Source of the DNA: Chiloscyllium plagiosum | Lineage: Eukaryota | Assembly (NCBI RefSeq): GCF_004010195.1 | Contig: NC_057721.1 | Location: 22,378,315 to 22,442,314 of the forward strand | Reading direction: 5' to 3' | Length of the DNA: 64,000 nt | Shown: positions 1 to 64,000 of the stretch, in pieces | How positions within the stretch are numbered: position 1 is the stretch's first letter | Layout: each line of letters starts with the position of its first letter | Notes under the pieces: generated by a model | What the model saw: only the letters and a program-made list of their open reading frames with translations | The model's database searches: none | What the model was told of the DNA's origin: nothing | Translations under genes and position numbers: made by a program

Positions 1-727
1 TCCCGGCACCTTCCCCTGCAACTGCAAGAAATGCAAAACTTGCGCCCACACCTCCCCTCTTACTTCCCTCCAAGGCCCCAAGGGACACTTCCATATCCGC
101 CACAAATTCGCCTGCACCTTCACACGCATCATCTATTGCATCCGCTGCACCCGATGTCGCCTCCACTATATTGGGGAGACAGGCCGCCTACTTGCGGAAC
201 GTTTCAGAGAACACCTCTGGGACACCCGGACCAACCAACCCAACCACCCCGTAGCCCAACACTTTAACTCCCCCTCCCACTCCACCAAGGACATGCAGGT
301 CCTTGGACTCCTCCATCGCCAGACCATGGCAACACGACGGTTGGAGGAAGAGCGCCTCATCTTCTGCCTGGGAGCCCTCCAACCACAAGGGATGAATTCG
401 GACTTTTCCAGTTTCCTCATTCCCCCTCCCCCCACCTTGTCTCAGTCAAATCCCTTGACCTCAGCACCGCCTTCCTAACCTGCAATCATCTTCTTGACCT
501 CTCCTCCCCCACCGCCCTCTTGCCTATCACCCTCACCTTGACCTCCCTCCACCTATCGCCTTTCCAAAACCCCTCCCCCAACTCCCTTCTCCCTACCTTT
601 TATCTTAGCCTGCTGGACACACTTTCCTCATTCCTGAAGAAGGGCTTATGCCCGAAACGTCGATTCTCCTGTTCCTTGGATGCTACCTGACCTGCTGTGC
701 TTTTCCAGCAACACATTTTCAGCTCTG
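1..727 (+). mobile_element. Penelope-like element 3' end: GIY-YIG endonuclease coding segment plus pseudo-LTR
   Basis: Frame from nt 2 is open to the stop at 476-478: PGTFPCNCKKCKTC...IIYCIRCTRCRLHYIGETGRLLAERFREH...PVAQHFNSPSHS...LQPQGMN, which is the PLE-type GIY-YIG domain. It is followed by the terminal repeat shared with many short copies in the window. Confidence 0.9.
634..661 (+). ncRNA. Minimal hammerhead ribozyme core in the PLE terminal repeat
   Basis: CTGAAGA-A-GGGC(TTAT)GCCC-GAAA-CG-TC fits CUGAnGA / stem II / GAAA / minimal palindromic stem III / UH. Stem I pairing is weak and activity is untested. Confidence 0.65.
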
Positions 728-3074
728 TTAGTCAGGAGTCTGCAAGTGGACTCTTTTAACATGGGAAGGTTGTTGTGCTAGAGCTACCATGTGGCTTTGG
801 ATGACCCGGAAATTCCTATTTTTACCAGCTGCCACAGGAAGCTCAGACTTATTTCCAAATTGAAAATCAACAAGTCAATAAAGTGAAATGATGACCACTC
901 CTTGGATGTGGATTTTTAAGTGCTCAGCAGCACATTTTATTCTCATCTTTTAATAAGTTCCCAAACAGTGATGTTAGCCTCAAGTATTAAAATGACTTTC
1001 CTTCTGGAAATTGTAATGGGGTCTGCAATCATCAGTCAAATGTACTTCCAGATTTTCCATGTTATGATTAGAATCAAGTTCAGTTGGAAAATCTAATGAG
1101 ATATTCGGCCCAATATTCTATTCCTGGTATGAATTCAGAATTCTAAGGATGCTGGAAATCTGAAATAGAAGCAAGAAGTATTGGGAGAACTTAACAGGTC
1201 AGCCAGCGGTTCGGGAGAGAAACAGAGTTAATGTTTCAGGTTGATGATCAATTGGAAGGTAACTATTCTTAATATGAAAGTCAATGTGGCTGTCTGCCAA
1301 TGTCAGTTCACCACTTAATCCTCCAGCTCTCTATCTTGGAAACCATGGACCAACATCTCAGAGCATGGTCTATGACTAGTGACTACATGTATTCCTCCTA
1401 TCCATAGATGTTAGCATCAGACACTCATCAGCCTTATCACTTAATAATGACACATCTCCAATCCACTTGCAAGATGCCTCTGCACATCAGTGCTCCATTT
1501 TGGAGCATGGGACATGTCGTGCACATGGACTGAAACTAATTCCAGATTCGGCCAGAGTACATCTCCGGGTTCCTCGCTTCCTCTCTCATGGCTCACTCAC
1601 TTTGTGCCTCCTTGAATGTTCACATTTTGCCCTACCTTTTTGTGCTTTGCTCCCACAGCCAGACCTTAAAGGCTCAAAGTATTGCTGTCTTACCTGACAG
1701 TCAGTCCAGGGGTTGGGTAAGGTCAGGTGACTGCTTTGGATGGTTAAGGTCAGTGAGTTTGTAACAGTGCAATCCAAGGATTCTGCTGTGGTCAGTCCTG
1801 CATGTCCAGTACAACTAGACCAGGAAGACACAGCATGTCAGTCAGGAGCTGCACAGAACTTGATCTAGAGTCTAGTCTGTCATCACTCAGGGTTCACCAT
1901 ACAAGATAGTCAGGGGTTGGCCTATTCAGTCTATTGTTCTTTAAGTCAAGGGGTGTTATCAGGGCCACTGTGGCGGTAGGGGATTTGAGAACTCAATTCT
2001 GGGGATTGGATGCAGCAATCTGGGAAGCAGAGGGGATAATAATTATGAAAGGGGAAGACAGTGGTATATTGGACAATATGGCTTATCACAGGAGAGGGCA
2101 AAATTGAAATTCAGTGCCATGTTGGCCTCATTGGGGTGCAATGCAGTACATTGTTTGACATGACTAAGCTGTAGCGCTGGAGATTTACAGTTTCATCTCT
2201 CTACTCTTTGAATTAGGCGTTGCTGAGTGGAAGCTCAGTACTGATGAACTCAACAGGGAGTTCCGGGAAAAGGGGACATGAGGTATGGAGGGTGGGTGGC
2301 TTTGATTACCAGTTGAGCCTGTGACTCACTGTGCCTCCATATTTGTATAAGTCATCAATTCTTACTGAAAATGGAAAATGGCTCTAACCACATCTGGATT
2401 TGGTGGGTGTTTTCTGTTGAGCCTGTGGGCTGTACTTTTGAGTGAAGTGAGGCTGTTTTGGGGAGCCGTTGCATTTATCAGGCACTGATCATAAATTTAG
2501 GATAGGCATCTCTGTGAAACAGAAATGGTCACAATTCGTAAAGAAGTACAAGGTCTCATGCAGTGCGCAAGGACACTGTTTTTACCTTGAAATGTTCACC
2601 AACATGCTCTTATATGCAATGTTGCCTTCTATTGGATGGTGTGGGGGCAGATAGGACATGCTATCAGTGGTCATACAGCACTTACAATCTCCTACTGTAT
2701 TTGTGGATCATGGCTTGGTGCTGTACTAATCACAATAAGGTTTCTATGTCAAAAGCCCACATAGGGACATTACACGGCCCTCCTTGTCAGAGTCCTTCAT
2801 CACTCATTGTATGGAGGAGGATATTAAACCATATAGGGCTGGATAACCTTTCAAGGGCAACAAGTTTCAGACCATAAATGCTGGTTCAGTTTGTAATGCC
2901 TACATGCATGAGTGAGTAAAAAATAGTATGGTTACTGAGAGATATGGCCAACTGTTCTGTAACCATGGATGATGCCTCTAATGCACAACCCTTGACTGAA
3001 TCTAAGTGGAGATACACTGCTGCCCATTCTTTCACCAGGGCCATTGTAGAACAGATGATAGGAGCAGATAGGTT

Positions 3075-3170
3075 CCTGATGAAGGCCTTTTGCCTGAAAT
3101 GACGATTTTCCCGCTCCTCGGATGCTGCCTGACCTGCTGTGCTTTTTCAGCACTACTCTAATCTTGCAAT
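3075..3170 (+). mobile_element. PLE terminal-repeat fragment with degenerate hammerhead core
   Basis: cctgatgaaggccttttgcctgaaatgacg...ggatgctgcctgacctgctgtgctttttcagc, homologous to 633-720. Confidence 0.7.
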
Positions 3171-5740
3171 ATCCACTTTCGCCCAGATGATAGGTCTGTT
3201 GAAAGTGAAGTGCTGATGCTTATTTTGGTTTGAGGGAGGCCTGCGGTACAGTCCGGATAGAGTGTGCTGCATAATTGTAGTGTGTTGTGCTTTGCTGGAG
3301 CAGTCAATGTTGGGATGTGACAGATTCTGAAGAGCTGGGTGAGTAGCAGCAATATTCCAAGGAGAAAGATTGAACAAGAGGAATATCACCTTCAGTGAAC
3401 AAGCGCAACAGGCCAGACAGGACTTTGTTGACATAGCAACAGCAGAAATCTTCAACATGTGTCATCCCGGACTCAGTGTTAACTGTTTCTTTCTCCATAG
3501 ATCCTTCCAAACCTCCAGAGTTGCTCCATAATTCTCCATTTTTAGAACCTAATTGGCAACTGGTTCCAGTAGTTGTGATTGATAACTGGGTGCATTGATA
3601 ACTTATGGACTATAAATTTGTTGTTACTCCAGAAATGAACGGGCTCTATTTGTTGCATGAGGTCTATGCCACTTCTGTTTGTTTGTTCCATACTTTAGCT
3701 ATTACTGCATAAAGGTGAATGTTCTGCATTGTTTGAAGACTTACCAATATGTGATAGTTCCTCAGTGAACAATGAGGAGGTGTGGGGTACACTGGGCATT
3801 AGGGAAAGGGTAGCATCATCTTAGACATAGTCCTAAGATGGGATGAAAGTAAGGATGGATACCTTGTGGAACTTGTGCTATGAGAAACATTTGTTTTTGG
3901 TTCCTCTCCAACTAAGTGCATGGTGAAGGGCAACTCCAGACCAGCATCACTTGATTGGATGCACAAGCCGAGCTTCAAAGATGGCGCTGACATTGGATCT
4001 TGGGAAGTGCTAGCAGTGTGGATAGTCTCTGTGATGCCTAGCTAACAAAGCAATTTTTGGAAAAATAGTGAGAAATCTCACTAGGCTTTAAGAAGAGAAT
4101 CCATCCATGAAACTTGCAACAATTGCCACTTAACTGATTTCTGATAAAATTTCGCCTGTTAGCTTGGTTTCTGTCGACAGTTGTTGCCTGACCTGCTGAG
4201 TTTTTCCAGCATTCTTTGTTCTTATTCAATTTCTGCGAACGTGAGGAATGCTTTGCTCCTGGGTGGGAGGGAAATGGGCATGTGGCAACAGATCTCCTTC
4301 TCCTTTTATTGAGTCTTGGTTTCATGCACCTTCCCATGAATGCAGAACAATAGAAGGAAGCAATAAAATAAAGTGAAAATGAGTGGAAGGAGTTTAATCC
4401 CTTCTACCTCCTCCTTTTCCTGTGATAACACAAGGTGGATCCACAATGAGGCTGTTGCGAGCACTTGCATTTAGCCTCCCTTGAGTCAAAAGTTCCAACA
4501 TAGGCAGATGGAAAGACTTAGGAAGCTTTGAAAAGGCAAATTAACTTTGTTTCCCACAGAGTGCCCTCAGTTTAAGGGCTGGAGGCCGTCTGGTTGCTGC
4601 TTTTAGATAGCAGCCAAAAGGATTGCGGCTAGCTGTAATTACCGCTCCTGGCTTTCCACTCAACATTCTGTGCAGTAGCCAAGTGCTGAAACCTTTCTCG
4701 GGGCATTTGCCACTGTGCTAATTACTTGATTCCTTCAGTTCAGCTGGTCACAAACAACATACTTTGGGTGAGCTGTACCTGATCAAATACTCTCCTACAT
4801 GAAGGACTGAAATATCAGAGTCATGTCTGTCAGTACTGATTGAAAGAGCTGAGTACAAAATATCAAATTCATCTGTTTTAATTGAAGTAATATAACTAAA
4901 TTGCAATTCTATGCATTTGAGCAAATGAATATTTTAATTTTGAACAAATTTCAAAATTGCATACTGCATAATTTTATTCCTGTTATTTGAACTGGCACAA
5001 TTGGGAGCTGCAAATAAATTGATTATTGTTGCAAAATAATGGAATTAAATTACTAATTGATTTTCTGGTAACAAAACAATTGTAGTTCAATGGGTTAGGT
5101 AACCAAGGAATGATCAATTAACACCCACTTAGAAAGGCATGTGTCAATTAGAGACAGCATGGCTTTGTTAAAGAGAGGTCAAGCTGAACAAATATGGTCA
5201 AGTGTGGATATGAGGGAAGTTCAGTTGATGTAGCTCATAGAAAAGCTTTTGTCAAGGTTCCACATGGGAGACTGATTGAGAAGATTAATGCACTTGGAAG
5301 TGAGGGAAATTTGACAAGATAGATCAGAAACTGGCTTAGTAATAGGACACAAAGACTAATGTTAGAAGGCTGTTTGACTGGAGGCTCGTGTCTGGTGGTG
5401 TACCACAAGGATCAGAACTGGGAAACTTACTGTTTGTTTGTTATATACATAAATGAGGTGGATGTAAACGTGGGAGAAATGTTTAGCAAATTTGCAAAGG
5501 ACACCAAGATTAGTAGAGTGGTTATTGGCAAAGAAGATCATTGTAGGTTACAGGAAGATCGAGACAGGTTGGTCAGATGGGCAGAGCAGTGGCAAATGGT
5601 ATTTAACGCTGATGAATGTGAGGTGTTGCAAGTTGGAAGAAGAAACAAGATGAGGGTGTACTTAATGAATGGTAGGACACTAGGTAGCTTAGAGGAATGG
5701 AGAGATCCTGCGGTAATTATTCACAGTTGGCAGAGCATGT

Positions 5741-5965
5741 AGATTAGATTAGATTACTTACAATGTGGAAACAGNNNNNNNNNNNNNNNNNNNNNNCCTG
5801 CACATCTTTGGACTGTGGGAGGAAACCAGAGCACCTGGAGGAAACCCATGCAGACACGGGGAGAACGTGCAAACGCCACACAGTCAGTCGCCTGAGGCGG
5901 GAATTGAACCCGGGTCTCTAGCGCTGTGAGGCAGCAGTGCTAACCACTGTGCCACCGTGCTGCCC
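5741..5965 (-). mobile_element. HE1-type V-SINE (contains assembly gap)
   Basis: Reverse complement of the tRNA-like head ggcacagtggttagcactgctgcctcacagcg, V-domain, and (ATCTA)n tail. Confidence 0.85.
5775..5796. other. Assembly gap (22 N)
   Basis: Run of N inside a SINE copy. Confidence 1.
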
Positions 5966-6006
5966 ACAATGTAAATAGGATAGTTAAGAAAGCATATGGG
6001 ATACTT

Positions 6007-6905
6007 GATTGATTTGTTTATTGTCACGTGTACCAAGGTACAGTAAAAAGCTTTGTTTACAAGCAGTACAATTTGAGCAAGGGTGTACAGATCAAAAAGA
6101 CTTAGATAGAAGCATACAGGTTACATTGTACAAGGGATGCACTGGGCAAGATCAGCATTAGCAAGATCAGTATTATTTGAGGCGAAAGAGTCCATTCATC
6201 AGTCTAAATAACAGCCAGGAAGAAGCTATTCCTGAACCTGCTGGTGTGTGTGTGTTCAGGCTATGTATCATCTGCCTGACAGAAAAGGTAATAGGAGATC
6301 ATTACCAGGTTGTGATGGATCTTTGATGATGTTGGCAGCCTTTCCATGGCAGAAAGCCATGGAGTCCATGGATGGATCTTTGGCTTCCATGATGGGTCTG
6401 GGCTGTACATGCCACCTTTTGCAGTTTCTTACAGTCCTGGGCAGAGCAGTTGCCATGCCAGGCCGTTCTGCACTCGGACAGTATGTGTCGCCTTGACCAT
6501 TGTGTCTACATGGTAAGTCTAGGACAGGTTGTCGGTTAGTGTCACTCTAAGGAACTTGACACTTTTCAACCTCTCAACTTCAGCTCCGTTGTTGTAGATG
6601 GGGGTGTGTTCTCCTCCTTTCTTTCTTAAATGAATGATCAGTTCTTTAGTTTTGCTGATGTTTAGAGAGAGGTTGTTGTAATTGCACCATATTACCTTCT
6701 GTATTTTGACTTGTCATTGTTAGATATCCATCCCATTACGGTGGTGTCATCAGCAAACTTGTAGATGGCGTTCATTGGGAATTTGGCAACATTGTTTGGG
6801 TATACAGGGAATACAGTAGAGGGCTGAGGACACATCCTTGCGGGGCTCCAGTGTTGAGTTTTATTGTGGAGGAGGTGCAGTTACCTATCTTCACTGATTG
6901 CGGTC
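6007..6905 (-). mobile_element. Rex1/Babar-type LINE, 5'-truncated
   Basis: Minus strand encodes LNTGAPQGCVLSPLLYSLYT and NAIYKFADDTTV; 3' end reads acaataaacaaatcaatcaa. Confidence 0.8.
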
Positions 6906-7587
6906 AACATCAAGGGCTAAAGGGCCTGTACTGTGCTGTAATGTTCTATGTTTTCTTTAGAGCAAAGAAGACTGAGGGGGGAAATGATTGAGGTGTATAA
7001 GAGTATGAAGGGTATTGATAGGGTGTATAGAAAGCAGTTGTAACCCTTGCTTGAGGGGTCAATCACAAGAGGGCATAGTTTCAGGGTAAGGGGGAGGAGA
7101 TTCAGTGGGGATTTAGGATAAAACTTTTTCACTCAACAGGTGCTGAAAATCTGGAATGCGTTGCCTTGGAAGGCAGTGGAGGCTGGAAATCTTACAACCT
7201 TTTAAAAATATTTCGATGAGTACTTCAAATATCATAACATTCAAGTGCAGGAAATTGAGATTAGCACACTTTTAGTTATGTTGATGCAGACTTGAGGGAC
7301 TGAAGGACCTTTTCTGCACTGTATGAATCCATGTATTTTGATAAACATCTATAACTATAGCATTAGTTTGTACATGTAGATGCAAATACTGTTGTTGAGC
7401 TATGTTCTTAAGACAAACATATTGTGAGGAAATGTCGTTTCATTTTATTTAATTATTGTATATTTAAATGTAAAATTTTCTAAAATGTTTGCCAAGTCAA
7501 CATGAGGGAAATGATTATAATAAGTGAATCCCTCCAACTAAACTCAAGTAATTGATAGGTTTCTTTCTTATTTTTTAAAAGCACTGC

Positions 7588-7817
7588 TGAAATAATACTA
7601 TGGAGGCTGACATCCCGTCACCAAGTCAGCCTTTATTACACGTGTACAGTGCATGGACTCTGACCAGCCAGTTCAGAGCCAGTCCCTAGAATGAGGAGAA
7701 TCTCTGAGATTCCTGTTTATATCTGTCAACCAGGACTCCTTGATTGGAATTGTTAACCTGGGTCGAACAGGGATCTCATTCCATGTGATCCACCTGGCCA
7801 TTGTTCCAATCACTGCA
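7588..7817 (-). mobile_element. Solo LTR (about 230 bp)
   Basis: TG...CA termini, 5-bp TSD actgc (7583-7587 / 7818-7822), minus-strand TATAAA and AATAAA. A homologous copy lies at 25740-26029. Confidence 0.7.
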
Positions 7818-8572
7818 ACTGCATTTGTAGCCTGGTTCAATAAGCCTGTAATTATAAAAATATTGCAAAAAGGGTGAAACTTGTATAGTGGATAAAGAAA
7901 ATATCTGACTACCTAATTGCTGCATCTACTTTTTCAATGTTGGGAGGGAGGGGGCGGAGGGGAGCAAAATGAAACAGAAACCTTAATTAAGAATGTTCTG
8001 ATGTATTTATATTTTGTACTTTTCCTGCATTTATTTTGTCCTGCCAACCATCCAATCATAGGTGGCCATTCTCTCTTTCCTCACCTTTTCCCCCTTTTAA
8101 TTGCTTGAAACCTATTACTTTTCTAACTCTTCCCAACTCTGTGGATTGGTTGTAGACTGGAAAGATTAGTTCCTCTCCTCACAGTTGCTGCCTGGCCTGC
8201 TACCTATAATTCAGCATTTTCTGTTTCAATTGAACTTAAATTCGAACCTGTTTTCCCACTTGCCACCTCAGAATTATCAACTACTACCATTATATCAACT
8301 ACTGTTTTTAAATCTCTTTTTTTTTTCTAATCCATTACCTATAATGGGTGCTTCTTCATGGTGTAGAAACAGGTAAAATTTTGTAACCTCAGGTACGTGA
8401 CAGCTCTCTGTATTAGAGAACTAATATGAGTTCTGCCTGCAACATTTCAATTTCATCTGAATTACTAAGCCTTTGAATTAGAACAAATAAATAATTTGAT
8501 TTTCTAAAATTATCAATTATATGATGACTTCTGTGCCAGCAGTTTATCAAACCATGTTAATCCTGTATCTAG

Positions 8573-8748
8573 GATGCCATTGATGTGATCATCCCTATAA
8601 GTAATCCTCTTCAAGAACCCTTGGTGCTTGATGTGATGCTGAATGGAGCTGGGATTACTGGAGACACTAGCCTGGCAGTTGGGCCAAAAGAAGTTATTTC
8701 TTATAAAGCTAGGTACACTCCTCATGTTGTTGGCGAAAGACGTGGAAG
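8573..8748 (+). CDS. CFAP47: CFAP47-like internal coding exon A (DAIDVIIPISNPLQEPLVLDVMLNGAGITGDTSLAVGPKEVISYKARYTPHVVGERRG-S)
   Basis: Acceptor tatctag|GAT, donor AAG|gtaaga; 176 nt, phase 0 in and 2 out, open frame. Peptide resembles the CFAP47 segment 'IEIPLSNP...LDV.L...L.G...L.P...Y...YSP' as remembered. Confidence 0.85.
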
Positions 8749-9294
8749 GTAAGATAAAATTTCTACTTTATGCTGAAATATAACCAGGATATTGGTTACT
8801 CCTCATAGAACTTAGTGACACAGAAAAAGACCATTTGCCATGCCAGATGATAAAGCATTTTCCAGCCAAATTTCATTCTCCTCTCTTGGTCTTTTGCCTT
8901 GCAGATTATGACATTTCAAACACATATCCGTTTTTTAAAAATACAGCAAACTTTCCATTATTTGGCACCTTGGGAACCAGGACTAATTGATCAAATGTTC
9001 CAGTTGATCAAAAGGTCCATATAATCAATGCAAAAACACACACTAAAAATAGAAACCTAATGCAAGGGCTGTACACATCACTGTTATACTTTATTTACAC
9101 TTAAAAATAATGCAGCTTTGCCCTAAATAAAGCTTACCAGCAAAGAACCATCAACTCAACTGACTACTTGGACATCACAGAGATCGTGATAATACAGTAA
9201 ACTTTCAGTATTTCGGGTGTGTAATTTTTGACGGTTTATTTAGAGAGCCGATTAATAAGGTGCCAGTTAAAACAAAAATTGCTACTATAAAGAT

Positions 9295-9870
9295 TTCTTT
9301 CCATCAACCCTTTCGGGCGATAAGTTTCACATCCTTTTAGTGAAAGTCATCTTCTAAACTCCTACGGTTTACTTGGAATCTGCTTCCCTTGTTTATTGAC
9401 CTCCCTAGAAAGAGAAACAGATCCTTCCTATTTATTTAACTTAAACATCTCATCACCATCATCTCGAGGGCAGTCCAACATGGGCAATAAATGAGAGCCA
9501 AACATTTGTTGTGATGCCCACATTCCATGAAGCAATAAAAAGATAGCCTTCTCTGAACCTCCTCTCGTGTGATCACACCCTTTCTAAAGCAGTGGCCAAA
9601 ACTAAACAACATACTCCTGTGACCTAACTACTGTTTTGATGGGTTGCCAGCATAATCTCATTGCCCTTACTGTTAATGCCATGGATAATAAAAGAATGTC
9701 TTGACCACCCGATATATATGGATCTGCGGGGGCGCATCCTCCAAGGTCGTTCTGCTTATCCATGCTTCCCAATATCCCATCATTAATTGTGTATACCATT
9801 GCCTGTTTTCACTCCAAAATTCATTACCTGGATTGAATTCCATTTGATGCTTGCACCTAGTTTTGAGTCC
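9295..9870 (-). mobile_element. Degraded CR1 fragments
   Basis: Minus-strand similarity to the CR1 RT C-terminal and 3' region (ORF 9602-9799 YTINDGILGSMDKQNDLG). Confidence 0.6.
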
Positions 9871-11081
9871 ATCTGTTTAAATAGTCCACGGCAAGTTGCA
9901 GGTTGACAGCAGTCAAATCATGATTTTCTTTTTTTCTATAGAAAGCATTTTTAAAAATTTGTTGTGATTTATTTGAAATAATACTGTCTCAGTTAGCTTT
10001 TCTGCCTCGTCATTTTGTTTTCATATTTGTTTTGTTAAAATGTGACTTCTGGAAAAGCATTTTCATCTTTCTGTATTATTTGGAAGCTCAGGAATGCCAT
10101 GAAAAAAGAGATGTGAGGCAGATCTATGACGTGTAGATTTCAAGCACAAACAGACCAAGGCACATCTATCGAGTCATATCACAAAGCAGTCTTTACAAAT
10201 TTCTCTTTGCTAAGAAAGCAATGACACAGCTTTGCTAGGATTCACCTCAAGCTAATGTCCATCACTGGATAAGACTGCCAGTGACATTAAGGTCATGATA
10301 TTCTTTATACTGTGCATACTCTATGTATCCAGCTCTTATCGAGCAGCCAACAGAGATATTTTTAACACAAATCAACCATCGGTTTGCAAATATATTGAGC
10401 TGGTGACTTGTGCTATTCATCAGTTTATCACGCATTTGCAATGGCAGGACATGGAATTCAAATTAGTTGATCCATTCTGCTTGAAGGAAGAGGCACAACA
10501 GTAGTAGACAGACAAGGGGAAATCTCTGGAAGCTGTAGATGGGGTGTTAGTAGGACTGTATAAAAGGGGAGCCTCCTTCAGGTGTCTTTAGCCTACCCTG
10601 AGGATGAATAGGTCTTATAGCCACTTGCCACTTATTTGAGTGCATATAGACATGAGTACTGTACGTGCTGTCAATGAGAGAGAGGGAAAATATATGCTTC
10701 CCTTTGTGACTCTGACAATATCCTGGAAATGTAGTTCAGCAGCCTTAAATAACCATTTTGATTGCAACTATAGGAGATTTGTAACACAAGTGACATCACT
10801 AGCTGGTCAGTTCCTGACCTAGCTTGAACCAGAGTTAGCTTGGTGTCAGTTGGATCATTAATGAGAGATTTTTCTAATTATACTGGAAACTCCAAGAAAG
10901 CGTAATGTCTATAATACTTATAACAGAACTCCACAATTTCTGGAAGCAAACTCTTATATATTCTTCAACAGGCTGCCCAGTGTTGTAAGCTTTTATAAAT
11001 TACTCATTATCATGAGTTGGAAATGTAGCACCATTCTTTCATTGTCAGTGGATTGAAATGCTGAAACTCTCTGCCTAATCA

Positions 11082-11421
11082 CGGGTGGCACAGTGGTTAG
11101 CACTGCTGCCTCACAGCGCTAGAGACCCGGGTTCAATTCCTGCCTCAGGCGACTGACTGTGTGAAGTTTGCACATTCTCCCCGTGTCTGCGTGGGTTTCC
11201 TCCGGGTGCTCCGGTTTCCTCCCACAGTCCAAAAATGTGCAGGTTAGGTGAATTGGCCATGCTAAATTGCCCGTAGTGTTAGGTGAAGGGGTAAATGTAG
11301 GGGAATGGGTCTGGGTGGGTTGCGCTTCGGCGGGTCGGTGTGGACTTGTTGGGCCGAAGGGCCTGTTTCCACACTGTAAGTAAACTAATCTAATCTTAAA
11401 AAAAAGCTAAACTAATCTAAT
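11082..11421 (+). mobile_element. HE1-type V-SINE, full length
   Basis: tRNA-derived head with box A-like and box B (ggttcaattcc) motifs; V-domain gtttgcacattctccccgtgtctgcgtgggtttcctccgggtgctccggtttcctcccacagtccaaa; CR1-like tail gggccgaagggcctgtttcc...(taatc)n. Confidence 0.9.
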
Positions 11422-12689
11422 CCCATTCTAGGAGTATTTCAGCCATACATTCCACACACATCCAGGAGGATAACTTGCCAACTCTCAATGGCAAGGATAG
11501 GTAATAAATTGCTGACCTTGTCAGAGATGATCATGACCATGAAGAAATTACCAAAAACAAATTTATTCCACTGTCCTAAGGCATCAGTTTATGTGCTAGT
11601 TCTTACAAAGTTAAGCACAAGTGCTAATGCATCTTCTGGTTGATTACCGCATGTACAGGATGCATACTTGAGGCTGAACCTGAGAAGGAAAAGCAATAGT
11701 TGATGTCTGTAAACATGAATGCAACTCCAAAAAATGTCACAGAAACAGCCATTCACCTTTCTGCACTTGATCTCCAGGCTCACTTTATCCAATACAATGC
11801 ATCCTGCCAGTGCCAACTATTTCCATGGCAGTATTTTCCATCGGATTGAAGGCCTGATGGTCACTTCACTTTCCCTTTCAGTTCTGTCCTCTTTGTTACT
11901 TGAGAGCTTATCTTACAAGGCGATTGGGTCTAGATTAGAATGTAATGTTTAAAACTTTCTAAATATCTATGATCCAGCTTCCCATGAAGGGATGCTGAGA
12001 CTTAGCAGAAAATTGTGAGAAAAGAGGGGGAGGTATGCAATATAACACTTCTCTCGTGTGAACAAAATTTGCAATGTACTCCAGTTGTAAGAAGGTATTA
12101 GCATAATTTTGTGCCAATTCTGAGGACACGGGTGGGTGTAGAGTGTATGGGTGAAAATGGAAGGAGCTGTGTTGCACTTGCAATTTAAGGAGAAACAAAT
12201 GCAACAGGGAAGATAAGGATAAAGAGTACTGTGATAGATTTAACAAAGTAAACTGGACAGATGAAGGTTATATTTTTGTTTCAAATCTTCTCAAATTATT
12301 GGGCCTCATTCAGTGTTGACTGACAATGAAAATCAACCTAGGATTCCTTGGTGACGGCTGCAAGAAACAACAGATTTCAACTTGCCAATGAAGTGTTCAC
12401 ATATGTTAAACATAAAGTACCTTTACCACATCTGTCATAAATCCTTCTCTTCACTCTTCAAATATGCCAAATCTTCAGTTCCTTGTCCATCCTTGAATAT
12501 CAATTTCATCAATCTCTGTACCCAATATAAGTGTTCATCACCTGATTGAATAAATCAGTACAAAATAAGTACTCCCATTCCCAAATGATTATAATCTCAG
12601 TGAATAATAAAGCACACTAAAAATTGTGCATTCTTTTACTGTGAGGAATTCAAATGACTAGTCGTACTCTTTACAATTTACAGAAAGAG

Positions 12690-13170
12690 AGTATTTACCT
12701 CAACGAATCTTTGAAAGAGCAATCCTTCTTGGTCTCAATCCTCAGCTCCTTCCCCATGGTTCTGCAGTTTTTATTCTTTTCCTGGTATTTACATAAGTTC
12801 ATTTTGAAGAATACTGCTGAATCTATATCCAACTCCCTCTCAGATAGCACATTCCAGATTCTAACCACTTGTCTAACAATTTTTTTTACACTGGTTGCCT
12901 CTGACTCTTTACCTTTCAAACCATAGCCTTAATTTTTCAGTCATTGAAAACTATTTCTCTTTAGCTAAATCCTTCATGATTATAAACACCTCTCACCAAT
13001 CTCTTGTCGCTCTTCACTGCTCTAAAAAGAAAATGCCAGTTTCTCTAATCTAATATATATATATATATATAACTGTAGTACATCATACCTGGAATTATAT
13101 CAATATTGCTGTCACATCTCCAAAGCCTTTTTTCTTTCTTAAAGGATGGCATCCAGAATTTGTCACATGG
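12690..13170 (-). mobile_element. Degraded CR1 3' fragment
   Basis: ORF 12695-12919 has QVVRIWNVLSE...FKMNL, which is CR1 ORF2 C-terminus-like. Confidence 0.65.
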
Positions 13171-16100
13171 ACAGAATTTTATCTGGCAACGGGAGGCAGA
13201 TTCAGGTATGGACACTAGGGTGAGGGAGTAAAATGCCCCAAAAATGTCATTGATTTGAAAAATGACGATTCCAAATGTTTGGATTTTAATAGGGCGCACT
13301 TGGAAGTATATAAGAAGCCACCTTGCAGTTGTGGCTCTTTTGTTTATTCTAAGAGGCAAGTAGTTCAGACTTGAACACTTAAGAGAACAGGCTCACAGTT
13401 TCCCAAGCCTTTAAACTCATCGGGGACAAGAAGGAAAGAGCAGAGTTGCCATACCTTTGTTCTGTGAAATTGACAGACTGGAAAACAATTGTATGCTGTA
13501 ACTGTAAAGGGCATGCCTGACCAGACAACACAGATGGCTGAGCTCATAGAATGCACTCTGAGAATGTGCTGTCACCTCTTTATTGGTGACTTCCAAAATT
13601 TTGGAAGTTATTTATGATATGTTGTACTTTATTCGCATTGATCTGCACTCTCCTAACATCCTTCATTGTAACTTGTGATTAGTTTATGCAGCTCTATCTT
13701 GGATCTTTTCAGTGGTTTTGAACTCCAGACTCCTAAGTTGCACCAAGTGAACACTACTCACGAGCTTTCTTGAGCACCACTTCTTTCCTATACTAAATGG
13801 CCCATAGGGCTTTTTTCAAATTGTAACTCTCTCATTTCTAACCAGCATTGAGGACCTCTTGAGAACTGCAAACCAAACGGCTGTTGGGACTTAAATGAGC
13901 GTCAGACTTCTCTGATGTGACAGCTGTGATTTGGATGAATGGAACCATTTTCTCTGGCTCACTCAGTCACTGATTGAAACTGACTGACCCTTGAACTGAT
14001 TTGAGTGACCAATTAGAAATCTTGTGTACTTAAGGATCAAATCCTACCTATACTGGAACATCTTGTACTTTGAATGTTACAATTCTATGGCTGACTAACT
14101 ATCCACAGGTTTGGAGCGCACACACAAACAGAATGAATTTTATCACAAGAACATTGCATTACCTAAAATCTATATGAATTCCACAATGACAGTAATTTGA
14201 CATATTACTCTTCCCAATTAAAATAGATTTGTGAAGTGTGATTACATAATCTGTTCTGATTTCAGTGTTTTTAAAACGTTATACAATATAGTTTTAAATA
14301 AACAGTACTTGGGATAATGCAAACATTTGTAATTTGATATATCAATTATAAGAATATGAATAATTTCAAACAATTTTTTTTGAGAATCGTCTGATTAAAT
14401 ATAATTAGCTGAAGTGCCTGTACCGCTGTTTTACACAGCCTTTAATTGCACTTGGGACAGACTCAGTCCTGCTGAGTCACTATTGTCTGATGTTTTTACT
14501 CCAATGGGATTGACAATTTTCCATTAGTTTTCTTTTCCTATTTTAAAGAAGGATCTCATTTTGGGTAATGGTAGGTGTGAAAACCTTTGACAAGTAACAT
14601 CAATAACACATTTTGAACTGTTAATTTTGCAAACATTTGAGAGGAAGAACATTTGCTTTCGAACTATGGCAATATTTGTCCTAAATAAAAATAGCAACTT
14701 GATTGATTTTCAGTACCATTAGAGGATGGCAAGAACAACTGTATCTTAGCTGTTTTTGTGTAGATCACTAAAAAAACATGCAAATAGTGACAATTAACAG
14801 TTTTGTGAATTAGTCACTGTTACCTCCGGGCCAATTTGTTACAGATCCAGAAGGTATACTTCAAACTGTTAAGCTCCCACATGAGGAGGGATGAATTGGC
14901 TTCCCTTCGTTATTCGCCCATAATCTTATTGTTTGCAACAAAGTAATATATTAGTATCCTTTTCTTTGTGCATGAACTTACATTTTAAAAGGAGCCAATT
15001 TCACCAGGCTTTCTTGAGTTGATAAAGAATGAGTTTATTAATTACTAACTGAGAATAATCATGCTGTACACATCCAGGAGGTAGAAATAAGAAGTGAATC
15101 TAAAGGATAAAAGTTAAAAGAAAAGATGTATAGATTAATCTCTGAATTGTTCATGAAGAGTGGCTAGTTGAATGTTGTCTGTTGTAGCGGGAGTTTCTGG
15201 TAGCATTGACATTGATGGTTGAACAGTTGTTTTTTGAGATTCTTAGTTGTGTAGGCTGATTGAAATTCCTTTCTCCTGATTTTTTTTAAAAGCTAGTTTT
15301 CAGCTCTCAGAGTAATTAAGAGTCTTTATCTGCAACAGGAGGATGACTAGGGCATATTTGTTCGACTGTGACCTACACTGTCTGCTAATTCTGAAACCTG
15401 GGGAAGTACACACAAGAGCATTAACTCCAATAGAGATGAAACTGGACTTTTAACTCATGTCCTTTTGTATTCATCAAAGGAAAACAAAAACACTCTGTAG
15501 TTTTAAATATTACCCACTGGGATTGGCTTGTTGTTCAGCAGGGTTTCCTCAACCTCTTGTGGTCTTTCTAGTTACAAGGGACTGCAGTCCAGTTTGTTTG
15601 GAGCTTCTTTGACACATTAGTTGGTACATTCCTTCAAATGATCTCTTTTACTAGATGTCATTTAATTTACATCTACAGATATTTTTGGCTGTATCAATCC
15701 TCTTTTAAGAGGCACGTTTTAGTATTAAAGGCTAAAAGGTTCCACAGTACTACAGGGTTCTAACTTGGTGTCATAATGAAAAGGAAAGTCTGGCTACATG
15801 TTGTTGAACCTTTCATGACCTTATTCATGATTAACAAGGGAGAATTTGTTCATTTAACCATCTGGTCATCTGTCTAGGAGTATCTGAGACAGTCAATGGA
15901 GGGATCCTGAAGGAAAATGAAAGAAAACCAAAAGGCTTGCATCCTGCCTGCTGCACTAAATAGGGGGTGCAGGATTGAAGAGTGGGGCAGGTATGGTGTT
16001 GAGTGGATAGGCTTTCTTTGTTGTGTGCTATATTCCCGAGTACCTGATAGCTAGCGGCAGAAAGGAATGTCTCAAGACCAGATTTGTTGAGGCTTGCTTG

Positions 16101-17138
16101 TAGAATTTGTTGCAAGCCACAAGGTTACTCGTAACAGAATGACTTGTTTTGCAGCGTTTTGTCAAGTATTGAAAAATAACTTTTATTTATGTGATCTTTT
16201 AAAGTATATTGATCTTACCGAGATGATTAAAAATTTCCTTTTTCAGTGTATAATTACATAAGTTTATTTGGAGGTATTAAATTAGTTTCAACTGCATATG
16301 ATTTAAAGAACTTTGAATTATTTTCTCAAAGTTTTGAGGTTTTAGCTTTGGCCTTCAGGATCAGTGCAGACTTCTTGAAGCCTTTCCCTGTTCCTCTGCT
16401 TTGGTGAAAATGGTCACCAATAATGAGTTGCACCAAATATCAGAATCCTGTCTTAGCCAATGCCTGGCAGCTTTTGGTGAAGCATTATTTCACTATTGAT
16501 TCATCAAGAAGCTCTGAAGTGGCTGATGGCAACTTAATCCTGCAAGCTTTCTTGTTGGGGGAGTCAGTTCCCCCCATTCCCCCCGCGCACACCCATTACC
16601 CACACTTGCTGCATGGAACACCAAATCTTGCCCCTAATTTTTAAGATCTGGTTGTATGCAATTTATATTTTCATAACATTGCATGTGACATTTTAGCACA
16701 ACTTACAAAATCCTGAACTTCTGACTGCACTCTCAATGTTTTCCTGCATTTAAATATCAACCTTTTCCATCAGAAGAACTTTTATTGCTTGTGCATTGAG
16801 CGTACTCCTAGTTTTCTTGTTTAAAAGTATTTAAAATGTCAAAATAGACAGGTAACCCAGAAGGAAAAGCAAGTAAAACCTTATATAACACATTCTGGTT
16901 TGACTTGTTTGTATACTTCAGAACAGTGCTCCGGTATGGCCAATATGTTCATTCCTGGGTATTTCTGTTTTATTTCCCTCAGGGAATTCATGTCTATAAT
17001 CTCTTTGGATCTCCAGAAGACAATAAAGTTGTGCCTTATCAGCAAATGATGCAAATGATGTCATAAAGGTGAAAACCTTCATTGGTTTTAATTTTGAGGA
17101 GTGAAAAAAATAAATTTCCTGTCTGATCTTATTTGCAG

Positions 17139-17246
17139 TGTGACCTTCCACTCAGATCGCATTGGGGAATTTTGGTATGAACTAAACCTCACTGCAAAGA
17201 AGCCAACACCAATTTCCCTTCCAGAATTGCAGTGCGAGCTGGGAAA
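17139..17246 (+). CDS. CFAP47: CFAP47-like exon B (S-VTFHSDRIGEFWYELNLTAKKPTPISLPELQCELG-K)
   Basis: Acceptor tttgcag|T, donor GAAA|gtaagt; 108 nt, phase 2/2, joins exon A as AG+T=Ser. EFWY-L-L...P-P...PE-QC-LGK motif matches CFAP47 as remembered. Confidence 0.9.
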
Positions 17247-17349
17247 GTAAGTACTCTATTATGTAACAAGTAATTTCTAAGTAAACATAACTGTTAACCC
17301 CATAAGTATCCAACATAAAACTTTGTAATGGTTCCTTATCATTGCTTTT

Positions 17350-18220
17350 AAGACCATAAGAAACAGAAACATGAGTAGATGATTCAGCCCCTTCAGCTGG
17401 GTCTACCATTCAATAAGAACATGGCTGATCCAATATTCCTTATTCAATTTATTATTGTCACATGCACTGAAATGCTGTGAAAAGTATTGTTTTGCGCGCT
17501 GTCCAGACACTTTCCTGTATTTTCCCAGTAACTCTTGATTCCCCAATTGATCAAGAATCTATCTCAGCCTTAAATGTACTCAAGAACTCTACCCCCATGA
17601 CAAAGAGTTGCAAAGACACTCAGCTCTCTAAGAGAAGGACTTCGTCCTCATCTCAGTCATAAATTGGCACACCTTTATTCTGAGACTATGCCCTCTGGTC
17701 CAAAACTCTCCCACGAGGGGAACATCCTCTCGGCATTTACCCAGTCATACCCCTTAAGAATCCTGTATGTTTCAGTGAGATCACTTTTTTTTTTCTAAAC
17801 TCCACTGAGTAGAGACTCAGAGTCTAGATCAGAGTGGTGCTGGAAAAGCACAGCAGGTCAGGCAGCATCCGAAGAGCAGGAAAATCGACGTTTCGGGCAA
17901 AATAGAGATTCCTGATGAAGGACTTTTGCCCGAAACATCGATTTTCCTACTTCTCGGATGCTGCCTGACCTGCTGTACTTTTCCAGCACCACTCTAATCT
18001 AGACTCTGGTTTTCAGCATGTGCAGTCCTTGTTTTTAACCTGAGTAGAGACCCAATCTGTTTAGCCTTTGCTCTTTAGACAATCCCTTCATGCAGGGATC
18101 ATCTGAACCTTCTCTGACTTGCCTCCAATGAAATTATGTCCTTCCTTCCTTAATAGGACCAAGACTACTCTCAGTTGTCCAGATGTGTTCTCATCAGCAC
18201 TTTGTATAGTTGCAGTAAGA
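17350..18220 (-). mobile_element. CR1 3' fragment hosting a palindromic PLE insert
   Basis: Reverse-complement CR1 3' end (cataagaaacagaa..., ctgagactatgccctctggtcc). Confidence 0.7.
17817..18039. mobile_element. Palindromic PLE terminal-repeat insert with 12-bp TSD
   Basis: Inverted arms gtggtgctggaaaagcacagcaggtcaggcagcatcc.../...ggatgctgcctgacctgctgtacttttccagcaccac; TSD ctgagtagagac at 17805-17816 and 18040-18051; hammerhead-like core ctgatgaaggacttttgcccgaaacatc. Confidence 0.85.
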
Positions 18221-19267
18221 TGCAGTTGTGGAAAATTCACTGAAAATATAATAACTGAGCACCTTTAGGGTACAGTGATATAAGTATAATAAAAAGATAT
18301 GTATATGGTGTGAATTTCTGTTGTTGCATTTCTGATAACACTTTCCAGTCTATTCATGACTGTCATGCCTATCTGTCATGTGCTTTTATTTCATGGAAAT
18401 TTCATTTTAATTATTCAGAGTCAGTCTTTAAAATGCAGTCTTCAAATTTATTATTGTTGACACACAACATAACTCTGAAAACTTTGAGCTTTGTCTCTGT
18501 TGTCCCATTGTTTAAGAAGGGTAACAGGGATAATCCTGGAAATTACAGGCCTGTGGGCCTCACAAGAGTGGTATGGAAGTTACTGGAAAAGATTCTCCAG
18601 GGAAAGATCTTTCTGCATTTAGAAGCAAATGGATGTATTAGTGATAGACAGCATAGTTTTGTGGAGTGGAGGTTGGGCTTCACAAACCTGATTGAATTTT
18701 TTGAAGAGGTGACAAAGATGATTGAGGGAAAAGCAATCGATGTTGTCTACATGGACTTCAGTAAAGCTTTTGGCAAGGCCCCTCATGGCAGACTAGTACA
18801 AAAGATGAAGTCACATGATAGCAGGGGAGCTGGCAAGACGGATACAGAACTGACTTAATCATAGGAGACACAGGGTAGCGGTGGAAGGATGCTTTTTGGA
18901 ATGGAGGGGTGTGATTAGTGGTGTTTCACTGGATTCAGTGCTAGAACCTCTGCTGTTCGCTGTCTACATAAATGATTTGGAGGAAATGTGGCTGGCCTAA
19001 TTTAGGAAGTTTGTGATAATACAAAGCTTGTTGAAGTTGCAGATAGTGAGAAGGATTATCAAAGGATACAGAAAGATATGGATCAGTTGGAGGCATGGGC
19101 AGAAAAGTGGCAGATGGAGTTTAATCTGGACAAATATAAGATGATGCATTTTGGAAGGTCAAGTACAGGTGAAAATTTTGCAGTGAATGGCATAACCCTT
19201 AGGAGTACTGATATGCAGTGGGATCAGGTCCACAAATCACTGAAGGTGGCAGCGCAGGAAGGTTTTT

Positions 19268-19544
19268 AGATTAGATTCTCTACAGTGTGGAAACAGACCC
19301 TTCGGCCCAACAAGTCCACAATGACCCTCCGAACAGCAACCCACCCAGACCCATTCCCCTACACCTAAAACTACGGGCAATTTAGCATGGCCAATTCACC
19401 TAACCTGCACATCTTTGGACTGTGGGAGGAAACCGGAGCACCCGGAGAGAATGTGCAAACTCCACACAGACAGTTGCCGGAGGCTGGAATTGAACCTGGA
19501 ACCCTGACACTGTGAGGCAGCAGTGTTAACCACTGTGCTGCCCC
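19268..19544 (-). mobile_element. HE1-type V-SINE nested in CR1
   Basis: Reverse complement of the 11082-11421 family with an internal deletion. Confidence 0.85.
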
Positions 19545-19570
19545 GGTAGGGTAGTAAAGGTAGTAAAGAC

Positions 19571-19758
19571 GAGAATATGGTGCTGGAAAAGCACAGCAGG
19601 TCAGGCAGCATCCGAAGAGCTGGAGAATCGACATTGCCGGCATAAATCCTTCATCAGGAAAAGCTCCTCGGATGCTGCCTGACCTGTTGTGCTTTTCCAG
19701 CTCCACACTTTCGACTCTGATCTCCAGCAGTCCTCTGCTCTGCAATCCTCATTTTCTC
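19571..19758. mobile_element. Palindromic PLE terminal-repeat insert with 14-bp TSD
   Basis: Inverted arms; TSD aaggtagtaaagac (19557-19570) / aaggtattaaagac (19759-19772), 1 mismatch. Confidence 0.8.
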
Positions 19759-21067
19759 AAGGTATTAAAGACCTATGACATGCTTTCCTTCATTGGAAGG
19801 GACATTGAGTTTAAGAACAGGCCAGTTATGCTGCAGCTTTATAGAACTTTACTTAGGCCACACTTGGAATATTGCATACATTTCTGGTCAGTACACTACC
19901 AGAAGGATGTGGATGCTTTGAAGAGGGTACAGAAAAAGTTTACCAGGATGTTGCCTGGTATGAGGGATTTTAGTTATGAGAAAAGGTTGGATAGACCGGG
20001 TCTGTTTTCACTGGAACACAGGAGGTTGAGGGATGACCTGATAGAAGTTTATATGATAGTGAATGGCATGGTTAGAGTGGGAAGTATGAGGCTTTTTCTC
20101 AGGGTGGAGGGGATCAGTTACTATGGGACACAGGTTCAAGGTGCGGGGGGATGATTAAAAGAGATGTGTGAGGCAAGGCTTTCACAGAGAATGTTGAGTG
20201 CCTGGAGCATGCTGCCAGAGGAGGTAGTGGAAGAAGACTCAACAGCAGCATTCAAGATGCATCTGGACAAATTCATGAATAGGAAGAGAATAGAGGAATA
20301 CGAATCCTGTAAGTGAAGACAGTTTTAGTATGGAAGGGCTAAATGTGTAGGCATAGACTTAATTGGCCAAAGAGTCTGTTCCTGCGCTGTATTGTTCTTT
20401 GTTGTTCTTTGTTCCAAGAGCTGTGGTACGCTAATGTTACTGGTGAAGTGCAACCTGCCTTGTAGTACTCCCTGCAACTTGAAATACGCCAACAGGATTT
20501 TATTTTTTAAGGTTTAAGAATGTGGACATTAAAGGAGGAAAGATTAGTAACAGTGACCAAACATATGCTTAGGAATCAGAAGAGAGATATTGAGAGGTGA
20601 ACAAATTTAACAAGAACCTTTCAGAGAGCAACACCTCACCAAGCAGCCTCTAGTATGAAGAAAATGAAATTTGTCAAAAATCTTGAAATCAGAAGAATGG
20701 AGTAAGCAGGGAAAGGAAGCTTCATGGGCAAGACTTTAGTGAAATTTGCAGACGAACATGTAAAATGTGAATCATGAGGTGAATGAGATTCTCAGCACTC
20801 TTCCACAAACTAAAAATACTACACACACAACGTGATGCAAACTTTAATGGCGAAGAAATCCCTTTACTTGTTCTACTGATCATTTCCTTCATGCCTGCAA
20901 TTCTGTCCCATACCAATCCTAATTGCCGTCTTCTAATCTGAGCTCTTCCAGCTGCAGGAGATGTTGGGATAGCCTTTGCAATAGAGCAACTGAGGCCTCA
21001 TAGGCTCTGCTACAGGTTACTGCATTTTTGTCACTGCAAATGGTTACTGACCCTTCAAAGAACATCT

Positions 21068-21580
21068 CACTCAGACCCCTCCCCCTACCCTATCCCTATA
21101 ACCCTGCATTCTACATGGCTAATCCACAAAGCCTGCACATCCCTTGACACTATGCCAATTTTAGTATGACCAATCCACCTAACCGGCACATCTTTGGACT
21201 GTGGGAGGAAACCAGAGCACCCAGAGGAAACTCACACAGATATGGGGACAATGTGCAAACTCCACACAGACAGTCACCTGAGGCTGGAATTGAACCCAGG
21301 TCCTGATGCTGTGAGACAGTAGTGCTAACTACTGAGCAAAATTGAGGACTACAGATACTGGAGATCAGAGTCGAGAATGTGGTGCTGGAAAAGCACAGCC
21401 AGTCAGGCAGCATTCGAGGAGCAGAACAATTGATGATTTGAGCATTCTCTTCATCAGGAATGAGACCTCATTTTCCCCATGTCTGAGTGGGTTTCGCCAG
21501 GTGCTCTAGTTTTCTCCCACAGTCCAAAGCTGTGCAGTTTACGTGGATAGACCATGCTTAATTGCCCACAGTATCTAGGC
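21068..21580. mobile_element. Cluster: HE1 SINE (-), PLE terminal repeat (-, about 21340-21465), HE1 fragment (+)
   Basis: Direct similarity to other copies in the window. Confidence 0.75.
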
Positions 21581-21599
21581 AGCTGTTCCCTAAAAATGA

Positions 21600-23015
21600 G
21601 TGTGTCTTCTTCACAGAAGAGGAGAAAAGTAGACCTTGTTGTTCAGGAGGAAGCATGTGAAATATTGCATGGGATAAACATAGTGAGGTAACATATTAAA
21701 GGGGACTCAGAATTTAAAAGTAGGGATGTACGTCTGAGAATCTATAACACTCTGGTCAGACTGCATTTAGAGTATTGTGCGCAGTTTTGGGAAGGATGTC
21801 CTCCAATCTTGTAGCGGGTTTAGAGGAGGTTCACGAGAATGGTCCCAGAATTGAAAAGCTTAACATGTAAGGAACATTTGAGCACTCTGGGACTATGCTT
21901 GATGGAGTTTATAAGAATGAGGGAGAATCTAATTGAAACTTACAGAATGCTGAATGACCTGGATAGAGTGGATGTTGGGAAGATGTTTCCATTGGCAGAA
22001 GAGACTGGGATCTGGGGCACAGCCTTAGAGTAAAAGGAAAATCTTTTAGAAGGGAGGTAAGGAGGAACTACTTCAGCCAGAGAGTGGTGAATCTATGGGA
22101 TTCACTACCACAGAAGACTGTGGAGGCCAGGTCATTGAGTATATTTAAGACAGAGATAGGTTCTTGATTGTCAAGGGCATCAAGGGTTACAGGGAGAAAG
22201 CAAGATAATGGGGTTGAGAAACTTATCAGCCATGATTGAATGGCGGAGCAGACTTGCTGGGCTGAATGGCCTAATTTCTGCTTCTATGTCTTATGGGACA
22301 AGCATCTTTCAAAGTAGCTGAATCATTGGACACAGACAAAATGTGTCCCAGGCTGCCAAGACTGCAAAGCTAAGAGAGGGAGAAAAATCACAGAGGATTT
22401 GACCATCATTTTCCAAATCTCTTTGACTACAGACCTGATGTCAGAGGACTATGGTTGCAAATGTCATACTGTTGTTTAAAGGCAGAGGGTTGAAACTGAA
22501 TAAGCATAAGCTGGTCAGTTTCACCTTGGTGCTGAAAAATTATTGGAAAATGTACTGGAGGACAAAATTAGTCATTAAGTATGTAAGTTAGCTCGCTGAG
22601 CTGGAAGACTTGCTTTCAGACCACCTCAAGAAACCAAGACCTATAAATAGAGAGGTGGGACATACCACCAGTGCTTTACCGGAGACTCTCACTGATGATG
22701 TTACCTGGTATGATGACAAAACGTCTGAAAACAAATCTTTCAGCTCAGCAAGCTAACTTATCATTAACCTGAGCTACAAACCTTCTCAAAAATCGCTAAA
22801 ATTTGTCATTATTTAGAAAGGTACAGATTAATTAACAACACTCAACATGTATTTGTTAGAGGATGTTTGTGGCTAACTAATTTGATTGAATTTTTTTGAA
22901 TGGGCAACAAAAATGTCAATAGGAACATTTTGAGTGATTTAACGTCGTCAGCATGGATTTCAGCAAGCTTTTTAATGAAGACTCAGATGGCATTCTGGTC
23001 AGGAAAGTAATAGCT
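21600..23015 (+). mobile_element. Nested CR1 fragments
   Basis: LYNTLVRLHLEYCAQFW-like and MRENLIETYRMLNDLDRVDVGKMFPL segments; tail tctatgtcttatgg; an older RT fragment follows. Confidence 0.75.
22578..22797 (+). mobile_element. Second-family PLE terminal-repeat insert with partial inverted end and 14-bp TSD
   Basis: Inverted ends taagttagctcgctgagctggaag / ctttcagctcagcaagctaactta; core CTGATGA-tgttacctggtatgatgac-(a)AAA-cg-TC at 22692-22725; TSD aaaattagtcatta (22564-22577) / aaaatttgtcatta (22798-22811). Confidence 0.7.
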
Positions 23016-23025
23016 AAAACAATCA

Positions 23026-23614
23026 CAGAGGAACCTCAATTATCCAAATACCAATTATCCGAAAATCGGATTATCTGAAGGAGACCTCGAGGTCCCGATA
23101 GAAACACTACATCAAAGACATGTTTCCAACAGTGACCGCGTCTTTTGTTTACAGTAATTAAACAGGCACCGTCTCCAAATGACTGACCTCCCGCTCTCTC
23201 TCTCTCTCTCTCTCTCTCCCCACACTTTCCCTGGAGTTCTGCAGAGGTGGAACCTGTCAACGTGTGTGTTGTGTGTGTGTGAGTGAGACACATGCGCTGT
23301 TTGGAGACTTACCTCTCAAAGGCAGCAGCAGCAACAGTCTTATTGTCGGTGTCCAGTCCAGCTGCCCCGGAGAGGGGCCTGGGGAGGTGTTGGACGGTTG
23401 GGAGGTGGTGTCGTGGAGCAGGGGGAGGTGTTGGACAGAGGCGGAGTTGGGGTGAGGGCTCGCGCGCTGTATGCTTCTGCAGTTTCCTGAACGGGGAGCA
23501 GACTTTAAAAACTCCGAGCTACAGAGGAAAGGCATTTAATCAATTAGCCGAATGATCGATTAGCCGAACGAAATAGTGCCCACCCATCTTATTCGGATAA
23601 TCAAGGTTCCCCTG
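23026..23614 (+). mobile_element. Tc1/mariner (Tigger/pogo-like) non-autonomous MITE
   Basis: TIRs cagaggaacctcaattatccaaat / attcggataatcaaggttcccctg, TA at the right flank, subterminal attatccga repeats, internal (CT)n. Confidence 0.75.
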
Positions 23615-24313
23615 TAAATGACAAGTTAGCTACAAAGTCATGCTACAATTCCCCAGCAAGACTGCCAAATCTAGCTTATGGACTAGTAGGGGCTGATAAC
23701 GTTTTGTTTAAAGTAGATAAAGTTTGAGATCTAGATACATACAAATAGAAAACCATAATGTTCCATAGTCTTGAACAATCAAACCAAACTTCACAGAAAT
23801 TAGAGAAGTAAAAGTAAGCTATCACATAATATCTAAGAGATATTCATCATTCAGAACTAACACAAGTATGAATTAACAGACAAACTATCATCACACACCT
23901 GAGAGAGCACATTAAATATCAAATACAGGCAAGACAGATCCCAAATGACTCTTGGCATCCCTGCAAATCCCATTTTGAATTTACAAAGAGTTCAAATTGT
24001 TCACTTTTTGAAATATAACTTCAGACTGTCAAACACCACTCCATTATGGCCAGCCTCAGTGACTGCTCAGAACCTGGTATTAGAATCTCTTTTCTTGCAG
24101 CTTTGCTCCTTTGAATTCTTGAGACTATACTCCTGCATCTACTCACGGTACAATTCCACCATTTTTGCAGTCAGTTGGTTTCAATTAGTTGGTTAGTATG
24201 CCGGGTTTTCCCTGAATTCCATTATTTTTCAGTTGCACCAAACAAATACTGTCTTTGGGCTTCCTTCATCCACAATCTCAGCTGTACTAAACTATCAACG
24301 ATTCCCAGGGTTT

Positions 24314-24754
24314 ACGAGATGGTTGGGTACTATTTTGTTCGGATAATTGATTATTTGGTTAATTGATTCAATGCCTCCCCTCTGGGGCTTGGAGTTTTCT
24401 GAAGTTTGCTTTTTCCTCTCTCTGCCTGCCTTGCTCCCTCTCTCTCTGTCTCAGGGTTTGTTTCTGAGCAGACACACACTTGTGCGTAAGGGACCTGCAG
24501 CATTTCTGAAGCCTCCCACACCCCCCCCCCATCAGTTCAATGGAATTGATATAGCGAGCACTTGCTAAAACCACTTCCTGTTCAGGAGGCTAGGCAGCAG
24601 CACACTGTATGTGACCCCCCACCCCACCTGTCTGCACCCCCCCCAAAAATGTTGAAATACCTCTTTGATGTAATGTTTCTATCAGTACCTTGAGATCTTC
24701 TTCGGATAATCCGAAATTCAGACAATTGATATTTGGACAATCGTGGTTCCTCTG
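24314..24754 (-). mobile_element. Second copy of the same MITE family, inverted, one TIR missing
   Basis: Reverse-complement similarity to 23026-23590; ends ...tcgtggttcctctg|TA. Confidence 0.7.
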
Positions 24755-25259
24755 TATTCCAAGGCCCCATTGCTCCAAACAGCTCCAAGGATTTTTCTAA
24801 GCCCACGTTAGAAATCCTTGCTCAAATTACTGACTGCTAGGGTTTGTGAGCCCTAACTGCTGAGTACCTCCTATACTAACACTGTTTCGGTGTGGAACTT
24901 CTTCTGTTACCCCTCTCTATGTGACTGTCCAGCAATCTGAAAGTAGCAACCTTCTACTTTGACTGCCTCTAATCAACTGAGCAAAACTGACTCTGTTCTT
25001 TGAAATGTTCCTCAGTGACGTCTTCAAGGAAATGCAACAAATCTTGCCTTTTTTACTAGGCAGGATCAAATGCATCTACGTTTGGAATATCTGTCAATTG
25101 TAGCTACCAGTGAAATGTCCTGTACTTAATTTGACAGGATGCCAGCCCACACAGCACAAATACGTATAGGTTTCAATGCAACTACCTCAGTGGCAGGGAG
25201 CAAAATGTAATGCTGATACATGTATTTATGTCTGAAGGTCTTTTCAGCGCATTGTACTC

Positions 25260-26810
25260 GGCCCTTAAGTTTGTAGGTGATACCGAATTGGGTGTGTCAT
25301 TCATGAGAAATGGACCTGTACAACTGTAGGAAACAATTAAAGGACTGGGTAGAAATGTTGGAAATGGGATTCAGTCCTCGAAAGTGTGAAATAATATTTG
25401 CAGAGGGCAAACCAAGGGAGTATACGATAAACAGCAGGATGCTGAGACGTGGAGGAACAGAGGGACCTTAGAGTTCATCTCCAAAGATCCTTCAGGGTAA
25501 CATGGCTAGATAAAGTAATTAAGAAAGCATATGAATGCTTTTCTTTCAAAGCTGAAGCATATCTTAGACCAGCTGATATATACTCTGCTCGAGCCAAATA
25601 AAAGACTGGTTAAGACAGAACTGCAGTACTGCTTGCACTTCTGGTCACTGCCTTACAGGAGGGATGTGATCTCATTGAAAGAGAGTACAGGAGAGAGTTA
25701 AGAAAACATTACCAGCTTTGGAAATTTTGGGTAGATGGCTGAAATAACCAAAAGCCCTTATTCATCTCTGGTTCTTTGGCCAAATCACCTCAAATCTGAA
25801 ATAACCAAAGAGAGGCTGGTATCCTGTCACTCAATAACCTTTTAATTACACAGGCACAGTACATGGACTCTGACCAGCTAATTCAGAGCCGATTCCAATA
25901 GTGAGGAGACATTCTGAGACTCCTGTTTATATGTCAGCCAAGCTTCCTGTTTGGGGCTGCTAATCTGAGCCAATCAGGGAATTTCTACTCAATGAGATCC
26001 ACCTGTTCAACCTCGTTCTAATCACTACAATGGAAATCTTTCCTTTCGTTCAAAGGAGGCAGCAGACAACCGGGGATTTAACAGAGGTGTCTAACATTGA
26101 GATAGGCCTAGATAGAGTGGATAGGCTAAAATAATTTGCCCTAGCAAAGAGGTCATTCACCACAGAGTACAAATTTATATTGATTGGGAAAGAGATCATA
26201 GGGAAATTAAGAAGAATTATTTCTATCCAGTGGCTGGTGGGGGTCTTAAAATCTCTACCTGAAAGGGTGTGAGGGATAAAAACTGTTATTGCATTAATGA
26301 AAACTATTCAGAGATGTACTTGATGTACTATGACGTTTAAAGCTATTGTCCAAGAATGAGAAAGTACCATTAGGCAGGATAAGTCTATTTTTGGTTGACA
26401 CAGATACAGCAGCCAAAATGGACTGCTTCTGTACTATAAATTGTTGGATGTTTCCAGAAGAAGGTGAAGATTTAAGAAGCGGCATTTAAAATAATGAATG
26501 TTTTTGTCAAGTAAATAAGGATAAACTGTTGATATTTGAGAAGCACCAGAAATCAGAAGCCACAGATTTGAGGTGATTTGGCCAAAGAACCAGAGATGAA
26601 TGAGGGCTTTTTACTTAGCAAGGAGTTGGCATGTTCTGGAACGCAATACCTGAGAACATGTTTTAAACAGATTCACTACTATCTTTGAATTAGATAAACA
26701 TGTTGAGGGGAAAATTGACTTGGATATGCGAAAGGGGCAGTAAATATAACTTACTGTATCACTGTTCCAAAGAATGGGTTGAATGGTCTCTCCTATTTTC
26801 TGTGATACTA
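25260..26810 (+). mobile_element. Old CR1 fragments containing a solo LTR
   Basis: KFVGDTELG-like motif, degenerate RT C-terminus and two CR1 3' ends. Confidence 0.65.
25740..26029 (-). mobile_element. Solo LTR (family of 7588-7817) with a 57-bp addition
   Basis: TGAAATAA...ATCACTACA termini; flanks atggc / atgga as an imperfect 5-bp TSD. Confidence 0.7.
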
Positions 26811-27365
26811 TGATAATTTAGCTTAGGATAAGGACAATTTGTTTTCCAACAGAGCTCCCAATCCTATCTTTGTAACAGTAAAGTTGCAATCTGAATAAAT
26901 GTATGTGGCTAACTTATTCTTCTATCCATGCATTGTATTAGCAGATTGTTTCTGCTACAATGCTTTATTTGATGTTCATGTTTTTATCACACCTTTTGTT
27001 AAAAATTAGGACATGATTACATTATTTAGTTTTCTAACAATCCTACATTTAGTCCTTCATTTAGAAAGCATTTGTAAAGATGTATAAATTTATATTACCT
27101 GTTTTCCCAGATTTTGCATCATGTGGAATAACTGCAGAAAATCACACATGCTTGTAGAAAGTTGCAGTCTACCGAATGGCTAGTAGACGAACTATGCCGG
27201 ATCTAATAAGTGCAGTCTGACAAGGGCAATGGCCCATATATCTGGCAGCTTTAAAAGTTGAAAATTAATTTTTAATTACAATTGTAAGATTTTCAGAGAG
27301 AGGACAGTTAAAATTGACACTGCACTGTGAAAGAAGGCTGAGCAATATTAAAAGTTTTAAAAAAA

Positions 27366-27460
27366 CAAAAACAGAAATTGCTGGAAAAGCTCAGCAGCAC
27401 CTTTGGAGATAAATCAGAGTTAATGCTTTGGGTCAAGTGACCCTTCCTCAGAACTGAAAA
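27366..27460 (-). mobile_element. Third-family PLE-like terminal repeat fragment
   Basis: Minus strand reads ctgaggaagggtcacttgacccaaagcattaac; homologous to 53670-53770. Confidence 0.6.
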
Positions 27461-28137
27461 GTAAAGATATTGAAATGACACAGTATATGTATTTGTAACT
27501 GAATACAAAATGGCTGATGTTTCAAACCGATATTCATCTAGACACAACTAAAGTTATCACAAGTTGAAATAATTAAACAATTGATTTAATCTGGTTCATT
27601 TAGGTTGAAGGCAAACTCCAACTCTCTACTTTGGCCCATGTGCACAAAATAAACAGGGCACTTAAGAAGGTTTGACTTTAAAATTGATGTTGATGCAAAC
27701 AGACAATTTATTATTTGGCTGATATAAGCAACCGTTTTAAGTGATGAAGACTGTAATTTATCAACAATTAAAGCATATTTCGTCATTTTAAAATGTTCAT
27801 TAAAAAGACATGAAGTTTTAATTAATACATTGCAGCTTGATGAAGGCAGGCGAGTCAATATGCAACGGAGTCAATGACTTCAGATTTTTTTTGTATGGTA
27901 TGTGCATTGCTAATTTTACTGCAAAAATTAAAATATCTAATGTAATTACTTGATGTTTCAAGTAAAAACAAAATGCTGAAGAAACTTGACAGCTCTGGCA
28001 GCATCGGCACAGAGAGAAACAACATTTAAATTTTTAAGCCTGATACAACAATCTATTGGAGCCTTGGTTCTCGCTATCGGGTCGCAAGAAGCCTACATAA
28101 GACATTTGCATCTCATTAATTGTGCAACTCACCAACA

Positions 28138-28476
28138 GGGTGGCACGATGGCTCAGTGGTTAGCGCTGCTGCCTCACAATGGGTTCAGTTCCTCCCTCGG
28201 ACGACTGTTTGTGTAGAGTTTGCGTATTCTGCCCGTGTCTTCCAGGTGCTCCAGTTTCCTGCCACAGTCTGAAGATGTATAGGTTAGGTGGATTGGCCAT
28301 GCTAAATTGCCCTAGTGTACAGGGATGTGCAGGCTTGGTTGAAGTACCCATGGGAAATGCAGGATTACAGGGATAGTTTAGGAGGCGGGGTCTGGGTTTA
28401 ATGCTCTTCGGAGAGTCAATGTGGACTTGATGGGCAGAATGGCTTGCTTCCACATTGTGGGAATTCTATTCTATTC
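28138..28476 (+). mobile_element. HE1-type V-SINE (older, diverged)
   Basis: tRNA-like head, V-domain and (ttcta)n tail. Confidence 0.8.
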
Positions 28477-29010
28477 AAAAATTAGCTTCCCCTTCCCAAT
28501 TTATTTCTACGCAATCAAGATACTCAATACTTCAGTAACTAAAGACGCAGGCCTGCGATGTAAAAAAATATTGTGTGTAGGCCTGATCTGGCTAGAGTAA
28601 CTATTGAGCTGACTGTCTCTGTAGTGATGGAGAGCGCAGGTGAACACCTTGCTGATGCATCCTGTGAGGGTCCACAGGCTTTCTCCTCAGAGATGGTGCT
28701 GGCACAGGTGGTGACACTTCTGCTGTTTGAGGCTAGCACCAGCAGAAGAGAAGCAAAAGGAGTGGATGGTGATAATGTAGAATAATTTTAAGCAGACCAA
28801 AGTGTTTGTCTTCATGCACATCTGAGAAGGACAGAGTGCAGTGTCATTTAGGCTTCACTCCTCTTCACCGCAGGAATGGTCCCAGTCTTTCCAAACTGTT
28901 CATTGCCTCATCCTCGAAAGCAGTGGGGGTCTTCATATCTAGTACCCCACCATCTTTCTGGCCTTGGTCCTCTTAATCTCTCCTGCAATGAGATAAAGAG
29001 AGAGGTTGAG

Positions 29011-29105
29011 CCCTTCCTGATGAAGGGCTTTTGCCCAAAACGTGGATTTTCCTGCTTCTCGGATGCTGCCTGACCTGCTGTGCTTTTCCAGCAACACACT
29101 CTCGA
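29011..29105 (+). mobile_element. PLE terminal-repeat fragment
   Basis: CTGATGA-a-gggc(tttt)gccc-aAAAcg followed by the conserved arm. Confidence 0.75.
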
Positions 29106-29189
29106 CCCCCAATGAAGCAGGTCCATGCTGACCTTCTGTCTCTGGCTCCTTTCCTCTAAGACCCTGTGTTTGATTTTACCTTTTGTGCC

Positions 29190-29636
29190 AAGGAGTGTTT
29201 ATGGGTATTGTTGCAAGTATTTGGAATATCTTGATTAAATTGGAATGATCTGTTGGGTGTTCAGATGGGTTAAGCTATTAGGTAGGTGGAAGTGGGTATT
29301 GCAGATGCTGGAGATTAGAGTCAAGATTAGAGTAGTGCTGGAAAAGCACAGCAGGTCAGGCAGCATCCTTGGAGCAGGAAAATCAATGTTTTGGGCAAAA
29401 GACCTGCTGTGCTTTTCCAGCACTACGCTAATCTTAAGTTATTAGGTATTCTGTTCTCTTTTGTTTGTTTATTTGGTAATACTGTAAATAAATTCTGTTT
29501 TGTTTAAAACAAAGTGGTTTGACCAACTGCATCCCTCCGAGAATATCTGTGTTACACCTGCTTAAAACAGCTAGCAAATTTAAGGTCTGGGCTACTTTCT
29601 TGAACTGCTTTGAGGGGTCTGGCCTGGTCCATAACA
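29190..29636 (+). mobile_element. Probable LTR 3' fragment interrupted by a palindromic PLE insert (29285-29433)
   Basis: AATAAA and a terminal ...ggtccataaca. The insert is flanked by a 15-bp TSD ttaagctattaggta (29270-29284) / ttaagttattaggta (29434-29448). Confidence 0.6.
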
Positions 29637-31826
29637 GAGGGCACACCATGCAGTGATGCTGAGACTTGCAGACTGTGACTGAGTGTGAGATGTCTGTGCA
29701 GTGGTCAAGTAAGACTGACCCTGTGAGTGTGAGGTAAGCGAGAGAAGTTGCTGCCCTTTACCCTTGTGAAGGAGCAGGGATCAGTCACTTTCTTGAGGAA
29801 GAACTTTAAATTTCTGTTTTGTGCAGAATGCTGGCACTGACCAATGTTGTTATCTGCTGTCATCAGCTGAGAAATTTGTCTTCAGAATTTAAATCCAGTG
29901 GAAATTCCTGACCATAGTTTTGGAGGTATTTCCATAACAACAATTTTTGAACAATTATTTAACCACCTTATGTATTTGGTAAGCTAATAAAACAGGCAAA
30001 AGTTTGATAATTTTTCCATGCTGCTTTACATCCTTCTTATCCTATTTATCTCGTTAACAAAATCTGGGTGAGAATGGAGAATTAGCACATTATGGAAAGT
30101 TATGATCAAAACAAGAAGAATCCCTGTCCGTCATAACGTAACTATAATTGTTTATCCTTGATCCCAAAACGCCCAATCACATATTTTCTTGATAATGGAT
30201 TTAAAATGAAAATATCTATCAATCAGATTTATTTAATTAACACACATTACTGTCTTTCTATGAACAAATCTTGTTCAATCATGATGCAAATTGGTTAACA
30301 CACTTTGTTTATAATATAAAAATAAAAACATTTACTACTTTAAATAGCAAGTATAAACACATGAAAAATAAAAACACAGATTTCTCTCTGCAACAATTCA
30401 CTTTAGGGGGATAACAAAAACATTTTTGACTAATAAGTCTTTGCTCAAGAAAGCCAAATAAAAGTGTTCAGACTGGGTTCGTGATCTGGTGCACAAAGAT
30501 GGGATGTCACCATGAAGATACCTCTGGATACTTGCTACTGCTGCTTGTTCAGAGAACAGTATCAACGGTTTAAAAAATAATCAGGGAGTCGCTGATAAGG
30601 GAATACTCTCTAATTGCCTTAGAGAAAGATATGGTAAGCTGCCTTCTTGAACTGCTGCAGGCTGTGGATCACAGTTAATGATCCACAGTAATTCTGGAGG
30701 GAATTCCAGGATTTTGACCCAACAGTAATGAAAGAATGATGATATATTTCCAAGTCATAAAAAACATAGGAACAGGAGTGGGTCATTTAGTCATTCGAGC
30801 ATGTTCCACCAATCATTATAGTCATAGCCGATCATCCAATCCAATCACATCTTCCTGCTTTTCCCTCATATCCTTTGATTCCTTTGGTCCCAAGTGCTGT
30901 GTCCAACCCTGTCCAGAAATTAGTGTTTTGGCCTTGACTGCTTTCTGTGGTAGTGAATTTCACAGGCTCCCTAATCTCTTGGTGAAAAAAATTATCTTAA
31001 TCTCAGTTCTAAATGATTTACTGCATATCCTTAAACTTACACTTCTGCTTCAGTCAGGTTGGTGTGTGGATTGGAAAGGAACTTCTAAGTGATGATACTT
31101 GCATGTATCTGCTGTGCTTGACCAGCTAGGTGGTGGAAGTTGTTGTGATCCATTTTGTAAATGGTGCACATAATTGATTGGGTGCCAGTCAAGAAGGTTG
31201 CCTAGTCCTGGATGGTGTGACGTGTCTTCAGTATTGTTTTAGCTGCACCTATTCAGGAAAGTATGGAGTATTCCATCATATGCGTGACTTGTGGCTTGGA
31301 GATTGTGGACAGGCATTGCAGAGACATGAGGTGGGTTACTTTTACTTCTGAAGTCAAAGTCTTCTGTCATCTATAGCATTAACTATGTAATTACATTTTT
31401 CTAGGAAAAAAAAACTAAACATAACAAGATTAATATTTAATTTGTATATAAAATTTATATGGTAACATTTATACAGAAAAAATAGACAAGTGTTGAGTAG
31501 CTAAGAAAGGTTCCAATAATTTCCCATGAAATAATAACTGATATTTAAACCCTTTAACAAAATGTAATTGAAGCACTAAATTATGTTTGTAAATTATAAA
31601 TGTCATTTTTTTAATATGTGTAAATTGTGTAAATAGAGCTGTAGTTTGCAGTTCAGGCATAAAGAATCTGGTCCTGTAATAAATTGAAAAGAAGGGTCAA
31701 AGACACAAATGATTCAACCTCATAAAGCAGGAATGGTTCACTGAGTTCTCAATGATTTGTACACTAGTCAATTGGGAATTCTGTTAAAATTTTCAGATTA
31801 TGACAAAATCGAAGGTATAATTCATT

Positions 31827-32235
31827 ATTTAGAAGATCAAAGGAACTTTAATAGGATATTGATAAGATGCAGGAATGGGCTAAAAATGGCACATGAAATT
31901 GAGTGAAAGTAGATATGAAGTCATATATTTTGGAAATATATAATAGTTATATTCTTAATAAGGTGAACTTTGTGCTGTGAAGGAACAAAGGAATTTTGGA
32001 CACAGTTCAAATGTTAATGGGAAAACATCAAGTGGATTGGACATTTTGAATGATACTCAGTGTCTTTTTTATCACAAAAAGTATTAAAGATACTAGTAAT
32101 AATAAGTCAATATAAAATCTCAGTGAGACATCAGAGTCTATTGTGAAATGTCAAATTTGTTCATCCATGATTAGAAATTCAAGGTTTAAAGTTTGTTAGT
32201 AATGTCATGGCCATATCTTATTCCCATGTCCCAAT
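31827..32235 (+). repeat. Duplicated segment, copy 1 (A 31827-32145 fused to B 32139-32235)
   Basis: A is near-identical to 34337-34655 and B is identical to 36469-36565. Confidence 0.95.
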
Positions 32236-34245
32236 CTCTTCCTTTTCCCTCATCTGTAAAGTCTAAAAATTAAAAGTGAAGAGATTACTTTTCTTTATTG
32301 TCAGAACAAATACCTAAATGTGACTGGCTGTTTATACTGCTTGATAACAGTGCTGACTGTCTGGAGATTTCCTCAACTTGATTTCCAAATTCATAATGAT
32401 ATTAAGTAAAGGAATTGCATGCCAAGAGAAGTCACTAGATCTTGAGCAGTGAACTCGATTACTTTCCCACTGACCAAAAGCTCTAGCCACTGAGACCGAG
32501 GTCTGATTTTACTCCATTTAATCCAAAGATAAAGACCAGCAAAATTCAGAAAGGTTACGAAAGCATTATCTGTGGAAATGAACTGGCATTAATGAAATTG
32601 GACTGCATTAGCTTTCCACACCTTGTTACCTTGTAGTAAGGCTGCTGTGCTGAGTTCATCTATGAATATTCATATGTGGAGTTTCCTTGGGATTAAGACA
32701 CTGTAACTTTGTTGGAAGATTGGGAGAAACACTGGGTAAATGTCGGTGAGATTTTCACCACAGTTACAACAGCTCATTTAGAGCACCATAAGGTACACCT
32801 GATATTCATACATGACCTAACTGGCCTGTTTGATATCAGAAGATTATATTATCCTGGACCTTCCATGGAACAGCAAGCATCATTAGATTTGTGACTATGT
32901 TCGAACCTTAACATGTCCCAATGATACTCTGCATTTCCTGGTGGGTCTTCTGAGACCAGAATCCCCAGAACCACAAACCACAGCATCCATTCCAAAGCTG
33001 TAGATCAGTGGGAGGACTGGACATAGCCCTTATAGCACTGGGTCAGTTTAAAGGTCCAGTTTGAATGTTAGTGAATGGGTGAGTGAGTGAGTAATAAAAA
33101 AGGGTAAAGTTGACAGATGAGTGAGGTAAATGAGTGGGGTGCCAGGTAGTTCAGGTGGGTGAGTGGTCAGGGATGGTCAGGTCAAGTTGTGAGGGGTGAT
33201 CAGTTCACAAACTAGTCAAATTGGATCTGGGGATAGTCAGGTAGTTGGGTTAAGTTGGGTGGGTAGTTGGCTCAGGAGGGGTAGTCCAGTGGAGTCAGGT
33301 AGGAGTCAGGTAGTGGGAGTTAAGTCTAGTCAGCTGGAGATGTGGTAGATAAGTGGTCAGGGGTTAGCATGGTTGGGAGGGTCAGCTTGTTGAAGGGGAG
33401 CTGGAGTTAGATTATCTCTGGATATGGGTTACCTAGAAGTGTCAATAGGATGTCAGGGTCTCAGGAGATAGATGAGGTTTTAATTTGTCCAACATTTCCA
33501 GCATTGCTATCCAGGTAAGTACTGCAGAATTGTCTGAAATCCCGATTGTAGCTCAGGGTCAGATACTTTTACACAATGTCCCGGAGGGTAAATTAATCGC
33601 TTGTTAAAAGTTCAAATTTTGCAGGCAACTCCTGTGGAGATCAATGGGTTTTGTGTCCTATCTTGTCTCCAGTGATCCAGACACTGGGCCAACCTTTGAT
33701 CAGGAATGAAAGTGAAATACTAAAGTTATTTATGCAATCTCATCTGCAATTCTGAAATGTGGCCGTAGAGTCTGGCTTTTGATGACAATGAGTTAAATTT
33801 TCCCAATGTTAAGGCATTATCAGTAGAATACTGTTTACTAAGCTGTACAGACAACAAAGGTCCCAAACCAATCCTCAGTTCACATGTGAGAAAGGTGAAA
33901 ATAAACCACATTTTCTGCTTCTGTTTATTATTCTCATTAGATATGTGTACGTTTTAATATGTGATTTGGATTCTGTTGTGATGTCTCTGCAATTAAATAA
34001 GCAATGAGCATTTGCTGCAAAGGATTGTAATTGATTATTGGGCATTTTGATTGAGATAGCAAAGTGAATCAAGTATGAATGAAATTGCAACTCAACAGTA
34101 TCTTTAGGAGAGGAGATCACAATAAGTAGATAATAGCTTCGCTTGGGACAAAATGTCTTGCATTCTAATTAGTCTTATGTCTGATCCCCTTCCCCCACTA
34201 TGAAACTGTTTGGTGGGAACTTCACTTGAGTATTACTGAGACAGA

Positions 34246-34336
34246 GATGGAAATGTGTTGCTGGAAAAGCGCAGCAGGTCAGGCAGCATCTAGGGAACAG
34301 GAGAATCGACGTTTCGGGCATTAGCCCTTCTTCAGG
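34246..34336 (-). mobile_element. PLE terminal-repeat arm with intact hammerhead core (34308-34335)
   Basis: Minus strand CTGAAGA-a-gggc(taat)gccc-GAAA-cg-TC; abuts duplicated segment A. Confidence 0.8.
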
Positions 34337-34655
34337 ATTTAGAAGATCAAAGGAACTTTAATAGGATATTGATAAGATGCAGGAATGGGCTAAAAATGGC
34401 ACATGAAATTGAGTGAAAGTAGATATGAAGTCATATATTTTGGAAATATATAATAGTTATATTCTTAATAAGGTGAACTTTGTGCTGTGAAGGAACAAAG
34501 GAATTTTGGATACAGTTCAAATGTTAATGGGAAAACATCAAGTGGATTGGACATTTTGAATGATACTCAGTGTCTTTTTTATCACAAAAAGTATTAAAGA
34601 TACTAGTAATAATAAGTCAATATAAAATCTCAGTGAGACATCAGAGTCTATTGTG
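34337..34655 (+). repeat. Duplicated segment A, copy 2 (old CR1 RT sequence)
   Basis: 319 bp at offset 2510 from copy 1; one difference seen (ggacacag/ggatacag). Confidence 0.95.
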
Positions 34656-36046
34656 TGCAAAATTCACAAGGATGCTGTCTAGTTAAAGGAAATATAAATG
34701 AAAAGAGGATGTGAAAAATTGTCTGTCTAAAATCAATGCAGATTACAGTGTGGTATGATACATGACTGGATTTAGACAGGATAGAGAGAAGCACATTCTT
34801 CCGTCTAGCTAAATGATCTACATAGAGAGTTCAATGATGACACAAGATCAACTGGAAGAAAGAAGAAGGAAAATTTGCATTTGGTCTGATGAGTTCAATT
34901 CCTGTGATACTGTTTGAGAGAAACTATGCAAATATTCAGTATTAAATTGGGTAGTGGTTGAGACTGAGACTATTGTTTGCAAGAAGGTCAATACTAAAGT
35001 AGACTGGCTGTATTGAATAGTCTATTTGCATGGGCAAGATGTAGTGCCTCAAGTATTAAATGTGGGGCCAAATGTCTATATGGGTGACTGACTCTCACAC
35101 CTAGCAACGAGAAGACTCACTGGACAAATCTCCAGTTAGCTACTTAAGAGCTGACTAGTGAGTTTCTCAGTGAATCATGAGCCTCAGTAGTGAAAACCTA
35201 ACACCCTAGAAGCTGCTGACCAGTCAGAGGCCAACAACTTTAGATTCCTAAAGATTTTTGCTAGAAGCCCAGGCTTTAGGGGATCAAACAGTGAGATGGT
35301 ACATCATTTTCTTCCCACGAGATGGGGATTACTTTTTGAGGGGCCGGGGTGGGTGAAGGTGGTGGGAAGAGGCAGAGAAGGGATGTGACTAGACCTTCAG
35401 TGCCTGGCTCCCTGCATCCATTCTTTCCCCAAATTGGTCCCAGGTGGAGATGCAAATGGAGGCCCCACACAACTCAATGTGCAGATTACTTGGGAAACCA
35501 GACATTTCATTGCCTACCAGGAAACTAGAAATCTGGTTTTGTCCAGTAGAGGTTCTTAGTTGGAGACCATTCATTAGTGATTAAAAGGGTCTCAATTGAT
35601 GATGAAACAAGAAGGTCCCCAAAAGATCGACTTTCCCAGCACTTAATTGTGCAGGCAGCGAGAATGGGTTAAGTATCTGTCTGGAGTCAACCTACCCAAT
35701 TATTTGCCTTTCTTATCACCTTCTAATTCAGGCAGGGAATAATCATATGCCAGTATTCTATGTATAGATATGAATTATTGTTGCACAGTGCTTTCTGATG
35801 AGGGAAATACAGTTTAATTGTTCATTGTAGTCAGATTTTACGATTGTATTGTTGGCAAAACTGCCAGTGTTCCTGTCACTACCCTTCAACACTGAACACG
35901 AATACACAGTTACATGCAGAAATCTAGAAACTTCTTTCACTGTGGTGTTGAAGTTCCTCCCAAATGTAATCAATTAGAAATCATTAAACTGATGGGAATC
36001 TTTCATCTTATTCTCCTAGTTGTGCTGTGAAGTGCCACAACTTCTT

Positions 36047-36364
36047 TAGATTAGATTAGATTACTTTACAGTGTGGAAACAGGCCCTTCGGCCCAACAAG
36101 TCCACACCGACCCGCCGAAGCGCAAACCACCCATACCCCTACATTTAACCCTTACCTAACACTACGGACAATTTTAACATGGCCAATTCACCTGACCTGC
36201 ACATCTTTGGACTGTGGGAGGAAACCGGAGCACCCGGAGGAAACCCACGCAGACACGGGGAGAATGTGCAAACTCCACACAGTCAGTCGCCTGAGTCGGG
36301 AATTGAACCCGGGTCTCTGGCGCTGCGAGGCAGCAGTGCTAACCACTGTGCCACCGTGCCGCCC
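36047..36364 (-). mobile_element. HE1-type V-SINE, full length, young
   Basis: CpG-intact reverse complement of the 11082-11421 family. Confidence 0.9.
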
Positions 36365-36468
36365 ACCGTACCTTTAATAAGGTACAACTTTGTTATTAAA
36401 CAGTGTACTCTCTATTAAATTCAGAATTACTGTAGAACTGCCTCACTGACCATGAAAAGGTAGTTTTA

Positions 36469-36565
36469 TATTGTGAAATGTCAAATTTGTTCATCCATGA
36501 TTAGAAATTCAAGGTTTAAAGTTTGTTAGTAATGTCATGGCCATATCTTATTCCCATGTCCCAAT
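36469..36565 (+). repeat. Duplicated segment B, copy 2
   Basis: 97 bp identical to 32139-32235. Confidence 0.95.
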
Positions 36566-37055
36566 GAAAGTATTGATGCTTTTTATTCAGCAATTTTATT
36601 TCCGTAGATGATTTTGCATCTGTTTTCAATTTAAGGTAAGGTTAATTTGAAAAGCCTAATAGGAAAAGCACGGTGGGAATTTGCCGCTTATCCCTATATA
36701 ATTCCAAAGAACAGCTGAGTATTTGCGTTGTGCCAAAATATCTCACAACAACATAAGTGCACCAGCACAAAATAGATACTGAAAGGGAACTCAATAAATG
36801 CTACTCTTGTTCAGAAAAAAATACTGCTTTAATTTGAAATTAAAGCATCTCAGTCCATTACTTAAATGACATTTTGATTATTAATAATTTAATGTTTTGT
36901 GTTAACACTTTGTGTATAATGTGGCAATTCTGCTAAAAATTGCATGCAGGATGAATTATTCATTGATGTATTTAAAATATCAGCTATTTCTTGATCTACA
37001 CAAAATGATTATTCCAATGTATTAACTGTGCCTTGTGTCCTAATTTTTTGTGCAG

Positions 37056-37167
37056 ACGGGTTTGGCAGATGATCCCTCTGGCTAATTCTACTGTTGAGAC
37101 TCTGAAATTGGAAGTAGTTAACAGTAACCCAGGAGTTTTCTCAGTAGAGATTGATCCTAGAAAAGTC
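37056..37167 (+). CDS. CFAP47: CFAP47-like exon C (K-RVWQMIPLANSTVETLKLEVVNSNPGVFSVEIDPRKV)
   Basis: Acceptor ttgtgcag|A, donor GTC|gtgagt; 112 nt, phase 2/0, AA+A=Lys joins exon B. Resembles CFAP47 'QIIPLVN.T.ETLKLQV.NSNP.NF'. Confidence 0.9.
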
Positions 37168-37339
37168 GTGAGTATCAATAAGAAGCGTTATCATAGTCAG
37201 AGCGCTTGTTTTTTGTCTAGGACTCTGCATTTTACAGAAAAGTAACTTAATGCCATTATGCTAAAGATGGATTTTTGACATCCATAACTTAATGAGCAGA
37301 AATGCGCACTAGCTAGATATTGGATAAATCAGCCCTTCC

Positions 37340-37720
37340 ACACTATAATTTTAGTTTCCTGACCTTGAGTCTTTCTCTGTCTCTCTCTGGCCATTGTCTG
37401 AGGCTGAACCAGTCTGTTTACAATCTTGGTGTCATATTTGATCAGCTTCCACTTGCCCCAACAGCACTAAGATCACTTACTTCCACTTCTGTCTTTTGCT
37501 TCAGTTCATCGTCGGCTTAATTTCACATTTCTGCTTTTGTTACCTCTGAACTTGACTTTTCAATGCTCTCCTGGCTAATCTCCTAGCTGCAACCGCAGTA
37601 AATTGAGCTGATTGAAAATTCTGCTGCCTTTAGCAATTGCCAGCAGTCCTAATCACCTCAGTGCTTGTTGACATATATTGGCTTCCTGTCCAGAGACACT
37701 TAAACTTCAAAACTCTTGTC
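37340..37720 (+). mobile_element. L2 LINE fragment
   Basis: VYNLGVIFD, AFVTSELD, LIENSAA and ITSVLVDIYWLPV...FKTLV are degenerate L2 ORF2 C-terminal motifs. Confidence 0.7.
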
Positions 37721-39185
37721 CGAGATTGTGAGGTTTAAGAAGATTCCAATAGTGATGAAATACAGATTGTGCATCAGAGGGAAAAGAGGTCAGGCAATAT
37801 GTCTGTCAAAGCTTGAAGGGAATTGAGAGGAAGATATTTGAATTGTGATGGTGCAGATGGGGTGCAAATATTTCCAAGGACTACGTTCTGGGATTCTTAC
37901 CTGAATAGGTCATGATGTGACATTTGGTGTTCCAGCCAAGTTTGGAGCTGGGCTTCTGCCAGTTATCTCTTTAGATACATGTTCTCACTGTCTTTGGAGG
38001 TTTTGGCTGTAAGGTTTTCTACCCTCTGAAGGGAATAAACATCTCCTTCCTCCTGTTCACTGCTTGTGGATAGTTTTGAAAAGCTGCTTCAGTTTACTCG
38101 ACAACACCTGCATCCATTTTTGCTGAAAAATCTTTTTCTGCAATCAACGCAGTTCCCCTTATAAAGGGCGAGATCAAAACTTGTCTGAGGTTGAGTAGAA
38201 ACTGGAGGGGTTCCTTGCACCTCTGTTTCTGCTCTGCTACATTTCTTATATCACGAAAGGTGAAACTAGAAATCACACGTTGCTCGCCCTTGATGTTAAA
38301 AGCTAAACTTATCCCTAGCTTTCACTCGATATTCAGAAAAAGGCCATGATCCCTACGATACTACAGAGAATTCGAGACGAGCAGGACACAGGTTATCTTT
38401 CAAGGTCTAAGCAACACCCACATTTTCGTATCCTTCCAAACAGATGTGGAGGTTATGAACAGCACACAAGCATGAACACCAAGTTGTCTGTGTGATCTTA
38501 TGCAGGGGAGGTTGCACTGTCTTAACTGCCCACCCATATAATTATTTTCAATCAAATCATGAGGCTGCAGCATTTTTCCTTAAGTAGTTGGAAAGGCTTA
38601 ACGTGCATGCAATAAATGCACAGCTGTAGCAGAAGACACAGAGCATTATGACGTCAGTGTAAAATATGTTTCTTTCTCAAATGCCATCTGTTGTGAATTA
38701 TCACATTGTATCTGTAAAGCATAAAAATATTCCAGGAAGATGATACCACCACATGTGGTCTAATTTAACTTACTCATGAGCAAGCTGAACTTGATTTGAT
38801 GAATACTTTAAGAAATTTAACACAGATATTAAAAAAATGATGTGAAATATTTTCTGCACAGCCCCTAAAAGAAATTCATGGCTCAACTGGAAACTCACCA
38901 TATCAGGTCTTAGTTTATTTCCCAGTGGTCTCACGTACCATTCACCTATGGAAGATTCAGGTTTTCAAAATAATAAACAAAAAAAAATTCTAAATTCTGA
39001 GATTCTGTGAACAAATTCTAATGCTTTTGGTCCTAAAAGCCCTTCTCTGGTGACTGACCACAAAGTATTTAAACATCAGCCTCCACTAAACTCACAATAA
39101 TGTCCGTACTGTAAGCATAGCACGATAAAGGAACTAGGCCATAAAGCTCAGTATTGATTTTGTTTTGATTCCTTCCTGTTTACAG

Positions 39186-39290
39186 TTAGTTGTGAATCCT
39201 CAGTCTACGCTTGAAGTACCTTTTCAATTCTCTCCGTCAACACTGGGAAAAAACGATCATTGTGCAACTATTATCTTTAAGTGTTCTCAG
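39186..39290 (+). CDS. CFAP47: CFAP47-like exon D (LVVNPQSTLEVPFQFSPSTLGKNDHCATIIFKCSQ)
   Basis: Polypyrimidine tract then tttacag|TTA, donor CAG|gtatgt; 105 nt, phase 0/0. Resembles 'P.ST.E.P..F.PS.LG..DH.A.I.F.C.Q'. Confidence 0.9.
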
Positions 39291-42179
39291 GTATGTACTC
39301 TCATTTCTCATCATCATCTATAATTAATGATCGGAGGAAGGGTTAAGAGAAACTAAAAGCAAGAGAGATCTGTGTTATACAAGATGAGTCTCAAAAGGTT
39401 CATATTTAGTGATGTGAGGATGCAGCAAAAACATAGGTAGCATTAGGATAAAAAGAAAAGCTGTTGGAAATCAGAATAACAGAGAATGTTCCAAACAAAA
39501 CATCATCAATTTGCAGCATTAACCCTGCCTTTCTCCACAAATGTTTCCTGCCTTATTAAGTACAAAATTTTCAATTTTATGCTATATTTGTCTATAATAT
39601 TTATATGATCCAGTAAGTCCAAAAAAAGCACTGTGGTGTCCTTATCCAAGATCTTCATTCAGCCTTATCTAGAATTCTATATCCAGTTTCGTTCCTTTGT
39701 ATGATGGGTGCTTTAGAATCTCTGGAAAGTTTCAGAATAGTCCGTCTAACTTATTATGCAGTTTTAAAACTGCTGGTTTCCATATGAATCTAGCAAGTCT
39801 TGCGAAACACTGTATCATGCTGTATATGAGATTAAGTCCTTTTTCCTTCATCCTTCTCACATAGATTTCTATTTATTTTCATTTAAAAAAAATGTTTCTC
39901 TGAACAAGTTTCAACTCTCAAAGGTCACAAACATGGACAAAAATGAACTCAGATCTCTAGATCATGAAGTCATGTTACTCTGAAGAACTGTGTTCACTAA
40001 AATGCAGCAAAATTTCAGAATGAAGTAACTTTGTGTCTGCTATCAGTGTCAGAACGTTACTTGCTCAAGTTCCTTGTGGAACTTCCTAAACACTGGGGGC
40101 TGTTGGGACAGCTTTTCTCAATGGTTCCCCTTAATGATTGTTTTGGTTTTCAGGCATTCCATTTCAAAAAAAGTTTAATGAGAACTATTATAACTACTGT
40201 TACTGCTTTAAAACCTATTTGGTTCACTCATGACTTTGAAGGAAGGAAAATCTGCTGTCCCAATCTGGTCTGGGTTGCATGTCACTCCAGATCAACAGAA
40301 TCAACAGATTCTTAACTGCCCTCTGAATTGGCCTAGAGAGTCACTCAGTTCAAGGGAACTAGGAATGGGCAACAAATATTGGTCTTGCCAAAAAATGCTT
40401 ACATCTTGTGCAAATAAAATTATCCTCAACCTCCTTTATTAGGAATCACATACAACATTACCTTCTGTACTTGTGTTGATGCATACAGCATTTGGACTCA
40501 CCCAGAAGCAGAATTAGAAGAATTCATCGATATTCTCAATTTATCAATCTAAATTTAAAGCCAAATTTCCCCAACAAAATGTTAATTTCCTGAAGACCAC
40601 AGAATTTAAATTGACATAAGGCAAGAAGCATATGTTACCAAATGGTTCTTTCAAAATAACTGAAATTCTTTTGCATAAAAATGGAACCATTATGAGCACA
40701 CCTTTCACAAAACTGGGTGAGGTTGCTGCCAATGTATTTCCATCATATATTCATGAGGCTGAAATATGTTAAACAGACCATTACTACTCTTTCTACTGCA
40801 TCTCAGATCTCATTCTCATATTTACATTTAACAACATTATTCATTACAATAATATTTGCTACAATCTTCCCCATGCAGCCATTCATGAATATATGCAGCT
40901 TTAGGCTAGAGATAATCCATTCATTTGCAAATCATTCATTACCTCTGTGATTTTATGTTTTCCTAGTTAGCTCGGTGTTCCTTTGCCGCCTCTTTTCCTG
41001 TATTGAAGCCTGCCTCCCACATCTAGAAGCCTCCCTCTGTCTCTGAGCTCCTTTGAGTCCTTCTCTATTCCAGACCTGCTACAGAAATCCCCTCTCTCTC
41101 AAATTTGCCTTTTACCTTCCCTCTTCCTCCCAGTTCACATGTAACCTCATCCCTGCACCCTCATCATTTCTCTCTTAGCCCCTTGATTGACTCCTCATTT
41201 TCCTCCCAGTCCCCTTGCCACCTTCCTACCTCTCCCCACCCTATTGCAGGTTCCCTGTCTCCCCCTCCCTCAGCCTGCTGAAGCCCCCGATCTCACAACA
41301 GATTTTCCTATGACTCCCCCTGTTTGGCCCCTTTGTGTTTGTGTTATATCAGCCCCATCCACTTGCTGCACAATCTAGCTCCCCAGAGCCCCCTTGTACT
41401 TCCCATGTCTATCTTCTGTCCCATTGTATCTTCCTGTGTCATCAAATATCCCTTGTGCCATCTCCGTGTTCATTGTTAGTTCCCTTCCTACAGTCTCCCT
41501 GCCCCTTTGTTTTTCCAAGTCCCTTTGCTGTCTTCTTGTGTCCCGACAGATCCCTTGTGGTTCCATAGTGCGTTCCTGCCAATATCCTTATGGAGGCCCC
41601 ATCTCCTGGCAGATCCTATAGCCACCACCCTCTTCTTTTCCCCCACACTCCAAAAAAAAAGCTACTAAAAGGATTAAACACAGCCCTTCAATGCCCCACA
41701 CAGCATTGACAAAAAAAATGCATTCCCCACTCCTGGACATCATCCTTTGCCAGCACCCAGGACCTCGCTGTTAATGGGACCTCACTTCCTTCCCAAGCGA
41801 CATGGTTTCCCTCTTGCATTTAGTTATGGTCCAGACTTAGACTGGAGGACTGGCTCCTTGCCCTTTCCTCTGCAGACATTTGGGGTTGGATCTGTCATGC
41901 CCCATGTATTTTGATCATTGGTGGATGGGTTTAGAACTTTGTGTTCCAAACAGAGTAGCTTCCTATAGTGTTTCAGTTATAGCATTGAAGTAAGCTGGGA
42001 TTATACCTTGCCTTCTGACACACATTGGAGTGGATCTTAAGGAAGCAGACTGGTGAGTCTTCTTTGAAGAGCCAGTAATATCCATGATAGTATTCTTAGC
42101 CCACTAATGCCCTTCCAGTTTCAGATTTTGACATGATACTGGTCAATGTTATCATGAACCTGTTTTAACAGAAGAAAAG

Positions 42180-42521
42180 CAACAGCAATTTTATATCCAG
42201 CGAGCTGTCACAGACAGAAATGTGATAATGACTAGATCATGTATTTTCATGGTGTTCGTAGATGGTTAAATATTGCTCAGGAGACCTAGGACAAGTCTCC
42301 CTTTCTTCTTTTCCAAAGTACTGTCACGGGACCTTGTATGTCCATCAAAGAAAGTAAATGAGGTCTCAGCTTAACATTTCATCCAAAGGAAGCCCCCTCT
42401 GACTGTCTGCACTCCCCTGGTACGGAAGTGGAGTGTCAGCTTAGAACTTTTTTTAAGTTTCCAGTATGGGACTTGAATCCACAATCTTTAGATTCTGAGG
42501 CACTTGAGCCACAGCTGACAC
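42180..42521 (-). mobile_element. DeuSINE-superfamily SINE (SacSINE1/AmnSINE-like)
   Basis: Minus strand has a tRNA-like head (ggattcaagtccc) then Deu-domain-like ggggagtgcagacagtcagaggg...ggatgaaatgttaagctgagacc...gatctagtcattatcacatt. Confidence 0.7.
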
Positions 42522-42869
42522 CAGGCAAGTATGATATGTGCATTGGATTAGTTGCTACACTTACCTTGTCCACCCTTATAGAATGTACATGGAATTGAAA
42601 TGCATTCAAGTATATTTCTTCAGTCTCCATACTTGACGGGAAAATTTACCTGAATCTTTAAGACAATAAGCATCTTTTTAATTTAGTTCTTTGTGCAGAT
42701 TTCTTTTATTCTGCTGGCCAGTTGCTAACATTGGAGCTTCCAATCTGCTTCCTGTTTATTGAGCATTATGAATCACTAATTACAAATGGCTTGAAACTTC
42801 TGTTCTAAGTCAGTGAACAGTTATTTGCATATTTTGTATGCGGCTAACAGTTTTACACTCCTTCAACAG

Positions 42870-43026
42870 TTCGAAGAGTGGACATTTCATTTGTCAGGAG
42901 TAGGCTTGCTTCCGCAGCAGATGGACCCTGTCAGTGTCAGTGCATGTGTCAACTCTCATGCATCAGTTATTGTGCCTTTTGAGAATCCAACTAATGAGTT
43001 CCTTCTGGTGGATGTGCTGATGACAG
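42870..43026 (+). CDS. CFAP47: CFAP47-like exon E (FEEWTFHLSGVGLLPQQMDPVSVSACVNSHASVIVPFENPTNEFLLVDVLMT-G)
   Basis: Acceptor caacag|TTC, donor CAG|gtgatg; 157 nt, phase 0/1. Resembles 'F.EW.F.LSGVGL.PQ.....IPF.NPT.E..L.D..LT'. Confidence 0.9.
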
Positions 43027-44254
43027 GTGATGACCTCAATTTAGAGTATTGTTTGTTTTATTGAATGTTCATTGGTGTTAAGTAATTATCAAATGGTTTT
43101 TAGCCATTAGTAGCTAGTAACTGTAGCTGAGCACATTTTTAAGATACATGAGTTTGCAAACCATGCTAGAGTTAAATATTAAATATTTCACACTCTTAAA
43201 TACTTCAATTTTTTTTTTCAAATAGATGAATAATTTTTGTACCAAATATTCTGGTCTTCAGATCATCAAGCAAAGGTGGAAATCGGATCCTTTGGAGGTC
43301 CTGATGCATGAACACGGTGGGGGGGGGTAAACCCAGGAAATGTGAACTTCCAGTAGACAATTCCCTTCTCCCCATGACCCTCTGTGAAAGTCTCTGAGTT
43401 ACAATTGAAGACTTTGGAAAGTTTAACATTACTTACCTGGATTGTTACTTTGGGACATAGTACTCGGAGGGTGCTGTGTATTCCTGATCTGGTTGTGGTC
43501 TCAAATCCCAGTTTCTTGTGTAACCCCACAACTCTTGACTCCCTTATCTGTCAAAGATCTTTCTAACTCAGCCTTGAATAAGTCAAATGACCCCAAGCTT
43601 GCACTGTCTCTGGTGAATTCCATAGAGTAATGACACTGAGAGGGAGAAAAAAAACTTACATCTTTGTTTTAAAAGATAGATATCCTTGACAAAACTTTCT
43701 ATTCCCCGCCATGCCAAGGAGAATGGCAGCTGTGGGAACTTAACCTGCTAGGAGGCAAAAAGATCACATTCTTGTTGAGAAAAACTTCAATTAAGTTCCA
43801 CCCCTACAGGTGACTGGTCATGTATGTTGCCTGCAGGCTGCAGGATGCCAATCTGTGTACATTTTCATCTAAGTAATACCATAAATTGCTTGAATTAAAT
43901 TCACGTTTCCAAATAACTTTAATCCCAATCAAGAAAGCCAACCACGTATAGGAGGCGGGTACCTGGTGAGCTGTACTCTTTCCTTCCTCTACCTTGGGGT
44001 ACAGTATATATGGCTTTAAACAATTATAGTTACTTGTGTCATGACTTATTCAAGTAAAGCTGACAGGTCTAAGCAGTTTGGGCGATCGCCGAGTGCAAAA
44101 GGTACAAAAGAAACAAGGGAGAGGGTACAGCTGATATCTGAACAGCACTGGTAGTGTGGTTGAGTGGTTGAAGGTGCTGGGTTTAAGCTTCAGTCTCTAT
44201 CAAGTTGTAGGCTCAAATTGCACTCGACTAAAATATCATCATACACTCAAGTCG

Positions 44255-44490
44255 ACAAGGCATGTGGCATTCCCTGCCATCATCAGTCAGAGCACTGAAT
44301 TTAAAAGTTGGCAAGTCATGCTGCAACTTTCTAATACTTTGGGCAGTTCACATTTAGACTGCAGTGTGAAGGTTTGAATGTTGTGCTATAGGAAGGATGG
44401 GAATGCTTTGGAGAGGCTGCGGAAGAGGTTTACCAGGACGTTACTTGGATTGGAGTGGATTAGCTGGAAGGAGAGGTTAAACAAACTGAG
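44255..44490 (+). mobile_element. CR1 fragment
   Basis: VMLQLSNTLGSSHLDC and YRKDGNALERLRKRFTRTLLGLE segments. Confidence 0.7.
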
Positions 44491-46411
44491 GGAACAGGAC
44501 AGCCCCCCCCCTCCTCCACCCCATGCAGGGTTGTTCCTGCCTTGCAGCATCTCAAGCGGTGTGCAACTGGACTTTAAAATGGGTGACAAAGACCGGAAGA
44601 TTTCGCTGGTGGCAAGCATTTTTGTCTCATTCACCATGAGGTTCCCTGAGAAACGTGATTAGCATCTCAATTACATAAATAATGAGGTCAAAAGCAGAAA
44701 ATTATGTGAGAGTATTTACCTTGGCCATGGTGGACTGAATGCCATGAAACTCATTTGCCACCATGCATCAATTACAAATGAGAAAATCTAGCCCTTTGTT
44801 CTAACTATATTATTGCAAGGTCCTGGAAGGTTGATTCTGCCTGTGGAATAGTGCTGTGGCATGTTGCCAGTGACTTCAGAAGAGTTTGCACAGAAACAAA
44901 ATTGCTGACAAAAAACTTCCACAAATACTGTATTCAAAGGTGCAAATATTCAGTTATAACAATAAGAGACAATATGAAAATCTTTGGGAAGAAGAAAGAG
45001 TGACTATCGAAACTGTACATTGGACTGAGTGCATTTTATTCTGAATCATCTTTTTCAGTTCCCAGCCCAATGACAGGTCCGACTCTCAAAATTACAACAA
45101 TGGCAAGGGTTGGGGGCCAAAGCCAACCCCAGCTGGATTGGGTCAAACCCTGGCTATTGATACAAATATGACGTCAACCATCTATTGAGCCAACCAAAAC
45201 AACAAGTCATCCAAGGAGCCTTGTTTGCAACATAATGCTTTACATTTAAGCATCAATAGATGGTGAAGAAATTTCAAAGAAACACACAATGTTTTGAGTA
45301 TGAATTCACTCTTCTTTGGAATCAATAGTCTTCAGACTTGAAACATTAACCCTATTTTTCTCTCCACAGATGTTGCCATACCTACTGAGTTTCTCCAGGA
45401 CATCCTATTTTCTTTCAGATTCTTACAGCTACAGTGTTTTACCTTTATTTTCTTGTATGCATATTATAGCCTGGAGCTATGGGTATTGGTAGAAAGTCCA
45501 ATTTTTTTTCATCACATGGCTGACTAGGAGTCTCTCCCATTTTTACTGCCTGTCATTGCCATGTATTAGAAGAATTTACACGATGATACTCAATCCATTT
45601 GGCTGTGTTATGAACATAAATTCATTGGATGGACTTGACCATCAAATCCTGGGTTTGGAATTAATGCTTTTGACATTGTGCTATCCACTGTGTCACAGAA
45701 TCTCCATTCTGAAAGTATTGCAAGGAATGACTTTAATCCAAAGCCATTCTGAATCATATTCATTTCCCCAAATTCCAAAGGACTATGTTTGGATTTTTGT
45801 CAATATTTCTTATTACAAATGTAATTAAGAGCTGGAAACAATTCTTGAAAGAACTAAGCCATGTGGGAACTGGATTTTTTAAATATTCATTAACAATGAT
45901 ACAACATACTCACAATGTTACTTTTTTTGTTAGTTGGCAAGGTCATGATAAAAATGCTACAAATATTATTGAGGTCATTGCACATCTAATTTGAATAATA
46001 AATAAAGAGGTAAACGTAATTATGTTGATTTAGAAGCACAAAATAATTCATTTGTGCAGAAACATCATTAAAAAATAACCATTTCTGTTTTTACATTGAC
46101 AATATTGCAGAAATGCTTATATTCAATTCAATTATTCAAATATGGATTGCACATGTATTTTCAATTGGACCAAATATCACACATCTTTTGTCAACCTGGA
46201 AGATTGCAGAATAACTGGTTTTCTTTTCTTTCTAAATAAAGTATTCTGTCTAGAATTCTGACTTGCATTGTAAAATATTCCACCGTATGCTAATTTATAG
46301 CTAATTTTGGTGTGATATAAGAGAAGAAAATACATTAGTGTCATTGATTCTTTTCTTTGAAATGAAGGTGAATTGTAAAAGCTTTTTAATCTCTAATCTG
46401 CATTTGTTCAG

Positions 46412-46507
46412 GTAGTGAACAGGTCATGCACCATCAGTGTCCTTCAGATCTGCTACAATGCTCAAACAAAGAGTCTGTTTTCTGCATTCCACTGAAGCAA
46501 AATCAAG
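46412..46507 (+). CDS. CFAP47: CFAP47-like exon F (G-SEQVMHHQCPSDLLQCSNKESVFCIPLKQNQ-G)
   Basis: Acceptor tttgttcag|GT, donor AAG|gtaatg; 96 nt, phase 1/1, open in the frame required by exon E. Peptide is less conserved, so support is mainly from phase and position. Confidence 0.7.
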
Positions 46508-47512
46508 GTAATGAATGGCCAAGTCTTCCAACAGCAGAGCAAATATTGTAATTTTCAAATCTACATGCGCTTCATACATGGCATCTGAAATTATTTAATT
46601 GTGTATCTATTTGTTAAGTAGCAGCACTCTGTGTCAAGCTATAATATTGAAAAAGCAAAACTCCATGCATATGGAAGTCTTCCAGCATGAACCAAAAATC
46701 ATAAAACTAGCTGTTCTGTTAATTATGCAAATTTAAAACATTTTTGCATGTTTAGCTTTATTGTTATAGTTTTGGCACTGTCATATTTCACACAGGTTTG
46801 ATTATAATCGTTTGTTGGTATAATGTGCTATGTCAAATTTAACTGAATGATCTTGTAGAATACCAGAGTAGTCTTAATGGATGAACATCCTACTCTTTGT
46901 TTCTACTTCTTATGTTCTATGTTCAAGTCCTACGTAAACCAGAGTACATATGTTTATTATTACAGGGTTATCGTACATTGAAAATGTGTATTTTCCCAAG
47001 GACAACTAAAGTTTGAATTGTCCAAATATCTATAAAAACTTCAATGGAGTTTTTATTAATCTATTGAACTTTTAAAATTATTACTAAGTTTCTTTGATAA
47101 AGATTGTGATCTTGCATAATGGTGTAAACATGGGTATAACAACAAGTATTCATGTAACACCTTTAATGTTGTAAAACACCCAAAGATGCTTCATAGAATG
47201 GTTATCAAACAAAATTTGTTACTGAACTGTATTCTGAGATATTCAGGTAAATGATCAAATGCTTAGTAAACAAGACATATTTTAAGGAATACAACTAGAG
47301 AAATTTAGGAAAGGAATTCCAGAGCTAAGGTCCTTGACAATTAAATTGCATAGCCACTACTGATGGAACAATTCAAGTTGGGCATGACTTCAACCTGATC
47401 TTGGTTTTGATCATCTGAAGGATGATAGTCTTATAGTTTTTTTTGGAATTGGAGAGGAATTTTATAGTGTTTGGATTTGGAATTTCCAACTTCCTCAAGA
47501 GTTTACATAGCT

Positions 47513-47535
47513 GGGGGGGGGGGGGGGGGGGGGGG
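47513..47535. repeat. Poly-G run
   Basis: About 23 consecutive G. Confidence 0.9.
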
Positions 47536-49789
47536 TGTGGATGGCATAGCGATGATTAAAGTCAGGGTAGGGAGGAAGTGTTTGGCAATGATGGTCCAGC
47601 CATCAAGCTATGGAGTTGGCTTAATTTATCAACAAGTATTTTCCTGGCTGTCACTTTTGTAATTTCATAACAAATGGCAATGATTACTCATGTTAAACAT
47701 TTCTGTTCTACATGCATGAATGTATGAGTATGCTAATTTCAGAAACAGTTGGATTTTGTGGTGAAGAGTGTGGGATCATTATGGATTGATGATGGTTTCT
47801 TTCTGTGTATTTATTATGTGATCTTGACAAACACTATCAAAGAATTCAGTGGCTATTTCATTATGGAGTTGGAATCTGAACTTGTGAATTCTGAAAATTA
47901 GGGAAAACATGACAGAATGAGTGAAAGAAGAACAAGTGAAGCAAAGGGACATTGAGGAAATAAACAAGAGAAAAACAAGATTATATAAGTATAGGATTCC
48001 TTGCCAAAATATTTTCTGTGCAGGTTGAATTAAATAATGCTAACAAAAAATAAATAGTTTAATTTATTCTTGTCAAAAATGGATAACATGACGACTTAAG
48101 TAGGATTTCAATCAGAAATTAGAAGAAAAAGATAAATGCTATACAATATAGCTTGAATGTTATTTTTGATATTTTGGATTAGATTTCCTTTGTGTTTGAA
48201 ATGGCTCTTTGTCCTTCACTATGTGGAAAAACATTCAACCATACTTCACAGCATGCTCAAAGTCCTTGTGAATTTCAGCTCTAATGTCAGAACTGAGTGC
48301 TCTTTTCAACAATGGAAGGAAATGAGCTCAGATACCTCCTCTCCCCACAATCCCTTTTCACACCCCAATACCCCAGCCCTCCCACATGTTTGTGTCCTGT
48401 ACCCCCATCCCATTCCCCATGTCCATACCCCTCGCTCCCTCTCCTGCATTCACATACCTCCATACTCCCTATACCCTAAATACCCCTATTTCCCCACCAA
48501 CTCCACTTTCTCCATGCCACAAATTGCATTCAGCTCCATGAGAATCTGACTGAAACAAAAATGACTGCATGAAGGAATGAGATCTTCTAAGGCAATGTTT
48601 TGGACTGGAATTCTGGTGGTTAGCTTTCCAACCCCATGATTGCTCCAAGAGAATCTGTACAGATGTGGATTCTAAATGCAAACTTAATTATTCTCCTGAA
48701 TACAATTTCTTCCCTTCAGCAGTTTTCCAACATTCAATGAAAATTGTGAATCATACTCAGTGATCTCCAGAGACTAGCAAGTTTCTGGTACTTGTGCTCT
48801 ATAGCCAACCTTCCTATGTTATCATTGAAAGCAGTTGGATCAGAGCATAGCTTGATTATGCCCCTCTTAGGCCAATCTCATGTTATTTCCCGTGGTGACC
48901 TTTCCAGAATATGGTAATAAAAATCTTAGCTGTAAAATGAAAAGCAATTTAAACCCTAAATGGAATCTAATATGTGTAGAATAAATGCTCTAATAGCTGA
49001 GAACTGCTGGGATTTCTGCTGAAATTAAGCTGATTTATTGGTATCTCCCTATTTGGAATTGTGGGCATGAATATTTTAGATTGAGTTTAGGTTGTTCTGA
49101 AATGGTAATTGTGCAGGTTTGAGGTAATGACTGGTGAGGAGAAAAAATATTTCGTGAGCTGGAGTATAGCTGTGGCTGCAGGCTGGTATGAGAGACCTGG
49201 CGCTGCAGCTGTATTCTCCCGTTCGCTGGAATGCTCAGTTTCGCAGGGACGAAGGTGATCTTTGTCTTGGACATCCATAGCGCTAATACTGCAGTGGAAG
49301 TTGTCATACAGGTGACAGCTCGTCAAGGTGATCCTTAACATCTTTTCAAGACTGTCTTGTAGGGAACATGCATCCATAGGTTTCAAAAAAGATAAAGAGC
49401 AAATTATGCTGGATACTGGATATTGGAAATAAGAACACTGAGTGCTGGAGAAACCAAACATGTCTGGCAGCATCTGTGGAGGGACTTGAGTGCAACTTAG
49501 AATATGGCGCCAAAGAAGTGATTAAATATGGTGAGGGGAGGAAGGGAAAGAAATGTTCTATTGCCTTTGCTTTTCCTAAATTGTTTTCAGCCTCAGCAAT
49601 TGATTCTTACTCTGCTGCAGGAAAAGAAGCTAGTTATGTGATAATTGATTGAGGTCTGTTCTATTTCCAAAGATTCAACATTGTGCAGCAACTTCTGGTA
49701 AGGCCAGTAAAATATGTAAAGTCATAACTAAATATCCAGTTGAACAAAATAATTTAACAGCTGCTTAGAACACATCAAGGATGATAGGT

Positions 49790-51090
49790 CAGGTTACGTA
49801 TCACGGTTGCAACAAGGGTGAGTTCTTGGATACCAGTTTGATCCAGAGCGAACACATCTGCAGCAAGTGTGTGCAAAGTTCAAGCAGCTTCAGATCAGAA
49901 TTTGAGCTGGAGTCTGAACCATAGACACTGCAACACTTGAAGAAGGGAGAAACTCGCCAAAATTCTTTGTTCCAAAGGGCAGTCATTCATCAAACTGAAA
50001 TAGATGAAGTGAAAAGGTAAGTTTTTAAAAAAGTTTGATGTGGAATTGAATCTGAATCTTGAAGGGTAAGGAAATTCACGAATGACAAACGGTGAAAGGT
50101 GAAGGGATGGTGATGCTAGTTATTGACAGGAAAAGGTAAAAGGTACTCAAGTTCAGGAAATCCAGATGTGGAAATAGTTGTGTCAAAATAAGAAATGATA
50201 ACGGCAAGAAGTTAGTTCAGGGAGTGGTGAACGGGCCTCTTAACAGTAACTATATAGTTGGGTGGAGCATAAAGGAAGAAATAATTAGAGTTTTTCATAA
50301 AGGCACAGCAGTAATCATGGGATCGACATTTAGATCTACATAGAGAAGACTTGTGGGCAAAAGATTACCTAAATGAGGACTCATAGAATGTTTTTGGGGT
50401 ACTTATTTGTACAAACATGTTTTGAGCCAATCAGAGAATGGACTAATAGATCTTATATTGTGCAATTAATCATCTCAGTGAAGTTGCCCTTTGGTAGCAG
50501 TGACCATAATGTGATTAAAATTTATGTTCACTTTGAGGGAGAGATGTGTGGGTCCAAGACTTTTGCTTTAAATTTAAATAAGGTTATTCTAAGGGCAGAG
50601 CTGGCTGAAATGAATTAGCGAAATAGATTAAGGATAGGTTAATAGAGATACAGTACCTCTCACTTACAATTTGAATACACAGAATGGATGCATTCTAGCA
50701 AGTAAGAAAATTCCAAGAAATGGCCTCAAAATTTGTGATGATTTGGAAATGTTAAACATAGTACGACATTAAAACGTTCCAGAAGCGATAATAAATCCGG
50801 AAATGGAAGGATGAGGCGGCCAGGAAAATTGCAATCACCAGAGACGGGGTACTGAATAAATTGTTGAAACTGTAGGCTGACAATTGTTAGTGGCTCGTGA
50901 GATAACTGATGAATTGGTTTTAAATTTCCAAAATCCCCTTGATTTGGGATGTGACATTAGATTAGAAGAGAGCAAGTATGATTACTTTATTCAAAAAAGG
51001 CAAGAGACAGAAAACAGGAAATACAGTTAGCTTATCATCTGTCACAGGGAAAAGGTTAGAAGCTATTATTAGAAGGAAGTTATAGTAGGG
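49790..51090 (+). mobile_element. Highly degraded CR1 ORF1/APE/RT fragments
   Basis: HICSKC-like zinc motif, PFGSSDHNVI (APE SDH motif) and a TLFKKGKRQKTGN-like RT start. Confidence 0.6.
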
Positions 51091-51623
51091 TGTTGGTTAG
51101 CTGAGCTGGCAGGATGGATGGTTTGCAATACCAACAGTGTGAATTCAACTCCTGCATTGGCTGAGGTTACCATGAAAGTCATTTTTTTCTTTCAACCTCT
51201 TCCCTTGCCTGAGGCATGGTGATTCTCAGGTTAAAACATCACTGGTGGTCTCTCTCTAATGAGCAACCCTATGGTCTGCATAGGACAATGGTGACTTTAG
51301 CTCATAGCAAGGTACAAGCGAACAAACTAAACTCAACATTAACTAAACATCAGGCAACTAACACAGAAATTGCTGAAAAGACGCCTACCCCTTCTTCACA
51401 TGACTAAAATCCCACATTATGCTTATGCATTATTTGCACTTTACTACAGAATTTTAATCTTAACAAGAAGTATTCTAAAATTAGTCCCAGCTTCCATATG
51501 GCTTGCTTCTGCACATTTCACTGAGTCATAACGTCCTTCAAAAGTAATTTATTTCATACTTCTGCAAATCCCTGAACCATCTTGCTCTCACCTCCAAGAC
51601 CTCTGAATCTGACTATCTGTGAG

Positions 51624-52243
51624 TGTTGAAAATGTGTTGCTGGAAAAGCGCAGCAGGTCAGGCAGCATCCAGGGAACAGGAGAATCGACGTTTCGGGCAT
51701 AAGCCCTTCTTCAGGAATGAGAAAAGTTTGTCCAGCAGGCTAAGATAAAGGGTCGGGAGGAGGGAATTGGGGGAGGGGGGTCGGAAATGTGATAGGTGGA
51801 AAGAGGTCAAGGTGAGGGTGATAGGTCAGACTGGGGTGGGGGCGGAGAGGTCAGGAAGAATGAGGGTGATAGGTCAGACTGGGGTGGGGGCGGAGAGGTC
51901 AGGAAGAATGAGGGTGATAGGTCAGACTGGGGTGGGGGCGGAGAGGTCAGGAAGAATGAGGGTGATAGGTCAGACTGGGGTGGGGGCGGAGAGGTCACCC
52001 CAGTCTGACCTATCACCCTCACCTTGACCTCTTTCCACCTATCACATTTCCGACGCCCCTCCCACAAGTCCCTCCTCCCGACCTTTTATCTTAGCCTGCT
52101 GGACAAACTTTCCTCATTCCTGAAGAAGGGCTTATGCCCGAAACATCGATTCTCCTGTTCCCTGGATGCTGCCTGACCTGCTGCGCTTTTCCAGCAACAC
52201 ATTTTCAGCTCTGATCTCCAGCATCTGCAGACCTCACTTTCTC
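51624..52243. mobile_element. Large palindromic PLE terminal-repeat insert with internal 48-bp tandem array and 11-bp TSD
   Basis: Inverted arms of about 210 bp; hammerhead cores at 51687-51714 (-) and 52120-52147 (+); TSD ctatctgtgag at 51613-51623 and 52244-52254. Confidence 0.9.
51813..51997. repeat. 48-bp tandem repeat, about 3.9 copies
   Basis: Unit tgagggtgataggtcagactggggtgggggcggagaggtcaggaagaa starts at 51813, 51861, 51909 and 51957. Confidence 0.95.
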
Positions 52244-52959
52244 CTATCTGTGAGCAAGCAAGGCAAACGATTCCTTTCTTGGTGCTTTGGTGTGAAAACT
52301 GGCAATTGATTTTCAACAGGACTTCCTGAAACCCCATAGCAACCAAGGTAGATAGGTTTATCACTGGGCAAAACTAGTACGAGTTTCCATGACCCTCTCG
52401 ACAAATCAATCGATCCTGAATTTTAAAAAGTACAGTTAAATAGTTGGCCTGTGCTCATAGCAGCTCACTCATGAAACTGAAAAATTACTACAATGACAAC
52501 TTTCTACAGCACTATTAAAGTATAATATTTCTAATACCTTAAAACCAAAGTTACTCATTAAAATATAAGAAATATTCTGTCTTCTCCTGTCCTATTTCAT
52601 TATAAAACCTTGCCTTGTAATCCTGTAATAACAACTGCATGTGACATTTAGAGTTCAGTTGCATGAGTTTTAGAACTTGTCCCTTGAAGATGAGAGTTCA
52701 TTTTACTACTGATGGTTTTATTTTCCATTGTTCATCACAGTAAATCTTCTTTCTCATTCCACATCTTTTGACAGTTTCCTATATCCTAGGTTAGAATATT
52801 GTATTTTTTTTTAGATGGGTTAATCTTGGCAAGAACGACGTTTTCAAAAGGGTTTTCACCATTCAACACGATATTTGAACCACTGCTTCCCAGTGTTAGT
52901 ACCTGGTCTCCATGATCTTTTGCAGGTATTTGAGTGTACAAATCTGAAAAGAAAGTCTC

Positions 52960-53565
52960 AAGAGAATAGGAATTGGGACGTCATGTTGTGGTTGTACAGG
53001 ACATTGGTTAGGCCACTTTTGAAATACTGGATTCAATTTTGGTCTCCCCGCTATAGGAAAGATGTTGTCAAATTTGAAAGGGGTCAGAAAGCATTTTCAT
53101 GGATGTTGCCAATGTTGGAGGGTTTGAGCTATAGGAAGAGGCTGAATAGGCTGGGGTTATTTTCCCTGGAGTGTTGGAGGCTGAGGGCTGACCTTACAGA
53201 AGTTTATAAAATCACAAAGGATATAGATAGGGTGAACAGCCAAGGTCTTTCTCCTGGGTGGGGGAGTCCAGAACTAGAGGGCATAGGTTTAGGGTGAGAA
53301 GGGAAAGATTTAAAAGTGACCCAAGGGGCAACGTTTTCATGCAGAGGATGGTGCGTATATGGAATGAGCTGCCAGATGAAATGGTGGAGGGTGGTACAAT
53401 TATAACATTTAAAAGGCATCTGGATGTGTATATGAATAGGAAGGGTTTAGAGAGATATGGGCCAAGTGCTGGTAAATGGGACTAAATTAATTTAGGACAT
53501 CTGGTCAGCATGGATGAGTTGAACTGAAGCTTCTGTTTCTGTGTTGTACATCTCTATGACTCTAA
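52960..53565 (+). mobile_element. CR1 LINE 3' end
   Basis: LYRTLVRPLLKYWIQFWSP...LFSLECWRLRADLTEVYKI and ESRTRGHRFRVR...WNELPDE...FKRHLD; tail ctctatgactcta. Confidence 0.9.
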
Positions 53566-53669
53566 TCAATCACACATCAGAATTGTCCTAAGCCTGCAGT
53601 TAAAGAGGACAACTTTTATCTTTTAGTTCATTCCCATTACTTAAGTTTTCAGTTCATTATCAGAAGTTG

Positions 53670-53770
53670 AGTTCTGAGGAAGGGTCACTGGACCTGAAAC
53701 ATTAACTTTGATTTCTCTTCACAGAGGCTGCTAGACCTGCTGAGCTTTTCTAGCAACTTCTGTTTTTATT
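53670..53770 (+). mobile_element. Third-family PLE-like terminal repeat with hammerhead-like core
   Basis: CTGAGGA-a-gggtc(actg)gacct-GAAA-ca-TT at 53674-53703, followed by gctgctagacctgctgagcttttctagcaacttctgttttt. Confidence 0.65.
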
Positions 53771-53979
53771 GTTGACCAGAAGGTGTGGGTTTGACAATGC
53801 CTCTTGGTAGGCAAATTCTTCATTCTTCTGTTGAATAAAATCTACTTTAGACATTTTAACAACTTTAAGATTATGCTGGTAACTAGTCAAAAACTCCTGA
53901 TCTTCCTTTTAGCTCATTCACAAATTTTTTTATATTCACTTATTGTCTTCCCACTCACCAAGTGATTCCATCCATTGCG

Positions 53980-54780
53980 TTTGTACCAGCTGACTAGGCT
54001 AGCTGCCCATTTTAATCCCATTTCCGTGCACCTGGTCTACAGTCTTGCAGGTTACAGCATTTCAGGTGAATATCCATTTTCCTTTTAAATGAGCTGAGGC
54101 TCCCCCCTCAACCACCAAACTGGGCAATGAACTCCAGTCACCTATGCTCTCTGCCGAAAATGATTTTCCTCATGTCCTCTCTAATACTTCTACCATTAAA
54201 CAGATCTTGCCTGTCCTCTGCACCTTCAATGTTTCGTGCATCTCTGCCTCCTCTGTTCTGAGGATAATAACCCTAGCTTATCCGATCTTTCATCAGAGCT
54301 GTAATTTTCAAATCTTGGTAACATTCTTGTAAGTTTCCTCTGTTCTCTCTCAAGGACAATTATGTCCTTTCTGTAAGGTGGTGACCAGAACTGTCCACAA
54401 AACTCCAGCTGTGGTCTAATTGGTATCTTGTATATTTCCAGCTTTACATCTCTGCTTTTATATTAAATACTTTATCTAAGAAAGTATCTCTTTTGCCTTC
54501 TTTAGTACCTTATCTATCTGTCCAGCTACCTTTAAGGCGCTGTGAACATGTACTTCAAGATATCTCACTTCTTCCATCCCTTTCAATACTCCCCTGATTA
54601 TTTTGTGTTGTCTTGCTTTGTTTGCCCGTCCCAAATGCATTACCTCACACTTCTCTTTAATTCCATTTGTTATTTCTCTGCTCACTCAATCAAGCCATTA
54701 ATGTCATCCTGCAGTTGACTGCCATTCTCTTCATTACCACCTAACCAGCCAACTTTAGTGTCTGCAAACTTCCCAGTTAT
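53980..54780 (-). mobile_element. CR1 RT fragment
   Basis: ORF 54476-54685 has EKCEVMHLGR...LEVHVHSALKVAGQIDKVLKKA; KFADTK-like motif near 54760. Confidence 0.8.
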
Positions 54781-55263
54781 GCCTCCAGTTATGTTCCCAC
54801 TGAGTGCAGAGAACTGGAAAGGTTTTTAATTTGGGAGGATGAGATTGGTGAGAGCTATTGAGTGGTCATGAGGGAAGCAATATGAGAGTTGTAACTTACG
54901 AGCCTTAGTGAGTTGCCTTTGCAGTGGCTCAGTTAACACAATGGTGGTTTTGTGAGTGTAAGGTAGCAGACAGAAGATGGAAGGCACTTACCATTGCACA
55001 ATACAGAAAGTTATTTGACATTCTTCTGCACTGCTGGGTGTTTCTTCTAATCTTTGGACAAAGTACTGACCTGGGCTGTTATCTGGATCCATTATGGCTA
55101 TGTCTAGTGGCACGGTCTCTTACAATATCAGTGAAAAAAATACTGTCCACCTCTGCACCACCCAGTTCATCAACACCTCCAGGTCCATGTCTGCAAAACA
55201 GGATATATGTTTTTCTTCATGGGCTATATCCTCAATGATAATGGTTAAGTATCACACTGTGAG

Positions 55264-55608
55264 GGGCAATACGGTGACACGGTGGCTCAGTGGTTAGCAC
55301 TGCTGCCTCAAAGCGCCAGGGACTCAGGTTTGATTTCCTCCTTGGGCAACTGTCTGCGTCGAGTTTGCACATTCTCTCCATGTCTGCCTGGGTTTCCTCT
55401 GGGTGATCTGGTTTAATCCCACAATCTAAAGATGTGCAGGTCGGGTGAATTGGCCACACAAAATTGTCCATAGTGTTAGGTACATTAGTCAGGGGTAAAT
55501 ATAGGGTAGGGGAATGGGTCTGGGTGGGTTACTCTTCGAAGGGTCGGTGTGGACTTGTTGGGCCGAAGGGCCTGTTTCCATACTGTAGGGAATCTAATCT
55601 AATCTAAT
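55264..55608 (+). mobile_element. HE1-type V-SINE
   Basis: Head, V-domain and (aatct)n tail. Confidence 0.85.
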
Positions 55609-55765
55609 TCCTGGTTTGCAGCAACCAAAGTTGTGTGCATCTAGGGTTTACAACTGGCATTAATGGTAGAAATGCCACAATGTGCAGGCAGTGGCAAAAA
55701 CTTCTGACTTTCTTGCCATGTAAAATCCACATGCTGGGCCCTGAAGAGTCTGGATGCATTAGTAA

Positions 55766-57410
55766 TTAAGTGAAGAGCAGAAGATTTCTAGAGATAGTTG
55801 CTGCAAGCCATGGTTGACCAGACACCATGAATCTTACTCGACAAAATGCTTTAACTGAAATGGTAAAGTTACACTCCTTATAGCCAGCTAGATAATTTCC
55901 TAACAGAAATTCAACATCTTTAATGAATAACGTAATCACAGTCCACATAACTGCAATACTGGAAATGTAACCACATTTCAAATTAACTTTATCGAGTTAA
56001 ACATCCTCCATTAATACTCATTAATATCTTTTTATAATATGAACCTTCCAGAGGGAGATTGCTGCCATCAGCCATCATCAGCAATTTCTCTAAGAATAAT
56101 AATTTTGTTTCCATGCTTTAGCAGATAAGAATAATGATATTTCATCTCTGAGCTTGTAACTCCTCCATTTTCAGTGCTTTGATTGTTGATCTATGCTGCT
56201 AATTTCCTCACTCTAACTATAATTCTGATGATTATCAAATTTCTGTGTGAGTTTGTAAACAAAGGCTTACTGCTATTCACATGTTTTTGCGACCATTCGT
56301 AATCATTAGCCATTACAATAGCTGACTTTGTTTTGGAAACTTTATTAACTGTATCTCAAAAGGGATACCAATTTTAAATTCTTCCATGAGTATTATCATT
56401 CTAAGATTTTCAAAATCTCATTCAATCTCAATAGACCCGTATTTCCTATCAAATATCATTTCCTTTTTTCTCATAAATTCCACAAAAGTGTGATTCTACT
56501 GCTTCCTTTGATTTCTAGACTTTTGCCGCAAGTTTGCAGAACTAACTCAGAGGCAATAAAAATAATCATTTTCTCTGTATGATAATCACTAAATGGTTTG
56601 TCTGATGGAGATGAGGACTCTTCTAATGCCTTTCCACCAAATGCGTTTTGCAGTAAAACCATTCAACTTTCCAGAAGTCATTATATCTTTGAAGCAATTT
56701 CCTAAAATCATGCATTATACGTTTCAACTCCTTCCTCACAAAATGAGGTACAAAGTGTCAATTCAAAACAAAAAGTTACATCTGAGTTTACATTAAGTTT
56801 TCCTGCCAACCCCTCCATTCATGTAATTTAAGATTTTTTTGTCAATTTCAAATATTTTTCTCTAAATTTTCTTGTTCTAGTTTCTCATTGATCTTTTTCG
56901 CTTTCTCTTTCAAACTTGGGGTTTTCCTGGTCTTTTGCCCTTTGGAATTCAAGAACAAGTTTTCACATTTGCTTTACTATCTCAAATTCATTTTTTTCTA
57001 CCCATCTCTCTTTCTCGTGAATTTAGTTGTTGCCTTCATCTCTTTCAGCTCAAGTTACTTCATTTATAATTGGAATTTAAAAAACTCAACCTGAGTGCTA
57101 TCAGACTCAGCATTTTCATCTCCAGGCTCAGGTGTTCTGAAAAAGATTCTTTCACCCCAAAATGTTAACTCTGTTTTTCTCTCTTTACAGATGATACGTT
57201 TCTCCAGCACTTTGTTTTAATTTCAGATTTCCAGTATCCATAGTATTCACCATTTTCTTCTCAAGATTCAGAGGTTAAGCTGATACATCAGTAACCTTCA
57301 CTTATTTAAGTTTCTACTTCTAACTCTGTTTCACCACTTTCAAACTAAACTTTGTCAACTATTGCAAGCAAATTGCCTTTCTTCAGAGATGGTTAACCAA
57401 CAGAAGTAGC
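55766..57410 (-). mobile_element. Decayed Gypsy-type LTR retrotransposon gag and protease-adjacent remnant
   Basis: Minus-strand pseudo-translation gives an E/K/R coiled-coil stretch, then FVPHFVRKELKRIMHDFRKIASKI**LLES*MVLLQNAFGGKALEE...SDYHTEKMIIFIASELV, FENLRMIILMEEFKIGIP, AIVMANDYE, and further on KDVEFLLGNYLAG. This is collinear with fish Gypsy gag motifs as remembered (LVPPF.E..F.KIA..W.LLLQ...GKA.E...DY..VK.AIL.AYELVPE..LILLEEFK..LLGNDLAG). Confidence 0.7.
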
Positions 57411-57727
57411 CGTGCTGATTTTTCAAAGAATACAGCAAAAATAAATGTGAAATCAGATGTATTCAAATATGCCAAATTCCTTTATATTTATTTTCTTGCC
57501 TCTGGATTCATATCTTGCAAAAACCCCACATTCAGAGATTGAAAACATAAGAGATTTAAATTCCCAGTGACTAAAGTAAAGGACCTTGCAACAAGATTTC
57601 ACATTTTACTGCAACATCCTAAAATCAACATTGTCTAAACACTACGTATTAAGCAATGAATACGCTGAACTACAGAATGGGTATCCTAACTTGGCAGAAG
57701 AACGCACATGACATATACATGTTACAG

Positions 57728-57946
57728 AGCTGAAAAATGTGTTGCTGGAAAAGCGCAGCAGGTCAGGCAGCATCCAAGGAGCAGGAGAATCGACGTTTCG
57801 GGCATAAGCCCTTCTTCATTCCTGAAGAAGGACTTATGCCCGAAACGTCGATTCTCCGGCTCCTTGGATGCTGCCTGACCTGCTGCGCTTTTCCAGCAAT
57901 ACACTTTTCAGCTCTGATCTCCAGCATCTACAGTCATCACTTTCTC
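57728..57946. mobile_element. Near-perfect palindromic PLE terminal-repeat insert with 16-bp TSD
   Basis: Arms of about 90 bp; core CTGAAGA...GAAACGTC at 57822-57849; TSD catatacatgttacag (57712-57727) / catatatatgttacag (57947-57962). Confidence 0.9.
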
Positions 57947-58478
57947 CATATATATGTTACAGCATGCCCTCTGAAGCACTTGGTAATCTTTACAGGAAAT
58001 TGTCCAAAGTGGTTTCTTGGTTCTGACAGGAGTGTTTCTTCCCAATTTAATAATTCCTAGTGTCTGTTGAAAGTCATTTCTTCAGTCTTCTGACTGTCCC
58101 CAAACTGACTTCTAGCATCGAGGCTTAATAAAACAATTCTTACTCCCATCCAAACCATGGCTGTGAATTTGACTGCAAGCTGACAGACATCAAAGCCAGC
58201 TGTTCCTTTTATTTATTTCCAGGTTTAAAAGCTGATACTTTACTTTTACTAGGACCTGTCCTTTGACCCCTGCCTTAGTGGCAACAAGGTCACAAAGGCT
58301 TATCGTTGGGTAGAACTAATAGAAGGTTGCATGTCCCTCTCCACTCCATTTTTCCTTAAATTCAAAGAGGTGTTTTAAAAGATAATCATCTTATAAAACC
58401 TCTCACTCACAGAAGTATCAATAAACAAAAGACTTAAAAAGGTTTTCCGGCAGCTAAACTTGATACTGTTTTGGAATG

Positions 58479-58685
58479 TTGAAACTTTATTGCTGGAACA
58501 GCACAGCAGGTCAGGCAGCATCCAGGGAACAGGAGATTTGACGTTTCGGGCACAGGCCCTTCTTCAGGGCCTGTGCCCGAAACGTCGAATCTCCTGTTCC
58601 CTGGATGCTGCCTGACCTGCTGTGCTGTTCCAGCAATAAAGTTTCAACTTTGATCTCCAGCATCTGCAGACCTCACTTTCTCCTC
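58479..58685. mobile_element. Near-perfect palindromic PLE terminal-repeat insert with 14-bp TSD
   Basis: TSD actgttttggaatg at 58465-58478 and 58686-58699; minus-strand core CTGAAGA-a-gggc(ctgt)gccc-GAAA-cg-TC at 58540-58567. Confidence 0.9.
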
Positions 58686-60811
58686 ACTGTTTTGGAATGA
58701 CAAAATCCTGCTTGCAAAGTGATAATACTGCAAAGAGAATTTCATTTTTTTCATTTATTGGTTGTCAAATTATGACTTAGAATGCATGTCGTATTGAGGA
58801 ATGTTGGAGCAACATAATTATTTTTAACAGAGTTGTCAGGCTATAATAAAACCTATTTTGGGTTGTCAAATATTGGAGTACCTACATTTTTTGCAAGTTT
58901 TAGATATAAATTACAATGTCATAACTGTGAAATACCTGACAACACATTCTTGTATGGATGATTCGTTGGGGGAATGGAAGATTGAGCCTATTGCTGAATT
59001 GATGGAATCTCACATTGTGATGGGCATAAGAGAATTGACAGCTGGCCCATGTTTAAAAAAATTATCAAATTATCTATCATCTGTCAGCTTAGGAGAACCA
59101 TTAGAAATGAGAAAGTTTAGAATATTGAGTCTTTATAATTTACAATTGTGATGCACACTAGATGCTAACTAATATGTGAAAAACATCCACAAACTCTGAT
59201 CTTCATAATACCTTTTGGTGAAGCCTAACAGTGATAACATTTATCATGATCAAAATTATATAACCATGTGGGTTGTTACAGTGCATTCATGTGATGTTTA
59301 AGAAGTCTGTTTAACACAACACATTTAAAATCTATCCCTAAAATAGATACTTTAGGAAAGGTAAAAATTGCCACCGTTCAAAGCTTTTGAGTTACTGTCA
59401 CAGCATAGAAATGGTCAAAGATAGATTTTGATGAACCATAGAAAAGAACATTGAAGTTCCAGAATTAAGATTCAAATCCTTGTTGCTAAAGAACTGGAAA
59501 AGTTGTTTGAGGTGGGTTAGGGAGGCTGTGGATAAATTGGAAAACAAACCATAAGATCTTGAATTTGAAGAATAGGGAATAGAGAACCAGTGAAAACTAA
59601 TGAGGAAAGAAATAATATTTGAGTGGGATTTATTGCAAGTAAGATATGACTAGTAAATGTTTTTGGATAAATTGATACTGAGAGCACAGACAAGTTGGCT
59701 TGTTATGCAAGGTGCTGTCGAAATTGGCTTTCCTGTGTTTGAGGATATCTATTCAAGGTGGCAAACCGTTACTATGGGTCTCAATGTGACCAAATAGACC
59801 ATTTGGTAATCCACAATCTTTGAGCACAAAGGACAGGGATCTCTCGCAAGGTAGTGTGACCCTGACTGTAGGATTTGCTTCTTTTTCTTTCCTTCTCTGA
59901 AGTCAGATGGTTTCATTATTAAATCTTTGCAATAGCAGGCATGGTACAGCTTTATGGATCAGCTTTCTGAAGAATTTATAACAAGCCGCTCCCAATCATT
60001 CAAGTCTGTGCTGTCATGCTTCAAGTACATCTTCAGAATGTCTTTTAAGGTGTTTTCTTTTTCCTTCCCTAAAATGTTGGCTATTTGAGAGTTGAGAGAA
60101 AGGTCCTAGCAATAGAGAGTTTTCAGCCATCTCGGCACATTGATCAGTACATCAAACTTGATATTGCAGGAGTTTTGCATGAATGTTTTTGGACTTGTTT
60201 TCAGGAAGGAAACTAGCCGATCTAACAGAGAGAAAAAAAACATCATTGTCATATTGTAACATGGACTTCACATGGAAAGACATACTTGTGCTGATAAAAT
60301 CCCAACCATTATGGAAGTCATTAAAAGGCAATCAATTCATGGATGATAAAGGAAATATTACCAATCTTAAATCTGGAAATTATGCTGTAGTATATTAACA
60401 AATGAACATGAATATATTTGTTGAATATTAATTTAATGGTTTGATCCCTTTGTTAAGAGAGTAGAAAACTGATTTAATATAAATAGTTTGTATGTTGGTA
60501 TATCAATATTGTAACAGATTATTTCTGGGTGTTTTTTCTGTTGGAAAAGAAAAATGGTAAAAAAATTTCAAATCCAGCTGGAACAGATGAAGAATCAGAA
60601 ATCAAAAGAAAGCTTGAAACTATTCTTGACAATCATGCAGTAATGAACTACTTGAGAGTCCTGATGCAAAGCAAGTGTTGGAAAGAAGTGATTTGATTAA
60701 ATTTTGCACTGCATGTCATATTTCAGGATGGGAAAAGTAGCTTGGCCCAGACATTTAGTTTAGTTTGATGTTTAATTAACCCATGCCTGTGAAGCACAAA
60801 TGCATAACTAA

Positions 60812-61197
60812 ATTGCTAAAGCCATTGTTGTGGTTCTGTTTGCCGAGCTGGAATTTGTGTTGCAGACGTTTCGTCCCATGTCTAGGTGACATCCTCAGTG
60901 CTTGGGAGCCTCCTGTGAAGCGTTTCTGTGTTGTTTCTTCTGGCATTTATAGTGGTTTGTCTCTGCCACTTCCGGTTGTCAGTTCCAGCTGTCCGCTGCA
61001 GTGGTCAGTATATTGGGTCCAGGTCGATGTGTTTGTTGATAGACTCTGTGGGTGAGTGCCATGCCTCTAGGAATTCCCTGGCTGTTCTTTGTTTGGCATG
61101 TCCTATAATAGTAGTGTTGTCCCAGTCGAACTCATGTTGCCTGTCATCTGCGTGTGTGGCTACTAAGGATAACTGGTCCTTAGTAGCTACACACGCA
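60812..61197 (-). mobile_element. Penelope-like element 3' fragment (different clade) with hammerhead core at 60865-60898
   Basis: Minus strand encodes SLVATHADDRQHEFDWDNTTIIGHAKQRTAREFLEAWHSPTESINKHIDLDPIY (GIY-YIG C-terminus). Downstream: gca-CTGAGGA-t-gtc(acctagacatgg)gac-GAAA-cg-TC-tgc. Confidence 0.85.
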
Positions 61198-63639
61198 AAT
61201 GTTTCCTTAAAATTTCCTCCAGTTTTCCTATTGTTGTCGACTTGTAGTTTACCATAGATGTGGCTAGCATCTTTACTCCAGTCATCTTCAGTCAATACAT
61301 TCCTGGAATGCATACTTTTAAACTCTGGAATATTGCTCATAAGAATTTATTCTTTCTTCTCATCTTGGCTATCCCAGAAAGCCAACCCACAGTGTAAAGC
61401 CAACTTCAGTTATGAAGCATTTTACCATTTTAGACAGCACAAAGAATTTTACCTGAACCCTGCTGAAAGATAAGATCACTGTGGCCAGCTTATTCTGCCT
61501 TTTTTTGAAAGAGAAGTCAAGGGAAAAACTGAAATTGCAAGTGGGGTTGATAACATTTTTTGGTTCAGGTGAAATCAGGAAACAGCTCAGATACAATGAT
61601 TAATATATTGGGAAAATGGATGAGGGAGGGAGCCAAGTAGGACTGGAATGAAACTGTCCCACACAGCTCACAAAAAACATCATAGCTCAGACACATGTTG
61701 TCAGACCTCAATTTTACATATTTATTTTTGGATTTCCAGCATTTGCATATTTTGTTTTTGTTTGATATAGCTAGGAATTGTATGTGCTCACTTAGCAAAC
61801 CTTCAATTTAGAGAAAGTGATTGGAATTCAAGGGAAGTTGTTCATTACAACAATATATTGAGTTAAATAGTTAAGGGAAGTGCTGTATGGAATCTGGTTG
61901 AGCCTCAATTTAAGAAAGAAGCAAAGAGTCCGGAGGCCATCCTTTAGTAGGATGAAGGTGTGAAGATTATGGATATTTATGGTGTAGAGAACATTCTTGG
62001 GGTAAGAAAAGCAGAAACTATTCAAATGATTGAATGTATTGGAAGAGTGATGTCAGTGGGAGGAGACTGGACAAAGGGAGAAAATGTAGAATTGAGAAAG
62101 GAATTAGTTGGTTCCATTCAGCGAGCTGAGCTGAAATGATTATCTTTGTGAATCTTGGGTTAGATGTGAAAATGGAGTTGTGTGAGTTTCAGTATCAAAG
62201 AGAGAATTGAAAATATAGGAATTGAAGCCCCGAGAGGGAAGATCTTCAGTGCCGATATAGTCAATGCCTTGGAAATGATTGTGAGGAGAAGAACGGAACT
62301 GAACAAATAAAAAACAACAGCAGTCAGAGCTCCACAAAAACCAATGGCAGCGCATTGCTAAAAAGTGCAATTGAGGCAATACCAGAACAACAGTAGAAGA
62401 ACAACCATTGAAAATGCTTCAAACAGTAGCAGCAACATAAAGAAGAGTGCCATAAGGAACAAGTTATAAAGGTAATTATTGCAGAATTAATGGGATTGCA
62501 ACAAATTATTCATTAGGGAACAATGCAAAATAAATTTGCTGGGCCCCCGCACCCTGCAGTATATCTAACTATCTTATCCCAACCTTTACATTGAGAATGT
62601 CAACTTTGATGTTTCTACAAACTGAGGAGCAAACTATTCGTCGTGATCTCCAGCCATGGAACAAGATTTTGATGTTCACTCTCCAGCCTTATTTCTTTGG
62701 TGAGTGGCACACACCATTCGAGCACCCAAAGTAACTTTGCTCTGTACAGATTTGGTCTGGCTGCAATGGTGGCAGTGGTCTGGGGTGAAGGTCAGGGCTG
62801 GTTAAGAATAAGATTTAAACATTTTTCCTGCTTTTTTCCCCACTTTAAGTGTCCCTGTCTCTTTTCACTATTCTTTTGTGTGACTCACATTGTTTCTGAG
62901 TGTCTTCTTACGATTTCTCAGATTGCTTGACTCTTTTCCAGGATCCTCTCTCTCTTTCTCAACAAAAGTAGACTGCCATAACCTTTCAAATAAAACCACA
63001 GCCTGCTGTGATTTGTACATATGCCATGGCAACAGCTGGGAGTATTGCTGCAAAGATTTCTTTTTGAAGGTGTGCACTTACCACCACAAAATGATCTCAT
63101 TTCTGGATATATTCCTTCATAGTCACATTGAAGCATTTGCCATGAACTGAATCATCAGAGAGTTTTTTTGTCTTTTTTCTTGTGAACTAGAAACTACTGT
63201 CAAATAAGAAGTCTAAGAACATCGAAAATCTGAATTGATACTATCTGTCTTCCTGTCATCTATTGTAGAACTGTCCTTGCTCTTAAAAAAAACACTTTTC
63301 TTGCCTAGAGTTTTGTTTTGAGCTATTAAACATTGAAACATTTAGACCATTTCATTTGACAGCAATCACTAATCACAACCTCTCTGCTCTGTTATGGAAC
63401 GACTCCTGAATTTGACTGTATTTTAGACATTACCTATTTGATATAATTAAATCTTTATAAAGTAACCAGAAAGCCCCATTCAGGAAAATTACTTAAATCT
63501 CCCCCAAAACATAGCATCTCTCTAACTTATTCTCTCTCCATATATTTGGTTCTTGTTTATTTTCCTCCATTCCTTCAAAGATAGTACACACTAATCTTTT
63601 TCGAAATATATGTTATATTTGTGTTTTAAAAGATAATTT

Positions 63640-63900
63640 TACACAGCTTGAAATTCAGCACAGGTGAGAACCAGGCCAGGGGATCTTCCTTAAATTGCCT
63701 CTAAACCTTCTGCCTTTCACTTTAAAAATTATGACTTTTGGTATTGACCTTTCAACTAATGGAAACAGCAAGTTTGTATTCACTATATCCATGGCCCTTC
63801 AAAATCTTATTCACCTCAATCAGGTATCCTCTCAACCTCCTCTTCTCCAAACAACACAACCCAAAATTATCCAGCCTCCCTTCATAGCTGAAATTGTAAT
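63640..63900 (-). mobile_element. Degraded CR1 3' fragment
   Basis: cctctaaaccttctgcctttcactttaaaa...ccatggcccttcaaaatcttattcacctcaatcagg resembles reverse CR1 3' sequence. Confidence 0.6.
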
Positions 63901-64000
63901 TCGTGTATAACTGTCTTTCTGGTACAGATTGAGAGTGGGAAAGTAAGGTGAAATGTCACAATTAATAGTTTACTTACTGATTTGATTGAAAATCCTGTAT

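Follow-up and report, generated by a model that had tools for sequence, protein, structure and literature searches.

Minimal hammerhead ribozymes in short Penelope-related insertions in and around the CFAP47 gene of a shark

The motif repeated throughout the window (the whole stretch of 64,000 nucleotides of Chiloscyllium plagiosum DNA analysed here) is the small hammerhead ribozyme that earlier work had placed at the termini of Penelope-like elements (PLEs). Each site is a minimal hammerhead belonging to the end module of one of four Penelope-related families (A, B, C and D), left by a short insertion, probably through an internal start of reverse transcription and run-off at the RNA 5' end, a reading to which we assign a probability of about 0.75. 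The find is an ordinary one, shark members of a published class of PLE hammerheads rather than a new family of mobile catalytic RNAs. Copies in the window are short, mostly damaged leftovers, and likely inert.

Hammerhead cores

The exact motif CTGANGA-N9-26-GAAACGTH occurs six times in the window (634, 34335, 51714, 57822, 58567 and 60898), against a mean chance expectation of 0.01, and six or more matches were obtained in 0 of 100 shuffles. A strict descriptor (boxes, stem II of at least 3 bp, paired 15.2-16.2, UH) is passed by 5 of the 11 sites listed in an earlier sequence-only reading of this DNA (634+, 34335-, 51714-, 58567- and 60898-; control mean 0.02). Since 58567- has lost stem I (0 bp), only 4 of the 11 cores are complete. 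A profile search retrieved 27 A/B-type pieces in the window and none in the reversed window. Exact motif, descriptor and profile are all far above controls, and a chance origin of the motifs is ruled out. All 11 sites of the sequence-only reading were retrieved at or adjoining the places it had given, its minus-strand numbers being low ends; the CUGA boxes of these start at 51714, 34335, 58567, 27451 and 60898. Additional sites were identified at 3076+, 17912+, 19657-, 21457-, 57137+ and 57819-.

Inspection of boxes and stems, together with the descriptor, bears out the proposal that these are minimal type I hammerheads with a palindromic ACGU stem III. The boxes CUGAnGA and GAAA, with a UH triplet, surround stem II in type I topology; the remaining copies are decayed. 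Cores in the window carry an unpaired base after A9, a G10.1-C11.1 pair (G-C in 12 of the 14 rows having letters there) and a palindromic 15.2-16.2, with no loop III. Monomer folds of 634, 51714, 34335 and 60898 did not form the active hammerhead, as expected for the minimal type. The elements and their copies are the following.

2..478, +: 3' end of a family A PLE ORF, CX4CxxC Cys linker and GIY-YIG endonuclease (translation, homologs)
628..634, +: initiator-like TCATTCC (from sequence); A630 is the commonest 5' edge of family A copies (loose ends 629-631)
634..661, +: complete family A minimal hammerhead, stem II 4 bp, stem I 2 bp (exact motif, strict descriptor); predicted cut after 661
662..727, +: conserved downstream module common to families A and B (profile, alignment); in the 634 copy the extra tail is missing
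3063..3183, +: tailed family A stub, core at 3076 decayed, target duplication of 11 bp
17820..18039, both strands: head-to-head family A insert, 15-nt duplication (1 mismatch), decayed + core 17912, - arm beginning within loop II
19571..19758, both strands: head-to-head family A insert, 14-nt duplication, decayed - core 19657, + arm beginning beyond the core
21339..21464, -: old family A stub with tail, broken core at 21457
22578..22797, +: family D insert, 38-bp inverted arm, 14-nt duplication; core 22692-22725, GAAA changed to AAAA, stem I 3 bp
27361..27455, -: family B stub, broken core 27422-27451
29014..29102, +: family A stub; G12 and N17 are changed in its core, 29017-29044
29285..29433, both strands: family A insert, head-to-head, duplication of 15 nt, lacking a complete core
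34238..34339, -: family A stub whose core, 34308-34335, is complete
51624..52243, both strands: family A insert, head-to-head, with an exact duplication of 11 bp; complete - core 51687-51714, and + core 52120-52147 with ACAU; centre made of a 48-bp unit of element sequence repeated 3.9 times; only the + arm has the tail
53670..53770, +: family B stub; its core, 53674-53703, has a stem II of 5 bp, ACAU, and AUU in place of a GUU-type triplet
57134..57212, +: family B stub, decayed
57728..57946, both strands: fold-back family A insert, 16-nt duplication, arms 90/94 identical around a 4-nt loop; stem II of the + core 57822-57849 has one mismatch, and the - arm lacks C3
58479..58685, both strands: fold-back family A insert, arms 82/83 identical, exact 14-nt duplication; - core 58540-58567 without stem I
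60830..61214, -: family C 3' end; a GIY-YIG tail, whose 5' junction bears a short fold-back, precedes the complete core 60865-60898

The view that the catalytic boxes are kept holds in part, GAAA being broken at 29017, 22692 and 27451, and ACGU being changed to ACAU at 52120 and 53674. Many defects do lie at CpG, as had been supposed, and the CG of 15.2/16.2 differs in 5 of 22 cells. Stem II covariation within family A, in turn, is not sustained: the 15 rows contain one double change, matched by 26 of 500 shuffles, and the variable part of the core is loop II and N7, not the stem II pairs. Among the four families stems I and II differ in sequence and length yet pair, though they are not alignable as substitutions, and B, C and D are represented by 1-3 copies each. 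Non-CpG changes in the core (3/110) are not clearly fewer than in the tail (43/539; p=0.064) or in the conserved tail box (16/374; p=0.59).

Families and their link to PLE reading frames

At least three Penelope-related families had been proposed, and four are distinguished here. The Pfam GIY-YIG match of the 2..478 ORF has E=0.0012, below the curated cutoff; both reverse transcriptase (RT) and GIY-YIG are present in 2 of 5 homologs scanned, and full-length relatives of 46-50% identity carry the two domains. The window itself contains only endonuclease ends of PLE ORFs, RT being seen in relatives. Judged by its CX4CxxC linker, family A is assigned to the Neptune type, for which a CX2-5CxxC linker before the endonuclease is the criterion (PMC8557442). 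Family C is putatively of the Poseidon type, for which a canonical endonuclease lacking the Cys linker is the criterion; its copy in the window is cut inside the endonuclease, and an 87%-identical RT-bearing relative has, by eye, no Cys linker. ORF remnants end 156 nt upstream of core 634 and about 110 nt upstream of core 60898, so that in families A and C the cores follow GIY-YIG ORF ends, i.e. occupy the PLE terminal-repeat position. As far as sequence alone tells, the upstream frame of family C enters the core and stops in loop II, whereas the ORF of the Anolis carolinensis Poseidon element PAc starts at stem II (Frangieh 2024, PMC11167929). No ORF link was found for families B or D within the window, and these appear joined to PLEs only by likeness to A and C.

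Insertion architecture

Copies other than the two ORF-linked cores are mostly end pieces of 90-130 bp. Target duplications of 11-16 nt, with at most one mismatch, flank 8 of the 15 regions tested, and 7 of these 8 are head-to-head. At their 3' ends copies are of two classes, one carrying a 30-35 nt tail and the other lacking it. An inverted 5'-truncated arm, an optional tail and a target duplication are the published architecture of EN+ PLEs (Arkhipova 2013, PMC3846280; Craig 2021, PMC8557442), whose insertion units similarly exhibit 5' truncation, an adjacent inverted 5'-truncated copy, a junction palindrome, a target duplication and an optional tail on one end, of 30-40 bp in published units. 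Unlike these units, most copies here are shrunk to a 100-130 bp end module with a sharp 5' edge, which was not found described in the available parts of the two papers.

Presence or absence of the tail matches the two internal RT starts which define the tail in PAc (PMC11167929). By analogy with the same system, the module at 662..727 is likely the region of RT recognition and start. In the model proposed, the element RT would start about 100-130 nt inside the element RNA and then run off its 5' end, just before the hammerhead. The template would be uncleaved element RNA, as described for PAc, and the second arm may arise during integration, by fold-back or by second priming. The ribozyme would act, if at all, only in the RNA of the parent element, as a dimer or with protein help.

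The common 5' edge

Public reads on positions 1-900 revealed a sharp 5' edge common to family A copies, which lies 3-5 nt ahead of the CUGA box. An A four bases before C3 likewise marks, exactly or nearly, the start of family B copies. The A in TCATTCC is A630. This sequence resembles the initiator consensus, and presumably functions as one; the edge would be the capped Pol II start. Depth at 631-720 exceeds that of the ORF 35-fold in the RNA run, which is a poly(A) library from single cells; in two contig sets the excess is 6-9-fold. This step may partly reflect subfamilies with upstream sequence less than 85% alike. Loose 5' ends at 629-631 top the list in both DNA runs, and their flank agreement of 0.31-0.34 denotes unrelated flanks. 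The consensus of loose ends terminates in T before 630 in the RNA run, and before 631 in both DNA runs. Joints landing on 630/631 end in an extra G in 5 of the 5 listed (4 distinct; among the best 12 of 97), assuming that the last printed letter of the joint abuts the junction. An extra G is the expectation for a copied cap (PMC3287187), but is found in only 2 of the 5 sharp-edged family A arms of the window.

Ends defined by ribozyme cleavage were rejected: position 662 is absent from the best 18 of 1621 loose-end rows, and copies keep the core. No pile-up of read ends was seen at the cut site 661/662, depth running across it, in one poly(A) single-cell RNA run not made for this purpose; reads ending at the cut site are likewise absent from the RNA-seq data described for PAc in the accessible part of that report (PMC11167929). 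Reads of the RNA run map in both orientations, and are therefore host transcripts. Run X21 has 0 reads on the unique flank 751-900, hence allows no statement on expression of the 634 locus. For positions 30001-40000, a search of sequencing runs listed no RNA run. No AG precedes 630, which rules out a splice acceptor at the edge of the kind known from Drosophila Penelope. A downstream promoter element overlapping ACGU, an idea drawn from PMC2377424, was dropped, since the match is partial and A and B differ in spacing. Drosophila Penelope starts farther upstream, helix I being preceded by 46 nt plus an intron (PMC4209133, PMC2377424), therefore a start at helix I is not general.

It is possible, though we doubt it, that the stubs have the same origin and that structure determines their edge, with the hammerhead fold or a protein footprint stopping RT or a 5' exonuclease, and a CUGA-box hairpin folding the cDNA back. 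In families A and B the edge does coincide with the 5' border of stem I. Extension of the cDNA to about 10 nt upstream of C3 is predicted to allow a 7-bp hairpin with a 4-nt loop, the inserts at 57728 and 58479 turn over at 4- and 5-nt loops within the CUGA box, and the Anolis PLE protein requires a region starting at the hammerhead (PMC11167929). Yet structure leaves the initiator-like motif and the extra G unexplained, the 2-bp stem I of family A has a pairing probability near 0 in monomer folds, and in families C and D the element continues far upstream of the core.

If the common edge is the capped RNA start, the abundant stubs record the transcription start and both RT starts of vertebrate Neptune-type PLEs. 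Hammerhead cleavage, on the same condition, has no part in shaping the template, a point of relevance to the function of PLE hammerheads.

Relation to known hammerhead elements

Minimal hammerheads in the pLTRs of metazoan PLEs were described by Cervera and De la Pena (2014, PMC4209133), and reported there in the fish elements Neptune, Poseidon and Xena. The cores found here share with them the type I topology, one unpaired base between A9 and 10.1, the G10.1-C11.1 pair, the palindromic 15.2-16.2 without loop III, and the occurrence of several families in one genome, most copies being solo and associated with truncated PLEs. Stems are shorter in family A (II 4 bp, I 2 bp) than in Schistosoma (7-8 and 4-5 bp). 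The finding extends the described class by shark families, and little else. A literature search for shark PLE hammerheads retrieved no paper describing these families, and no shark term was found in one supplement file of PMC4209133; Repbase/Dfam, another supplement of PMC4209133 and the supplements of Li 2026, outside the search, may list them.

Non-LTR retrozymes (Cervera 2020, PMC7229834; Li 2026, 10.64898/2026.07.22.740005), reported in one chondrichthyan genome, are also short non-coding repeats with a type I hammerhead, related to PLE pLTRs. They are defined by at least two head-to-tail units, each with a hammerhead, and by expression as unit-length RNA, linear and circular. Within the window no hammerhead resides in a head-to-tail tandem (0 of 6 TRF rows), therefore the copies fall outside this definition; nearest same-strand sites lie from 685 bp to 23 kb apart, the closest deriving from separate insertions. 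Cervera 2020 separates minimal PLE motifs from canonical retrozyme ones, and the canonical type I (6-bp helix I, loop-loop contact) is not what is found here, stem I measuring 0-4 bp in the strict-pass sites. A scan of the window against Rfam gave 26 matches at E up to 10, none to a hammerhead family; miRNA matches at 51909-52067 are a reflection of the palindrome. The notion of a retrozyme-like non-autonomous population accordingly finds no support: tandem hammerheads are missing, motifs are minimal, two cores follow remnants of PLE endonuclease ORFs, and insertions have PLE architecture.

The 100-130 bp module, with start site, hammerhead and RT start signal, could be a complete cis unit, although this is unlikely. 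Every PLE transcript would spawn mostly mini-copies of its leader, because the RT start signal sits just behind the capped 5' end, and some would be re-transcribed and spread in trans as a PLE-driven, hammerhead-headed SINE-like class, unlike tandem retrozymes. We regard as improbable a reading of the modules as a non-autonomous family, retrozyme- or SINE-like, that propagates itself by renewed transcription and by mobilisation in trans through PLE proteins. Short modules are more numerous than ORF ends and have a 5' edge in common, an internal promoter is present in Drosophila Penelope (PMC2377424), and mobilisation in trans by pLTRs has been reported (PMC3846280). A few junctions recur at a summed depth of 60-135, against 6-26 for unique flank in most bins, depth not being copy number. 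Besides the missing tandems, however, each head-to-head insert in the window has its own distinct junction, copies starting at 630 lack the first two bases of the initiator-like motif, and the cut site has no read ends.

The host gene

The hammerhead copies sit in or around the shark cilia gene CFAP47. Its location on the plus strand, claimed by the sequence-only reading, is confirmed, since three exons align in collinear order with stretches of PDB 9ijj_4A.

17139..17246, +: CFAP47 exon (9ijj_4A 2622-2651, E=2.3e-5)
37056..37167, +: probable CFAP47 exon; phase and length suit the gap 2652-2689
39186..39290, +: CFAP47 exon (9ijj_4A 2690-2724, E=0.0031)
42870..43045, +: CFAP47 exon (9ijj_4A 2725-2778, E=6.2e-8)

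That some sense copies cleave CFAP47 pre-mRNA in a host role is extremely improbable: the 634+ core is complete and conserved intronic hammerheads exist in amniotes (PMC7229834), but no site has an intact same-strand partner, 57822 is trapped in a long hairpin formed with the inverted arm of its own insert (-181 kcal/mol), the nearest identified exon is at least 666 bp from any site and 16.5 kb from 634, and minimal PLE hammerheads gave no monomer cleavage in the in vitro assays described in PMC4209133. Several copies had been said to be in sense orientation to CFAP47. Some do lie on the plus strand, but this has little weight, as 4 of the 5 strict-pass sites are antisense, 634+ being the sole sense one, and copy orientation is unbiased (16 plus, 13 minus; p=0.71).

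Hammerhead motifs and parent elements

The four Penelope-related (PLE) families carrying minimal hammerhead motifs in the window, here A to D, are further members of the published PLE minimal-hammerhead class. According to PMC4209133, such motifs reside in PLE ends, mostly solo, thousands per genome, in fishes, coelacanth, frog and reptiles; a recent preprint (Li 2026, 10.64898/2026.07.22.740005) covers one chondrichthyan. No paper on these shark families was found in the literature searched, repeat databases and some supplements lying outside the search. All 11 positions listed in the sequence-only reading were recovered by a loose scan and direct reading. The pattern CTGANGA-N9-26-GAAACGTH has 6 matches in the window, versus a shuffle mean of 0.01, and a strict descriptor, which averages 0.02 passes across 100 simulated control sequences, is passed by five sites, named after the start of the CUGA box:

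634, plus strand, family A core, 156 nt downstream of an ORF stop at 478
34335, minus strand, core
51714, minus strand, core
58567, minus strand, core from which stem I is gone
60898, minus strand, family C core, downstream of a second endonuclease end

Catalytic boxes, noted as kept, are intact at these five sites. The other six of the 11 are damaged: the GAAA box is broken at 29017, 22692 and 27451, the stem III palindrome at 52120 and 53674, and stem II carries a mismatch at 57822. A profile derived from 11 window copies identified 27 family A/B pieces in the window and none in the reversed window, hence the initial list is part of a denser set. None of the 26 matches of an Rfam search of the window is to a hammerhead family.

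The ORF ending at 478 is open at the window start; its terminal part consists of a Cys linker followed by a GIY-YIG domain. It has 14 longer relatives, including shark proteins (60-85% identity) and full-length proteins (46-50%); among five scanned for domains, two carry RT and GIY-YIG, one RT only, one GIY-YIG only, one neither. The second endonuclease is 82-89% identical to six bamboo-shark proteins, one with RT. These homologs point to a shark host, probably close to the bamboo sharks. The linker criterion (PMC8557442) assigns family A to the Neptune type and family C probably to the Poseidon type. Families A and B have a downstream module in common, and the layout of family D resembles that of C. 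The proposed Penelope link is backed by endonuclease ends for families A and C, and by likeness to these two for B and D, which lack an ORF link within the window.

Within 60882-60898 (minus strand), the family C endonuclease frame crosses the CUGAGGA box and stops in loop II. Since the bamboo-shark relative P0017 terminates at the same residues, the 5' half of the hammerhead would be coding; the window copy has one stop within the frame, before the box (61005-61007). Upstream of the family A hammerhead, a strong polypyrimidine tract with a TAG end (583-607) looks like a splice acceptor belonging to a PLE intron.

Stem II and core conservation

Covariation of stem II, claimed from the sequence alone, was not confirmed in family A: 15 aligned arms (single module copies) contain a single double change, equalled in 26 of 500 shuffles. 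Stem II is here one helix, GGGC/GCCC, paired in 84.5% of cells; the variable parts are loop II (8/44 cells) and N7 (5/11), as counted in the 11 arms spanning the whole core, the other 4 being excluded. Stems II are longer and different in families B, C and D, stems I differ too, and pairing is retained. Judged from the sequences, these differences fit a conserved fold, and, with 1-3 copies of each family, are not measurable covariation. Non-CpG changes are fewer in the core (3/110) than in the tail (43/539), not significantly so (p=0.064), and the core is similar to the conserved tail box (16/374, p=0.59). One particular non-CpG G, the third stem II base (644 equivalent), is altered in 4 of the 11 full-core arms (17912, 19657, 57822, 3076), and has become A in three arms, all from head-to-head inserts.

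Insertion anatomy

Target duplications of 11-16 nt, with at most 1 mismatch, flank 8 of 15 tested regions, and measure 10 nt or less in the other 7; microhomology may account for 1-3 nt of these lengths. All but one of the 8 duplication-flanked regions are head-to-head units of two inverted arms, each with a different junction; identity between arms was 90/94, 82/83, 76/82 and 206/212 in the four compared. A tail of 30-35 nt is typically found on one arm. Layout, one-arm tail and target duplication are shared with the typical PLE unit, as described in PMC3846280 and PMC8557442. In PMC11167929, the tail is the stretch between two internal RT starts, insertion persists in hammerhead mutants, the protein is required for cleavage, and no RNA-seq reads end at the cut site. 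Head-to-tail units are the defining feature of non-LTR retrozymes (PMC7229834 and Li 2026, 10.64898/2026.07.22.740005), and none of the 6 rows returned by Tandem Repeats Finder on the window contains a hammerhead. The retrozyme-like label therefore fails for this window.

The centre of one head-to-head insert, 51813-51997, consists of 3.9 fully identical repeats of 48 bp taken from the 3' region of the element itself, which suggests repeated template slippage within one integration. Two neighbouring segments of 31821-32235, which have a 7-nt word in common where they overlap, are copied elsewhere. One copy, 325 bp at 34331-34655 (99%), directly adjoins the 34335 copy at its 5' end; the other is 97 bp at 36469-36565 (100%). 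They are perhaps a recent templated duplication, possibly insertion-linked, or an assembly artefact.

The 5' edge

Family A copies share a 5' edge at 629-631, 3-5 nt before the CUGA box, thus before the core and not at the cut, which argues that the template RNA was uncleaved. The motif TCATTCC, with its A at 630, fits the initiator consensus; family B copies start on or close to an A that is likewise four bases ahead of C3, the first base of the box. Public runs under the same species label (two DNA, two RNA) were compared with window positions 1-900 at 85% likeness; one RNA run yielded no reads, and the sample comprised ~101,000 and ~86,000 contigs for the DNA runs and 3,046 reads for the other RNA run. 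Among the 18 of 1621 rows listed, each of the two DNA runs has its 5' loose ends at 629, 630 and 631 (agreement 0.31-0.34, denoting unrelated flanks), and the RNA run at 630 and 639. The last letter of the loose-end consensus before 630 is G in both DNA runs and T in the RNA run. All five joints shown landing on 630/631, four of them distinct, end in an extra G (12 of 97 rows listed), and G is at the edge in 2 of the 5 sharp-edged family A arms of the window. Untemplated G in L1-driven insertions has been ascribed to cap copying (PMC3287187). Initiator motif and extra G point weakly to a transcript start at 630.

A structural stop could alternatively set the common edge: the cDNA is predicted to form a hairpin across the 5' box, and the turnover of two inserts falls inside it. 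Given the apparently uncleaved template, the initiator-like A630 and the extra G, run-off at the leader is favoured. Transcription would begin at 630, and reverse transcription internally, ~100 or 130 nt downstream, running off the RNA 5' end; the junction would be closed via joining, fold-back or a second primed arm.

RNA reads cover 631-720 at 35-fold the depth of the ORF. For contigs, whose depth does not equal copy number, the ratio is 6- and 9-fold. No read-end pile-up occurs at any place in 1-900, and depth is continuous over the cut predicted at 661/662. Either orientation is represented among the RNA reads, just 30 of which reach 99% likeness, hence they are host transcripts running through many copies. 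Within 614-671, some junctions (661 to 630, 664 to 631 and 671 to 630) recur, with summed depth well above unique flank, and may be inversions or tandem jumps.

The CFAP47 host gene

CFAP47 indeed lies on the plus strand: three exons, chosen with a splice-site script and for their resemblance to the gene, align in collinear order with parts of residues 2622-2778 of CFAP47 in PDB 9ijj, and a fourth candidate fits by phase. Sites outside 17139-43045, on either side, are inferred to be intronic. Sense copies in the pre-mRNA, claimed to be several, do exist, but orientation is unbiased (16 vs 13, p=0.71), and 634 is the one complete core in sense orientation. It has no intact partner, and its predicted monomer fold is devoid of stems I and III. 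In PMC4209133, monomers of such motifs did not cleave and dimers cleaved at a low level. An effect of the sites on CFAP47 RNA is unlikely.

Other repeats

A dispersed family of ~320 bp (5797-5967, 11084-11402, 19226-19553, 21140-21353, 28133-28477, 36042-36366, 55267-55642) is probably a tRNA-derived shark SINE, perhaps HE1-like. ORF fragments resembling CR1/L2-type LINE reverse transcriptase were spotted by eye at 5323-5742, 18259-18858, 19760-20154 and 52824-53297; the 19571 head-to-head insert directly precedes one of them. Inverted repeats of 102 bp (23025-23126 and 24654-24755), 1.5 kb apart, may be what is left of a DNA transposon. The sequence at 5775-5796 is 22 consecutive N.
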